Shown: positions 1 through 58,889, numbered from the stretch's first letter. The stretch is DNA of 58,889 nucleotides from Deltaproteobacteria bacterium (GCA_019313825.1 JAFDAM010000004.1:1-58889), one strand, 5' to 3'. Notes: generated by a model from the letters alone, not told the origin. Translations and numbers: made by a program.

Positions 1-21
1 GCGCTTGCAAAATCACCCGAA

Positions 22-113
22 TTATGTGTAGTAAATTAGTAAACAGTAAAGGAAACAAAGGGAAGGACGGAAAGAAATGGGCTGAACTTCACATAATCCA
101 GAACTTCACATAA
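22..113. repeat. Three ACT(T/A)CACATAA 11-mers (one inverted, two direct), possible recombinase-binding or element-end sites
   Basis: ttatgtgtagt 22-32; acttcacataa 86-96 and 103-113; tyrosine recombinase remnant 1.5 kb away. Confidence 0.45.
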
Positions 114-319
114 CGTTTTCATATTATTATCCTTTTACCTAACCTACCACCTTCAAAATCTGTGGGTTGAATGATAATAGCATCATAAATAATGAGGTTA
201 TTATGTTCTTAGGCTAGCTTTGAATTTTTGCCATCTTTCTAAACCGATAATTACGTCTGTGAACTTTGAACATCAAGGATCATAATAAAATATAGAAAAA
301 GCTACAAGCACGAGCTTGA

Positions 320-1222
320 TCAATGCAAAATGAGAAAAGCACCTAATGCTGTGACCAACATTCCAAGGGCAATTTTAAATGTGAATATTTCAATATTGCG
401 GTTAATAAGAAAAGAAAAGAAGAAGACAAAAAATATGCTGGTACCAAGAAGGGGCGCAACCATATTGGCAGGGCTATATCTAAGAGCGGTATAGTAAAGC
501 AATACCGCAGTGGAAAGACTGAAACTGCCAACCATTAGAGGGATAAAGCCTTTTTGAAGTCTAAGCTGCATTATTTGCTTTCTATAATGTCCCATAAAAA
601 GAAAACAAGTCATTATTATAAAAGCTACCATGTAAGAGACGAAAGCCCCCACGAATGAGGAACCAATCTCCCTTACTGCAGGTTTAATCAGTATTGGAGA
701 TGTTCCCCAACAAAGAGCACCTCCCAGTCCTGCAATGATACCTTTGAATTCCTTTCCAGAGAACCCCCTTCGTTTTTTTTCACGAACGCTTTTTGTTTCC
801 GTGCTGACCAGGACCGCTCCGCCTACAATACATAAAACACCTAAGAGAATGAAGACCGTAAGAGTCTCATTTAAAAAAAATACTCCAAAAATCACAGCGT
901 AAATAGGGAAAGTCCTTAAGAAAGCGCCCGATTTATTTGCACCGATAAGCCGAAATGCGTTGTAAGCCAGAAATCTGCCGGCCACAAAGTGAATTATTCC
1001 GGTTAACCCAAGTAATATAAGTGCACGACAGGATATGCCTAGTAATATGCTCCACTCTCCTCTGAGAAAAACGATCGCTGCGAAAATGGGTAACCCAATA
1101 AAAGCAGTGATAACAACACCTGTGAATGACTCTCCAGTCTGCGATGCTGCCTTTCTGATATTTACATCACTAAATCCAAAAGCCGCTGCTGCACAAATAG
1201 TTAAAAACAAGCCTGTCTCCAC
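320..1222 (-). CDS. DMT/EamA family transporter
   Basis: 300 aa, about 10 hydrophobic helices in two repeats, GANKSG..LRTFP and FLNETLT motifs; AT-rich. Confidence 0.85.
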   Translation of the reverse strand: METGLFLTICAAAAFGFSDVNIRKAASQTGESFTGVVITAFIGLPIFAAIVFLRGEWSILLGISCRALILLGLTGIIHFVAGRFLAYNAFRLIGANKSGAFLRTFPIYAVIFGVFFLNETLTVFILLGVLCIVGGAVLVSTETKSVREKKRRGFSGKEFKGIIAGLGGALCWGTSPILIKPAVREIGSSFVGAFVSYMVAFIIMTCFLFMGHYRKQIMQLRLQKGFIPLMVGSFSLSTAVLLYYTALRYSPANMVAPLLGTSIFFVFFFSFLINRNIEIFTFKIALGMLVTALGAFLILH

Positions 1223-1421
1223 TGAGGTCCCCTGTATAAAAGTGTTTAATCCTAAGATGTTAAGGATTTCATATCCATTAACTTTTTCCGGATTTAATCG
1301 TTAGTTTGACCAGATTATAGACTTCGCAAATTATTGGTTAAGAATTATTCTGTCTCTAGCTCTAGGTTGAAGATTACTTGCCACTGTACGTAACAAAAGG
1401 TAATTGACGATATTTAACTGG

Positions 1422-1538
1422 GAATTCCCTACTGCTTGCAGCAGGGATGGTAACAAGGTTTAGCTGAAATCCTCTTTATCGGATATGCTGCGCAGATCCG
1501 ACGTGATACCCCGCAGCTTGCTGCGGGGAGAATTCATT
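1422..1538 (+). mobile_element. Short hairpin-ended non-autonomous element (IS200/IS605-type, PATE-like)
   Basis: Left hairpin ccctactgcttgcagcaggg (1427-1446); right hairpin ccccgcagcttgctgcgggg (1509-1528) followed by ttcatt, an end shared with the 27804 and 31013 repeats. Confidence 0.55.
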
Positions 1539-2292
1539 GGAGAAGTATAGTTTTTCAGGAGTATACAATACTTTCTCTTCTGAAAGCCACCATAAAGATC
1601 ACCCACTTTATATCAATTTAAAACCATATCTTCAAGATTTCCCCAAAACTGATAAACCTATCCCCGCCTTTAATGGACGCAAACGACGTGGTCTGGATCC
1701 TGATGATGTGAAGAAGCTGCTTGGTGTTGTTAAGGACATAAGGGATCGGGCCATGGTGTTGGTGTTGTTAAGGACCGGTATGAGGATTGGGGAGTTGTTG
1801 AATACCCTGGTCAGTGAGGTGAATCTCAAAGAGAGAAAGATTGAGGTTTATGAAGCGGAGAAGACGCGTGTAGGAAGGGTTGTGTATATCATTGATGATG
1901 CAATAGCTGCCTTGAAGGCATGGCTCAGGAAAAGAGATTCGAAGTATGAATATTTCTTTTATGGTCGAGGAGGTAATCCATTGACCTATGCGGCAGCTCG
2001 AAATAGGTCCCAGATGTGTCTTGAGAAAGCAGGTCTTTCCCACAAGGGATACAGCCCTCATTGTTTACGTCACACCTTTGCCACCGAGTTGCTGAATGCC
2101 GACATGAGGTTGGAATGTCTTCAGCCATTGTTGGGGCACAGCTCCATTGAGATGACCAGGCGTTATGCCAGACTAACCGATAAGAGACGTGAAGAGGAGT
2201 ATTTTCGAGCCATGAGTAAAATAGAAGGGGGGGGGGGGGGGGGCGGATTCGATAGTGAGTCACAAATGAACTCCAAATTTAATGGATATTAG
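1537..2292 (+). pseudogene. 5'-truncated tyrosine recombinase (catalytic domain only)
   Basis: TGMRIGE, HCLRHTFA, LLGH and RRY motifs; the first ~50 aa look non-homologous; G17 tract near the 3' end. Confidence 0.75.
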
Positions 2293-2662
2293 TCGATCTC
2301 ACACTGGTAAATCCCTATGAAAGGCCTTAGCGGATTGTTGATGCAGAACAGCTAAAAAATGAAGCTCTGAGGGACACGAGAATCGACGATCAGATCAAGA
2401 CACGATGTTTATTATTCATGATTTTTCAGCGAAAGGGGGTGAATCAGTGCCTTTGAAGCCTAGCCAGCTGCTAATCTAACTGAAGGGAGGTGATAGAGAA
2501 AAGGACTTTGTCCCTGAATAAAAGTAAGGTAAGAAAAAAGCTTGACAATCATTAAAAACCAGGAAAAGATAAGAGCATGTAACCTGCCAACATAACTAGT
2601 AAAAACAGGATTTGCTACGTATGGCTTGCCATTGTCCTCAATTCATCAACATCTCATTATAG

Positions 2663-2791
2663 TTACTGACCGGCATGCAAGCCTTCAGGCAAATACCCAA
2701 GCGCTTCCTTAAACACACGTAACTGATCAAAACCCGCAGGAACATTGCCATCTCTGAACTCTGTATGAGCAATAACCCCCTGTTCCGACCC
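2663..2791 (-). pseudogene. IS1380-like transposase fragment
   Basis: Manual translation SEQGVIAHTEFRDGNVPAGFDQLRVFKEALGYLPEG; EFRDGNVPA motif recognised from memory. Confidence 0.55.
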
Positions 2792-2874
2792 CGGTTTGAC
2801 AGTTCGCAGTTCGCTTTTTATCCCGGATTATGCAGCAAGGGAACTACTACATAACCCGGGCTTACGGTTTCTCA

Positions 2875-4188
2875 TCATTTTTTATAAGATCCGTAGATCC
2901 CTGAAAATCCGTCGGGAGAAATCCCCAACAGGCAACCAACAAGTATGGTTAAGTTGATTAGTGTTGTACTAACAATACCCAACTTACTCCACCTGCGACC
3001 TGAAGTAATTGCGGGGACAGGTACTATCCCAATTTGACCTTTTTTTGAAACTTTACGCACCAGCAAAAGATCTTCGGCTATCTTCACATCAGGGAATCCT
3101 CCGGCAGATTCAAATGACGCTCTTCCCAGGAAAAGAGCCTGGTCACCATATGGCAGCTTCAGGTATATGGACCGAAGATTGACAAGATGCTCGATAACCC
3201 TCATTAACGGGTTCGCAAGATCAGTCTTGAAACGAAACGCACCCAGGATAATAGTTGGATCCATGAGGTTTTCAAAAACAAGAGTTCCATACTCTTTGGG
3301 TAAAAGAGTGTCAGAGTGGAGGAATAACAGCACTTTCCCGTTGGATTCCTCAGCTCCTCTGTTCTGTTGAACAGCCCTGCCTTTTCTACTCCTGACCACG
3401 CGCGCCCCTGCCGTATTTGCCAGGTGAATCGTGTTATCATCACTTCCGCCATCCGCGACAATTACTTCCGTATTCTCATCAATGGCATTGCGAACTGTGT
3501 GCTGTATTTTCTTCTCCTCATTGAACGCGGGAATAATAACGGATATGTAGGGCCTATATCGTGCCTCGGATGAGTTCCAGTTTCTCACATCATCAATGGT
3601 GTCAATGTCATTGAGTAGTTCGAGCAATTGGTACGCAAGCTTTTGATCCTTGGCCCTGGAAACAGTCTGTTCAAGGACTTTTTCAGTTCCCCATTCAATA
3701 CCTTGAAAGAGGTCCAATGGACGTTTAAGGCCTATCAACCAGTAGCCGCCGTCAATGCTTGGCCCGAGCACAAGATCCTTATAGGCGAGCAGATCATAAG
3801 CCTGGATTAAATGATCGGACCTCATCCGGGGGATATCGGTTCCTATGAGAATAACGCGACTATAGCCTTTCTGGAACGCGTCAAGAAACGCTGATTGCAT
3901 ACGTCTGCCGATATTCCCTCGAACTTGTCTCAAAAAAAGAATATCGCTCCCCAGCCATCTTCGCATCTTTTTTTTGTTTCCACCTTCAAACTGGACCTCA
4001 GCATCCATTTCGCGGTGTAATAAAAATGATCTAACCGTTCTAAGGGTCTTTTCAGTGAGCCTTCGCTGTAGATCAGCAGCGCCCAAAGTCCCCAGATCGG
4101 AGATAAGGCGGGTCTTTGTTCTCCCGGGGACAGGATAACGGCTGAATATTATTAGTTTGTCAATGAAAGTACGATCCTTGTTAAGCAT
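2875..4188 (-). CDS. Fused arsenosugar-cluster glycosyltransferases (TIGR04282-like + TIGR04283-like GT2)
   Basis: N-half PGRTKTRL, IGTDIP, GPSIDGGYWLIG, DIDT; C-half IIPAFNEE, LFLHSD, PYGDQ, TSGRRW. Confidence 0.85.
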   Translation of the reverse strand: MLNKDRTFIDKLIIFSRYPVPGRTKTRLISDLGTLGAADLQRRLTEKTLRTVRSFLLHREMDAEVQFEGGNKKKMRRWLGSDILFLRQVRGNIGRRMQSAFLDAFQKGYSRVILIGTDIPRMRSDHLIQAYDLLAYKDLVLGPSIDGGYWLIGLKRPLDLFQGIEWGTEKVLEQTVSRAKDQKLAYQLLELLNDIDTIDDVRNWNSSEARYRPYISVIIPAFNEEKKIQHTVRNAIDENTEVIVADGGSDDNTIHLANTAGARVVRSRKGRAVQQNRGAEESNGKVLLFLHSDTLLPKEYGTLVFENLMDPTIILGAFRFKTDLANPLMRVIEHLVNLRSIYLKLPYGDQALFLGRASFESAGGFPDVKIAEDLLLVRKVSKKGQIGIVPVPAITSGRRWSKLGIVSTTLINLTILVGCLLGISPDGFSGIYGSYKK

Positions 4189-4291
4189 CTTTAGTTGAGT
4201 TTTTTTAGTAGCTCTTTATTTCAATGTTGTCCAATAAAAATCGGTTTTGGGTAAGGGTGTCTTTAGTTAATCCATCATTGATAAAGGATCA

Positions 4292-4497
4292 AATTTTAGT
4301 TGCAACACATGCCACGTTAAATCGAAAAGCAAGAAGAACCGGAATCCCTTCGGAAAAGACTACGAACGGATCGGTATTGCGGCAGACGAAAAATATACCG
4401 AAGATCTTGGAAACTGGATTCTGACGGCGACGGCTTTATTAACGACCAGGAATTCAAAGCCGGCAGCAATCCCGGGGACCCTCAGTCAAAGCCTTGA
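4292..4497 (+). pseudogene. Remnant of a CxxCH heme protein with a DSDGDG motif
   Basis: FSCNTCHVK..RNPFGKDY..EDLG, then a one-base frameshift to LDSDGDGFINDQEFKAGSNPGDPQSKP*; no in-frame start. Confidence 0.65.
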
Positions 4498-4565
4498 ACC
4501 AGTTCCGGTTGGCAATATTTCAGATGTTACATTAAGCCTTAAATAGAGACTGTATCTCAGGTCTA

Positions 4566-5657
4566 CTATTGTTGTCTTGGACGTTCCCCCAGGTCTACTT
4601 CAACTTCCTTAAATCGATCATCACGCAGGATCTTTAATACAACCCTCTCCCCTGGCCGCTTCTTGGATACCATCCTGACAAAATCATCAGAAGAGTTGAC
4701 AGGTGTCCCTTCAAAGGCAACCACTATGTCACCGCCGATGGGAAGCAACGCGTTACCCACATTTAACATCTTTGTGCCGCCCTTCAATCCCGCCTTGTCC
4801 GCGGGTCCACCACTGAGGACCTCCATTATCATTGCGCCACGCTCTACCTTGAGATCCAACTCCTTGGCAAGCCCGGGAACAATGGGGAAGAGGGTCACTC
4901 CAAGCCAGGGATGGGAGACATACCCTTTCTCTATGAGGTCAGGGATAATCCGCTTGACCGTATCCACCGGAACTGCGAATCCGATCCCTATGTTCCCGCC
5001 TGAAGGAGAGAAAATTGCCGTATTGATCCCGATAATCTTTCCGTCACTATCCAGCATCGGGCCTCCGGAGTTCCCGGGATTTATTGCCGCATCGGTCTGG
5101 ATGAGATCTTCCATTAATATGCCGCCTTCTGACCGGATGGAGCGCCCCAGGGAGGAGATGATACCGGTAGTAAGTGTCTGCTGAAGCCCAAAGGGATTTC
5201 CAATGGCTATCACTTTTTGCCCCACTTCCAGGTCCTTTGAACTTCCCAAAGGCAGCACATGGAGCTTTTCAGGAGGGGTATCTATCTTTACGATGGCCAG
5301 ATCGTTGTAAGGGTCGGTTCCCACCAGTTGTCCCCTCCACTTGCTCCCATCAGAAAGGGTCACCTCGATGCGCTGTGCATTTTTGATAACATGGTTGTTT
5401 GTAAGTATATATCCCTTGGGGTCAATTATGGCCCCTGAACCGGCGCCCTCGCGAGGTACAACCCCCTGGTAGAAATTGCGTTCAAGGACAATGGTAGTGA
5501 TGTTTACGACGCCCGCGCCCGCTTTCTTATAGACAGAGATGCTGTTCTTCTCATCCTCGGTAAGTGCCCATGAGTTGGAATAAGCTTGCGCAGCGAAAAG
5601 AAACAGGATCAAGATCAGGCCGGAGACCTTCCAATTCCTCAATAATCTTGTATCCAT
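4566..5657 (-). CDS. HtrA/DegP-like periplasmic serine protease (trypsin + one PDZ)
   Basis: Signal peptide, TNNHV, DLA, IQTDAAINPGNSGGP, C-terminal PDZ. Confidence 0.92.
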   Translation of the reverse strand: MDTRLLRNWKVSGLILILFLFAAQAYSNSWALTEDEKNSISVYKKAGAGVVNITTIVLERNFYQGVVPREGAGSGAIIDPKGYILTNNHVIKNAQRIEVTLSDGSKWRGQLVGTDPYNDLAIVKIDTPPEKLHVLPLGSSKDLEVGQKVIAIGNPFGLQQTLTTGIISSLGRSIRSEGGILMEDLIQTDAAINPGNSGGPMLDSDGKIIGINTAIFSPSGGNIGIGFAVPVDTVKRIIPDLIEKGYVSHPWLGVTLFPIVPGLAKELDLKVERGAMIMEVLSGGPADKAGLKGGTKMLNVGNALLPIGGDIVVAFEGTPVNSSDDFVRMVSKKRPGERVVLKILRDDRFKEVEVDLGERPRQQ

Positions 5658-5701
5658 TTTATCCTCCTTTCAAGACGATTCTATAAATTTGTACTATTTG
5701 T

Positions 5702-6009
5702 CAGTAATGTCCGGTTAGGATTTTACAATGCTGTCATATGGAAGTTAATGACCGGTGGGGGTCTCTTTTCATGGTCGAACTGCATTATGTGCAGTGCATC
5801 CGCATGAAGCCGGAGGAGGCGGACGGGGGGCTTCCTCGGATATTATCCGATTCGAACGAGGCTGAATAACGGAGAAGCATTCCGTCCGCCTGGCAGGCAC
5901 CTTTTATAAAAGTTTTGCTTCTAACCCGTTCGCCATTGAAAAGAGACCCCCACCGGCCATCTTTAAAATACAAATGTCATTAATGCAAAATCCTAACCGG
6001 ACATTACTG
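5702..6009. mobile_element. 308-bp MITE with 23-bp perfect terminal inverted repeats and 9-bp target duplication
   Basis: TIR CAGTAATGTCCGGTTAGGATTTT at both ends; ACTATTTGT at 5693-5701 and 6010-6018. Confidence 0.9.
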
Positions 6010-6042
6010 ACTATTTGTATATCCCTTCTAAATACATTATAT

Positions 6043-6063
6043 CCTATCTACCTGAGCAGTTAC
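6043..6063. repeat. Dispersed 21-bp repeat CCTATCTACCTGAGCAGTTAC (copy 1)
   Basis: Identical at 29761-29781; variants at 24787-24810 (inverted) and 26689-26712. Confidence 0.75.
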
Positions 6064-6755
6064 TCAGGTTTTATCCTTTTGAGAATCTTAGGTATAAAAA
6101 AAGATAATATAAAGAGTGCCAGTGAGAGAAAGACCTTTAATGAGATTAAGCGACCCCAGTCACCGGATACCCAGACCTCTTTTAAAGTCCCGATAAAGAA
6201 GGTAAAAAGAAAGGTTCCAACTACTATACCCAGGGCTGTGCCTGTAAAATAGTCCCGGAAACGCACCTTGGTCAGACCCATGCCAAAGTTCATGGGCGTG
6301 AAAGGGAAGTATACGAGACGAAGATAGAGGGTCGTTGCGAACCCGTTTCTCTCTATGGCATCGTCATACTTTTTCAGTTTATCGCCTGTAAGAGAGGAGG
6401 CAAACTCCCTTCCCAGGGTGCGGCCAATAAAGAACGCGGCGCTGGCGCCGAGCATGGCCCCCACCCATACATACACGAAACCCCAATAGGCACCGAAGAT
6501 AGCAGCCCCAAGACCTGTAAGAAGGGTGCCTGGAATAAAAAGGCATACTCCCACAGCATATACAATCATAAATATGAGTGAAGCCCATATACCCGCGCTG
6601 TCAAGAAAGGTCCCCAGCTTCTCTATGGTCAGATAGTCCTTTATGGGAGTAAAACGTACCAACAGGATTGCAGCCACGATAAATGCCAAAAAGGCAAGGG
6701 CCTTTATCAATGCATTCTTGCGGCTACCGGCAGTTGCTTCCACGGCCTCTTCCAC
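6060..6755 (-). CDS. TVP38/TMEM64 (DedA/SNARE-associated) membrane protein
   Basis: LFIPGTLLT, FFIGRTLG, LRLVYFPF..NFGMGLT motifs. Confidence 0.9.
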   Translation of the reverse strand: MEEAVEATAGSRKNALIKALAFLAFIVAAILLVRFTPIKDYLTIEKLGTFLDSAGIWASLIFMIVYAVGVCLFIPGTLLTGLGAAIFGAYWGFVYVWVGAMLGASAAFFIGRTLGREFASSLTGDKLKKYDDAIERNGFATTLYLRLVYFPFTPMNFGMGLTKVRFRDYFTGTALGIVVGTFLFTFFIGTLKEVWVSGDWGRLISLKVFLSLALFILSFFIPKILKRIKPE

Positions 6756-6845
6756 ATTGTTTCTCCTTAGTTATCTCCCAGCTTTTAAAGGCTTTTAGAT
6801 TAACTATTTCTCATGTCAAGGATTCTAAAAAATATATTTTATTAA

Positions 6846-7025
6846 CCACAGACGGACGCAGCCGGACGCGGACTAATGGTTCCGCGACTTGCGGAACCAT
6901 TAATAGTCATGCCCTGAGGGTAGAACCCTTTTCTCATTGAGATTTAACCCGATTCATTTAAGTTCTATCGGGATTGATATTTTGTCCGGTTCCGTTTTTA
7001 TCGGAAGCAGCCAAAAAGTCTGTGG
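6846..7025. repeat. Intergenic palindromic element
   Basis: ccacagac/gtctgtgg outer inverted repeat; internal stem taatggttccgc-gactt-gcggaaccatta. Confidence 0.5.
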
Positions 7026-7089
7026 CTATCGGTGCATGTCTGCGTAAAAACTACTATTATCATACTTGCTCGCTCACAAAGCAAAGCTT

Positions 7090-7135
7090 GGTACATCAAT
7101 AAAAAGACATGAACTCAGGTCTCAATGGCACCGCC
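7090..7135 (-). promoter_or_regulatory. Putative bacterial SECIS element
   Basis: After UGA: GGUGC/GUACC lower stem and GAC-UG/CA-GUC upper stem with an AGUU loop about 20 nt from UGA (folded by eye). Confidence 0.55.
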
Positions 7136-8128
7136 TCATGTAAAGCCGGCACCGGCAGTACATGTATAGCAGTGGTCCGCAACAGCAATAGTAGTTCCCG
7201 GTTCCGGCGGCCCGGCCATATCTGAGATATGGATTCTCTTACCTCCCATACCAAGCCCCCTTGCCAGATTGAAATCGCAGTCATAGAGATAACCGTCCCA
7301 TGAGACAGAGACAAGGCTGCGACACATAACCCCTTCCATAGCACATGGGTTAAACTTAGAAGTAAGTCTTTGCATGTATGAGTCAAGATTGCCTGTCTGT
7401 TTGAGCCACGTACGGAACCGTCCCAACGGCACATTAGCGAAACTGAAAAGGTTCGTAAACTCTACCCCCAATCGCTCTCGCAGGACCTGACGGAAACGCT
7501 TTTCGGTCTGGGACTGGGACGGTGGGAGGAAGGCGCCTGTGGGATTTGAGATCAGGTCAAGCTCAAGTTCTGAACCATCTCTTCCATATCCAAGGGTATT
7601 GAGTCTTTTTAACGCTGTAATACTATCATTAAAAACACCCTCTCCCCTCTGTGAATCCAATTGAGCTTCATTAAAAGACGGAAATGAAGCCACAACCACA
7701 ACTCCATGTTCTCTAAACAGCTCTATCAAGTGGTCTCTTGCCCCGTCATTCAAGGCGGTCAGGTTGGATCTAACCATTACCTTTGCTGTAAGGGATGATA
7801 ACTTTTCCACAAGATAGGGGAGATACGGATTCAGTTCAGGCGCGCCGCCGGTAATATCAACCACCCCAAAGCTGCATCTTTCAGCATAGGAGATCACCTG
7901 TTCCGCGGTCTCCTGATCCATGTTCTCCCTGCGTGTGGGGCCCGCGCTCAGGTGGCAGTGTTTGCATCTCTGGTTGCACAGGAGACCCACATTGACCTGC
8001 AAGGTTGAGGTCTTCTCCCTCTCCAGTCTAAGGCCGTGTCTGTATAGTGTGAGCTTGAAGGGCTCTATATCGGAGGATCTTTCCTCTGAATTACTATTAG
8101 AGTCTTGTATTATTGCTTCAGGACTCAT
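7115..8128 (-). CDS. arsS: Arsenosugar-type radical SAM selenoprotein (Sec at UGA 7136-7138)
   Basis: CNQRCKHC radical SAM motif, DITGGAPE, MCRSLVSVSWDGYLYDCDFN; C-terminus HCYTCTAGAGFT-U-GGAIET*. Confidence 0.85.
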
Positions 8129-8233
8129 ATCTTCACCATTGTTATCGCTTTAGATTTTGATTGGCCTATAAAATTTTTTAACAATACGAACGCCATATCG
8201 CTAATGACCACTGACAACCAACAACTGGCAAAT

Positions 8234-8566
8234 CTACATTGACAACTTTTCCGCGATATTGCGCATCTGGATTCCATGCACAAGGGATGCCCCTCCCCTG
8301 ATGGCTGTTACCACGTGGACCGCCTCGGTCATTTCTGCCACATTGGAGCCTTTCTCGAGGCACGACCGGGTAAATGCATCGATACAGTATGGACACTGGA
8401 TTGTATGGGCAACTGCCAGGGCAATGAGTGATTTCTCTCTCTCCGTAAGCTCACCCTCAGAGAACACAGCACCGTAATAATCAAAAAATTTTGTGGCCAG
8501 TTCCTGGGCCTCTTTACCAATCTCTTCAAATTTCGGAAGGTCTTCAGGCTTGTAATATGTCTCCAT
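8234..8566 (-). CDS. AhpD/CMD-family peroxidase-like protein associated with arsS
   Basis: LTEREKSLIALAVAHTIQCPYCIDA, AIRGGASLVHG. Confidence 0.9.
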   Translation of the reverse strand: METYYKPEDLPKFEEIGKEAQELATKFFDYYGAVFSEGELTEREKSLIALAVAHTIQCPYCIDAFTRSCLEKGSNVAEMTEAVHVVTAIRGGASLVHGIQMRNIAEKLSM

Positions 8567-8662
8567 TTATCGATTCCCCCTTATTAACAGTATCAATTAA
8601 CATCCGTTATGGGTGCCCATTAGAATAATTGTGACATCTTGGTTAAATACACTGGTTAACAG

Positions 8663-10231
8663 CTACCAGCTATCAGCCATCAGCTTTTTCACGGCATGCG
8701 GTCCCTCGCTTCCTGCCTCGTATGGCATAAGCATCTCCCGTCGTTCACCACATGTCTCGCATTCCTGTAGAATAGGCGTCAAGAATGACCAGCAAAGCTC
8801 AACGCCGTCCTGCCGCCAAAACAGCATATGATCCCCCAGCATGCAGTCAAGCAGCACCTTCTCGTAGGCATCAAACTCAGGGCCTTCATAGCTCTGGTCA
8901 TAATGAAAATCCATTGTCACCGATCTCAGACAGACTTTCGCACCCGGATTCTTTGTCTGAAAGGTAAGCGTTATCCTTTCATCCGGATATATACCGAGGA
9001 TCAAACGATTTGCAGATATGTGCTCCCCCAGTGTCTGCCTGAACATGGAATGGGGGACCTCTTTAAACTGTATGGCGATCTCCGTTAACTTTCTCTTAAG
9101 CCTCTTTCCTGATGTAAGATAGAAAGGAACTCCCTGCCAGCGCCAGTTATCAAGATACACCTTCAGCATGGCAAAGGTAGGGATAAGGGAATCAGGGCTT
9201 ACCCCGGGTTCATCCCTATAGGCAGGCACCCTCTTGCCGTCTATGGCACCGGCTCCATATTGGCCAAGGACAAGATAATCCTGCAATCTGTCAACAGGGA
9301 AGGGCCTAAGTGACCGATAGACCTTGACCTTCTCGTCACGCACCCTGTCCGCCTCAAAGAGTGAAGGAGGTTCCATGGCCGTCAGGGCAAGGATCTGCAT
9401 CATATGATTCTGGAACATATCCCTGAGCACACCGGCCTGCTCGTAGTACCCGGCGCGATGCTCCACTCCAAGTGATTCAGCCGTAGTGATGCTCACATGG
9501 TCGATATACCTCCTGTTCCATACCGGCTCAAAGATGGCGTTGGAAAAACGGAACATTAATATATTCTGTACCGTCTCCTTTGCGAGGTAGTGATCTATCC
9601 GAAATATCTGGTGCTCCTTAAAGTATTCATGGATGGTGCGGTCAAGCTCCACCGCGGTATCAAGGTCACGGCCAAAGGGTTTTTCCACAACGATCCTGCT
9701 CCATACCCCTTCCTTCTCCTTTGAAAGACCGACCTTACCCAGCATCTGTGCCGTTGAACTGTAAAGGGTAGGAGGAATGGCAAGATAGAAGATCCTGTTT
9801 CCCCCTGTCTTATACGTCTTGTCGAGTTCATCAAGGGATATTTTCAGGTCTTTAAATGTGGAGAGATCATCATATATGATCGATCGATAATAAAGGTGCG
9901 ATGCGAACTCCTGCCAACTTGAATTATCAACGCTTTCATCTTCGTTTATGGCTGCTCTCATCTTATCTCTGAAGCCGTCATCGCCCAGTTCTGTGCGAGC
10001 GCAGCCCACTACAAGAAAGTCTTTTGAAAGGCCTTTATTTTTAAATAACATATAGAGGGCAGGAATAACCTTTCTTACCGTAAGATCACCGGACGCTCCC
10101 AGGATAACGATGGTGCAAGGATCGGCCATCCCCTCCAACAGGCAGCTTTCGGGAGCGATATCCATATCAAGACCGCTTTCCTCAACGATCATAGTTGCTT
10201 TTTCCCCCTGGTTTTCAGTCAGGTCATCCAT
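8663..10231 (-). CDS. zwf: Glucose-6-phosphate 1-dehydrogenase
   Basis: GASGDL, EKPFG, RIDHYLAKE, RDMFQNH, WQGVPFYL. Confidence 0.97.
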   Translation of the reverse strand: MDDLTENQGEKATMIVEESGLDMDIAPESCLLEGMADPCTIVILGASGDLTVRKVIPALYMLFKNKGLSKDFLVVGCARTELGDDGFRDKMRAAINEDESVDNSSWQEFASHLYYRSIIYDDLSTFKDLKISLDELDKTYKTGGNRIFYLAIPPTLYSSTAQMLGKVGLSKEKEGVWSRIVVEKPFGRDLDTAVELDRTIHEYFKEHQIFRIDHYLAKETVQNILMFRFSNAIFEPVWNRRYIDHVSITTAESLGVEHRAGYYEQAGVLRDMFQNHMMQILALTAMEPPSLFEADRVRDEKVKVYRSLRPFPVDRLQDYLVLGQYGAGAIDGKRVPAYRDEPGVSPDSLIPTFAMLKVYLDNWRWQGVPFYLTSGKRLKRKLTEIAIQFKEVPHSMFRQTLGEHISANRLILGIYPDERITLTFQTKNPGAKVCLRSVTMDFHYDQSYEGPEFDAYEKVLLDCMLGDHMLFWRQDGVELCWSFLTPILQECETCGERREMLMPYEAGSEGPHAVKKLMADSW

Positions 10232-10240
10232 TCTCTGTCT

Positions 10241-11149
10241 CTAATCATCCTTTACTACCCTGTGCCCGCCAAACTCTCGGCGCAACGCGGCCACGACCCT
10301 ATCGGAAAAAGATTCCTGCTCCTGGGAGCGAAACCTTCGCATCAAGGAAATGGCTATCACCGGGGCGGCCACACCACTGTTGATGGCCTGCTGCACCGTC
10401 CATCTCCCCTCTCCAGAATCCTCTATATAGCCCTTGATGCCCGACAGCTTCTCATCCTTCCCAAAGGCGGCCTCCGCAAGCTCCAGGAGCCATGAACGAA
10501 CCACACTTCCCTGGTTCCACAGATGGGATAGTTCAGCAAAATTGAGTGATTTGGCATAGGGTGATGCCTCCAGGATATCAAAGCCCTCGCCATAAGCCTG
10601 CATCATGCCATATTCAATTCCATTATGGACCATCTTCACGAAGTGTCCCGCACCTATGGGTCCGCAATAGAGATAACCTTCTTCCGGAGCAAGGGTTTTA
10701 AATATGGGCTCCAGATATTGGAATATCTCCTTGTCTCCTCCGGCCATGAGGCAATAGCCCTCCTCAAGTCCCCAGACACCTCCGCTTACACCCACATCCA
10801 TATAATTAATTTCGCTCTTACGGAGGAGTTTCGCCCTTCGAATATCGTCTTCATAATATGTGTTACCACCATCAATAACGATATCACCCGGCAACAACTT
10901 CTCTCTGATCTGCTCGATATGTTCATCCACAACCGGACCCGCGGGGAGCATTATCCAGACTATCCGTGGGGTAGAGAGCTTATTAAACAGCTCATCAAGG
11001 GAGTATGCACCTATGGCTCCATCGAATACAACCTGATCTGTCTTCGATGATGCCCTGTTGTATGCCACCACGCTATGGCCGCCCCTTAATAGGCGCTTTG
11101 CCATATTCATGCCCATGCGTCCAAGGCCAATCATTCCTATCTGCATCAT
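10241..11149 (-). CDS. gnd: 6-phosphogluconate dehydrogenase (decarboxylating, short form)
   Basis: GLGRMG, DGGN, SGG, GHFVKMVHNGIEYG, FGGH; start overlaps the upstream stop (ATGA). Confidence 0.95.
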   Translation of the reverse strand: MMQIGMIGLGRMGMNMAKRLLRGGHSVVAYNRASSKTDQVVFDGAIGAYSLDELFNKLSTPRIVWIMLPAGPVVDEHIEQIREKLLPGDIVIDGGNTYYEDDIRRAKLLRKSEINYMDVGVSGGVWGLEEGYCLMAGGDKEIFQYLEPIFKTLAPEEGYLYCGPIGAGHFVKMVHNGIEYGMMQAYGEGFDILEASPYAKSLNFAELSHLWNQGSVVRSWLLELAEAAFGKDEKLSGIKGYIEDSGEGRWTVQQAINSGVAAPVIAISLMRRFRSQEQESFSDRVVAALRREFGGHRVVKDD

Positions 11150-12609
11150 AGAACCTCCCTGTTGTAACATGCCCTTCCTTTCAGGTGGAAAAAGAATTTA
11201 AGACCCTTCTTGACACGATCTGAAAATATTTTTGGTGAGAAGAATGTGCCGGCGAGCCGCTTGTTTATCTCGCCCAGCGTGGGGTAGGGATGGACAGCAG
11301 AGGCAAGAGTCGAAAGCTTAACCTTGCCGTTCAGGACGGCTACCCATTCACCCAGGAGCTCCCCGGCCCGGGGACCCAGAATCTGCACTCCAAGGGGCTT
11401 CCCCTTCTCATCAAGGATCATCTTGATCTTTCCGATCTTCTCTCCTTCTGCAAGGCTTCTGTCGTTGTCCTTGAACTCCTCGGTCCAGACCGAGTACCTT
11501 ATGTTTTCATCTTTGGCCCTCTTCTCGTTCATGCCGATGCTTGCAAGCTCCGGATCGGTATAGGTACACCAGGGAAGAAAGGTGTAGTCCACCTTTCTGG
11601 GAAGATGAAAGATGGCATTACTTATTACGATGCCCCCCTCATATCCTGCGGCGTGCGTGAACTGATACGCGCCGGTGACGTCTCCCGCGGCGTAAATATG
11701 CTTCTGAGTGGTCCTTAATCGGTTATCCACACTAATCCCTTTTCTACTGAACTCAACCCCGATATCCGCAAGGCCCAGGCCTTCAAGATTGGGGCTTCTT
11801 CCCATAGCAACCAGGGTCTGCTCAGCCTTCATGGTTTTTATGGCGCCATCTCTTATCTTGACAACCACTTCCTTTGCGTTACCGGTATCCCTCACGCTCT
11901 GGACAGAGGTATAGAGATGGAAGGTTACACCTTCGGTTTCAAGGACTCTCATAAGATCATCGGCCATCTCCCGGTCCTCTTTGCTCAGGATCTGGCCGCT
12001 TCGCTGAACTACCGTGACCTTTGAGCCCAGACGGCAGAACGCCTGTGCCATCTCAATGGCAATGGGACCCGCGCCTAACACGATAAGGGAGCTGGGGAGG
12101 CATTCAAGATAAAAGATCTCCTTGTTGGTTATATATGGTGTCTTGTCTATCCCCTCTATGGGTGGGATCGCCGGGGAAGAGCCTGTGGCGATAACCCAAT
12201 TTTTAGCGGTGTAACTGTTTCCGTTTAGCTTGATGCTATGCTCATCCGTGAATGTGGGATCACCGAACTCAACTTTTACGCCAAGGCCGCAGAATCTCTC
12301 TTCGGAATCGTGCTTCTGGATGATGCTGATTACCGACCTGATCCTCTCAACCACCTCCCTGTAGTCCACAGGTGGAATCTCGGTCTGGGGAAGGCCGAAG
12401 ATCCCGGCATTCTTCATTAGGTGATAGACATGAGCGGTCTTGATTAGTGTCTTGCTGGGGACACATCCATAGTGCAGGCAATCGCCGCCAAGCTCCCTCT
12501 CCTTCTCCACAAGGAGTGTCTTGGCCCCCAATTGAGCTGCACCTGAGGCAATGGTCAGGCCGGCAGCACCTCCACCGAGAATTCCAATATCGTAATCATA
12601 GTCTGACAT
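11146..12609 (-). CDS. Flavoprotein disulfide reductase (dihydrolipoamide dehydrogenase/MerA-like family)
   Basis: GGGAAG, GGDCLHYGCVPSK, ATGS, GD, HPYPT; lacks the MerA C-terminal CC pair. Confidence 0.9.
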   Translation of the reverse strand: MSDYDYDIGILGGGAAGLTIASGAAQLGAKTLLVEKERELGGDCLHYGCVPSKTLIKTAHVYHLMKNAGIFGLPQTEIPPVDYREVVERIRSVISIIQKHDSEERFCGLGVKVEFGDPTFTDEHSIKLNGNSYTAKNWVIATGSSPAIPPIEGIDKTPYITNKEIFYLECLPSSLIVLGAGPIAIEMAQAFCRLGSKVTVVQRSGQILSKEDREMADDLMRVLETEGVTFHLYTSVQSVRDTGNAKEVVVKIRDGAIKTMKAEQTLVAMGRSPNLEGLGLADIGVEFSRKGISVDNRLRTTQKHIYAAGDVTGAYQFTHAAGYEGGIVISNAIFHLPRKVDYTFLPWCTYTDPELASIGMNEKRAKDENIRYSVWTEEFKDNDRSLAEGEKIGKIKMILDEKGKPLGVQILGPRAGELLGEWVAVLNGKVKLSTLASAVHPYPTLGEINKRLAGTFFSPKIFSDRVKKGLKFFFHLKGRACYNREVL

Positions 12610-12688
12610 GATCTATCTCCCCATTATTCTATCCTCCATTAAGGGACCAGTCATAATCATTAGGCTTAAGGGCCGGTAAAAACAGAGA

Positions 12689-13408
12689 TCACTTCTTACG
12701 AAGTCTCTCGCCGGGTACCCTCGCCTTTATGGTGTATATGGGATTTGCAAGGGTCCACCATCCCGGTTTCTCCTCATAGGAAAGCTCTATTCTGTTTATG
12801 AATTTAATATTCTTATATCCAAGATCATAGGGTGCTATCAGCCTGAGAGGGGCGCCGTGGTCATGGGGAAGGGTTTTTCCGTTCATATCCAATACGAGCA
12901 GGATCTCTCTTTCGGGATCAAGCAGTTCCGAAATGGGGAATGACTCGATATAGTGATCCTGGCCACGAGGCCTTGACTCTGTTTCCCCGAGAGAATGGAA
13001 GATCGCGTACCGTGCTTCAGACGCGGATTCGACCTTCTTCATGATATCGCCAAATCGAAAACCTCCCCACCTTGTATCCTTTACTGACCAGCCTTCCACA
13101 CAATGAAAATCTGCTATCTGCTCAACCTGGGGCAGTGCCTTCAGATCATCATAGGTGAGTGTCACCGGTTCTTTTACAAGTCCGTCTATTGTCAGTATAA
13201 ATAATTCGCTTTCTCCTCCTTGCCATTCAATAAGACCTTTCTTAGGATTAAACCTAAAATCTGCTTTTTCAACGGTTCTTACAGGGAACTTATCAATAAA
13301 GAAGGCCCATACAGAGGCGGGACAACTCAATAAAAAGGTAAAAGCAGCCAATATCCCAAGGAAGAACCTTCTTGAGTCGCTATATCGAATATTCAGTTCT
13401 GAACTCAT
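12689..13408 (-). CDS. Molybdopterin-dependent oxidoreductase (sulfite oxidase/MsrP-like), Tat-type leader
   Basis: SRRFFL + hydrophobic leader, FHCVEGWS, HGAPLRL..P...GYKNIK, GWW. Confidence 0.88.
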   Translation of the reverse strand: MSSELNIRYSDSRRFFLGILAAFTFLLSCPASVWAFFIDKFPVRTVEKADFRFNPKKGLIEWQGGESELFILTIDGLVKEPVTLTYDDLKALPQVEQIADFHCVEGWSVKDTRWGGFRFGDIMKKVESASEARYAIFHSLGETESRPRGQDHYIESFPISELLDPEREILLVLDMNGKTLPHDHGAPLRLIAPYDLGYKNIKFINRIELSYEEKPGWWTLANPIYTIKARVPGERLRKK

Positions 13409-13422
13409 GATTAATCCCTATT

Positions 13423-13638
13423 CTTTATGCAACTTTGCCAGAATACCCCGTGCTATGCACAGGGATGAATGGCCCTTGGCATTCTCTTTTCGACAGGCGA
13501 ACTCGTTTATGTGCTATGGGTCGGCATGGTGCCAGACGAGACTGTCCCGCTTAAAACGGGATGAAAAGAGAATGCCGAGGGCCATCGAACTATAATATTA
13601 TTAAAAGATGCCCCGCCTTGTAGGCGGGGAGGTTCACT
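13423..13638 (+). mobile_element. 216-bp hairpin-ended element, family A copy 1 (IS200/IS605 PATE-like)
   Basis: 200/216 identical (hand count) to 57592-57807; end hairpins ccccgtgctatgcacaggg and ccccgccttgtaggcgggg-aggttcac. Confidence 0.85.
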
Positions 13639-13689
13639 GGGAGACCCACACTGAAAAGCTCTCCCCTCCGCGCGCCTGGTATCCTATAC

Positions 13690-13707
13690 CATCAAGATCT
13701 GTGCCAA
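13690..13707 (-). promoter_or_regulatory. Sigma-54-type promoter TTGGCACAGATCTTGATG
   Basis: TGGCAC-N5-TTGA (GA instead of GC at -12); identical 18-mer at 41296-41313. Confidence 0.7.
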
Positions 13708-13801
13708 CATGGAGACCAATTGTTCTTGTTAGATATCCCTTGTTATCATAGACACTTATATCAATGAGTGTTTTCGAGGGACATAATCTTATAAAAGTAA
13801 T

Positions 13802-13820
13802 TTGAGACACAATTGATACA
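13802..13820. promoter_or_regulatory. Proximal activator site (TGAGACA/TGATACA, 11-bp period)
   Basis: ttgagacacaattgataca, 95 bp upstream of the promoter; counterpart at 41411. Confidence 0.6.
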
Positions 13821-14042
13821 CTCCTGTTTACCCGTATATCAACGACACAACGCATGGTTTGTCCAGGGTTATGGGGAAATGAAAGGCTTTTATCAAGCGT
13901 ACCCTGATGAGAGAATAAAGCAGGAACGATAATTATATTAAGATCTTAACGACCGGCGAACCTGAGATGCTCCTTAATATGCTAACAACCTAATTTAAGA
14001 AGTAAAATCAAGTTGAGATATAATATGATTAGAGGACTAATA

Positions 14043-14095
14043 TGAGACCTCAACTGTCTCAAAATCTTCATGAAACATAACTGTCTCATGAGACA
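14043..14095. promoter_or_regulatory. Distal TGAGAC/GTCTCA activator-site cluster
   Basis: 14070-14095 matches 41685-41710 at 23/26 positions. Confidence 0.7.
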
Positions 14096-14349
14096 CCCAA
14101 GCATGCAGAAAGTAATTCTTCCGCCTTTTTACTTTACAACAAGATCAGTTATGATCCTGAAGATTATGGTCATGATTTGGAGACCGCTTCGCTTGACATG
14201 CCTGTCCTCTTTTACTACGCTGCTTGAACAAATTCACGATTTGCAATGTCGAATATAGGAACAACAGTTCTCCCTAGTCTGACGTGTCCGCCTTTGGCGG
14301 ATTGAAGGTGTACCTCTTTTTAAGTCACCATACCTAAAGTTTAATACCC

Positions 14350-15153
14350 ATGGATAAAAACCTTTTTTTAGCTTTCAGTCTTACCGCGCTTGCGGGTCTG
14401 TCGACCGGCATCGGGAGCACAATTGCGCTCTTTTCCAAAAGAACAAATAAATATTTTATTTCATTTGTGCTCGGCTTCTCCGCCGGTGTCATGATTTATG
14501 TATCTTTTGTGGAGATCCTTGTTAAGGCCCGTGACAGCCTTGTGATGGCCCATGGCGAAATAAAAGGAGCGTGGTTTGCCATTCTCTCCTTTTTCGGCGG
14601 CATGGTGCTCATTATGATCATTGACCTCCTTGTGCCCTCCCATGAAAATCCTCATGAGGCTCGCTCCGTAGAGGAAACCCGGGGTGATATACCTTCCGAG
14701 AAGAAACTTTTAAAAATGGGCATATTCACTGCTATGGCGATAGCCATTCATAACTTTCCTGAAGGCCTTGCCACCTTTATAAGTACATTGAAGGACCCAT
14801 CCCTCGGTATTTCAATAGCGATTGCAATTGCGATCCACAATATTCCGGAGGGTATATCCGTCTCTGTCCCGATCTTTTTTGCCACTGGAAGCAGGATAAA
14901 AGCATTCTGGCTATCGTTTCTGTCGGGTTTATCTGAACCGCTTGGCGCACTCATAGGCTACACGCTGTTAAGGTCGCTCTTTTCGGATAATACCTTCGGA
15001 GTTCTCTTCGCATCCGTAGGCGGGATTATGGTCTATGTATCTCTGGATGAGCTGTTACCCGCGGCCCGCGAATTCGGAACAGGACATATTGCCATTCTGG
15101 GTGTTATTTTCGGGATGGGAGTAATGGCCTCGAGCCTTCTGCTGTTCATGTAG
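14350..15153 (+). CDS. zupT: ZIP-family zinc/divalent metal transporter
   Basis: GFSAGVMIYVSFVEI, HENPHE, AIHNFPEG, AIHNIPEG, DELLP. Confidence 0.93.
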   Translation: MDKNLFLAFSLTALAGLSTGIGSTIALFSKRTNKYFISFVLGFSAGVMIYVSFVEILVKARDSLVMAHGEIKGAWFAILSFFGGMVLIMIIDLLVPSHENPHEARSVEETRGDIPSEKKLLKMGIFTAMAIAIHNFPEGLATFISTLKDPSLGISIAIAIAIHNIPEGISVSVPIFFATGSRIKAFWLSFLSGLSEPLGALIGYTLLRSLFSDNTFGVLFASVGGIMVYVSLDELLPAAREFGTGHIAILGVIFGMGVMASSLLLFM

Positions 15154-15173
15154 AATCTGACTATAGCCTAATA

Positions 15174-15507
15174 TTTATTGTTCAACTTTTAAAGCCACGT
15201 CCTTTGGACGTGTCGAAGCTTCCCGCCTCTGGCGGGAAGTCAGAGATAATTGGCTCTACCTGAAAGGGCAGTCTAATCCGGCAATGACGATTAATAAGGC
15301 TTAAGGCCGAAGGCTGAAGGAAGGAGCTGTTCCTGTCTTTTGCCGTATACCTTATGCCTTACGCCTGTCGAAGATCCCGGTTTATCGAGGCGCCCTTTAT
15401 ATTTAGATATCGCCTTGAAAAGATAGTCATTGCCTTCTTTGATAGACAAATGCCACATCCTTCCCCGCCAGATTAGACGGGATCTTCGATGGACGTGGAT
15501 TCTTTAC
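15174..15507 (+). mobile_element. Hairpin-ended element, family B copy 1
   Basis: Shares left end, ttggctct..cctgaaa..gggca..ccggc.atgac block, agatatcg.cttgaa block and right end (gtggattctttac) with 39135-39497. Confidence 0.75.
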
Positions 15508-15551
15508 TGAATTGTCTTTCTGAACACGGTTTCTCTTATTGGGAGTATCTA

Positions 15552-16112
15552 ATGAAAATGCTGACAATCATTCTCATATCAATCGCCCTTGCAATGGATG
15601 CCTTTGCAGTATCCATCGCGAGCGGGATCGCTATTAAACGCCTCCGAATCAGGCACGCCCTTACCATTGCTTCCTGGTTCGGCCTGTTTCAGGCCCTAAT
15701 GCCAATTATTGGATGGTTAGGCGGCATCAATATCAAGGATCTGGTCGCAGGATTTGATCACTGGATCATTTTCGGCCTTCTTGCTTTTATCGGGTGCAAG
15801 ATGATCTATGAATCCTTTCAGATTGACCCGATCGGGAAAAAAGATCCATTGGATATACATGTCCTCTTCCTGCTGTCGATCGCCACAAGCCTGGATGCCT
15901 TCGCAGTGGGAATAAGCTTTGCCATTCTAGGCATCTCTATAATAACACCGGTACTGATAATCGGCCTTATTACCTTTGTAATGTCATTTATAGGGGTCTG
16001 GTTGGGAGATATGGGTAAGCATTTCTTTGAGAAAAAGATTGAAATAGTGGCGGGTCTTATTCTTATCGGTATTGGAGTCAAGGTCCTGCTGACTCATCTG
16101 ATGGAAGGTTAA
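15552..16112 (+). CDS. mntP: Manganese efflux pump MntP
   Basis: ALAMDAFAVS, FGLFQALMP, DHWI, IATSLDAFAVG; the longer ORF start at 15489 lies in a repeat element. Confidence 0.9.
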   Translation: MKMLTIILISIALAMDAFAVSIASGIAIKRLRIRHALTIASWFGLFQALMPIIGWLGGINIKDLVAGFDHWIIFGLLAFIGCKMIYESFQIDPIGKKDPLDIHVLFLLSIATSLDAFAVGISFAILGISIITPVLIIGLITFVMSFIGVWLGDMGKHFFEKKIEIVAGLILIGIGVKVLLTHLMEG

Positions 16113-16128
16113 TCTTTAAGAGCTTTAC

Positions 16129-16167
16129 AAAAAGCAGGGCGGTGATATTTATTAATCACCGCCCCTG
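16129..16167 (-). terminator. Intrinsic terminator after dnaK
   Basis: gggcggtgat/atcaccgccc 10-bp stem with an A-run on the left (U-tail on the minus strand). Confidence 0.75.
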
Positions 16168-16187
16168 ATTAGATTAGACACAATCTG

Positions 16188-18098
16188 TTATGCGACTTCC
16201 CGATACTCAGCGTCAACCACATCATCCGGTCCTGAAGCCGGTTGTCCCCAACCGTCTTCTGCGCCGCACCCTCCCTGCTGTCCGCAGGATGCAGACGCCT
16301 GCTGATACATGGCTGCTGACAGTCTGTGTGATGCCTGGGTCAGGTCCTCGGTCAGATGCCTGATTTCAGATGTGTCATCTGTTTTCAGCGCCTGTTTAAG
16401 GGAGTTCATCTTTTCCTCTACTTCGGCCTTGGCATCTCCGTCCACATTTCCATTCAGCTCTGCCAGGGTTTTCTCAGTGTTGTAGGTTAATGCATCTGCT
16501 GCATTTCGGGCATCCACAAGCTCCTTTTTTCTCCTATCATCGTCGGCATGGAGCTCCGCATCCCTTACAAGCCTTTCTATCTCTTCCTTGGACAGACCAG
16601 AAGATGATGTAATCCGGATCGATTGAACTTTACCTGTCGCCATATCCTTTGCAGATACCTCAACGATACCATTTGCGTCTATGTCAAAGGTAACCTCGAT
16701 CTGCGGCGCCCCACGAGGTGCAGGTGGGATACCGACAAGTTCAAAGCGACCCAGTGTCTTGTTTCCGGCCGCCACTTCACGCTCTCCCTGAAGCACATGT
16801 ACCGAAACAGCCGGCTGATTATCTTCCGCAGTCGAAAATATCTGGCTTTGCTGGGTAGGGATGGTCGTATTCTTTTCGACCAGTTTGGTCATAACTCCCC
16901 CAAGGGTTTCGATACCCAGTGATAGGGGGGTTACATCCAGAAGAAGTACATCATCCACATCTCCCTTTAATATGGCGCCCTGGATTGCAGCGCCAAGCGC
17001 GACGACCTCATCAGGATTTACACCCTTGTTGGGATCCTTACCGAAAATTTTCTTCACACGCTCCTGAACAGCGGGCATACGTGTCATCCCTCCCACAAGA
17101 ATAACCTCATTGATATCACCGGCGGAAAGACCGGCATCCTTCAGAGCAACCCTGCAAGGCTCCTCGATCTTTTCCAGCAGGTCGGCGATAAGGGCCTCAA
17201 GCTTTGCTCTTGTCACCTTAACATTAAGGTGCTTGGGACCACTTGCATCGGCGGTGATAAAAGGCAGATTAACGTCGGTTTCCATTGAAGAGGACAGCTC
17301 CATCTTGGCTTTTTCAGCCGCCTCTTTCAGCCGCTGCAAGGCCATCTTATCATTACGCAGATCAATACCCTGATCCTTTTTAAACTCGTCAGCCAGGTAA
17401 TCGATTAGACGCAGGTCAAAATCCTCTCCACCAAGGTGTGTATCCCCATTGCTAGCCTTGACTTCAAAGACACCGTCACCGATTTCAAGAACTGAAATAT
17501 CAAACGTACCGCCTCCGAGGTCGAATACTGCTATTTTTTCTTCTGTTTTCTTATCCAGACCATAGGCAAGAGATGCAGCCGTGGGCTCATTAATAATCCT
17601 CAATACGTTCAACCCGGCGATTTTCCCCGCATCCTTGGTGGCCTGTCTCTGGCTGTCATTAAAATAGGCGGGAACCGTTATTACTGCATCTGTCACCTTT
17701 TCTCCAAGATACTCCTCAGCCGCTTTTTTGATACTGGCCAGTATATAGGATGATATCTCGGCGGGGCTGTGATGCTTCCCTCGGAGATTTATACGTACAT
17801 CACCGTTGTCGGCCTTTTCAATTTTATAAGGCAAGATCTTGATGTCGTTCTGAACTTCCGGGGAATTATATTTTCGACCGATAAGTCGCTTTACACCAAA
17901 TACCGTGTTTTCAGGATTTGTAACTGCCTGGCGTTTGGCAATCTGACCCGTGAGCCTTTCGCCGCGATCAGAAAGCGCCACGATCGAAGGGGTTGTCCGC
18001 CCGCCTTCAGTATTTGTAATAACCTTGGCTTCATTCCCTTCCATGATCGCTACGCATGAGTTAGTAGTACCTAGATCTATTCCTATTGTTTTATCCAT
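16188..18098 (-). CDS. dnaK: Molecular chaperone DnaK
   Basis: [37 protein letters not shown]. Confidence 0.98.
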
Positions 18099-18656
18099 TT
18101 CCAATTCCTCCTTGTCTATTAGGATTTCTCCATCCCATAAAGATCAAGGACTCATATTCATTAATTATGGTTCACCCTTAAACAAATTTCATACTTCATC
18201 CGATAATTTATATATTACGCCCTCAATGTTAGTCATAGGACAGAAATATTTATCACTTATAATGTGTGACTCTATGAAAATAACCATTTATTCCATTCAG
18301 TCAACACCATATTATTTTTTTGATAATATTTATAAAACCTGTTCCACAGGGCCATGTCAGAGATAGTTGGCTCCGCCCTGGATTTAGAGCATGAACAAGC
18401 ATTCAGCGATTAGCTGTCAGCCTTTAGCTTTTTAAAATCCCGCTTTAGCGGGACTGAACGCTGACAGCTCAAGCGAAACAGCGGGAACAATTTAGTGCGC
18501 TCTTTCAGGGGTAAATCAAAGCCTCCGGACCTAGATATTTGCTCGTCACGGATAGAAGGCAGGAAGCTCTGGACTTTTTCGTAATGAAATAGATGGGCGA
18601 TTTCAGGTATGACGTGGTGATATGTTATATATGCTGTACGACAATATCTGACTTCC

Positions 18657-19451
18657 TCACCTGATGGGCCTGGCAAAGGGCATGGTAAGCAATTGATGAA
18701 AGTGGAGCTTATCCGGGTCCCGGTATGCGCCCACGCCTATTCGGATTCTGTCCTGGTCTACGTCTTTAAGGAGTGTGCCCAATAATCTGTCCCAGAAGGA
18801 GAATATGGTACCGTAATTGGTATCCCTCTCCCTTATAACAACAGAATGGTGTATCCGGTGCATGGATGGAGGGACAAAGAGGACCCAGTAGATTGTCTCT
18901 ATCCACTTTGGGACCTTCAGTCTGCCGTGGTGAAACTGTGCGCAAAACACGATAGCGCATTCAAAGATCAGCACCCCCACCGGACTCGCGCCAAGAAAAA
19001 ATATGATGGAGATTTTGATAACCGACGAGATAGCCAGCTCTCCGATGTGGAACCTGGTGGCGGAGGACACATCTATGTTCAGGTCACTGTGGTGTATCCT
19101 GTGGAATCGCCACAGAAAAGGTATCTCATGGTTTAAAAGATGCCAGACATAAAGCATGAAGTCCATAAAGGCCACTGTTAACAGGATATTGAGCCACATA
19201 GGAATCTTCACAAGATTCAGCACCCCCAGCTCATGTACCTGGACATAAGTTGCGGTGCTCACAATGGCGGCGGAAAAGACCAGGTTCAGCAAAAAGCTGT
19301 TGAACAGAGTAAGCGCCAGGTTATTTACCCAGCGTTTCACCCTGGAGACGGAACTTGCCCTGTAAGGGAACAGGAGCTCCAGGATAAGAAAAAAGATAAT
19401 CCCGCCCCAGAAGAGCAAAAGCCTTATTATGGATTCTGTCATATTAAACAT
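18657..19451 (-). CDS. Sterol desaturase/fatty acid hydroxylase family membrane protein
   Basis: His boxes HLLNH, HRIHHS, FHH, HRIHHS; NYG..FSFWDRL. Confidence 0.9.
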   Translation of the reverse strand: MFNMTESIIRLLLFWGGIIFFLILELLFPYRASSVSRVKRWVNNLALTLFNSFLLNLVFSAAIVSTATYVQVHELGVLNLVKIPMWLNILLTVAFMDFMLYVWHLLNHEIPFLWRFHRIHHSDLNIDVSSATRFHIGELAISSVIKISIIFFLGASPVGVLIFECAIVFCAQFHHGRLKVPKWIETIYWVLFVPPSMHRIHHSVVIRERDTNYGTIFSFWDRLLGTLLKDVDQDRIRIGVGAYRDPDKLHFHQLLTMPFARPIR

Positions 19452-19592
19452 CTATCGCATCATAATTAAGTCAGCTACTACCCGTAGATCTGATGGTTTT
19501 AGGAAGGCCCCTAAAGGGGGTCAGGGATTTCAGTGCTTAGCAAAACCTATCAGGATCGCATCCCGGGTTTCATAATGGTGTAATATTAATCA

Positions 19593-19986
19593 TCAGGCCT
19601 TTTCCTCCATAAGACGGCCAAGGGCTGCAAGATGTGCCTTTTCTTCTTCTGCTATCTCAAGCAGAATGCCTTTGCTCTTTTCATCCGTTGCTTTCTGTGA
19701 ATATCGCATATAAAGGTCAAGGGCCTGGGTTTCAAGCCCCATGGCGGTTTCAAGGACACCCGGAGCCGAATTCATTGCGTCACCGCGATGGGCTATAAAC
19801 TCCTCGATAGTAATGCCCCCCCTCCATTACATCCGATACAATGCCTGACTCAAACGCCTCCTTGTCCGTGACAGTAGGATCAAGGGTGGGCGACAGATCA
19901 AATAGCCGCTCCTTATGCTTCTCCTCTACTCCCGCAAGTCTTGAAAGCAGCTCAGACAGTTTCAAATCTTTCGCGGTGTCGGCCAC
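19593..19986 (-). pseudogene. Fragmented ferritin/rubrerythrin-like gene
   Basis: Two consecutive pieces with LAGVEEKH and AMGLETQA..Y..IAEEEKAH, separated by a frame break; 5' part missing. Confidence 0.7.
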
Positions 19987-20147
19987 GCTTTAATAGAATT
20001 TTCCCAGTCCCGCTTCCATTTAAATGGTACCCTCTGCTTCAGATGAAGGGATCGGAATCGCTGTAACCCCAGACAGGAAACATACAAAACCAACATTAGA
20101 GCTATAAACTGAATTATGGGATGAATGAGAAGTATGAAATCACGCAC
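19962..20147 (-). pseudogene. Truncated membrane protein (possibly DUF4079-like N-terminus)
   Basis: IHPIIQ + one TM helix + FKWKR, then runs into the ferritin-like fragment. Confidence 0.45.
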
Positions 20148-20249
20148 AAATTACACTCTCTCAAGTCCGGGTTTATATAGACATCCTTTAAGTGTCTTGA
20201 TACATTCATTGCATTCTCTATGGACCATTAAGGTCTCACACTATTGATC

Positions 20250-20414
20250 TCAGTCTATCTCTCCTTTCCTGCCATCATCGCAAGGTTCATCATCATCATG
20301 CGCCCTTGCCTGCTCTGCGCTTGGTGCGGAAGTGCAAACGGGGAGTTCCTCTTCATCATTTTTCTTTTTCTTTGTGTTTTGATCTTCTTTTTTGGGAGAT
20401 CTTTCATTCGACAT
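20250..20414 (-). CDS. Small charged protein with two Cys
   Basis: Strong SD AAGGAGGTG; PVCTSAPSAEQARAHDDDEPCDDGR. Confidence 0.7.
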   Translation of the reverse strand: MSNERSPKKEDQNTKKKKNDEEELPVCTSAPSAEQARAHDDDEPCDDGRKGEID

Positions 20415-20449
20415 GATCTTCACCTCCTTTTGCATGCCTAAAGAGGCAT

Positions 20450-21301
20450 CTATCCGTATGCTTTCATTATGTCTTTAAGTCTGGTCTTATCCACCTTTCT
20501 TGAAACAAGAGGGCCATCTTTTAAGACATTGAAATGTGATTCAAAGGACGGACGGTTATTCCTATATATAACACCTATAGGTATCTTATCTCCCCACTCG
20601 CAAGCAACCTTCATCGCCGATTCCCAATCATCGGGTTCGTAATCATGGGGCAGGGCGTAACACCTCTTATCATACCAGGCAAAGGTATTGACCTTGTTGA
20701 ACGAAACACAGGGCTGCAAGACATCAATCAGGGCAAACCCTCGATGGGCTATCCCCTGCTGGATCATCTCGGACAGATGTTCTATCCTGCCGGAAAATGC
20801 GCGGGCCACAAAACCTGCCCGCATGGCCACGGCCACGGCAATGGGATTGAAGGGCTCAGAAGGCACCCCAAGCGGCTGGGCCTTTGTAACGAAACCTCCG
20901 GCAGAGGTGGGGCTTGCCTGTCCCTTGGTAAGGCCGTACACTTGGTTGTTGTGCACTAAAAGAGTCAAGTCAACATTCCGGCGTATGACGGCTAACAGAT
21001 GGTTTCCGCCTTCCCCGTAATTACACCCGTCTCCGCTCTCTACAAGAACAGTAAGCCCCGGATTGGCCAGTTTTACACCGGTGGCAACCGGAAGTGACCG
21101 GCCGTGAAGGCCGTTGAACAGGTTCGTATTCAGATAATGGGGTGCCTTTGCAGCCTGCCCTATGCCTGAAACAAACAGGACCTGGTGAGGTGCCAGCTGC
21201 CTTTCCACCAGGGCCTTTTTTACTGCTTCTGAAATGGAAAAATTTCCACAGCCAGGGCACCATGCTGTCTCATATTTCCCATAGTCATCTATAGTAACCA
21301 T
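20450..21301 (-). CDS. korB: 2-oxoacid:ferredoxin oxidoreductase beta subunit
   Basis: WCPGCG, SGIGQ, LHGR, GDG, NNQVYGLTKGQASPT, QPCVSFN. Confidence 0.93.
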   Translation of the reverse strand: MVTIDDYGKYETAWCPGCGNFSISEAVKKALVERQLAPHQVLFVSGIGQAAKAPHYLNTNLFNGLHGRSLPVATGVKLANPGLTVLVESGDGCNYGEGGNHLLAVIRRNVDLTLLVHNNQVYGLTKGQASPTSAGGFVTKAQPLGVPSEPFNPIAVAVAMRAGFVARAFSGRIEHLSEMIQQGIAHRGFALIDVLQPCVSFNKVNTFAWYDKRCYALPHDYEPDDWESAMKVACEWGDKIPIGVIYRNNRPSFESHFNVLKDGPLVSRKVDKTRLKDIMKAYG

Positions 21302-21325
21302 TTATTCCCTCGCTCTGTTTCCCCT

Positions 21326-23005
21326 TCATCTGTTCATTTCACGCAAGATATACTCTGGTGTCAATGGCAAACCGTCATATCTGAGGACCTTCTCTTCTAT
21401 ATTAAATCCTGTCTCTCTCCTGATCAGTCTTGCAAATTGACCTGTGGCGTTACTTTCTATGCAGATTACTTTCTCTGCCTGTCTTAAGATATCCATGAAA
21501 TTCTCCGGTACGAGGGGCCAGATCTGGGAGAAATGCAGAGTAGAAGCATTTAAACCGTCTGACCTCATAAGGGATGCCGCCTCTGTTACTGCTCCTTTAC
21601 TAGAGCCCCAGGATAACAGCAGAAGATCGGCATCCTCCTCGCCAACCAGATCAGGAGGTACTACCTCACTTCTCATTCCCCTTTCCTTTCTCCTTCTTTT
21701 CTCCACCATGCGCTTGCGCATGGTAAGATCTTCAGTAATGTGTCCTTCTTCCGTATGCTCGTCACTGTCCGCCACCACCAGATGTTCGGTCATGCCGGGG
21801 AGAAGTCGCGGTGATATTCCGTTTTCCGTAATGGCATAGCGTGCATAATTTGAGGTTTCTGAGGCCTGTTCTCCGGCCCTTATTGATGACAGTTGATCAA
21901 TTCCAAAAGGGGTCACAGCGCGGTATGAATCGGCAAGAAACTGGTCGGTTAAAAGGAATACAGGGCCCTGATATCTCTCCGCCAACTCAAAGGCCCTTCT
22001 CGTTAGGTGAAAGCACTCCTCAATCGTACCAGGGCTGAATATGGCCCGGGGGAATTCTCCGTGGCCGGAGTGAAGTACAAACTCGAGATCAGCCTGCTCG
22101 GTCCGAGTGGGCAGTCCGGTGGCCGGGCCGGGTCGCTGGGCAACAACGATAACGATAGGGGTTTCGGTCATGGCCGCAAGGCTGACCCCCTCCACCATCA
22201 GGGCGAACCCGCCTCCTGATGTCGCAACCATGCTTGGAGCGCCGGCAAAGGACGCTCCGACGGCCATGTTGATTGCCGCAATCTCATCCTCCGCCTGTTC
22301 CACAATTATACCGGCTCTCTCTGCATGCCCTGCAAGGTTGAGGACAATGGAGGTCGAAGGCGTCATGGGATAAAAGGCACAGAACCTCAAACCGGATGTA
22401 AGGGCCCCGAGGGAAATGGCCTCGTTGCCGTTCATCATCAGGCGTCGGGGAGGATTGGAAAAGTCAGGCAGCATAAAGCCGGATATGCTGTTTTCAGTCG
22501 CCCACTTGACGGCCCTGACGAGGGCATCCCTGTTTTTTTCCACAAGAGAGGCACCTTTCTTGCCGAAATAGTAATCCAGTGTCCCGGCCATCAAGTTCTC
22601 ATCCAAGCCGATAATGGCTCCCGCAACACCTATCGCAACTGTATTTGAAAACCTCTTCTCAGACAATTCACTGAAAGGCACTTTAAGAAAAGAATCACCG
22701 CTTAATCCAAAGGAGTCATCGAGTATAACAAGGCCTTCAGGCGAAAGATGATCACGATGCTGAATTACCGTATCACCGTTAAGCGCGACGAGGAGGTCAA
22801 CCGATTTCCTAGGGGCAATAACTTCATCAACACCCACCCTGATGGCAAAGCTGTTATGACCGCCCCTGATACGGGACTGGTAGCTCTGGGTAACGACAAT
22901 GGAATAACCTTTTCGAACAAGGCTTTTTGAAAGAATCTGCCCAACCGTTACTAAACCTTGACCGGCTTCACCGCCAATAAGGATATTCAGATCTCTGTCT
23001 CTCAT
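21326..23005 (-). CDS. korA: 2-oxoacid:ferredoxin oxidoreductase alpha subunit
   Basis: GGEAGQG, IRGGH, YPMTPST, QAEDEIAA, TSGGG, RPGPATGLPT. Confidence 0.93.
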   Translation of the reverse strand: MRDRDLNILIGGEAGQGLVTVGQILSKSLVRKGYSIVVTQSYQSRIRGGHNSFAIRVGVDEVIAPRKSVDLLVALNGDTVIQHRDHLSPEGLVILDDSFGLSGDSFLKVPFSELSEKRFSNTVAIGVAGAIIGLDENLMAGTLDYYFGKKGASLVEKNRDALVRAVKWATENSISGFMLPDFSNPPRRLMMNGNEAISLGALTSGLRFCAFYPMTPSTSIVLNLAGHAERAGIIVEQAEDEIAAINMAVGASFAGAPSMVATSGGGFALMVEGVSLAAMTETPIVIVVAQRPGPATGLPTRTEQADLEFVLHSGHGEFPRAIFSPGTIEECFHLTRRAFELAERYQGPVFLLTDQFLADSYRAVTPFGIDQLSSIRAGEQASETSNYARYAITENGISPRLLPGMTEHLVVADSDEHTEEGHITEDLTMRKRMVEKRRRKERGMRSEVVPPDLVGEEDADLLLLSWGSSKGAVTEAASLMRSDGLNASTLHFSQIWPLVPENFMDILRQAEKVICIESNATGQFARLIRRETGFNIEEKVLRYDGLPLTPEYILREMNR

Positions 23006-23225
23006 ATCACGTTCTCCCTTATATGATATTGAAGCAACAGGATGGCGCTCAGAAACAATATGCCTGCGACTTCTTGACACAGCGTTCGGATAATTGCGGG
23101 AATTGCACTAAGAGTTCAGCCTGTCAAAGCGACTCGGCTTCTTTGATAACCAGGAGATATCATCGTTAGATTCCAAGTGGCTTACCTTCCTTAGCCTTCG
23201 GCCTACTCTCCTGCGTGCTTACAAG

Positions 23226-23732
23226 TTACTTTTTTAATGAATGCAAACTATCGTTCAAAAACCTTATATGTTTCATTTCCTCCTTGATTATATTTTCGAT
23301 TTTATCTTTGCCGAGCTTTTCAGGGACAAACTCCTTCATTCCCAGGTAAAAAACAATAGCTTCCTTCTCAAGACCAATGGCCGCCCTTAATATCTTTCTC
23401 GCCTTTTCCTCCTTTGATATTCCCTCAGGAATGACAAAACTATCGCCTGCCTTTTCGTCAAAAACACGGAGATCTGCCAGGGCACGAAGATACAGCACCG
23501 ATTCTCCTTCAGGGTCGAAAACCGTTGGCTCTTTTTCCCGATCAGACAGATCCGCTCTCATGGAGATGAATAGTTTTTCATGCTCCTCTTCCATTGCCGC
23601 AAGATCAAGAAACAGTTGCTGAATTGGGGAACTTGAGACATTTTCCGCGTTCTGACGATAAAATCGTGTCCCATTTCTCTCAATCTGTTCCGCTATCTCG
23701 AATATCTCATCCACATTAAAATCATAAACCAT
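23226..23732 (-). CDS. Ferritin-like/rubrerythrin diiron-domain protein
   Basis: AEQIERNG..FY, EEEH, AIGLEKE..FY, EEMKH. Confidence 0.9.
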   Translation of the reverse strand: MVYDFNVDEIFEIAEQIERNGTRFYRQNAENVSSSPIQQLFLDLAAMEEEHEKLFISMRADLSDREKEPTVFDPEGESVLYLRALADLRVFDEKAGDSFVIPEGISKEEKARKILRAAIGLEKEAIVFYLGMKEFVPEKLGKDKIENIIKEEMKHIRFLNDSLHSLKK

Positions 23733-23763
23733 AATACAGTCTGCTCCTTTCATTTCAGCATAC

Positions 23764-24245
23764 TTAAATGATTTTTAACGGAAAACGGCGAAAATCGGGG
23801 TCCTGTTTATAAAAAGCCATATTTCCCCCTGAGCCTCTCCGACAATTTCCCGACAGACTCAAAGGCCGCTTCAACGGTTTTTTCTCCATCCGGGTTGATA
23901 AGGCAACAGTGGCCGGCGACAGCAGGCTTTTTGATAGCATATGATCAAGATCAATCCCTTTCCCCCTGAGGATTTGCCATATCTCTAAGAGCCGTGCCTC
24001 AAGGGAATCAATATTCTCCTCCATGAAGGGCTCAAAGTTGGTGGGAACGATCCCCCATACAAGTACACCGCCGCGATCCAGAAACCTCTTGATGCCTGCA
24101 CATACATATCTTCATAGTAACTGTAATTAGGAAGCTGGGGCCAGAAGGGTATATCCATAGACAAGGCCACTTCCATTGCCCTCTCGATATCTTTGTGGGG
24201 CATCACGGCCATTGCCGTAGTGAGCAGATTCCCGGGAATAGTCAT
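23764..24245 (-). pseudogene. Internally deleted MetE/URO-D-fold protein gene
   Basis: PFWPQLP..EDMY N-terminus joined out of frame to WGIVPT..LLSPAT C-terminus. Confidence 0.65.
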
Positions 24246-24264
24246 CTGAGTCGTTTCCTTGGAG
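24091..24264. repeat. 174-bp direct repeat, copy 1
   Basis: Matches 26902-27075 with 6 mismatches. Confidence 0.92.
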
Positions 24265-24270
24265 ATGGCC

Positions 24271-24744
24271 TCACATCTCCTGCATGTAGACACTCTCATA
24301 TAGAGTTTCAAGGCGTGCGAGATGATTCTCCTCGTCCTTATATAGCTCTTTAAACATCTCCGCCATTGGGGCCCCGGTGCATTGTTCGGCCATCTTCCCA
24401 TAATAATCCATTGCTCGCTTCTCTTCGTGAATTGCAAAGATCATGACATCCTGGTCCGTGGAGTTTTCACTTAATGGCTTTTCCTTCAGCATTATTGAAA
24501 GGTTCATACTTGGACCTTCATCCTTGCCCGAAGAATCCAACATGACGGCATCCTCAAAAAGGGCCTTTTCAAGTATATATTTATGCTTCAGTTCATCGAG
24601 GGCAAGATCCTTTAAAAGATCCCTGGTTCTTGATTCCTTGATCCTGAAATACGCGTTTCTATATGCCTCAAAACTCTTAGTCTCCATCTCAATCGCCTTT
24701 TCCAACGCTACTTCCTGCGTATAACATACATTTTCAGTTTCCAT
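24271..24744 (-). CDS. Ferritin-like/rubrerythrin diiron-domain protein
   Basis: AIEME..Y, DELKH, AIHEEK..YY, DEENH. Confidence 0.9.
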   Translation of the reverse strand: METENVCYTQEVALEKAIEMETKSFEAYRNAYFRIKESRTRDLLKDLALDELKHKYILEKALFEDAVMLDSSGKDEGPSMNLSIMLKEKPLSENSTDQDVMIFAIHEEKRAMDYYGKMAEQCTGAPMAEMFKELYKDEENHLARLETLYESVYMQEM

Positions 24745-24830
24745 TTAATTCCTCCTTTTTAACTTGTCTATCCATATTAAAAACAAGGCGACTACTCAGG
24801 TGGATAGGCTAAGCAGTTACGGTTATTATA

Positions 24831-26495
24831 CTATTTCCCTGTCATCATAGCCTCGATATCCTCCTCGACCGTACCTATAGGCTTGATATCAAAATTTTTC
24901 ACAAGGACATTGAGAACTGTGGGAGATACAAATGCAGGAAGCGTGGGCCCTAGCCTGATTCCCTTCACTCCCAGGTGAAGAAGAGCAAGAAGAACCGCGA
25001 CAGCTTTCTGTTCATACCATCCAATATCAAAGGAGATCGGGAGATCATTAATGTCATCGAGTTCAAAGACCTCTTTCAGCTTCAATGCGATAACGGCAAG
25101 GGAATAGCAGTCATTGCACTGACCTGCGTCGAGTAGTCTCGGAATACCGCCTATATCACCCAGGTCAAGTTTATTGTAACGGTACTTTGCACAGCCTGCG
25201 GTCAAAATGATCGTATCTTTAGGAAGCTGCCGTGCAACCTCGGTAAAATAGGATCTCGACTTTTGGCGTCCATCGCAGCCCGCCATCACAATAAAGCGTT
25301 TGATGGCGCCAGATTTTACTGCATCCACGACCTTATCTGCCAATGCAAGAACCTGATTGTGGGCAAACCCACCAACAATCTTGCCGGTCTCAATTTCAAC
25401 GGGCGGGTCGCATTTCTTTGCCCGTTCTATGGCTTCGGAAAAGTCTTTTACTCCATCCTCCGGCCTGTCCGGGATATGCTTTGCGCCGGGATATCCTACC
25501 ACTCCGGTGGTAAAAAGCCTGTCCAGATAGGTGTTGTCCTTCCTGAGAGGAACAAGACAATTGGTAGTCAATATGATTGGACCGTTAAAGGATTCAAATT
25601 CCTTGTTTTGATGCCACCAGGAGCTTCCGTAGTTCCCCACAAAATGGTCGTATTTTTTGAATGCGGGATAGTAATTAGCAGGAAGCATTTCACTATGAGT
25701 ATAGACATCAACGCCAGTCCCTTCTGTTTGCTTCAGGAGTTCCTCCATGTCCTTGAGGTCATGCCCACTGATCAGTATCCCGGGATTGTTTCGAACTCCG
25801 ATATTTACTTCCGTAATTTCAGGATGTCCGTAGGCGGAAGTGTTGGCCTCATCAAGAAGTGCCATTGTGTTAAACGCTACCTCACCGGCTTTTAGGACCA
25901 TCGCGACCATTTCATCCACAGATAAATCCTTGGTAGTGGACGCCAGAGCTTCCATCAGGAAGGCGTAAATATCATCCTTTTCAAATCCAAGGATAGCCGC
26001 GTGGTCGGCATAGGCCGCGACGCCCTTTAATCCTATTATCAGAAGCGCCCTGAGCGAGCGCACATCTTCATCTTCTATCGCGAGAAAGCCCACGGATTTT
26101 GCCTTCTCATGAAATTCTGCTTCATCATCCGAATACCAGACAGCCGAATCATGTAGTTCCCCTGAGAATTCCTCGCCGTTTTTTTCCTTGTACGCAGCCA
26201 AAAACCGGGTTTTAAGTTCTTCGCGGATTTTCAGTCCATCCTTTATTTCATCGACAAACCATTCGTTTTTCCAATTTACGTTCGTGATGGTTGAGAAAAG
26301 GCCCTGCGCAATAAACAGGCCGGCTCTTTTATCCACAATCCCGAGCTCTTTTGCCTTTTCGCCATAAATGGAGATACCCTTCAAGACGTAAATCAACAGG
26401 TCGTGAAGATTAGCGAGGTCCTCCGGTTTTCCACAAACTCCCTTGATCGTACAGCCTGTATTTTTGGCTGTCTCCTGACATTGAAAACAAAACAT
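24831..26495 (-). CDS. hcp: Hybrid cluster protein (hydroxylamine/NO reductase)
   Basis: [46 protein letters not shown]. Confidence 0.97.
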
Positions 26496-26741
26496 GATAA
26501 TCCTCCATTTTTCTAAAGTTAAATCGCCTGTTTGTAACACGCTTTCGAGTATTATGAAAGATAGGGCCCGTTAGAAAAGGACACGGGCTTCAAAACCCTT
26601 TTTAAGCAAAATTGTGCTCCTTGTGTTTTTCCGAAATAGACTCAGCCTGGTCACTCATAACCTCCTCTCGTGTCTTCCCCTTATCTTCAGCCTATCTACC
26701 TGAGTAGTCACCTTCTTTTTTAAGCAGTAATTTTCAGATTT

Positions 26742-27056
26742 TCAATCCGCCATCCCGTCTCTTCCCCGCGGGCCTCGCCTGGGTTTGCGATGGCGGGCAA
26801 GCGCAAGCGGACTCGTCGCGGACGGAAGGCGGATAAATTTATCCATGGAGAAGCGTAGGGTGCGTTTTTCCCTGTCCGGCAATATTCCTGGAAAATGCTC
26901 AGATGCATGCACATACATGTCTTCATAGTAACTGGAATGAGGAAGCTGGGGCCAGAAGGGTATATCCATAGACAAGGCCACTTCCATTGCCCTCTCGATA
27001 TCTTTGTGGGGCATCACGGCCATTGCCGTAGTGAGCAGATTCCCAGGAATAGTCAT
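26742..27056 (-). pseudogene. Second, 3'-truncated copy of the MetE-like gene, cut by a GC-rich repeat
   Basis: Same N-terminus as 24245; coding signal is lost at ~26835 in GC-rich palindromic sequence. Confidence 0.7.
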
Positions 27057-27075
27057 CTGAGTCGTTGCCTTGGAG
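26902..27075. repeat. 174-bp direct repeat, copy 2
   Basis: Offset 2811 bp from copy 1. Confidence 0.92.
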
Positions 27076-27204
27076 GCAGTTTTACTTTTAATCCACCCTT
27101 TTTTATGCGATTAATAATAAGATATTCTTTTTCCTTCCATCTTGGATCTCCTTTCATGTTTCAGCAATTGGTTTCAAGTCATAGTTAGGGATAAAGTAAG
27201 CCAC

Positions 27205-27675
27205 TTAATAAATTAACAGAACCGAAGCATCTTTTACGGACTGGAGCACCTTCTGCGATACACTTCCAAGAAAAAACTCCTTAATGCATGACAGCCCTTT
27301 TCTCCCCAGCACTATGGTATCATAACCCGAATTCGATTCATCGATGATACCCCTATCCACTCTTTTCTTTTGAGTCTCCACCTTGATAACTATGTCCTTT
27401 TCCTGAAATCCCGCCTGGAGGAGAAGTCCCTTGGCCTTTTCAAGGGCCTCGTTTATCAATGACTTCTTTTGGTCCTCCAATGAACAGAAGGAGTCTTTCT
27501 GAGCCAGAAAGTAAGGCGTGAGACTGGGACTGTTCATATCGCATATGGCATGAGTATCCAGAAGTACACTAAACAGAGTGATTTTGTGCTCGGGCTTAAA
27601 GGATTCCGCGATAAACTTTACAGCCCTCATGGCGTTTTCAGAGTCATCAACTGCTACTAATATTTTCTTTCCCAT
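27205..27675 (-). CDS. Universal stress protein
   Basis: KILVAVDDSE, IVLGRKG..FLGSVSQKV. Confidence 0.92.
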   Translation of the reverse strand: MGKKILVAVDDSENAMRAVKFIAESFKPEHKITLFSVLLDTHAICDMNSPSLTPYFLAQKDSFCSLEDQKKSLINEALEKAKGLLLQAGFQEKDIVIKVETQKKRVDRGIIDESNSGYDTIVLGRKGLSCIKEFFLGSVSQKVLQSVKDASVLLIY

Positions 27676-27803
27676 TGGTCACCTCTTAATAAAGTTTTGA
27701 ATTTATTAGCCAATCATCCGGGGGCATGCCCCAATACTGCGGCGCAGGCGGATGAGACATTATAATTTAAAAATCCACCTATACCCCATTTTTTTCTGCC
27801 GGT

Positions 27804-27903
27804 TTAATCCGCCAGAGGCGGATAAAGGTTTAATTCCCCGCCCCTTGGGGCGATAAGATGTCTTCCGCTTGATACATAGTTGCTAGCCGCGGAGTAGTTC
27901 ATT
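27804..27903 (+). mobile_element. ~100-bp hairpin-ended element, family C copy 1
   Basis: Alignable end to end with 31013-31111; begins aatccgccagaggcgga, ends ttcatt. Confidence 0.75.
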
Positions 27904-27945
27904 GTTTGGAAAATTACCGCTACCTGGTCATTGCAAAGGATATAA

Positions 27946-28134
27946 CTAATCCTTCGTCTTACAGGTGGATATACCAAAAAGCGCATAGGGTGGACACCAG
28001 CCCAGGGCGGCTGTAATGATTGGCAACAGCCCAATCGCTCCCCACCAGCTCTTGAAATAGGCGCCTACTGCAATCACAATAAGCCCAATAAGCACTCTGA
28101 CGATCCTGTCGGTCTTCCCAACGTTGCATTTCAT
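27946..28134 (-). CDS. DUF2892 (YgaP-like) small membrane protein
   Basis: MKCNVGKTDRIVR..GWCPPYALFGISTC; SD AAGGAGG. Confidence 0.9.
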   Translation of the reverse strand: MKCNVGKTDRIVRVLIGLIVIAVGAYFKSWWGAIGLLPIITAALGWCPPYALFGISTCKTKD

Positions 28135-28456
28135 AAATATCCCCTCCTTTATTGAGTAGAAACTTTCTCTTTTGTAACCCTTTAGCTCTTTGAAACTGAA
28201 GGTGCTCAGCAATCTCTTTCCAGGGACGAAAAGCTTTATGAGTAGAGCGATAGTAAGGTGCCACTCAGTCGGGCGGTTGGGCGTATATGTAGTGTGGTAT
28301 TCTCTTTCCGGCACATTATTGTGTCGGATAGCCGCCCGACGGGCTCTGTAGGCACGCCAAATAAGGATCACTGAATCAAGTTCGTCCCTTCCAAGAGATC
28401 CCCGAGCACCTTCCTATACGGTTATGTTTTAAAAAGGCTAAACTGTTACTCTCTTT

Positions 28457-29632
28457 TCAGTCAGACAGGATTTCATCCTTTATCCGCGAGACATCCTGTC
28501 TGTCGGATATCATCTTTGTGATTTTATTGAAGCCTTTTGTATCTCCCAGCATGATACAACCTATGATCTGATCGTTCTCAATGACGATTTTTTTATAGAC
28601 ATTTTCACCCGTGACCACCCTGGACTCGAATTCATTTTCAGCATCGATATTTCCGGCTGATGCCAGGTCAACTCCTACTACTTTAAGACTGTTGGCCATA
28701 GTAGTCCCTTCGTAGGTCATGTCTCCTCCGGCCATATTGGATCCGGCAATTTTGCCCTGCTCCATGGCAGCCGGCCAGATACCATAGGGCATGCCGCGGA
28801 ATTCAGCAACATCACCTGCCGCATAGATACCAGGCTGATTCGTCAGCAACCTCTCATCCACCTTAATACCCTTATCCTTGTCAAGGCCAAGGGGTTCCGC
28901 AAGCTCCATGTTGGGTCGTACACCTGCGGAGATTACAACCATCCCAGCGGGCAACCTCTCACCCCTGTCAAGGAGAACACCATCGGCACCATCGTCTCCG
29001 GTGATCTCCTCAGTCCTGGCACCCAAACTGAAGGCGAAGCCCATACCTTCCATGATGGATTGAAGCCTCTCTGCCCCGTACTCGTCAAGCTGCCGCGGGA
29101 GAAGCCTTGGGAAGAACTCCACCACTGTGACCTTCTTCCCCAGCTTTCTTAAGGCATTTCCAGCCTCAAGCCCAAGCAGCCCTCCACCGATAAGTACTAC
29201 CCCTTCAATATCCCTGGCCTTTTCAGAGATATCTCGGGCGTCTTGTATATTGCGCAGGGAAAATACTCCTCCTTTTTCAGACCCCTTTATAGGGGGAATA
29301 AACGAATGACTGCCTGTGGCAATAAGGAGTGAGTCATATCGGATACTCCGCCCATCCTCTGTTGTTACCACCTTCTCATTGGGATCTGCTCCAATGACTC
29401 GCGTTTTGAGCCCGATTTCAATATCATGATCTCCGTACCATTGATCACTTTTGAATATTATCCCCTGCTCATCAACGTCACCCGATAAATAGTCATTTAA
29501 TCTCGGACGGTAGTAGAACAAGAGATCTTCGTCTGTCACTATGATGATCTTGCCTTCCCTATCACCTTTGCGGATATTTTCCGCAGCAGTCGTTCCCGCA
29601 ACGCCGTTTCCTATAATAATATAGTCAGTCAT
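28457..29632 (-). CDS. NAD(P)H:rubredoxin oxidoreductase-like flavoprotein
   Basis: GNGVAG, YYRPRL, ATGS, GGGLLGLE, AAGDVAE. Confidence 0.88.
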   Translation of the reverse strand: MTDYIIIGNGVAGTTAAENIRKGDREGKIIIVTDEDLLFYYRPRLNDYLSGDVDEQGIIFKSDQWYGDHDIEIGLKTRVIGADPNEKVVTTEDGRSIRYDSLLIATGSHSFIPPIKGSEKGGVFSLRNIQDARDISEKARDIEGVVLIGGGLLGLEAGNALRKLGKKVTVVEFFPRLLPRQLDEYGAERLQSIMEGMGFAFSLGARTEEITGDDGADGVLLDRGERLPAGMVVISAGVRPNMELAEPLGLDKDKGIKVDERLLTNQPGIYAAGDVAEFRGMPYGIWPAAMEQGKIAGSNMAGGDMTYEGTTMANSLKVVGVDLASAGNIDAENEFESRVVTGENVYKKIVIENDQIIGCIMLGDTKGFNKITKMISDRQDVSRIKDEILSD

Positions 29633-29634
29633 AT

Positions 29635-29730
29635 CTAATCCTCCTTAGAAAATTCTCTATGAGCTCGATAGATCAGAAGCACCACTTCGTCAGCCAATTC
29701 AAACGCTCTGAGCTTCGTATGATCACGCAT
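29635..29730 (-). pseudogene. N-terminal fragment of a four-helix-bundle (23S rRNA IVP/bAvd-like) protein
   Basis: MRDHTKLRAFELADEVVLLIYRAHREFSKED*. Confidence 0.7.
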
Positions 29731-29795
29731 GATTCTCTCCTACAGCCTAAATACCTACAGCCTATCTACCTGAGCAGTTACGTCACACTTAACTA

Positions 29796-29948
29796 GTGTC
29801 CATCCAGAAATAATAAATCTGGATGGAGCGTTCAGCTCTCAGCGGTCAGCGATCAGCCAAATACCTTGAAATTAAATGCCTTTTGCTGACGGCTGAATGC
29901 TGATAGCTGATAGCATGAATCCAAAAACAGCTGTTTTTGGATGAACAC
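29796..29948. mobile_element. 153-bp MITE with 6-bp flanking duplication
   Basis: Ends GTGTCCATCCAGAAA / TTTTTGGATGAACAC; TAACTA at 29790-29795 and 29949-29954; internal inverted 7-mer TCAGC/GCTGA arrays. Confidence 0.8.
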
Positions 29949-30006
29949 TAACTATAATGTTCTCGTTATTCATTGTTACCCTCATGAATAGGGTTTTATC
30001 TTATTA

Positions 30007-30258
30007 CTATAGACGCGGATCTATATGACCCGGTCCGCCGCACTCCGGGGTGTAGCATGTAATGTTAGAAAATTCGCATTTCTCTTTACAAGACGGACAT
30101 GTGTCCGGCGGCGAAATCGCCGTGACCAGGAAGCCACATTTGCCGCATTTCCAGAAAGTCTTATTGCACTCAGGGCATATGTCAGCACTGAACTTACCGT
30201 CAGCAGTATAACCGCAATGGGCACACACCCATTTCTCCTGATTTTCTCCCATTTTCAT
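30007..30258 (-). CDS. Small tandem rubredoxin-like/zinc-ribbon protein
   Basis: CAHC..CPEC..CGKC..CPSC plus TCYTPECGG; SD GGAGG. Confidence 0.82.
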   Translation of the reverse strand: MKMGENQEKWVCAHCGYTADGKFSADICPECNKTFWKCGKCGFLVTAISPPDTCPSCKEKCEFSNITCYTPECGGPGHIDPRL

Positions 30259-30425
30259 AACCTCCATTTTTTAAGGTGATCTTTTCATGGATCTGCTTAT
30301 TCCGTCCCCCAAGGCCCTAGGAAGCCGCATATAGGAGGACCTTTAATTCTTCCTCTTTGATCTTCTCTTTTATCCTGATCTGGCTTGAACATAACAAGCG
30401 TTGAAACAGTGAAGTAATATGAATA

Positions 30426-30941
30426 TCATATCAGTCTATTTACGGCTTTCAACACAGCGTCATAGTCAGGTTCATCCGAGATTTCCTTAACGATCTGGAT
30501 ATAACGGATCATACCTTCACGATCCAGAACAAACACTGCTCTTGACAGCAACCGGAGCTCTTTAATCAAGACACCATAGGCAGTGCCAAAAGATGCATCA
30601 CGGTGATCAGACAGGGTAATCACCCTGTTCACACCGGCTGCTCCGCACCATCGCTTTTGGGCAAAGGGCAAGTCCATGCTTATGGTTAGTATTTGGACAT
30701 TCTCATCAAGTTCACCGGCCTCTTCATTGAACCTGCGTGTTTCCATGTCGCACACAGAAGTGTCCAGAGAAGGAACAGAGGAGATAACGGTGACCTTCCC
30801 CTTGAAAGACGATAGTTTGACGGAAGACAGGTCATTACCGAGGATTTCAAAGTCTGGAGCAGGGTCTCCTACCTGTAACTCTTTGCCTATCAGAGTCAAT
30901 GGATTGCCTTTCATTGTCACGATTCCTTTTCGCTCATCCAT
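30426..30941 (-). CDS. tpx: Thiol peroxidase
   Basis: VPSLDTSVC, ISMDLPFAQKRWC, EPDYD. Confidence 0.95.
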   Translation of the reverse strand: MDERKGIVTMKGNPLTLIGKELQVGDPAPDFEILGNDLSSVKLSSFKGKVTVISSVPSLDTSVCDMETRRFNEEAGELDENVQILTISMDLPFAQKRWCGAAGVNRVITLSDHRDASFGTAYGVLIKELRLLSRAVFVLDREGMIRYIQIVKEISDEPDYDAVLKAVNRLI

Positions 30942-31012
30942 TTTGCCTCCTTTCATCCCACTCAAATGGTTGCAAACGTCGTAATCTTCTAAACTTATAC
31001 GTGTAAAAAGTA

Positions 31013-31111
31013 TTAATCCGCCAGAGGCGGACAAGGGTTTAATTCTCCACCACTAAGGCGATAATATGTCTTCTGCTTGATATCCCGTTGTTTATAGCGG
31101 GTTAATTCATT
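31013..31111 (+). mobile_element. ~100-bp hairpin-ended element, family C copy 2
   Basis: Homologous to 27804-27903. Confidence 0.75.
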
Positions 31112-31161
31112 ACCGGGTCCGGCGTATCGCTGATTCTTCCAAATATCCATATCCGGCATGG

Positions 31162-32790
31162 TTAATCCTCCTTCTTCCAGTAAGGGTTCATCAGGTCTTC
31201 AAAGATGGCCAGGGCAGCCTCAGAGCCTTGGCCTGCTGCCGTAACGATCTGCTTGAAGCCGCCTTCAACGTCGCCTGCGGAATAGATCCCCGGGATATTG
31301 GTTCTGTGTCTAGAGTCATGCTTGATGAAGCCCTCCGGCGTAATTTCGACACCGATCTTTTTAGCAAGCTCAACAGCAGGCATATAACCTACTGCTATAA
31401 ATATTCCGTCGACATTTAAAGTATATGTCTTATTTGTAACATTATTTAAAAGTTCAACTTCCTCTACCTGTTTATTCCCTCTTATCTCCTTGACTTCAGT
31501 ATTAAGAACAACAGAAATCCCGCTATCCATGATTCTTTTTATTAGGTGTTCCTGAGCCCTCAATTGATCTCTTCTGTGGACAAGAGTTACTTCCACACCG
31601 ATATTATTCAAGTGTAATGCCTCTGTAACTGCGCTATCTCCGCCCCCGACCATTATCACCTTTTTCCCTTTAAACAGCGGACCATCACATGTGCTGCAAT
31701 AGGTTACTCCGTGCCCTGAAAGACGTGTCTCCCCCAGGACATCAAGGGTTCTGTGTCTTGCGCCTGTTGCAAGGAGAACCGCCTTTGCGGAAAAGCGCCT
31801 TCGGGTTGTGACGATTTCAATGGGATCGTCCGTACTGATATCCATGACCTCTTCACCCGGAAAGATCTTTGCGTACTCCAGGGCATGACTCACCATAAGA
31901 TCCACCAGCGCCTTGCCGCCTACCTGTGTGAGGCCCGGGTAGTTCTCGACCACGGGCGTATTCGCCACCTGCCCGCCAAGGGCGTCCTTCTCAATGACCA
32001 CCGCCCTGAGACCGCTGCGCGCGGCATATATGCCGGCGGTCAGCCCTGCAGGACCACCTCCGATTATAACCAGGTCCGTCTCCACCTCGCTGGCGTCGCT
32101 CTCAGGGATAAATACGGTCTGCTGCTCCATCTTCTCCAGGGAGAGCATGAAAAGCTCTTCCTGTTGGGCGCCTACAGCGATAAGTTTTTCATTGGCATAG
32201 ACCTGCGGTACGCTCTGGGCCGAATATCTCTCTGCCAGCTCCGGGTTTGCCTGAACATCGATGATTTCGAGGGAGATCAGATCGGGTCTCTCAATGGCCG
32301 CCTTAAGCCCGTTTACCGCCTGCTGGGGGCAGTAGGGACAAGTAGGGCTCACGAATACCTTGATATGGCGCCGGGAATCGATTTTCTGTAATATCTTCTT
32401 CGACTCCTCGTTCAGATCGGTCCTGCCATATCCCAGCATGGAAATGGCCTCGACAAAGGTCCGTCCCTCTTCACCCATGGGCGCACCCAGCCATCGAATA
32501 CTGTATCGCTCAGGATCAAAGAGCAGGGTGGGAGAATACTCGGCGTTCCATTTCTTTGCCTTTTTATGATTCAGATCAAACTCAAGAAATGTAATCTTAT
32601 CAGTCAACTCCCTTACAGAACGGATCAACTTCCTTGCGGCCTGACTGAAAAGATCGTTTTTCCCGGGGTTTGCCAGGAGTATCAATGGTATCTTATTGGT
32701 AATCCCTTCAAAAAGTCTTATCAGTTCGGCCTGTGCCTGCAGCTCTTGTTCATGATCATGAATGTGCTCCGAATGGTTATGGTCAGCCAT
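31162..32790 (-). CDS. Thioredoxin reductase with N-terminal thioredoxin-fold domains (AhpF-like architecture)
   Basis: CPYC in the N-domain; GGGPAG, CSTCDG, GGGDSA, AGD. Confidence 0.92.
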   Translation of the reverse strand: MADHNHSEHIHDHEQELQAQAELIRLFEGITNKIPLILLANPGKNDLFSQAARKLIRSVRELTDKITFLEFDLNHKKAKKWNAEYSPTLLFDPERYSIRWLGAPMGEEGRTFVEAISMLGYGRTDLNEESKKILQKIDSRRHIKVFVSPTCPYCPQQAVNGLKAAIERPDLISLEIIDVQANPELAERYSAQSVPQVYANEKLIAVGAQQEELFMLSLEKMEQQTVFIPESDASEVETDLVIIGGGPAGLTAGIYAARSGLRAVVIEKDALGGQVANTPVVENYPGLTQVGGKALVDLMVSHALEYAKIFPGEEVMDISTDDPIEIVTTRRRFSAKAVLLATGARHRTLDVLGETRLSGHGVTYCSTCDGPLFKGKKVIMVGGGDSAVTEALHLNNIGVEVTLVHRRDQLRAQEHLIKRIMDSGISVVLNTEVKEIRGNKQVEEVELLNNVTNKTYTLNVDGIFIAVGYMPAVELAKKIGVEITPEGFIKHDSRHRTNIPGIYSAGDVEGGFKQIVTAAGQGSEAALAIFEDLMNPYWKKED

Positions 32791-32908
32791 GTCATCCTCC
32801 TTGATTTCATTTTAAAGGGTTTTAAACCTTGCTGCACTCAGGTAAAAATGTATTTGACCTATGTCCTATAGTTACGGAAACATTTAGTATTGCAGTAGGG
32901 ACGATATC

Positions 32909-33241
32909 TTAAAAAATGATCTTTTCAGGCGGTCTCCTCTCCGGTACATACTCATGGGGAATTTTATCTTCATTCCACTCCTTTGAGACATATAGGTTAC
33001 AATAGCAGCTGCCATACTCCTTTACATCTTCTTCCCGGTATATGCAGGGACAGATGACGTCCACATCAATATTGCGGTCCGATGCAAGCCTGCACGGACA
33101 GCACATATAGCCGTAACGCTCTTTATTCAGGAGAAGCCCTTCTATAAGTTCAAAGACCATTTCTTTATTTTTATTGAAATAATAACCTTTCGGTTCATGG
33201 ACCTTCCTTAGCATCTCGTATAATTCTTCCGCTTTACTCAT
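32909..33241 (-). CDS. Ferredoxin:thioredoxin reductase catalytic subunit family
   Basis: CPCR, CPC, CYC. Confidence 0.93.
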   Translation of the reverse strand: MSKAEELYEMLRKVHEPKGYYFNKNKEMVFELIEGLLLNKERYGYMCCPCRLASDRNIDVDVICPCIYREEDVKEYGSCYCNLYVSKEWNEDKIPHEYVPERRPPEKIIF

Positions 33242-33492
33242 AGTCCAAGGGCCTCCTTTATCTCATTTTCCTTATAACCCACTATTACCTTGTCTCCGAT
33301 GGATATGGTCGGAAAAGAGGAACGCGGATTCAATTTCTTAACTTCTTCAAGTGTGGCCTTCCTCTCTTCTCCTTTAAGCAGGTCTACGTCAGTGAATTCG
33401 TACTCTATGTTGTGTTTATCCAGAAGCTTCTTTACTGACTTACAGTGACTGCAGGTACTAAGAGTATAAATCTTAACCTCCTTTTCCATCAT
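33238..33492 (-). CDS. Glutaredoxin/NrdH-like redoxin
   Basis: TLSTCSHC, SFPT, VIVG. Confidence 0.92.
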   Translation of the reverse strand: MMEKEVKIYTLSTCSHCKSVKKLLDKHNIEYEFTDVDLLKGEERKATLEEVKKLNPRSSFPTISIGDKVIVGYKENEIKEALGL

Positions 33493-34456
33493 CCTCCTCC
33501 TTGATTAACTTCAAGACCTTCTCCTCTATCTGGTCCCTGATTCGCCGCATAAAATCGATAGACTTCCCTGCCGGGTCAGGCAGGTCCCAATCCTCCTTTA
33601 CAGCTCCCGGGACATGGGGACATTCACCTCCGCAGCCCATGGATGCTATAAAAGCGGGATCTCCTGTTGAAATTGCCTCATCAATGGATTTTGGTTTTCG
33701 AAAGGCCATGTCTATGCCCTTCTCCATCATTACTTCTTCCATGATAGGATTAATCTCCTTAGCAGGTCTGCTCCCCGCGCTTTCCACTTCCAGCTTGTCA
33801 CCCGCGTACTGCTGAGCAAAGGCGCTTGCCATCTGGCTGCGGCAGGCGTTTTCTTCGCATATAAAGAGCTCCTTCTTTCTGTTCAGATATGGAGTCACCA
33901 TTGACCCGGCCTTTTCCCTTACGTCGGAGATGGCCGTAGGATGCTTCAGTATATCCTCTGGACCCTCAAGACGCCTGTATCCGAGACTTCCTTCAAAACT
34001 CGCTCCCACAGCATCAAAAAAATACTTTGCCGTCAGGGTTGTGCCCTCAAATAGATTCTTTCCCTTGGTCGCCCCGAGTGCCAGTAAAATGCCGTGCCGC
34101 CACTTTCGACCTGGATCAGAAAGGTTGTGCGTATATCTCCTGGCCCACAGGGCCTGGGACCTGTCAATGCACGCCTTTAACTGCGCAGTGGGGCCATAAA
34201 AGAAGATCGGGGTTGCCATGATGATGATCTCAGCCCTGCGAAGCAGGGGATAGATCTGCTGCATATCATCATCTATGGGGCAGTAACCTTTATCATCGCA
34301 TACACCACACTCCAGGCAAGGGGATATATTCATCTTCGCCACATCAAGCCGTTGCGTACGCGCTCCAAGTCTTTCAGCCTCTGACAGGAACTCCGAGAGA
34401 AGAGTGCTTGTGTTTCCTTTGTCTCGCGGGCTACCCTGTAATCCAATGACGAACAT
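33473..34456 (-). CDS. Iron-sulfur flavoprotein (Isf/FMN reductase) fused to an ArsC/LMW-PTP domain
   Basis: GSPR..GNT, CLECGVC..C, TPIFF; C-domain CEENACRSQMA, SAG, GCGGECP, WDLPDP. Confidence 0.88.
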   Translation of the reverse strand: MFVIGLQGSPRDKGNTSTLLSEFLSEAERLGARTQRLDVAKMNISPCLECGVCDDKGYCPIDDDMQQIYPLLRRAEIIIMATPIFFYGPTAQLKACIDRSQALWARRYTHNLSDPGRKWRHGILLALGATKGKNLFEGTTLTAKYFFDAVGASFEGSLGYRRLEGPEDILKHPTAISDVREKAGSMVTPYLNRKKELFICEENACRSQMASAFAQQYAGDKLEVESAGSRPAKEINPIMEEVMMEKGIDMAFRKPKSIDEAISTGDPAFIASMGCGGECPHVPGAVKEDWDLPDPAGKSIDFMRRIRDQIEEKVLKLIKEEDDGKGG

Positions 34457-34489
34457 ATAGATATCACCTCTCCTGTCTGCTTTTAAAGT

Positions 34490-35293
34490 TCATATTCCCT
34501 GAACGGAAACCGAAAAAATTTCGGGAATCGATACAGCTTCCTCATGATTGAAATTGTTCCTTATTATTCCTATATGAGAGAGACCCCAATCGTACTTGAC
34601 TGGGTCATCCTCAGAATACTCTCTCAAATTGTCCGTTATCTCCGTTGCGGCACCCAATGAGGCACTCCTTTTTGATGTAAGTCCCAGGGCCCTTGAAACC
34701 TGGAAAATATGCGTGTCAAGGGGGATAACAAGCTCATTACGGCTTATAAAATTCCATAGGCCCAGATCTATATTGTCCTCTCTCACCATCCATCTGAAGA
34801 ACATGAAGAGCCTTTTACAAGGGGACTTCTTCAGTGAAGAAGGGATCAGATAGTTTGACCTTTGAAATCGCTCCATGAACTCTTCCATGACTTCCAGGAG
34901 GTGTCTCTGTTTATATCTCTGCTCAATAAATTCGCCCAATGAGCCATGTTCTTCTATGATCTCCTTTGCGGAAAAAAGCAGATGAAAGGCATCAATCCCC
35001 TTAACAAATCTGTACTTAAAGGAAAGCAATTCCCTTTCCGGCTTCTTTCTCAGCCTTGCAACGTATTTCAGGGGCTTGCCATCCATGATACACAGCAAGG
35101 AATCCATGGCCTTAAATATCTGCGACACCCGGCCAAAGGAGAGAGATGACGCGATCAGACCGGCAAGCTCCCTCTCTATCCTGTCTTTAAATCTGTATAC
35201 ATATTTTATGGGGTCGTACCGGATGTATCCGGGGTTATTATAAACCCTGTACAGGGCATCCAGATCTTCCTTGAGATTCTTTCCTTGAGACAT
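34490..35293 (-). CDS. TIGR02757/DUF2400 family HhH-GPD-like protein
   Basis: DPI, SPCKRLFMFFRWMVR..IDLGLW, IPLDTH, DDPVKYD. Confidence 0.88.
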   Translation of the reverse strand: MSQGKNLKEDLDALYRVYNNPGYIRYDPIKYVYRFKDRIERELAGLIASSLSFGRVSQIFKAMDSLLCIMDGKPLKYVARLRKKPERELLSFKYRFVKGIDAFHLLFSAKEIIEEHGSLGEFIEQRYKQRHLLEVMEEFMERFQRSNYLIPSSLKKSPCKRLFMFFRWMVREDNIDLGLWNFISRNELVIPLDTHIFQVSRALGLTSKRSASLGAATEITDNLREYSEDDPVKYDWGLSHIGIIRNNFNHEEAVSIPEIFSVSVQGI

Positions 35294-35300
35294 CAATGTC

Positions 35301-35993
35301 CTACCTTCCAATGCGTCTTAACGCCTCCGCGGCCATATCCTTCACCCGGAGATTAACTAATCTGCCATCCATGAATACCTGGATCTCGGCCTCGGCCCCT
35401 GTTAACGTTTCCAGTCTGGAACTCGCATCCTCCGTTCCAAGCAGGCCCATAATCCAGCCGGCAAGGCCTCTGACCGTGGCATCCGACGATTCAAGATAGG
35501 GCGTAATATATGGAACAGACCCCTTAATAAGTTCAGGATTTACCTGGGCCAGTCGCCCGATCCCCCAGAGCACTCCCCGCTGCATGATTTCATTTTCCTG
35601 ATAGTTTCCGTCTTTCCTTGCATAGGAGACGAGTATCTTTGAGTATTCCCCTGCCAGGGCATTGCTGTTTGCCAGTATCTCTCCCATGGCCTCGGGAGAA
35701 CCCCACCCGATCCCGCCTGACTCATCGTTCAGGTTCCACATGAGCCGCCGTATGATCACACGGGCTGATTCAATATCTTCACGGGCGAGCCTCGCGACAA
35801 CCGCCCCCATGGCCATAACCGCCCTCCACTTGATTTCCAAGTCACCGCCATAGAGGAGTGGGAAGAGGGAATTGATCACCTGGCGCAAGGGAAGTCGGCA
35901 TAAATCCTCTATTGCGGATTCAACATCCTTGGAGTTTAGTATTTCATATGCCTTGCGCTTAATGGACCTGCCTGGCAGCGTTTTAGTACTCAC
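35301..35993 (-). CDS. HEAT-repeat protein (DVU0298-like)
   Basis: RRLMWNLNDESGGIGWGSPEAMGEI. Confidence 0.85.
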   Translation of the reverse strand: MSTKTLPGRSIKRKAYEILNSKDVESAIEDLCRLPLRQVINSLFPLLYGGDLEIKWRAVMAMGAVVARLAREDIESARVIIRRLMWNLNDESGGIGWGSPEAMGEILANSNALAGEYSKILVSYARKDGNYQENEIMQRGVLWGIGRLAQVNPELIKGSVPYITPYLESSDATVRGLAGWIMGLLGTEDASSRLETLTGAEAEIQVFMDGRLVNLRVKDMAAEALRRIGR

Positions 35994-36006
35994 ATCTCTT
36001 CCCTGT

Positions 36007-36207
36007 TCAAGGAACTTCCTCCCGGGTTATACAATCGGCCGGGCAAATACTTATCGCCTCCAGGATTTCACTTTCCGGGTATTCTGGAAGTTCCACTACC
36101 TCTATCAAACCAGTTTCATTGTTTCTCCGAAAGACGGTGGGGCTGATGACAAGGCATGACTCACATTCACTACATTGACTCATGTCTACTACAGGGACCG
36201 TCGGCAT
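36007..36207 (-). CDS. Ferredoxin (single cluster)
   Basis: CSECESC ... CPADCI. Confidence 0.85.
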   Translation of the reverse strand: MPTVPVVDMSQCSECESCLVISPTVFRRNNETGLIEVVELPEYPESEILEAISICPADCITREEVP

Positions 36208-36458
36208 CTCAGCTTTGCTCTCTTCCACTCAGAATACTGTCCGTAGGTAAAACTTGTTCCCAGCTGAGAGCGGTACTCCTTCAGCTCGTCTTCCCTGCAC
36301 AGGCGACATCGGTTCTTGCCGCAGGTCTGGCAGTAGAGGCAGTCCGGGCACTTGGTCTTTCTTTGGTTCTCAGACGCTATCAGGTGCCTTCCAGACTTCT
36401 TATATAACGCAACTAATCTACTTGGGTAATTTCTTGGCGATTTTCTTCCCGAGCTCAT
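36189..36458 (-). CDS. Small Cys-rich protein; start uncertain
   Basis: CPDCLYCQTC-x4-CRLC; fills the gap between fprA and the ferredoxin. Confidence 0.55.
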   Translation of the reverse strand: MSSGRKSPRNYPSRLVALYKKSGRHLIASENQRKTKCPDCLYCQTCGKNRCRLCREDELKEYRSQLGTSFTYGQYSEWKRAKLRCRRSL

Positions 36459-37602
36459 AACACGCCTCTATCCCTGTTTCATCAGGCACATACTGTATTT
36501 TTACGCCCGGGTCCACGACCTCGAACTTCATCTCCTCCAACTCCCTGTTGATCAGCTTGACGGATTCACCGCTCCAGCCGTATGAGCCGAAGGCTGCGCC
36601 GATCTTGTTTATGGGTTTGAGCCCCTTCATGTAAGTAAGAAAATCGGCGACAGTAGGGAAGAGGCCGTTATTAAGGGTGGGAGAACCTACAATGATCGCT
36701 CCCGCATCCAGGACCTCTGTAATAATATCGCTTCGGTGACAGTTCCTCAGGTGCATGGGCTTTGCATCCACCCCCTCTTCGCCAAGGGCGTCAACGATGG
36801 CATTGCTCATCTTTTCCGTGCTATGCCACATGGTATCATAGACGACCAGGGCCTTTCTCTTGGGCTCCTGACTCGCCCATTCCACATAGGCTTTGATAAT
36901 CTTGGAGGGGTCCTCGCGCCAGATAATACCGTGATCCGGGCAGATCATATCGAGTTTAAGTCCCATCTCGGTAACCTTGTCCACCAGTTTAAGTATCAAG
37001 GGAGAGTGGGGGAGGAGAATATTGGCAAAGTATTTCTTGGCATGATACATGATCTCTTCGCCGATCTGGTCGTCAAACCTCTCAAGACCTGCATAGTGCT
37101 GGCCGAACGCGTCACTGGAAAAGAGTATCCTGTCTTCCTTGAGATAGGAGAACATGCTGTCGGGCCAGTGAAGCATCCTTGTCTCTAAAAAGGTGAGGGT
37201 CCACTTACCCAGGCTCAGTTCACCGCCGTTAGCTACCGGCTGATAGTTCCACTTCCGTGGGAAATGTTTTAAGAGGTTCTTATGTCCCATCTTTGAGCAG
37301 TATAGAGGCTTATCTTCCCCTATCCTGTGCATCACCCTTGCAAGACCGCCTGAGTGGTCCATCTCCGTATGGTTGCTGATAACATAATCGATCTTTTTGG
37401 GATCAACGATCTGAGATATATTATCGATAAGCTCATCCGCGAACTCCCGTTTAACCGTATCGATAAGGGCGATCTTTTCATCCACCAGGAGATAGGCATT
37501 ATATGTGGTGCCCTCTTTGGTGGAGTAGCCGTGAAAATCCCTTATGTTCCAGTCTATAGCCCCTACCTCGTAAATTCCCTTTGCGATCTCTATTGGTCTC
37601 AT
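36418..37602 (-). CDS. fprA: Flavodiiron protein (rubredoxin:oxygen/NO oxidoreductase)
   Basis: GTTYNAY, HTEMDHSG, HWPDSM, SDAFGQH, PDHG, flavodoxin domain FGSYGWSG. Confidence 0.95.
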   Translation of the reverse strand: MRPIEIAKGIYEVGAIDWNIRDFHGYSTKEGTTYNAYLLVDEKIALIDTVKREFADELIDNISQIVDPKKIDYVISNHTEMDHSGGLARVMHRIGEDKPLYCSKMGHKNLLKHFPRKWNYQPVANGGELSLGKWTLTFLETRMLHWPDSMFSYLKEDRILFSSDAFGQHYAGLERFDDQIGEEIMYHAKKYFANILLPHSPLILKLVDKVTEMGLKLDMICPDHGIIWREDPSKIIKAYVEWASQEPKRKALVVYDTMWHSTEKMSNAIVDALGEEGVDAKPMHLRNCHRSDIITEVLDAGAIIVGSPTLNNGLFPTVADFLTYMKGLKPINKIGAAFGSYGWSGESVKLINRELEEMKFEVVDPGVKIQYVPDETGIEACYELGKKIAKKLPK

Positions 37603-37666
37603 ATCTCTTTCCTTTCATCTCTTCACAACTGGTTTTCCAAGAGAAACCGGAATTGGCTTATTAAGT

Positions 37667-38737
37667 TCAACTAGTGGGCATGGTAATTTTAAAGACTGTA
37701 CCTTCTCCTTCTTTGCTTTCAAAATTGAAGGTGCTCCCTTTGTGTTCTTCAATAATACTCCTGGAGATACTCAGGCCAAGGCCTGTGCCATGACTCTTTG
37801 TAGTAAAAAAGGGAGTAAATATCTCTTTCTGGTCCGCTTCAGAGATACCACATCCATCATCGGCTATAGTAGTTTCGGCCATACCATTGTTTAATTGCGC
37901 CCGAATAGAAAGATTGCCCCCATTCTCCATGGCCTCAATGGAGTTTTTTTCAAGATTCAGGAAGACCTGCTTTAACCTGTCCCTGTCCCCTTTAATAATT
38001 AAGGGCTCTTTGCCTGTTTTAAACTCGATCCGAATATCTTTTTTTTCAGCATCATGTTTTACCAGTGAATAGACCTCCTTGAGCAAAAGATTAATATCCA
38101 TCTCTTCATAGGTCAGACGCCTTGGCATATAAAACTCCTTCAAATCTTGAAGAAGGCTTTCAAGTCTCTGTACCTCATCAGCTATGACACTCAATTTTTT
38201 TCGACTTTTTTCATCCTTGGCCTGTCGGATCAACTGACGCGCGAATCCTCCGATCATCATGAGCGGGTTTTTTATCTCATGTGTTATCTCAGGTACAACC
38301 TGACAGATAGCCGCGAGACGCTCCGATCTCTTTATCTGCTCCTCCAGGGCCTTGGCTTCTGTCAGATCTCTGATGATGCCCGTAAAGAATAGTTCTCCAT
38401 TCACCTCAGATACGGAAAAGGAGATATCCGCGGGAAACCTCTCCCCGTTCTTCCTGGTGGCCATGATCTCAGTAGCGTGGCCGATACGTGTTGGAGTTCT
38501 CGTCTCTATATAGCGCTCAACCGCTATCCGATGATCCCGGCTGCAGCCGGGTGCCATGATCACATCAAGGTCATGGCCTAACACTTCATCCCGGCTGTAG
38601 CCGAAAATCTTTTCAGCGGCCTTATTGAAGAACAGGACTTTGTGGTTTTTATCAATGGTTACAAAGGCTTCGTTCGTGTTTTCAACAGCGCCTTTTAGAA
38701 GCTCCAGATCCATGTTTTCTATGGGATGTCGGCTCAT
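37667..38737 (-). CDS. PAS sensor histidine kinase (FixL-like PAS)
   Basis: FNKAAEKIFGY PAS, HEIKNPL H-box, DDGCG, PFFTTK, GTGLGL. Confidence 0.92.
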   Translation of the reverse strand: MSRHPIENMDLELLKGAVENTNEAFVTIDKNHKVLFFNKAAEKIFGYSRDEVLGHDLDVIMAPGCSRDHRIAVERYIETRTPTRIGHATEIMATRKNGERFPADISFSVSEVNGELFFTGIIRDLTEAKALEEQIKRSERLAAICQVVPEITHEIKNPLMMIGGFARQLIRQAKDEKSRKKLSVIADEVQRLESLLQDLKEFYMPRRLTYEEMDINLLLKEVYSLVKHDAEKKDIRIEFKTGKEPLIIKGDRDRLKQVFLNLEKNSIEAMENGGNLSIRAQLNNGMAETTIADDGCGISEADQKEIFTPFFTTKSHGTGLGLSISRSIIEEHKGSTFNFESKEGEGTVFKITMPTS

Positions 38738-38747
38738 CTACCCACAC

Positions 38748-38909
38748 TTATTCTACTTTCTCAAACTGGTCTTTTGATGCGCCACAGACGGGGCATACAT
38801 AGTCATCAGGGAGATCCTCAAACGGTACCCCGGGATCTATGTCGTTATCAGGGTCACCATCTTCAGGGTCATATATCCAACCGCAAACCGTGCATTCATA
38901 TTTGTCCAT
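38748..38909 (-). CDS. rub: Rubredoxin (absent from the ORF track)
   Basis: [53 protein letters not shown]; SD AAGGAGG. Confidence 0.96.
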
Positions 38910-39134
38910 TATTTATCCTCCTTATTTTATCTGTTGTCATACCAGCATAACGTTTCCTCTAAAAAGGGACCTGTTCAGATTATACCAATCTCGCTCACAT
39001 TGCAATGATCTGCATCCTTGCTTAAACTTGCAGTTCACTACAAGACAAATACTCTCAGGATCGTACTTAGAAGCAGAAGGTTTTTCTTTCGACCAACTCC
39101 CGTCACGCTAATCTACACACTCGTATTAAGCCTT

Positions 39135-39497
39135 TTTATTGTAACTTGAAAACCACGTCTTAGAACGTGGTCAGAGAAAATTGGCTCTGCCTGAAAAGGG
39201 CAATCTATCCGGCGATGACTATCTCTTCAAGACGATATCTACTACCTTTTGAGGAAGTGGCCAAATATTTGGGCTTTACCAAGTCTATTGCAGATTCCAA
39301 AGGATTCAGAGGCATAAAACCCAAATATTTGACCACTGCAGAGTCAAGTGGAATTCTAAAAAGATATCGTCTTGAAGAGACAGCCATCGCCTCCATGAGT
39401 ATTGATTACGAATCGAAATACCCCTATGGATGAAAAAAGGCCACGTCCTTCTCCCGCCAAATTTGGCGGGAATATTCGATGGGAGTGGATTCTTTAC
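39135..39497 (+). mobile_element. Hairpin-ended element, family B copy 2, with a 181-nt rod-like stem-loop
   Basis: Homology blocks with 15174-15507; nested inverted repeats 39211-39240/39362-39391 and 39257-39278/39315-39336. Confidence 0.75.
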
Positions 39498-39498
39498 C

Positions 39499-39687
39499 CT
39501 AAACTCCGGCGTCTAGCCTGCACTGGGTAAAATCGATCTCTTTCCCGCATCCATCGCATTTATGAGCCCTGTCAAATTCATCTGAGAAGATCTCTTTCTC
39601 CTTCCCGCATTCAGGGCAATTGCAGATGAATGATTTCAGGTTCTTATTGCTTTCAAAGCCGGGACAATGTTGTGGTGTTGTCGTCAT
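39499..39687 (-). CDS. Small zinc-ribbon-like protein
   Basis: QHCPGFE..CPEC..EIFSDE..CDGC; SD AGAGGAG. Confidence 0.8.
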   Translation of the reverse strand: MTTTPQHCPGFESNKNLKSFICNCPECGKEKEIFSDEFDRAHKCDGCGKEIDFTQCRLDAGV

Positions 39688-39832
39688 AATTTATCTCCTC
39701 TATCTCAAGATTCGTGTCTCATTGATCGGTTACCTTTTTCCCTCCCTATTATTTTTAACCTGCTGCTGCGTCGGCAGGTGGTGTGAACACCCGTTGCCCA
39801 AGCTCCTGATCCAGCATGCTTTAATCATGTAT

Positions 39833-40207
39833 CTATCCTTTCCAGAGTCCGTGAAGGTTGCAGTACTCACGCGCAGTAACCTGATCAGCATCGATTTGAA
39901 AGGTCGCTTCAGGTGCATCTCCCGGTTTGAGGAACCGGCGATAGGCCTTGCCGTCCGCAATAATCTCAATCCACTCTATAAGGTGATCATCACCCATGGG
40001 ATGGGCCACGCTTCCCACCTTGACCTTGAAGCCGTCTGCTGTCTTTTCCACCACAGGCACATGCTTCTCCTTGGCGGCATCTACCGTGTTCTCTTTAAAA
40101 AGCTTCATGGGCTGACCGCAGCAGACAAGCTCTCCTGCGCCGGCATGTACTACTTCAACTATATTGCCGCAGACTTCGCATTTATATATCTCTAATCTCT
40201 CTGTCAT
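39833..40207 (-). CDS. dfx: Desulfoferrodoxin (superoxide reductase)
   Basis: CEVCGN..CCG, EKHVP, HPM..H.IEWI, CNLHG. Confidence 0.96.
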
Positions 40208-40307
40208 TTTCATTCCCCCCTCTTTTTGAATTGATTATTTTAGTTCTTCTCAACACATCTATCGAATCCTTGACCCCTTGACTCCTCGAATCCTCAATTT
40301 TTGGTCT

Positions 40308-40883
40308 CTAGTAGTTCTCGCCCAGGAGTTCGAAATACTCCTGTGGATGCGCACATGCCGGACACTCGTTGAGCGCCTCATTTCCTGAATGGAGGTAGCC
40401 GCAGTTTCTACACTGCCATGTCACCTCAGTATCCCTCTTAAAGACACGACCCGCCTCGATATTCGCGGCAAGATCCTTGTAGCGTTTTTCATGCTGCTTC
40501 TCCGCAATCGCGATAGCCTCGAAAACTGCCGCGATTGTATTGAACCCCTCTTCATTTGCTGTTTTGGCAAAGTCCGGATACATCTCTGTGTACTCATAGT
40601 TCTCGCCGGCAGCCGCCTCCTTGAGATTATCAATGGTATCTCCTATCACGCCCGCGGGAAATGCCGCTGTGATCTCCAGTTCCCCTCCTTCAAGGAACTT
40701 GAAGAGTCGTTTGGCATGCTCCTTCTCCTGGTTTGCGGTCTCCTCAAAGATCGCAGAGATCTGCCTGTAGCCATCCTTTCTGGCCTTGCTTGCAAAATAG
40801 GTGTAACGGTTACGTGCCTGTGATTCCCCGGCAAATGCCTTTAATAGGTTTTTCTCTGTCTCGCTTCCCTTTAGATTGCTCAT
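40308..40883 (-). CDS. rbr: Rubrerythrin
   Basis: [31 protein letters not shown]. Confidence 0.96.
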
Positions 40884-40924
40884 TGTATTCCTCCTTTTCT
40901 GAATATCTATTTTTTCTCCTTTTT

Positions 40925-41020
40925 CTAAAATGCCTTTTTACTGCCGCATTCGGGGCACTTCTGAGGCTTACGCCGGCTTTCTTTTTCGTGACCGCATTTT
41001 TTACACCGAAAAGTTGCCAT
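40925..41020 (-). CDS. 31-aa RCKP-type rubredoxin-like microprotein (absent from the ORF track)
   Basis: [31 protein letters not shown]; AAGGAG upstream. Confidence 0.72.
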
Positions 41021-41038
41021 CTCCTTTAACTCCTTTCC

Positions 41039-41242
41039 TTATTCTTTCCACAAACCTTTTTTCTTGTGAGCATATATCTCCGCTTCCGCGAGTTTCCTGA
41101 CCTTATAAGCAGAGTCCCTCAAAACACTGTAAAGCACTCCGCAGTTTGTGTCTTCCCTGTTGGCATCGCCCTCGTCTGCCAGAGCAAGCATTTTTTTTAC
41201 GAGATCAAGGGTTCTCTTAATGCTTTCATCGCATGGCCTCAT
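41039..41242 (-). CDS. Small hypothetical protein, first gene after the sigma-54 promoter
   Basis: LADEGD..REDTNCGVLY..LRDSAYK; SD GGAGGGG. Confidence 0.8.
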   Translation of the reverse strand: MRPCDESIKRTLDLVKKMLALADEGDANREDTNCGVLYSVLRDSAYKVRKLAEAEIYAHKKKGLWKE

Positions 41243-41295
41243 ACCTATGTCCCCCTCCGCAAGAGATCACTCTTCAAGCGTTTGGCGTCTAATAT

Positions 41296-41313
41296 CATCA
41301 AGATCTGTGCCAA
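41296..41313 (-). promoter_or_regulatory. Sigma-54-type promoter TTGGCACAGATCTTGATG
   Basis: Identical to 13690-13707; between the activator gene and the defence genes. Confidence 0.75.
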
Positions 41314-41410
41314 AATTTTAATCAACAGGGGAACAGCTTAAATCTATTTTAATATCAGAAAGTTAAAGAATAATTGCATTTTTTTACGATAAGATCTTGG
41401 CATGCCCAAC

Positions 41411-41429
41411 TTGAGACACTGATGAGACA
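41411..41429. promoter_or_regulatory. Proximal activator site (two TGAGACA, 11-bp period)
   Basis: ttgagacactgatgagaca, 98 bp upstream of the promoter. Confidence 0.62.
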
Positions 41430-41455
41430 GTCATCTGTATGTGAAGATTGTAAGG

Positions 41456-41468
41456 TAACTTGTTGATA
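41456..41468 (-). promoter_or_regulatory. IHF consensus match
   Basis: TATCAACAAGTTA fits WATCAANNNNTTR. Confidence 0.45.
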
Positions 41469-41662
41469 TTTCGTGTTATTTGACAAAATCAGCATAGGGA
41501 AAGAGACAAAATGTGTGGTAAGGATAAAGATCAATAATATCGGCGGATGTTTTAAAAAACAGGAATAAGAGAATAAATTCATCATAGATATTAGATAGTT
41601 ATATATGTCAAAATGGATCGTATTACCGGATATCATTAAAAGCAAGGTTTGTTAAGGGGAAA

Positions 41663-41710
41663 TCAACCTGTCTCATGTTTATTTATGAGACATAACCGTC
41701 TCATGATACA
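41663..41710. promoter_or_regulatory. Distal TGAGAC/GTCTCA activator-site cluster overlapping the activator stop codon
   Basis: tgtctcat-N8-atgagaca-taaccgtctcatgataca; matches 14050-14095. Confidence 0.7.
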
Positions 41711-43080
41711 TCCGGGGACTCGGACAGAAAGCGGTAGAGAGTGGCACGACCCACACCCAGAAGCCTCGCAGCCTTGGCCTTATTTCCTCCGGTCCGGGCA
41801 AGGGCATCCTTGACCCTGTCCTGGTCCAGCTTTCGGGAAGGCCCCCTGGAAGAGGATCTTCTTTGCCGATTTTTCAACTCCATTGGGAGGTGCTGAGGTT
41901 CGATAATCTTGCCTCTGGACTTGACAATGGCAAAGCTGATCGCGCTCTGAAGTTCGCGAACGTTCCCGGGCCATGTATAGTCTATCATGACGGATAAGGC
42001 ATCCTTGGAGAGGCCCGCTGTTTCCAGCCCTTCTTTATAGGCCTTTTCAAGAAAGTTCTCCGCAAGAAGAGGTATGTCGTTCTTTCTCTCCCTGAGGGGA
42101 GGAAGACGAATGGGAACTACGTTGAGACGGTAGTACAGGTCGTCACGAAATCTCCCCTTTTCCACATCGCGTTGGAGGTCCCGGTTGGTTGCGCTTATTA
42201 TCCGCACGTCAACTGAGATGCTCTTCTCATCTCCAACCCGCTCAATCTTTCCCTCCTGTAATACCCGAAGGAGCTTCGCCTGGACAAGTTTGGACATATC
42301 CCCTATTTCGTCCAGGAGCAGGGTGCCGCCGTGGGCTAACTCGAACCGGCCCCTTTTTTCGCGCACAGCGCCTGTAAAAGCGCCTTTCACGTGCCCGAAC
42401 AGCTCGCTCTCCAGAATTCCTTCAGGAAGGGCCGCGCAGTTTACAGGGACAAAGGACTTTTTGGCACGGAAGCCCTCATTGTGTATGGCAGAGGCGACCA
42501 GTTCCTTGCCCGTGCCGCTCTCTCCAAGTATTAACACAGGGACATTGACATTGGTGAGATCCCTTATTGTATCAAAGAGCTCATGCATCCGGGTGTCTTG
42601 CCCTATTATTCCGGCAAAACTGTGCTCTGTCCTCAGGCGCCGGCGGAGGTTGTTCAGCTCGGTCATGTCTTCAAGAATGATTACAGCCAATCTATTATCA
42701 TCATGGTTAATGGGAGCGGCGCTTACAAGAAACTTAAAATCGCAGACTATTCCATTGATCTTTAACTGCACGCTCGCTTTGTTACGATGTATCTGCTTTC
42801 CGGCCAGGGCCTCCAGGGCCGTTTTTTTAACCTTACAGTTCCGGCACTCGTCCGCATAGCCGCACCCGTCAGGGCTCTTGTGCGCATAGAGGCAATTGAG
42901 CGCGTCACCGCCTCGTTTGTTGATCATCTCAACTTCTGGGGTCCCTGTAATCCGTGTCAATATATCGTTTACGGCTATTACTCTTCTGTCCTGATCAACA
43001 ATAAGTATCCCACAGGGGATCGATTCAAACAGGCTCTTTAAAAACCCTTCCTGTTTAAGCAGTTCAGTAACAGACCTCAT
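41701..43080 (-). CDS. Sigma-54-dependent activator (PAS-AAA+-HTH) with N-terminal Cys motif
   Basis: GESGTGKE, GAFTGA, LLDEIG, WPGNVREL, Fis-type HTH; CX9CX5CX2C in the PAS region; no receiver domain. Confidence 0.95.
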   Translation of the reverse strand: MRSVTELLKQEGFLKSLFESIPCGILIVDQDRRVIAVNDILTRITGTPEVEMINKRGGDALNCLYAHKSPDGCGYADECRNCKVKKTALEALAGKQIHRNKASVQLKINGIVCDFKFLVSAAPINHDDNRLAVIILEDMTELNNLRRRLRTEHSFAGIIGQDTRMHELFDTIRDLTNVNVPVLILGESGTGKELVASAIHNEGFRAKKSFVPVNCAALPEGILESELFGHVKGAFTGAVREKRGRFELAHGGTLLLDEIGDMSKLVQAKLLRVLQEGKIERVGDEKSISVDVRIISATNRDLQRDVEKGRFRDDLYYRLNVVPIRLPPLRERKNDIPLLAENFLEKAYKEGLETAGLSKDALSVMIDYTWPGNVRELQSAISFAIVKSRGKIIEPQHLPMELKNRQRRSSSRGPSRKLDQDRVKDALARTGGNKAKAARLLGVGRATLYRFLSESPDVS

Positions 43081-43529
43081 ATCAGCTTACTCTAATAAAA
43101 TGTTGGCTATCGAAGGTTATGTCTTGTATTTATTCAGTTTTATTAAATAAGACATATGTCAGGATGAAGCAATAGATCTATCATTATCAAATGCTCTTGC
43201 AATTAAACATATTAAATATCCAAATGAGCCTCATATCTATAATAAGGAAAATATATGTTTTTACTATGAAATGTCAACGAAATATGCCATGGCAAATGGG
43301 AGAGAAGGGGTTAATCATGGATAGTGCCACATATTCGACCATTTTTCACTGTATTGCAAAATAGTCTGCAAAATAGTCTTGACTTTCTTTCATTTTGCAG
43401 GAAATCTCGCTTCAGCAAAATTGTGTTTCAACCCTGTAAAGAGATTGCATGACCATCGAGTCATCTGAAAATGTTTGACGCTTACCTCCAATAGCGGCAG
43501 TCATACAGCAAGGTATCGAAAGGGATTAA

Positions 43530-44834
43530 GTGACTATGAATAGGACACTCGCCAGATTCAACCTGTACGGCTTTCTCAAGAACCAGCAGTACTATGATTA
43601 TTTCCTGTTGCTTGCGCTCAGACAGATGGGGCTATCCTATTTCATGATCGGACTTCTCATCGCGTTTCGTGAGATAATGATAAACATCATGGAGGTGCCC
43701 TCCGGCGCTATCGCGGACCTATGCGGGAGGCGCAAGGCTATGATCTTCAGCTTTGTGTCCTACATTATCAGCTTTGCCATCTTCGGTCTTACAGGGATAT
43801 CGGCCATGGAAGGCAGGCTCTCGCAACATGCCCTCTTGCCTCTTCTCTGCCTGGCCATGATCTTTTTCGCCATAGGAGATGCCTTCCGTACAGGCACCCA
43901 CAAGGCCATGATATTCTCATGGCTGAATTTGCAGGGCCGGAATGACGAAGCGACCAAGGTCTACGGGTATACCCGTTCCTGGAGCAAGACCGGTTCTGCC
44001 GTCTCTGTAGTCCTGGCATCTGTCTTAGTATTTACGACAAGCAATTATATCTATGTCTTTTTCTTTGCGATAATCCCCTACATCCTGAATATCATTAATT
44101 TCATGGGCTACCCAAAGGAGGTTGACCAAAATATAGTAAAAGGAGTTGCCATACGTGCGATAATGAGGCACCTCAAGGAATCTCTGATAGTCTCGGTAAG
44201 GAAGGCGAGTCTGAGAAGACTTATATGCGAATCCATGGGATTTGAGGGCTTTTTTAAGGCATCAAAAGACTACCTTCAGCCGATCCTGAAGGCTGCGGCG
44301 CTTCCGGTAACAGCCGCCCTGTTTGTGGGTCTTCAGCTCACCGATGAGCAGAAATCCGTGGTCCTGATCGGGCCTGTCTACTTTGTGCTCTTTGTTCTCT
44401 CTGCAATGGCCAGCAGAAATGCCCACCGCTTTGTTGGCAAACCAGGCCGAGAAGACAGGGCGGCACGAATGCTCTGGGGCATGATCGCCGCGGTATTTCT
44501 GGCGCTTTTACCCGCCGCCTATCTTGGGGTCCACTGGATCATGATAACAGTGTTCGTGGCGCTCTATATCATTCAGAACCTCTGGAGACCGGTCCTGATA
44601 AGCCGGTTCAACGCGCATAGCGATGAGGCAAAAGGGGCGACTATCCTCTCGATCGAGTCCCAGGCAAAGTCTTGCTCCACGATGATCATAGCGCCTGTTC
44701 TGGGATTGACAATAGACCTTGCAAGGGATCACGGGATCGGTATAAGTGAGTTCTGGCCGATCGGCATCCTCGGTGCACTGATAGCTATTCCGTTTTTTCT
44801 GACTGCCGGAGGATATGTAAAGAAAGTCGACTGA
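43530..44834 (+). CDS. MFS transporter
   Basis: EVPSGAIADLCGRR, GDAFRTGTHKA, about 12 TM helices. Confidence 0.9.
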   Translation: MTMNRTLARFNLYGFLKNQQYYDYFLLLALRQMGLSYFMIGLLIAFREIMINIMEVPSGAIADLCGRRKAMIFSFVSYIISFAIFGLTGISAMEGRLSQHALLPLLCLAMIFFAIGDAFRTGTHKAMIFSWLNLQGRNDEATKVYGYTRSWSKTGSAVSVVLASVLVFTTSNYIYVFFFAIIPYILNIINFMGYPKEVDQNIVKGVAIRAIMRHLKESLIVSVRKASLRRLICESMGFEGFFKASKDYLQPILKAAALPVTAALFVGLQLTDEQKSVVLIGPVYFVLFVLSAMASRNAHRFVGKPGREDRAARMLWGMIAAVFLALLPAAYLGVHWIMITVFVALYIIQNLWRPVLISRFNAHSDEAKGATILSIESQAKSCSTMIIAPVLGLTIDLARDHGIGISEFWPIGILGALIAIPFFLTAGGYVKKVD

Positions 44835-44970
44835 CAATTTGATAGGATTTTAGCTCAGGCAGTTTCCAGGCGGTCTGCCCCGTATTGCTGTATTTATAAG
44901 AGATTATTTGAGATCCTCTTAGGAAATCCCTTGACTTTAGTTTGTTTTTACGCATAACGCGTTATGCGAG

Positions 44971-45189
44971 GTGCGTAATATGATTAATCCTTTTTATACA
45001 CAACATGTGTGTCACGCCATATGGGAACTGTGTGAAGCAAAGGACCAAGTGACCGAAGAGACTGTCGAGGATGGTAGGATGGTGGTCGCCGATTGGCCGA
45101 TGGGACAAAAACAAATACAAAACATTAACGGCCGGATAAAGATAATTGCAATCCAGGAGGTGAAAAAACGCGACGAACGTACTTACTGA
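44971..45189 (+). CDS. Hypothetical small ORF or gene remnant
   Basis: 72 codons, GAGGTG before an internal ATG; no recognisable motif. Confidence 0.3.
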   Translation: MRNMINPFYTQHVCHAIWELCEAKDQVTEETVEDGRMVVADWPMGQKQIQNINGRIKIIAIQEVKKRDERTY

Positions 45190-46154
45190 ACCGCAAGTAA
45201 TAAAACAGGGCGACAAAATGGAATATACTTCAAATGGATTAAAAAATGGATAGCTATTGCAAGCAGGCAGGCAACCACAGGGGTCAAAAACCATCCCGTA
45301 ACAATATTTTTCAAGGTGCTCCAGCTGACTGTGTTGATGCCTTTCAGGATACCTATGCCCAATATCGCTCCGATCACTGCCTGGGAAGTCGACACTGGCA
45401 CTCCAACGAATGTATAGAAATGCACTGTAATAGCTTCGGCCAGAAGTACCACAAGCGCCGAAAATGAATCCAGCCTAACAACCCTCTTGCCCACCGTGGC
45501 CATCACTCGTTTACTAAAGGTCAGAATGCCAAAACCTATGCTTAATCCTCCTATTGAAGTGGCTGCAAACTGACTCAAATGACCTGCCCCCACAAAAACA
45601 GCCGTCACATTGGCAACATTGTTCGCGCCAAGAGAATAGGCGCCATAAGAAACGGCAGCAATAAGCGAGAGACGGAGCAGGACATCGGACTGAAACAGGT
45701 TTATCCTCAGCCGGTTATAGATGGCGGCAAGCAGCCTGTAAAGCACTATTGCGATCACGACACCTCCCAAGGGAGTCCCGAACCAACAGGCCACCACTTT
45801 CCCCAAACCCATAACATTGAGCTGCCTGTTAAGGAAACCGATCCCCAATATCGCGCCGATAACTGCCTGGGAGGTTGATACCGGAAGTCCCAGAATGGTC
45901 ATCAGGGTAACAGTTATCGCTGCTGCCAAAGATGAAACAACTGCCTGTTTAAGGGTTATTTGAGTAAGGCCCTTCAGGGTTTCAATTCCGCTTTGTCCCT
46001 GTAGAACAGCTCCCAGGAGTACAAAGGCCGATGCCAACACGGCTGCTGTCCCGAATTTTACCATCCTTGACTCGACAGCCGAACCGATAACATTTGATGC
46101 ATCGTTTGCACCCAGGGACCAGCCCAGGAATATTCCGCCTAAAAGCGATATCAT
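45183..46154 (-). CDS. PiT-family inorganic phosphate transporter
   Basis: GANDASN and GANNVAN signatures, two PVSTSQ. Confidence 0.92.
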   Translation of the reverse strand: MISLLGGIFLGWSLGANDASNVIGSAVESRMVKFGTAAVLASAFVLLGAVLQGQSGIETLKGLTQITLKQAVVSSLAAAITVTLMTILGLPVSTSQAVIGAILGIGFLNRQLNVMGLGKVVACWFGTPLGGVVIAIVLYRLLAAIYNRLRINLFQSDVLLRLSLIAAVSYGAYSLGANNVANVTAVFVGAGHLSQFAATSIGGLSIGFGILTFSKRVMATVGKRVVRLDSFSALVVLLAEAITVHFYTFVGVPVSTSQAVIGAILGIGILKGINTVSWSTLKNIVTGWFLTPVVACLLAIAIHFLIHLKYIPFCRPVLLLAVQ

Positions 46155-46804
46155 TACATGCTTCTTTTCATGCTGATAATATTGACTCTCTTTGCCACAC
46201 GATCGGCCTGATCGGCAATTTCGCCCATATTTATTATCAAATCCTTCAACTGCAGCTTCTGAAATGGATCCAGATCCGAATCAAAAATATTTGTAATAAG
46301 GTGCCTCTCAATATGGTCACAATGGCTCTCGTTATGGTCAATGGTGGAGACAATCTTCCTGATCCCTTCTTCTCTTTTAAACAGAATCTCAACCTGTTTA
46401 AAAACCAGATCACAGCTTTCAAGTGAGACATCGATCAACTCCCTGATATCCTGGATAATAAGGTCAGGAATGGTAAGCTTTTGTGTCTTGATCATATAGA
46501 GAATCAGCTCAAAGATCCTCGGGATCTCATCAATCGATTCAAGGAGACCCATGATATCTCCGCGTGATTCGGGGATGAGCGCCTTGCCATACATGAGAGT
46601 CTTGATCTCTTCGCGAACGTCGTCAGCCCTGGATTCGAACTTATGGGTCTGCTCTACAAGAAAATGAAAATGATCACAGAGTCCATTGTCGATACAGGTA
46701 TTCAGGGCCTCTGAAAAATGCCTTTCAGTTGTTTTAATGATTTCCAGATATTTGTAGATAAGCGATTCAATCTGCTGTTGCTTTTTAAAAAAGATTTTTA
46801 ACAT
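46154..46804 (-). CDS. DUF47/PhoU-like phosphate transport regulator
   Basis: ESRAD, RGDI, ESHCD, IAD motifs; adjacent to PiT. Confidence 0.9.
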   Translation of the reverse strand: MLKIFFKKQQQIESLIYKYLEIIKTTERHFSEALNTCIDNGLCDHFHFLVEQTHKFESRADDVREEIKTLMYGKALIPESRGDIMGLLESIDEIPRIFELILYMIKTQKLTIPDLIIQDIRELIDVSLESCDLVFKQVEILFKREEGIRKIVSTIDHNESHCDHIERHLITNIFDSDLDPFQKLQLKDLIINMGEIADQADRVAKRVNIISMKRSM

Positions 46805-47000
46805 ACGCTCCTCTTATATGGCATTAATCAAAGGTTCGCACGGAACATCCTCTGCATTCCGCTGTATTATTGGTGAAACGTATCTTAATAGTCGCGGGTA
46901 TAATAACTCTTATTTATTAGGAATGGAATACCAGATTTGAAGGGTGATAATTACAAGAGGCAATGCATAGGATATGTGCCATCATATCAACGAGTTACAC

Positions 47001-47260
47001 AATCCCTGATCCACCATCAAGGCATCATCTGTCCCGTTCCTGGCGGGATTGCCTTCGATGGCTCCTCCCTGCGGCGTATGTGTAAAACCGCATAGGGCCC
47101 GCCACAACGACGGCGGGTAGACATAGAGCATGGAGCCTAGTGTAAAACATAAAGACTCTATGCGCTTTGCGCGACTGAAAGGAGCCGGCGCCTCAGTCGT
47201 CGCTCCCCCCGCACAAGTCAGCGGGGTCTTCGATAGGCGCCCCCGCTCTTGATCGGGATT
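47001..47260. other. GC-rich multi-hairpin intergenic structure (MITE or ncRNA)
   Basis: Closing stem aatccctgatc/gatcgggatt around at least six hairpins. Confidence 0.5.
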
Positions 47261-47417
47261 TCGCGGGCTCGACTTGCAGACATCTAATACCTTGCGGGTG
47301 CCCGGGGACAGACCAAAATCCTTTGTCCGCACAATTTGTTTTTGCAAAGGATCTTTATCTATGATAGAGAATAGGGGTCTCTTAAACAGCGGCCTCTGGC
47401 TCAAGGCATGATAAAAA

Positions 47418-48014
47418 ATGGGAAAACAAAACAGGTGGAAAGATCACTACACAGACCGGGCCAGGGAAGAGAAATGGCTTGCAAGATCTGTCTACAAGCT
47501 CGAAGAGATAGACAAAAAGCACAGATTAATACGCCGCGGTCAGCGTCTGCTTGATCTGGGGTGTTATCCCGGCTCATGGTCCCAGTACTGCATAAAAAGG
47601 GTGGGAGACAGGGGCGAGGTCACAGGCATAGACCTGAAGCAGCCTGATCGTTTCTCTGCCCCCAATTTCAGATTCATAGAAGCGGACATATTCCACCTGG
47701 ATACAGATTGGCTGGCACGGGAAGTCGGTCAGAGGGACGCGGTTATCAGCGACCTGGCGCCTCAGACCACCGGTGTCAGGGTGGCCGATGCTAGCCGATC
47801 CCTGGATCTGGCTGAAAGGGCCCTGGAGATAGCCCTGGCCGTGCTCAAAAAGAACGGTCACTTTTTGTGCAAGATATTTGAGGGCGAAGACCTGAAGGCC
47901 TTCAGGGATAGATCCCATAGTTATTTTAGTCAGATGCGGCTTATAAGGCCCTCAGCGGTCCGCAAGAGAAGCAGGGAGGTCTACCTGCTTGGATTAAATC
48001 GAGTAAAACAGTAA
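47418..48014 (+). CDS. rlmE: 23S rRNA Um2552 methyltransferase
   Basis: ARSVYKL, DLGCYPGSW, SDLAP, K-D-K-E catalytic set, SREVY. Confidence 0.92.
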   Translation: MGKQNRWKDHYTDRAREEKWLARSVYKLEEIDKKHRLIRRGQRLLDLGCYPGSWSQYCIKRVGDRGEVTGIDLKQPDRFSAPNFRFIEADIFHLDTDWLAREVGQRDAVISDLAPQTTGVRVADASRSLDLAERALEIALAVLKKNGHFLCKIFEGEDLKAFRDRSHSYFSQMRLIRPSAVRKRSREVYLLGLNRVKQ

Positions 48015-48117
48015 CCCGGCTTAGTGGTTAATTGGCATGCGGAGATTTAACCAGTCTTAATCCATTTTCGACAACCCGACCATCAACCTCTTAACCAAAT
48101 TAATAAGGAGGCGCCTA

Positions 48118-48864
48118 ATGTCAGGTCATTCCAAATGGAGTTCAATCAAACATAAAAAAGGAGCAACCGATGCCAAAAGAGGCAAGATCTTTTCAAAGCT
48201 AATAAAAGAGATAACAGTAGCCGCCCGTCTTGGAGGAGGAGACACTGACGGCAATCCCCGCCTCAGAACGGCCATACAGGCTGCCAAGTCTGAAAACATG
48301 CCCAAGGACAATATCGAGAGGGCCATTAAAAAGGGCTCAGGTGAACTTGAAGGCACCTCTTATGAGGAAGTCAATTACGAAGGCTACGGTCCCGGCGGTG
48401 TCGCCCTGCTCATTGACTGTCTTACGGACAATAAGAACAGGACGGTTGCTGACATCAAGTATATATTCGACAGGCACGGAGGAAACCTTGGAGAGCCGGG
48501 TTGCGTGGCCTGGATGTTTGAAAACAAGGGAATGATTGTCTGTGAAAAAAACAAGATTGACGAAGAGATGCTCCTGGATTTGGCCCTGGAGGCGGGGGCG
48601 GAAGACGTCAAGGAAGAGGGGTCAGAGTTCGAAGTCATAATGCCCCCATCTGACTTTGAAGCGGTCAAAAAGGCCTTTGATAACGCGGAACTGGAATACA
48701 CTGTAGCCGAGATAAGCATGATCCCCCAGAATACCATCAAGCTGGAAGGAAAGAAGGCAGAGCAGATGTTGAGTCTTATGGAGACCCTTGAAGACAGCGA
48801 CGATGTCAACCATGTCTATGCCAACTTTGACATCCCCGATGAAGTAATGGAGGCTATAAGCTAA
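48118..48864 (+). CDS. yebC: YebC/PmpR family protein
   Basis: [27 protein letters not shown]. Confidence 0.97.
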
Positions 48865-49343
48865 TGCTTGTGCTGGGGGTGGATCCCGGCTCGAGGGCAA
48901 CCGGATACGGCCTGGTAGAGAAAAAAAATAATCACATGACCTGCATCCATGCGGGCACTATTAACTCTCCGGCTAAAGACCCCTTCTATGCAAGAATCCA
49001 TAATATCTTCCAGGCCATGGTCGAGATTATGAACCACTACCGCCCACAGGAGATGGCCGTAGAGGACGTCTTTTTTGCAAAGAACGTCAAAAGCGCTTTG
49101 AAGCTCGGTCACGCACGGGGGGCCATAATGGTCGCAGCTGTCCAATGCGGTATAAAGATCTTTGAATATACCCCTTTGGAGATAAAAAAATCGGTCGTGG
49201 GTTATGGCAGGGCCACCAAAGATCAGATTCGTTCCATGGTACAGGTTATCCTGAAATTAAAGGCTCAACGCGGATCTGACACATCCGACGCACTGGCCGC
49301 TGCCATATGCCACCTCAACTGGACAAGATATGAAAAGAGATAA
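48864..49343 (+). CDS. ruvC: Holliday junction resolvase
   Basis: LGVDPG, VE..F, LGHARG, GRATK, DALAAAICH. Confidence 0.96.
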   Translation: MLVLGVDPGSRATGYGLVEKKNNHMTCIHAGTINSPAKDPFYARIHNIFQAMVEIMNHYRPQEMAVEDVFFAKNVKSALKLGHARGAIMVAAVQCGIKIFEYTPLEIKKSVVGYGRATKDQIRSMVQVILKLKAQRGSDTSDALAAAICHLNWTRYEKR

Positions 49344-49517
49344 TCATTGGTTATATATAAATGCGAGCATAGTTCCAGGATTATAAAATGGAAATTCCAT
49401 ATATCAAGCTACTAAATACAAAGTTCGAAACACCTAAAGTCCGAAATAAAAAACTGTCTCCTTGCATCGAATTTTAAACTTCCACCTTCGAACTTTAACT
49501 TGCTCTAGGCACTCTAT

Positions 49518-50120
49518 ATGATCGCGCATCTGAAAGGCATCCTGTTAAGAAAGACCACCGAGTCCGTGATTATCGATAACGACGGCATCGGATATGAAGT
49601 CATAGCCCCCCTCTCAACCTTCTATACCTTACCCGAAGAGGATGAGGGGGTGAGCCTTCACATCTATACCCATGTCAGAGAGGACGCCCTCACACTCTTT
49701 GGTTTTCAGACAACCCTTGAAAAGGACATCTTCCGTTTGCTGATATCCGTCTCGGGAATAGGGCCTAAACTGGCCATCAACATACTCTCCGGCATAGGAC
49801 CCGACGAACTGCTTGAGGCCATGGCCCGCGGGGATGCGGTCAGGTTGCAATCCATACCGGGAGTGGGAAAGAAAACCGCAGAAAGGATGGTCCTGGAATT
49901 AAAGGATAAGGCCCAAAAACTCAGGACTGCTCTGGAGCTTCCCCCCTCTCAGGTTACAAGCTATGAGGATAGAGGGGTCCTGGATGACGCCCTGTCCGCC
50001 CTCCTGAATCTGGGCTATTCAGCAAAACCGGCCGGCCTTGCCGTTGAAACGGCGCTCGTAAACGTAAAGGAGGTCAACCTGGAAGGCGTAATCAAGGAGG
50101 CCCTGAGACTTCTCGCATAA
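49518..50120 (+). CDS. ruvA: Holliday junction branch migration protein
   Basis: [33 protein letters not shown]. Confidence 0.96.
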
Positions 50121-50139
50121 CGGAGAAAAGAGACTTTTT

Positions 50140-51168
50140 ATGGAAGAGAGAATCATCGATCCCGAACCTCAGCCGGATGAGATCCCTCAAGAGATAAGCC
50201 TGAGACCCACAAGCTTCGATGAATATGTGGGTCAGGAAGAGGTAAAAAGGAACCTGAGGGTGTTTATTGAGGCTGCCAAGGCACGCTCGGACGCACTGGA
50301 CCACGTCCTCTTTCACGGCTCTCCGGGATTGGGAAAGACATCCCTTGCCCATATAATAGCCCATGAACTCGGGGTAGATATCAACAGCACCTCCGGTCCG
50401 GTCATTGAGAGGGCCGGGGACCTTGCCGCCATACTGACCAGCCTTCAACCCAGGGATGTCCTTTTCATAGACGAGGTCCACAGGCTCAATCATGTTGTGG
50501 AAGAGATACTCTACCCCGCCATGGAGGATTACCAGCTTGATATCATCATAGGACAGGGGCCTTCAGCCAGGACCATGAAGATACCCCTCCCTCCCTTCAC
50601 CCTGGTGGGGGCCACAACGCGGACAGGTCTGCTGACACCCCCGCTTAGAGAGCGTTTCGGGGTTATCCAGAGGGTGGAGTTCTACCACCCCGAAGAGCTG
50701 CAGGAGATTGTTACACGGTCGGCAAGGCTCCTGGAGATCCCTATCAAAGAAGACGGCGCCCATGAGATAGCCAGGAGGGCAAGGGGGACACCCAGGGTAG
50801 CCAACAGGATTCTTCGCAGGGTCAGGGACTACGCGCAAGTCGAGGCCGACGGCGTAATTACGCGAGAGGTTGCAATGCAAGCCCTGGAGATGCTGGATGT
50901 GGATAATAAGGGTCTGGACAAGATGGACCGCCATATTATGCTCACCATCATCGAAAAATTTGACGGAGGGCCCATCGGCCTTGATACGCTTTCGGCTGCG
51001 GTCTGTGAGGAGAAGGATACCCTCGAGGATGTCTATGAGCCGTTCCTGATCCAGAGGGGTTATCTAAATAGGACTCCCAGGGGGAGAGTGGCCACCAGAC
51101 TTGCCTATAACCATTTCAACATCAAGATAGAGGGTGAAAAGGATAAGGACCAGAAGAAACTCTTTTAG
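50140..51168 (+). CDS. ruvB: Holliday junction helicase
   Basis: [32 protein letters not shown]. Confidence 0.97.
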
Positions 51169-51211
51169 ATCTGTCACTAACGTTGCGATTCTCAATAAAT
51201 TTATTAAGCGA

Positions 51212-51329
51212 CCCCCCGCCTACAAGGTGGGCATCAAAAAGGAAACCCAAATTTACTTTGGATGAACTCATCCCCCAAACCGTCCAGAAACAAGCCATTC
51301 ATCCCAGTGCATAGCACGGGTATTATGGC
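51212..51329 (-). mobile_element. Family A-ended element with a different, shorter interior
   Basis: Reverse complement carries both family A ends: aatacccgtgctatgcactgggatgaatgg and gatgcccaccttgtaggcgggg. Confidence 0.75.
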
Positions 51330-51456
51330 TGAGTTGTTTTGAAAGTCCCGCGAAGCGGGATATTATATGAAATCGATTAACGATTTCATATTGTTAAGTT
51401 GACAAGGCCTGTTTTTTCCACTAATTTTATCATGGAATTATAGAGGAGGTTCTGCC

Positions 51457-52821
51457 ATTTCTGACTTCTCTCAAAATCAGAGCCAGATCACTACGTTCCA
51501 TATACTCAAACAGGATCGGAAGCAACTGAGAAGCCAGCTCCGGCTCCACTCCAAGTGGAAAAAGACGGTACTGATTATTCCGTTGCTTGCCAGCGAATAC
51601 ACCGATCCGGCCAACCTTCCCGTGCTTAAAAACATCCTGAAACAACTAAAATATGTCACCTACCTCTCCCAGATCATCTTTGGCCTGGATCGGGCCTCCG
51701 AAGAAGAGGCCATGATGTTGAGGGATCTGATCAAGAGCTACAAGATCAGAAACCATCTGATCCAGTGGAATGACGGCCCGGGGTTCAACAGCATCTACGA
51801 TCAGCTTAACGAGGCAGGGTTTAATATCCAGGAACCTGGTAAGGGCAGAAACATGTTTCTCAGCTTCGGGATCGCAATCGCCCTGGGAGCCGAATCCATC
51901 GGAATTGTGGATGCAGATATCAGGACATTCAAAAAGGTGCAGCTGGATCGATTGTTCTACCCGGTAGTGGTCCTGGATTATGACTTTTCAAAGGCATACT
52001 ATTCCCGTATCATGGAAAGGGCATTATACGGAAGGATAAAAAGGCTTCTACTCGACCCCCTCCTGCTGGCGCTCAAGAGGAAATTCACGGAAAGCAAAGA
52101 AGAAAAGATGCTGCGCCTCATCGATTTTCTGTTAGGGTTCAACTACCAGCTCTCAGGCGAGGTGGCCTTTCATGTTGATCTGTTGAAGAAGATGCGGTTC
52201 GCAACCAACTGGGGCGTGGAGATATTCACCCTGATCGAGGTCTACAGAAAGGCTTCCTCGCCTGCACAGGTGATGTTTGCCCGGGAGCCCTTTGACCATA
52301 AACACCAGGCGGTCTCGCCTGAGGATAAGTCACAGGGGCTCAACCGCATGGCCATCGATATCGTAACAACGCTCATGAACGCCCTGGTCATAGAGGAGGG
52401 TCTGGAGATCTCTGATACCTTCTTTCGTGATCTGGCCATCACCTACCAGGCCGTTGCGGAAGCGCAGGTCAAGAAATATTCCGACGATGCCAGCTTCAGC
52501 AACCTAACCTATGACCGGGACGCGGAGGAGTATATGGTCAGAGAGATCTTCCGGAACTCTATACTCAGCGCAGGGGAACAGCTCACCTCCCCGTACAGGA
52601 TGACGGAGCGGTTCCTGAGACTGGTAAACAGTTATCCCGAGTTCAAGCCTTTCCTGGAAAACGGCCTTGCAGAGGCGGTCATATCGGTTGAGAGCAAGAC
52701 ACAGAAAAGCATATTCGAGACGCCCCAGACCGTTTCATGGGAGCGCGTCGGCAACAAGCTTCCCCAGATTTTCTATGACCTTATAGAGGTCGTTGAAGAA
52801 GAAAAAAGACGTTTTTCCTGA
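51457..52821 (+). CDS. gpgS: Glucosyl-3-phosphoglycerate synthase; probable ATT start
   Basis: (M)SDFSQ..ITTFH N-terminus, GKGRN, DADI, KAYYSR, YGRIKRL, LSGE, WGVEI, DHKHQ. Confidence 0.75.
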   Translation: MSDFSQNQSQITTFHILKQDRKQLRSQLRLHSKWKKTVLIIPLLASEYTDPANLPVLKNILKQLKYVTYLSQIIFGLDRASEEEAMMLRDLIKSYKIRNHLIQWNDGPGFNSIYDQLNEAGFNIQEPGKGRNMFLSFGIAIALGAESIGIVDADIRTFKKVQLDRLFYPVVVLDYDFSKAYYSRIMERALYGRIKRLLLDPLLLALKRKFTESKEEKMLRLIDFLLGFNYQLSGEVAFHVDLLKKMRFATNWGVEIFTLIEVYRKASSPAQVMFAREPFDHKHQAVSPEDKSQGLNRMAIDIVTTLMNALVIEEGLEISDTFFRDLAITYQAVAEAQVKKYSDDASFSNLTYDRDAEEYMVREIFRNSILSAGEQLTSPYRMTERFLRLVNSYPEFKPFLENGLAEAVISVESKTQKSIFETPQTVSWERVGNKLPQIFYDLIEVVEEEKRRFS

Positions 52822-52822
52822 A

Positions 52823-53725
52823 ATGGAGAAAATAACAACCCTGGCAATCTCCATGTCCGACAGAAAAGGACCGGCTTCCGGGGGCAATGATACCCCCTTT
52901 ATTGTTATATTTACAGATCTGGACGGTACGCTGCTGGACCATCACTCCTATGCGTGGGACAAGGCAAAACCGGCCCTTGATACCTGTCGACGTCATCATG
53001 TCCCGGTTATCATGGTATCGAGCAAAACCAGGGCAGAGATGGACGTTCTCCGTAAAAAATTAAACCTCCCTTCCCCCTTCATTTCAGAGAATGGCGGGGG
53101 GATTTTTTTTCCAAAGAAATGTATCGGCAGTGTTCCGCCTGGCACTGTTTTTGTAAAAAATATATGGAAATGGTCGATCGGTACCCCCTATGAAATCCTG
53201 GTCCAGAGTCTTAGGGAGATCCGGGAAAAATTAGGCTGGAAAATTCGGGGCTTTTCGGATATGACTCCGGAAGAGATCTCGCATCTCACCGGCCTGGACC
53301 TGGTGAGTTCAAGACTCGCTGCCATAAGAGAATATGACGAGCCATTCATGATACTGGAACAGGATGATAAGGATATTGATGCCCTTTTTGACGCCGCAAA
53401 ACAGAGGGAACTCCAGATCACCGAGGGAGGACGTTTTTATCACATCCACGGAAAAACCGATAAGGGAGCGGCTGTTAAGAAGGTGATCTCCTGGTATGAG
53501 GAATCCTATCCTCAGGTCTTCACGATCGCCCTTGGAGACAGCCCAAATGATTTCAGTATGCTTAAACAGGTAGATCATCCTATACTGATCCGCTCAAAAC
53601 GGGATTTTCCAGAGATAGCCGAGAGGTTTCAGGGTATGGAGGTCACCCGTGAGACAGGTCCGGAGGGCTGGAACTCTGCGGTCCTGGAGATATTAGGCAA
53701 AATAATTAAGGGAGGTATTTCTTGA
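52823..53725 (+). CDS. gpgP: Glucosyl/mannosyl-3-phosphoglycerate phosphatase (HAD IIB)
   Basis: DLDGTLL, SSKTRAE, ENGG, REYDEP, GGRF, DKG, GDSPND. Confidence 0.85.
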   Translation: MEKITTLAISMSDRKGPASGGNDTPFIVIFTDLDGTLLDHHSYAWDKAKPALDTCRRHHVPVIMVSSKTRAEMDVLRKKLNLPSPFISENGGGIFFPKKCIGSVPPGTVFVKNIWKWSIGTPYEILVQSLREIREKLGWKIRGFSDMTPEEISHLTGLDLVSSRLAAIREYDEPFMILEQDDKDIDALFDAAKQRELQITEGGRFYHIHGKTDKGAAVKKVISWYEESYPQVFTIALGDSPNDFSMLKQVDHPILIRSKRDFPEIAERFQGMEVTRETGPEGWNSAVLEILGKIIKGGIS

Positions 53726-53726
53726 T

Positions 53727-54944
53727 ATGTTTGAAAGTGAAGTTAACCCCGAAAACATAGAAAAGGCTGATCTGATAGTAAGCATCCCGTCCTATAATGA
53801 GGCCGATTCCATAGACTATCCGACCAAGAAGGCGGATGAAGGGCTGACGAAATATTTCCCTGATAAACGCTCTGTGATCATAAATTGTGATAACAACTCC
53901 CCTGACAATACAAAACTGGCATTTCTGGATACACCGACAGAGGTACCCAAGATCTATATCTCCACCCCGCCCGGAGTAAAAGGAAAGGGCAATAATTTCA
54001 AGAACCTTTTTCAGAAGGTGGTCGACCTCCAGGCAGAGGCGATCGTGGTGGTGGATGCCGACCTGAAGAGCATCACCCCGGAGTGGATCAAACACCTGGG
54101 AGAGCCCCTTTTCAGTGATTTCGACTATGTGGCCCCGCTCTATGTTAGGCACAAGTATGACGGCACCATAACCAATGGGATCGCCTACCCCCTGTCGCGG
54201 GCCCTATACGGAAGAAGGGTGCGTCAGCCCATAGGAGGAGACTTCGGCTTCAGGGGATCCCTGGCCAAGGCCTATCTTGAGAGCGAAATATGGGATGAGG
54301 CTGTTGCCAATTTCGGAATAGATATCTGGATGACTACCCTGGCCTTTAATCAATCCGCCCGGGTCTGCCAGTCTTTCATGGGCAGGCCCAAGATCCATAG
54401 ACCAAAGGACCCGGCCGCCGCCCTGGGGCCCATGTTCAGGGAGGTGGTAGGGACCATCTTCACCACGATGCAGAACTTTGAATCTTTCTGGCTGAATGTA
54501 AAATACAGCAGACCCACCTCCATATACGGTTTCGGCCTCGGAGAAGTAGAGATGCCTCCCAAGGTGGATGTGGATACCGAGAAGCTTATTAATAGCTTTC
54601 ATGAGGGATTTGATCAGTATAGCGAGATATGGCAGAAGGTCCTGACCAGCGATGTATACCAGAAAATGCTGGAGATAAAGGGAATGAAAAAGGATGTATT
54701 CACATTTCCCACCGATCTATGGGCAAGGGTGCTATTTGATGTGGCCATCTCTTTCAGGGACTCTGTCCTGGACCGTGATCAGATCATGGATTCCCTGATC
54801 CCCCTCTATTTTGGGAAGACCCTCTCTTTCGTGAAAAAGACCGAAAAGATGTCCATACAGCAGGCAGAAGAGGCGATCGAGGATGATTGCAATACCTTTG
54901 AGATGACAAAACCGTACCTGATTCAGAGGTGGACGGAGGGGTAA
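53727..54944 (+). CDS. Glucosylglycerate synthase (Ggs/Mgs-like glycosyltransferase)
   Basis: IPSYNE, GKG, DADLKSI, RHKYDGTITN, RQPIGGDF, FGIDIWMT. Confidence 0.75.
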   Translation: MFESEVNPENIEKADLIVSIPSYNEADSIDYPTKKADEGLTKYFPDKRSVIINCDNNSPDNTKLAFLDTPTEVPKIYISTPPGVKGKGNNFKNLFQKVVDLQAEAIVVVDADLKSITPEWIKHLGEPLFSDFDYVAPLYVRHKYDGTITNGIAYPLSRALYGRRVRQPIGGDFGFRGSLAKAYLESEIWDEAVANFGIDIWMTTLAFNQSARVCQSFMGRPKIHRPKDPAAALGPMFREVVGTIFTTMQNFESFWLNVKYSRPTSIYGFGLGEVEMPPKVDVDTEKLINSFHEGFDQYSEIWQKVLTSDVYQKMLEIKGMKKDVFTFPTDLWARVLFDVAISFRDSVLDRDQIMDSLIPLYFGKTLSFVKKTEKMSIQQAEEAIEDDCNTFEMTKPYLIQRWTEG

Positions 54945-54951
54945 AAAAGAC

Positions 54952-55047
54952 GCATGGCGCATAGGGCATAGCGCATGGCGAAAAAAAACATACAATCATG
55001 CGTGCCTTACGCCATGCGCTATGCCCTATGCGCTTTGCGCCACGCGC
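54952..55047. repeat. Inverted heptamer arrays between convergent genes
   Basis: Perfect 24-bp inverted repeat 54957-54980/55010-55033 built from GCATAGG/GCATAGC/GCATGGC units. Confidence 0.85.
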
Positions 55048-55054
55048 TTCCCAC

Positions 55055-56419
55055 CTATCTCACCAGCACAATCCTCACATCCATCACATTGGTATTAGTG
55101 GGGCCGGTCATGAGCAGGTCCCCTGTCTTCTCAAGGAAATGATATGAATCGTTCTCCGCAAGATACTCCGAGACATCCAGCCCCCTGTCCCGACCTCTCT
55201 TGACAGTCAGGGGATCCACAATACCGCCAGCCGCATCGGTGGGCCCGTCATTCCCGTCGGTTCCTCCGCTCAGGATAACCACTTGCGGGGGAAGTTCCGT
55301 AATATAAACGGCCGCGGCCAGACAAAACTCCTGGTTTCTGCCTCCCATGCCCCTGCCTTGAATTGTAACCGTGGTCTCTCCTCCCGAGATGATACATGCA
55401 GGGGGATTGAGAGGCATGCCCGTCTTCAGAACCTCCATGGCAATACCGGTATGCACCCTTGCCACATCCCTGGTCTCACCCTCGATCATAGAGGAAAGGA
55501 TAAGACTGTTATACCCCATCTGTTCGGCCTCGTCCCTTGCCGCCGCCAGGGCAAGGATATTGCTCCCGATAATGAAATTTGAGACCGGACCAAATATGGG
55601 GTCTCCGTCTTTCGGTGTATCAGGGATTTTATTCTCTGTCCCGCTCTTAAGGTGTTCCCTCACAGAGTCAGGGATACTGTCTCCCAGCCCGTATCTTTCA
55701 ATAATCTGCCACGACTCCTTAAACATACTCGTGTCAGGGACAAAGGGACCGGATGCGATCACATCCATCCTGTCTCCCACCACATCGGAAAGCATCAGGT
55801 TGACCGTGGTGGCGGGAAAGGCGGCCCTTGCCATCTGCCCCCCCTTGGTGTCAGAGATATGTTTTCTGATACTGTTTATCTCACCTATGCTGGCCCCGCA
55901 TTCAAGAAGGCTTCTGGTCACGGCCTGCTTCTCCGCAAGGCTGATCTGTCCGGCAGGGTGAGGCAGAAGGGCCGAACCACCTCCAGAGATAAGCGAAAAA
56001 ATCAGGTCCTTGTCTCCGGCGCTATTCAGGATATCAAGGATCTTTTTCGTTCCTTCTACGCCGTTCTGGTCCGGCAGTGGGTGATCAGCCTCAATTATCT
56101 CGGTAAAAGAGAGTTTTTCCGTAAATCCGTATTTCACATTGATTACACCCTTATGGATCCTGTCCCCCAGCAGACCCTCCATTGCCCTGGCCATGGGAGC
56201 AGTCGCTTTGCCACCCCCGACAAGAAAGATCCGTTCATACTCCTCCAGGTCCAGCTCCACCTTTTGCTGATCCCCCTGCCCCAAAATGAGCCTGGTCCCA
56301 TCCAGGCGGACAGATCGCCTGACCGCCTCATAGGGGTTGATCGGTTCAAGTGACGCATGAAAGATTTTTAAGGCCTCGGACCGCATCTGACTGAGAAGAT
56401 CGTTGGGCTGAGATGACAT
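55055..56419 (-). CDS. Glycerate kinase (MOFRL/TtuD type)
   Basis: GGGKA, ISGGGSAL, SDVVGD..IASGP, GGETTV, GGRNQE, GTDG, TNTNVMD. Confidence 0.93.
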   Translation of the reverse strand: MSSQPNDLLSQMRSEALKIFHASLEPINPYEAVRRSVRLDGTRLILGQGDQQKVELDLEEYERIFLVGGGKATAPMARAMEGLLGDRIHKGVINVKYGFTEKLSFTEIIEADHPLPDQNGVEGTKKILDILNSAGDKDLIFSLISGGGSALLPHPAGQISLAEKQAVTRSLLECGASIGEINSIRKHISDTKGGQMARAAFPATTVNLMLSDVVGDRMDVIASGPFVPDTSMFKESWQIIERYGLGDSIPDSVREHLKSGTENKIPDTPKDGDPIFGPVSNFIIGSNILALAAARDEAEQMGYNSLILSSMIEGETRDVARVHTGIAMEVLKTGMPLNPPACIISGGETTVTIQGRGMGGRNQEFCLAAAVYITELPPQVVILSGGTDGNDGPTDAAGGIVDPLTVKRGRDRGLDVSEYLAENDSYHFLEKTGDLLMTGPTNTNVMDVRIVLVR

Positions 56420-56756
56420 GGTTATCCCCTTTCATAGTACGCGATTATTATAGGTGTCTATATTACCATGCAATAAATACAAAGTGTAAGGGGAAAAATG
56501 GATGAATGTGAAAGATATAATCAAATACAAAAAGAAAGTGTAGCTTTTAGATAAAACCCGGGAAATCCCAATAACCACAACATCTTGGGGCTTTTTAAAA
56601 AAGCAACCACAACCCTCTTTTTCCCCTCTTTTCCTTCCCCTAAAAGCCCAATATAAATAAAAATACAATATATTGTGTTTTTCCTTGACCTAAACAACAA
56701 TAAGTTGTATAGAAGCACAAGTACCATCAGATTACTCCCTCATGCAAGGTGGATTC

Positions 56757-57545
56757 ATGGCTGAAAAAAGAGAGTTGATGGACAGAAGGCATTTTTTATA
56801 TAAAAGTGCCTATTTTTTTGCAGGAAGCCTGTTGGGCCTGAACAGCTTTTCAAAGGCCCGGGCCTCTGACAGATCTTTTTTCCAACCACGCATCGCCATA
56901 ATCATTGACGATATCGGATTCAGCCGGTCCCGGGTCAGACGGTTTTTGGAACTTGGAGTGCCAATTACATTTGCTGTCCTGCCCCGTCTTACGAAATCTT
57001 CTCTTTTAGCTGAAGAGATCAATGTTCAAGGTCACGAGTTAATGCTCCACCAGCCCATGGAACCCTATGCCTCTGTTCTCGATCCGGGACCAGGCGCCAT
57101 CTATGTGGGAGATGGGGTAAAAAGGATAGCCAATACTATTAATAAAAATATGTCCTCTGTTCCATGTATCACCGGGGTCAACAACCATATGGGTTCCCGT
57201 TTCACTGCATGCCAGAGAGATATGAGCGCAGCCCTTCAAGTCATTAAGCAAAAAGGCCTCTTTTTTATCGACAGTGTCACCTCGAGCCGTTCAACGGCCT
57301 ACCAAACAGCAAAAACCCTCAAGGTGTCAACGGCCTTCAGGAATGTATTCCTGGATAATCGCCGAGAGGAACCGGCCATCCTATCCCAGCTCCATAAACT
57401 TAAGAAACATGCAATGAAATATGGCCATGCCATTGGCATTGGTCACCCCTATCCGGAGACAGCCAGAGCGATCGGCTATTTTACAAGGGATATCAGTGGA
57501 TCAAGAGCGTCCCTGGTGCATGTGTCCAGCCTGACCCCTGCCTGA
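56757..57545 (+). CDS. Divergent polysaccharide deacetylase family protein with Tat-like leader
   Basis: DRRHFL leader; IIIDDIG, LHQPMEP, NNHMGS, FIDS, FLDN, IGHP. Confidence 0.92.
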   Translation: MAEKRELMDRRHFLYKSAYFFAGSLLGLNSFSKARASDRSFFQPRIAIIIDDIGFSRSRVRRFLELGVPITFAVLPRLTKSSLLAEEINVQGHELMLHQPMEPYASVLDPGPGAIYVGDGVKRIANTINKNMSSVPCITGVNNHMGSRFTACQRDMSAALQVIKQKGLFFIDSVTSSRSTAYQTAKTLKVSTAFRNVFLDNRREEPAILSQLHKLKKHAMKYGHAIGIGHPYPETARAIGYFTRDISGSRASLVHVSSLTPA

Positions 57546-57591
57546 GTTCCGGGTACAGGCCCTAATCTGGAAAGCTTTCCGTAACTTTTAG

Positions 57592-57807
57592 CTTTATGCA
57601 ACTTTGATAGAATCCCCCGTGCTGTGCACGAGGATGAATGGCCCTTGGCATTCTCTTTTCGACAGGCGAACTCGTTTATGTGCTAGGGGTCGGCATGGTG
57701 CCTGACGAAACTGTCCCGCTTAAAGCGGGATGAAAAGAGAATCCCGAGGGCCATCGAACTATAATATGATTAAGCGCTGCCCCGCCTTATAGGCGGGGAG
57801 GTTCACT
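57592..57807 (+). mobile_element. 216-bp hairpin-ended element, family A copy 2
   Basis: About 93% identical to 13423-13638. Confidence 0.85.
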
Positions 57808-57830
57808 CATGGCCGGTAAATCGGATATCC

Positions 57831-58598
57831 CTACACATTATGGTCGGGCATGGGGAGGGATCGCAGTCTCTCGATCTCTTCGTTGCATGTGAGATCGTAA
57901 CTGACGGGCGTGATACTGATTCGGTTGTCTTTCAGGGCATTCGCGTCGGCATCGATGACGTCTCCCTCAACCGGTGTCTCTCCGGTGAGCCAGTAATATA
58001 TATTCCCCCTTGGATCGATGCGTCGCTCAAACCTCTCCTTAAACTGGCCCACTCCCTGCCTGGTTATGGAGACGCCCTTGATCTTATCCGCCGGGACAGC
58101 CGGGATATTAACATTCACGGCTGTCCCTTCTTTCAGACCATTCTCCATAATAAACCCAATGATCTCACGACTGAAACGCGCTGCAACTCGAAAATCCGGG
58201 TCCTGCCGAGTATTCAGGGATATGGCAGCAGACCTTACCCCTAAAAACGCCCCCTCAGTGGCCGCGGAGACCGTTCCAGAATATAAGACATTCACGCCCA
58301 CATTGGCGCCTGGATTGATCCCCGATAAAATGATATCAGGAGGCGTCTCAAGCAGCTCCCATACCGCAATCTTTACACAGTCGGCTGGGGTCCCGGTTAC
58401 GCCATAGCCGAAGAACGTCCCGTTTTTATGAACCCTCCGGACCCTCAATGGGGATGTCAGGGTAATGGCATGGCCCACAGCGCTCATCTCCGATTCAGGC
58501 GCCACAATCTCCAGTTTAAAATCTTCATGTAACTCCTGGTAAAGGGCCATCAGACCCGGGGCATGTATCCCATCATCATTGGTCAAAAGAATTTTCAC
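57831..58598 (-). CDS. surE: 5'/3'-nucleotidase SurE
   Basis: ILLTNDDG, GTPADCV, SGINPGAN, YSGTV. Confidence 0.96.
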   Translation of the reverse strand: MKILLTNDDGIHAPGLMALYQELHEDFKLEIVAPESEMSAVGHAITLTSPLRVRRVHKNGTFFGYGVTGTPADCVKIAVWELLETPPDIILSGINPGANVGVNVLYSGTVSAATEGAFLGVRSAAISLNTRQDPDFRVAARFSREIIGFIMENGLKEGTAVNVNIPAVPADKIKGVSITRQGVGQFKERFERRIDPRGNIYYWLTGETPVEGDVIDADANALKDNRISITPVSYDLTCNEEIERLRSLPMPDHNV

Positions 58599-58889
58599 TG
58601 CCTTGCTCCTGCTTTAATTAAGCCTTAGGTCTGTAGTTGTGGGTTTTTTTTGTGGCAAAAAATTTTATGAGAAAATGTGACGCCTTTATAAACAAGGTGC
58701 TGGTTTCTGGATACTGGATTTTCAAAGGATTCTTGTTTGATGCATTCGTAAAAAGCTAACTTATATCGCTTCGCGGCATCCTATGAGAAAGCAAGTCCAC
58801 TGATTTTACATGGCTGTTATCAGTCAATGTAATACAAAACAATATCAGCATGTTACTGCTGTTTTAACAAAATGACTTCCTTGGAAGTC

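Follow-up and report, generated by a model that had tools for sequence, protein, structure and literature searches.

A candidate sigma-54 redox-defence regulon of two operons in an uncultured sulfate-reducer-type bacterium

An uncultured sulfate-reducer-type bacterium bears two redox operons 27.6 kb apart on a 58,889-nucleotide stretch of DNA (the window), which raises the question of whether they are controlled together, and by what. It is well supported by the sequence that they have a common sigma-54 promoter and a common upstream site array for one neighbouring activator. Membership of this module in the bacterial enhancer-binding protein/sigma-54 regulon class is likewise well supported on these grounds. 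The sequence-only reading of this DNA had known of no description of the link, and none of this sigma-54 redox-defence module was found in the literature searched. The features are collected in Table 1.

Table 1. Positions of the promoters, predicted sites and genes discussed in the text, numbered from the first nucleotide of the window
Feature	Coordinates	Strand	Remarks
Downstream cassette: AhpD-like (TIGR04169), ArsS radical SAM with in-frame TGA, DedA/VTT, HtrA-like protease, fused TIGR04282/TIGR04283 glycosyltransferase	2875..8566	-	gaps 97-403 bp
Likely operon 1 (whole)	8663..13408	-	gaps -25 to 80 bp
Glucose-6-phosphate dehydrogenase (zwf)	8663-10231	-	likely operon 1
6-phosphogluconate dehydrogenase (gnd)	10241-11170	-	likely operon 1
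FAD pyridine-nucleotide-disulfide oxidoreductase	11146-12609	-	likely operon 1
Tat-signal MsrP-like molybdoenzyme	12689-13408	-	likely operon 1, first gene
MITE-like repeat, ~216 bp, in promoter-1 leader	13423..13638	.	carries terminator-like hairpin 13629-13611
Sigma-54-type promoter 1	13690..13707	-	18-mer identical to promoter 2; PWM 26.3 bits
Proximal half-site pair, promoter 1, TGTATCA-N4-TGTCTCA	13803..13820	-	at -114/-103
Distal enhancer (predicted), promoter 1, TGTCTCA-TGAGACA-N4-TGTTTCA-N9-TGAGACA	14052..14098	-	R1 44.3 bits, E 3.2e-11
Further same-strand redox genes: Cys62 protein, PAS histidine kinase, FprA, DVU0298-family protein, DUF2400, FMN-reductase/ArsC-like fusion, Grx, FTR-beta, AhpF-like protein, Tpx/Prx, rubredoxin-like protein, NADH:rubredoxin reductase, YgaP, Usp, Hcp, Rbr-like proteins	23226..39687	-	
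Desulfoferrodoxin	39833-40213	-	likely core operon
Rubrerythrin	40308-40883	-	likely core operon
Rubredoxin-like Zn-ribbon, 31 aa	40925-41020	-	likely core operon
Cys/His helical-hairpin protein, 67 aa	41039..41242	-	first gene of target operon; without family assignment
Sigma-54-type promoter 2, TGGCAC-AGATC-TTGA	41296..41313	-	PWM 30.3 bits, window maximum
Proximal half-site pair, promoter 2, TGTCTCA-N4-TGTCTCA	41412..41429	-	-117/-106 from promoter TGG
Distal enhancer (predicted), promoter 2, TGTATCA-TGAGACG-N4-TGTCTCA-N10-TGAGACA	41668..41713	-	R1 49.3 bits, E 8.6e-13
Enhancer-binding protein, 459 aa: Cys-bearing PAS-like sensor, AAA+ sigma-54 interaction domain with GAFTGA, Fis-type HTH	41701..43080	-	Pfam

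Two promoters with a common upstream site array

The 18-mer TTGGCACAGATCTTGATG occurs twice in the window, and the two copies differ by 0 mismatches. If as many as 3 mismatches are tolerated, 0.09 matches are expected, and two were reached in 1/100 shuffles. Both copies read TGGCAC-N5-TTGA, and they gave the only two high scores in a PWM promoter scan of the window, the next best site reaching 15.5 bits. At both promoters the -12 element is TTGA; the textbook consensus is TTGC. The genome contains 10 TGGCAC-N5-TTGA sites, four of which read TGGCACAGAT(C/A)TTGA. Beyond the two modules, the extended promoter core was found at C60:15193 and C66:3956, both without half-site arrays. The genome encodes rpoN in a 484-aa open frame (PF04552, 211.3 bits, G000:C132).

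The half-site TGAGACA (TGTCTCA on the opposite strand) occurs 18 times in the window, compared to 7.2 ± 2.7 expected, and this count was reached in 0/100 shuffles. Eight of the 18 lie within the two upstream regions (13803, 14055, 14082, 14089, 41412, 41423, 41669, and 41686), where each promoter is preceded by a proximal half-site pair and a predicted distal enhancer. The distance from the start of the palindrome to the promoter TGG is 389 bp at one site and 398 bp at the other. The sequence-only reading had named both sigma-54 promoters, the half-site pairs with their 11-bp spacing, and a distal box with 23/26 identity. All of these were present where claimed, and a recount of 14095-14070 against 41710-41685 returned the same identity.

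Profile R1 describes the 42-bp distal element, TGTCTCATGAGACA-N4-TGTCTCA-N9/10-TGAGACA. When searched against the 2,266,865-bp genome, it gave exactly 2 full-length matches, one ahead of each of the two identical promoters; the other 4 rows were partial opposite-strand echoes of these same sites. Genome-wide, 326 strict half-sites were counted, and pairs within 30 bp formed 3 clusters, all inside the two upstream regions. Similarly, the only two occurrences of TGT[ACT]TCA-N4-TGT[ACT]TCA were the two proximal pairs. The half-site arrays are genome-specific as well as conserved and positionally fixed, and represent candidate upstream activator sites. Because the genome is only 64.6% complete, the regulon may exceed two promoters.

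The two likely target operons

The first gene behind promoter 2 encodes a 67-aa Cys/His protein for which no Pfam or NCBIfam match was found. Residues C4, C34, H59, E30, and D31 are invariant in its alignment (A1), and its AF2 model has a pLDDT of 91.6. The three genes that follow (39833..41020) are likely to form a core operon, because the gaps are only 18-94 bp. In the region of the further redox genes (23226..39687), neither a second R1 site nor a high-scoring sigma-54 promoter was found with the R1 profile and the PWM. This cluster is interrupted by gaps of 761 bp before the kinase/fprA, 424 bp before the DVU0298-family gene, and 374 bp before the rubredoxin reductase. It is possible that the rbr/dfx promoter extends to fprA, tpx, and other later genes, but the large gaps mean that these genes are not assignable to promoter 2. 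Of the earlier claim that the activator co-induces rbr/dfx and fprA/tpx, the part on rbr/dfx fits the conserved module ahead of these genes, and the part on fprA/tpx is not supported. In one relative (G053), the Cys62-kinase unit has its own module copy ahead of it.

Behind promoter 1, tight packing is confined to the MsrP-like, FAD-oxidoreductase, gnd, and zwf genes. The downstream cassette exceeds the cut-offs of the ArsS 'arsenosugar' families (bits/cut-off: TIGR04167, 385.6/300; TIGR04169, 188.3/120; TIGR04282, 204.3/134; TIGR04283, 214.6/182). These scores indicate the presence of the ArsS cassette, not its drive by promoter 1. Co-control of the ArsS and glycosyltransferase genes, as proposed earlier, is not supported; they follow the tightly packed genes only after the wider gaps given in Table 1. 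The arsenic link likewise found no support, this label coming solely from the NCBIfam names of the downstream cassette.

The leader between promoter 1 and the MsrP-like gene contains a MITE-like repeat, of which 89-93% identical copies are present at C94:57592-57807, C85:110-323, and C15:4917-5145, along with many partial ends. No Rfam family reached its gathering score on this repeat; the one row obtained was a plant microRNA family (E 0.0056, 26.5 vs 144 bits). The repeat region has a fold z-score of -5.1, and its hairpin (8 bp, 7 GC, then CATCTTTT) is the best terminator-like match in 1-15500. Repeat and hairpin could attenuate or uncouple expression from promoter 1. If the hairpin halted most transcripts ~80 nt past the start, the architecture would still be common to both operons, but in practice the MsrP-like and zwf-gnd genes would not be co-induced, or transcription would yield just a short RNA. 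The copies elsewhere and the terminator-like hairpin are consistent with such uncoupling, as is the promoter-to-ATG distance, which without the repeat would be ~60 nt and thus like the 50-75 nt at 35 of the 37 small-ORF promoters of the 67-aa protein. However, the T-run is short, and the motifs at promoter 1 are all intact and high-scoring, which argues against long disuse. Moreover, the MsrP-like gene of the relative G004 likewise has a long leader (~350 nt). We consider uncoupling of promoter 1 unlikely.

In G004, which belongs to another genus, this MsrP-like ortholog (59% identity) lies behind the element (44.3 bits) and TGGCACAGATCTTGA. The gene after it, DUF547-like by eye, showed no homology to the FAD oxidoreductase, Gnd, or Zwf in tblastn. 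Another relative, G027, has an MsrP-like ortholog without the element and without an activator ortholog. Among 80 metagenomic loci of MsrP-like relatives (56 with at least 700 nt upstream, of which 34 are at least 50% identical), the element, half-site pair, or palindrome was found at 0/80, and homologs of the FAD-oxidoreductase, gnd, or zwf after the MsrP-like gene were also found at 0/80. Judged by these comparisons, the MsrP-like target is lineage-specific, with the module at this genome (G000) and G004 only.

The neighbouring activator and its conservation

The distal enhancer of promoter 2 overlaps the last two codons and the stop of the activator gene, and the stop codon (41703-41701) lies within the distal box, as the sequence-only reading had stated. 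The activator matched PF00158 (Sigma54_activat, 239.7 bits), PF02954 (HTH_8, 43.1 bits), PF25601 (lid), and PAS families, the latter being the sole Pfam matches of its sensor. The GAFTGA motif was found in its translation, and no NCBIfam equivalog attained its cut-off. The AF2 model (pLDDT 82.1) has a PAS-like fold across residues 1-140. All 26 orthologs retain cysteines C63, C73, and C79 of the sensor, and 81% have C82. By analogy with OrpR, the activator probably responds to redox, O2/ROS, or NO, through a cofactor or a thiol switch at these three invariant cysteines. Across the orthologs the HTH region hardly varies, in keeping with a conserved DNA site.

In related Desulfobacterota, the order of the parts is kept. 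The gene for the PAS-AAA+-HTH activator comes first and has the distal element at its stop codon. Proximal half-sites near -117/-105 and a promoter of the form TGGCAY-N5-NTGM come next, followed by the genes for the conserved 67-aa Cys/His protein, rubrerythrin, and desulfoferrodoxin. Sensor-domain orthologs of the activator were found in 9 of 60 relatives (44-61% identity), and all nine genomes have an R1 match. At 8/9 of these loci, the element coincides with the stop codon or lies just beyond it, and is followed by the proximal site, the sigma-54 promoter, and the small ORF; the exception is G056 (L004), where the ortholog stop is without the element and R1 sites lie elsewhere. Of 25 R1 loci in relatives, 13 have a near full-length activator homolog immediately upstream, and at one more the homolog is truncated by the end of the contig. 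In a separate set of 80 species loci, found through the 67-aa protein, 45 have an activator homolog no more than 1.2 kb upstream of the small ORF, and the small ORF is followed by Rbr at 56 loci and by Dfx at 50. A TGGYAY-N5-NTGN promoter lies within 200 nt of the first gene at 56/62 orthologous loci, and a half-site at -130..-85 at 45/53 loci of relatives. The alignment of 48 distinct distal elements has 19 invariant columns. Arrays at fixed positions beside orthologous activators in many species are the expected signature of this activator's enhancer. The motif architecture is specific to these two regions genome-wide, is conserved in relatives, and occurs together with the activator. From these observations, we infer that the activator binds the TGTCTCA arrays and activates both promoters as a sigma-54 enhancer-binding protein. 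We regard this reading, and with it a redox-defence regulon, as likely.

The arrays might instead be bound by another regulator whose gene lies elsewhere, such as a repressor or a further activator, with the adjacency of this activator being incidental. The genome has 19 PF00158 matches, and some element-bearing loci of relatives are without an adjoining activator gene. The latter are, however, second sites in G004 and G056, both of which encode the activator elsewhere. In 20 of the 26 distinct orthologs of this very activator, the element begins 7 nt ahead of the stop codon. It is present in 9/9 relatives with a sensor ortholog, and in every case a sigma-54 promoter follows it at a conserved distance, which makes binding by another regulator very unlikely. 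The identical 18-mer and the similar overall spacing might suggest that the motifs are not under selection, and that both upstream regions stem from a recent neutral duplication or from a mobile promoter cassette. This is extremely improbable. The only significant blastn pieces between the two regions (~450 nt) are the promoter, with 92% identity over 25 nt, and the distal box, with 86% over 29 nt; no further sequence was alignable, so that the spacers are as dissimilar as the sequence-only reading had held. Moreover, the elements are kept at no fewer than 48 distinct sites from many species, with variable spacers.

Proposed mechanism and comparison with known systems

If the neighbouring activator controls both promoters, its Fis-type HTH would recognise the 7-bp half-sites (TGTCTCA), six per target: four in the 42-bp distal element ~390 bp upstream and two at about -117/-105. 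The DNA-bound activator would loop to RNA polymerase-sigma-54 held at TGGCAC-N5-TTGA and open the promoter by ATP hydrolysis. One target would comprise the small Cys/His protein, the rubredoxin-like protein, rubrerythrin, and desulfoferrodoxin, possibly with later genes, and the other the periplasmic MsrP-like molybdoenzyme, the FAD disulfide reductase, Gnd, and Zwf. If so, the two targets together would combine peroxide and superoxide reduction, oxidised-protein repair, and NADPH supply. Oxidative-stress sensing is coupled to zwf (glucose-6-phosphate dehydrogenase), and thus to NADPH supply, by SoxRS of E. coli as well. SoxRS belongs to another regulator class and uses another sigma factor, and the zwf-gnd link described here is found in this genome only.

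Rubrerythrin, rubredoxin-like, and roo/ahpC-type oxidative-stress genes are also controlled in Desulfovibrio and Geobacter, by the PerR regulons of delta-proteobacteria (PMC545781). As a repressor of the Fur family, PerR acts at promoter-proximal palindromes, whereas an activator, an enhancer, and a -24/-12 promoter are predicted here; in that paper, the term 'sigma-54' occurs nowhere.

The NorR/norVW system of Escherichia coli resembles the module in that a sigma-54 activator is encoded beside its target, its sensor domain represses the AAA+ domain, and the targets are detoxification enzymes of the flavodiiron, rubredoxin, and reductase type (PMC2831303). NorR is described as needing all of its several dyad enhancer sites, read as three dimers forming one hexamer (PMC2831303), and the six half-sites here may similarly correspond to three dimers and one AAA+ hexamer. 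NorR senses NO through a GAF domain and has three consecutive sites with the core GT-N7-AC (PMC2831303), in contrast to the PAS-like sensor with cysteines, the half-site TGTCTCA with an abutting palindrome GT-N8-AC, and the separate placement of the half-sites found here, with four ~390 bp upstream and the other two near -110. The identification of the activator as NorR was rejected on its sensor and site, and because NF003451 scored 348.4 bits against a cut-off of 476.

Like the present protein, OrpR of Desulfovibrio vulgaris Hildenborough is a sulfate-reducer PAS-AAA+-HTH activator without a receiver domain and with three conserved cysteines in its PAS domain (PMC8359166). It senses redox, as the present activator probably does. 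Its dedicated regulon, like the one proposed here, is small, consisting of two operons. OrpR binds GGGCGYRTTTTGCGCCC and controls the orp operons only (PMC8359166). This sequence was rejected as the site of the present activator, because the conserved site is TGTCTCATGAGACA-N4-TGTCTCA-N10-TGAGACA and the targets are rbr/dfx and MsrP-like genes, not orp operons. The cysteines also differ, being C52/C61/C65 in OrpR and C63/C73/C79 (plus C82) here, in a C-x9-C-x5-C arrangement. OrpR is a PAS-[4Fe-4S] activator whose active form is the reduced one (PMC8359166); for defence genes, the redox logic here may be the opposite.

Two upstream regions with the same enhancer and promoter elements

The sequence-only reading had reported an identical 18-mer at the heads of two gene clusters, and TTGGCACAGATCTTGATG was indeed found in two copies with 0 mismatches, each containing the sigma-54-type core TGGCAC-N5-TTGA. 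The half-site pairs (TGTCTCA or its reverse complement TGAGACA) with an 11-bp period, also claimed for each promoter, were located as well. The 26-bp distal box was recovered with 23 of 26 positions identical between the two sites by our own count, and with the stop codon of the activator gene (41703-41701) inside it. At positions 41701-41710, the codons GTA TCA TGA (V-S-stop) of the activator make up the first half-site of the distal element, a 42-bp array of four half-sites, and reach into the second. A blastn comparison of the two upstream regions (~500-700 nt) gave two alignments, one of 25 nt over the promoter (92%) and one of 29 nt over the distal box (86%). Because nothing else aligned, the likeness of the two regions is limited to the motifs, as the dissimilar spacers had suggested, and a neutral duplication is ruled out.

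Features of the two upstream regions and of the adjoining genes
Feature	Position	Strand	Description
Promoter 1	13690-13707	-	18-mer TTGGCACAGATCTTGATG
Promoter 2	41296-41313	-	18-mer TTGGCACAGATCTTGATG
Proximal half-site pair, promoter 1	13820-13803	-	TGTATCA-N4-TGTCTCA, 11-bp period
Proximal half-site pair, promoter 2	41429-41412	-	TGTCTCA-N4-TGTCTCA, 11-bp period
Distal element, promoter 1	14095-14055	-	TGTCTCA/TGAGACA-N4-TGTTTCA-N9-TGAGACA, ~390 bp upstream
Distal element, promoter 2	41710-41669	-	TGTATCA/TGAGACG-N4-TGTCTCA-N10-TGAGACA, ~390 bp upstream
Activator, 459 aa	41701-43080	-	PAS, Sigma54_activat, AAA lid and HTH_8 domains; GAFTGA motif
67-aa protein	41039-41242	-	Invariant C4, C34, H59, E30, D31; loci L052-L131
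First genes after promoter 2, in order			67-aa family-less protein, 31-aa rubredoxin-like Zn-ribbon, rubrerythrin, desulfoferrodoxin
Later same-strand redox genes, cluster 2			PAS kinase, FprA, DVU0298-family, Grx, FTR-beta, AhpF-like, Tpx, rubredoxin reductase, Hcp, others
62-aa Cys protein, cluster 2	39499-39687		In one unit with the PAS histidine kinase
Tight genes after promoter 1, in order			239-aa molybdopterin oxidoreductase, FAD pyridine-nucleotide-disulfide oxidoreductase, Gnd, Zwf
Downstream cassette, cluster 1			AhpD-like/ArsS/DedA/HtrA/glycosyltransferase group, after gaps of 97-403 bp
MITE-like repeat, ~216 bp	13423-13638; also 57592-57807, 51211-51336		Long internal hairpin
Terminator-like hairpin	13629-13611		Inside promoter 1 leader
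ArsS radical-SAM ORF	7115-8128	-	In-frame TGA, ...AGAGFT-TGA-GGAIET-TGA
Phage-integrase-family gene	1537-2292	+	Between glycosyltransferase end of cluster 1 and EamA transporter gene
ZIP metal transporter and MntP-type manganese efflux genes	14350-16112	+	Divergent from enhancer of promoter 1

The specificity of these elements was assessed in the whole assembly (2.27 Mb in 158 contigs, 64.6% complete, with the window on contig C94). Among its 326 strict half-sites, pairs no more than 30 bp apart occurred three times, all within the two upstream regions, and the N4 pair pattern was present only at the two proximal sites. Two full-length matches (49.3 and 44.3 bits) were obtained with R1, a profile of 48 distinct distal elements, and they correspond to the two sites in the window. 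With a promoter weight matrix derived from orthologous loci, promoters 2 and 1 scored 30.3 and 26.3 bits, and the next best site in the window 15.5 bits. The observation is real and lies far beyond chance. The extended core TGGCACAGAT(A/C)TTGA also occurs on two other contigs of this genome, at C60:15193 (+) and C66:3956 (-). These two promoters were rejected as further regulon members because the half-site arrays are absent there (upstream arrays are of another kind or missing), and they probably respond to other activators from the set of 19 PF00158 matches in the genome.

A conserved enhancer/promoter module, predicted to be specific to one activator, heads two operons, and the system is in kind a classical enhancer-binding-protein/sigma-54 regulon. 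The interpretation in the sequence-only reading is partly supported. Its proposal of one activator for two clusters is supported for the operons headed by the shared module, but not for the claimed extents to fprA/tpx, where the later redox run of cluster 2 contains gaps of up to 761 bp, and to ArsS/glycosyltransferase in cluster 1; both are unsupported. The arsenic theme was not upheld, its sole source being the NCBIfam names of the downstream cassette. The targets fit an oxidative-stress defence, with enzymes that reduce peroxide and superoxide, an MsrP-like enzyme of the periplasm, a disulfide reductase and a supply of NADPH.

The 942-bp intergenic region between the promoter 1 side and the divergent ZIP/MntP genes could serve both directions. 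The in-frame TGA of the ArsS ORF is compatible with a C-terminal selenocysteine, judging from the reading frame. The integrase gene is a hint of possible mobility for part of the region.

Conservation of the module in related Desulfobacterota

Orthologs of the sensor domain were present in 9 of 60 related genomes (44-61% identity), and all nine contained an R1 match. In eight of the nine loci the distal element is located on or just past the activator stop codon and is followed by the proximal half-sites, the sigma-54 promoter and the homolog of the 67-aa protein, in this order. At E <= 0.01, R1 matched in 21/60 relatives. Of 25 R1 loci examined, 13 had a near full-length activator homolog directly upstream, with one more cut by a contig end; most of the others were second sites, the activator being encoded at another locus of the same genome, e.g., in G004 and G056.

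GTDB species genomes were then scanned with the alignment of the 67-aa protein, which yielded at least 420 relatives, of which 80 loci were kept for counts. The kept loci are titled as Desulfobacterota metagenome-assembled genomes (Desulfatiglandales, Desulfobacterales, Syntrophobacterales). Among these 80 loci (of at least 420), 45 have an activator homolog no more than 1.2 kb upstream, and rubrerythrin and desulfoferrodoxin are encoded downstream in 56 and 50, respectively. A sigma-54-type promoter was found within 200 nt in 56/62 kept loci with enough upstream sequence, and a half-site at -130 to -85 in 45/53. The distal element precedes the promoter TGG by 192-404 bp (median 354). For 20 of the 26 distinct activators, the start of the palindrome is 7 nt ahead of the stop codon, so that the C-terminal ...DVS* is encoded by the first half-site. 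Since the last activator codons are themselves a half-site in these 20 orthologs, the coding sequence and the site constrain each other. Phylogenetic footprinting strongly backs the earlier assignment of the boxes to this activator, whose sites they would be.

The regulon core consists of the 67-aa protein, rubrerythrin and desulfoferrodoxin, and its periphery is variable. The gene for the 67-aa protein is almost always the first after the sigma-54 promoter. The protein, a predicted helical hairpin (pLDDT 91.6), is without relatives in Pfam or NCBIfam; its alignment gave 0 matches in a PDB sequence search, no PDB structure matched it in Foldseek at E <= 0.001, and an Atlas search returned only unnamed clusters. 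The weak Foldseek rows (E > 1, which are not evidence) were helical hairpins in ferritins and rubrerythrins.

Secondary targets vary by genome, with four element-bearing promoters in G004 and three in G056, and in relatives they include a 109-aa Cys-rich protein, small Zn-ribbon proteins, rubredoxin and Grx. The conserved 109-aa protein, headed by the same enhancer and promoter on contigs C164 of G004 (L132) and C3 of G056 (L134), starts with MKINI... and contains CxCxCQTC and CCG motifs; its gene follows neither promoter in the window. In G056 it is followed by a ~65-aa ferredoxin-like ORF and a ...DWDMxPEEAVxLYLEWG protein, whereas the ORFs at this place in G004 differ. At another locus (L163, contig C13 of G053), a homolog of the 62-aa Cys protein and a PAS histidine kinase unit have their own enhancer and TGGCACATATCTTGA promoter, whereas their counterpart in the window has neither of its own.

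The MsrP-like target and the repeat in its leader

The 239-aa molybdopterin oxidoreductase carries a SRRFFLG twin-arginine motif, and MsrP is its best named relative. Close orthologs (59%) were found in 2/60 relatives. One of them, G004, encodes the activator and has a distal element (44.3 bits) and TGGCACAGATCTTGA before the MsrP-like gene; the other, G027, has neither an activator ortholog nor an element before this gene. This co-occurrence supports the MsrP-like gene as a genuine regulon member in this lineage, but its membership is narrow. Among 80 metagenomic MsrP-like loci (33-65% identity; 56 with at least 700 nt upstream), none had the element, the palindrome or the half-site pair, which rules out general membership, and none had homologs of the FAD oxidoreductase, gnd or zwf next downstream. 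In G004, too, the gene after the MsrP-like gene matches none of the window's FAD oxidoreductase, Gnd and Zwf.

The 282-nt leader of promoter 1 has an unusually strong fold (z = -5.1) and contains the best terminator-like candidate of the region. This structure is a MITE-like repeat, recognized as an insertion because copies 89-93% identical are present on C94 (57592-57807), C85 and C15, together with many partial ends elsewhere; in all, the assembly holds at least four near-full copies and many terminal fragments of 40-50 bp. Riboswitch/attenuator and small-RNA readings were dropped because the leader structure is this repeat; Rfam gave nothing at the gathering score for the leader, the only row being a meaningless microRNA (E 0.0056). 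Without the repeat, the promoter 1-to-start distance would be ~60 nt, in line with the 50-75 nt of 35 of 37 small-ORF promoters. By these comparisons, the second target appears to have been recruited in this lineage specifically, and a repeat has been inserted into the leader. An effect of the repeat as a terminator on promoter 1 transcripts is possible.

The activator, its signal and the place of the circuit

The activator reached no NCBIfam equivalog cut-off and its homologs bear generic names only; rpoN is encoded in the genome. For the sensor, a PAS-like fold is predicted, with pLDDT about 76-89 across residues 10-140. Its cysteines C63, C73 and C79 are invariant among orthologs and C82 is present in 81%, and the HTH region is almost invariant. 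In NorR, all three dyad sites are required, and a three-dimer/one-hexamer model has been demonstrated (PMC2831303). By this model, the six half-sites per promoter would fit three dimers, i.e., one hexamer.

Like the activator described here, OrpR of D. vulgaris has a PAS-AAA+-HTH architecture and three conserved sensor cysteines, and it carries a redox-sensitive [4Fe-4S] cluster (PMC8359166). It differs in cysteine spacing, DNA site (GGGCGYRTTTTGCGCCC) and targets, which are the orp operons (PMC8359166). By analogy with the redox sensitivity of OrpR, redox, O2, ROS or NO is a plausible signal. OrpR is active when reduced (PMC8359166), and the present activator may respond with the same or the opposite sign. 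We tentatively consider, as possible rather than probable, that the activator is a Cys3-PAS (probably Fe-S) enhancer-binding protein switched on by oxidation and that the 67-aa first product is a new redox or metal protein. If so, sigma-54 transcription would start once the cofactor is oxidized, reversing the OrpR logic, and the 67-aa protein would either add a new redox or metal-handling part to the circuit or modulate it by feedback. In this lineage the circuit would then have taken in periplasmic Met-sulfoxide-type repair and the oxidative pentose-phosphate branch, with joint induction of ROS removal and NADPH supply, and it would be a widespread circuit of uncultured Desulfobacterota dedicated to oxygen/redox stress.

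Delta-proteobacterial rubrerythrin, rubredoxin and roo genes have been assigned to PerR or to constitutive sigma-70 promoters (PMC545781), and in the literature consulted PerR-type repression is the described route to such control. The main text of the D. vulgaris sigma-54 regulome mentions no rubrerythrin, rubredoxin, oxygen or superoxide (PMC4641369), that of a 2025 cross-phylum sigma-54 survey no rubrerythrin (PMC12316311), and that of PMC11451228 no 'sigma'. In the main texts of the openly accessible papers searched, control of rubrerythrin or desulfoferrodoxin was not connected with sigma-54 or with any enhancer-binding protein. As the sequence-only reading had supposed, the circuit is apparently, and provisionally, undescribed. 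To our knowledge, oxygen sensing and the induction of rubrerythrin and superoxide reductase are poorly understood in strict anaerobes outside Desulfovibrio. The module offers a concrete and testable circuit made up of a regulator gene, a promoter, a conserved first gene and a 42-bp enhancer in which 19 positions are invariant. Dozens of uncultured species of Desulfobacterota, from sediments and seeps, carry it. Its enhancer motif can be used to predict oxygen-stress regulons in metagenomes. The activator is a candidate second Fe-S/thiol PAS activator alongside OrpR, and the recruitment of the repair and NADPH operon provides an example of regulon growth.
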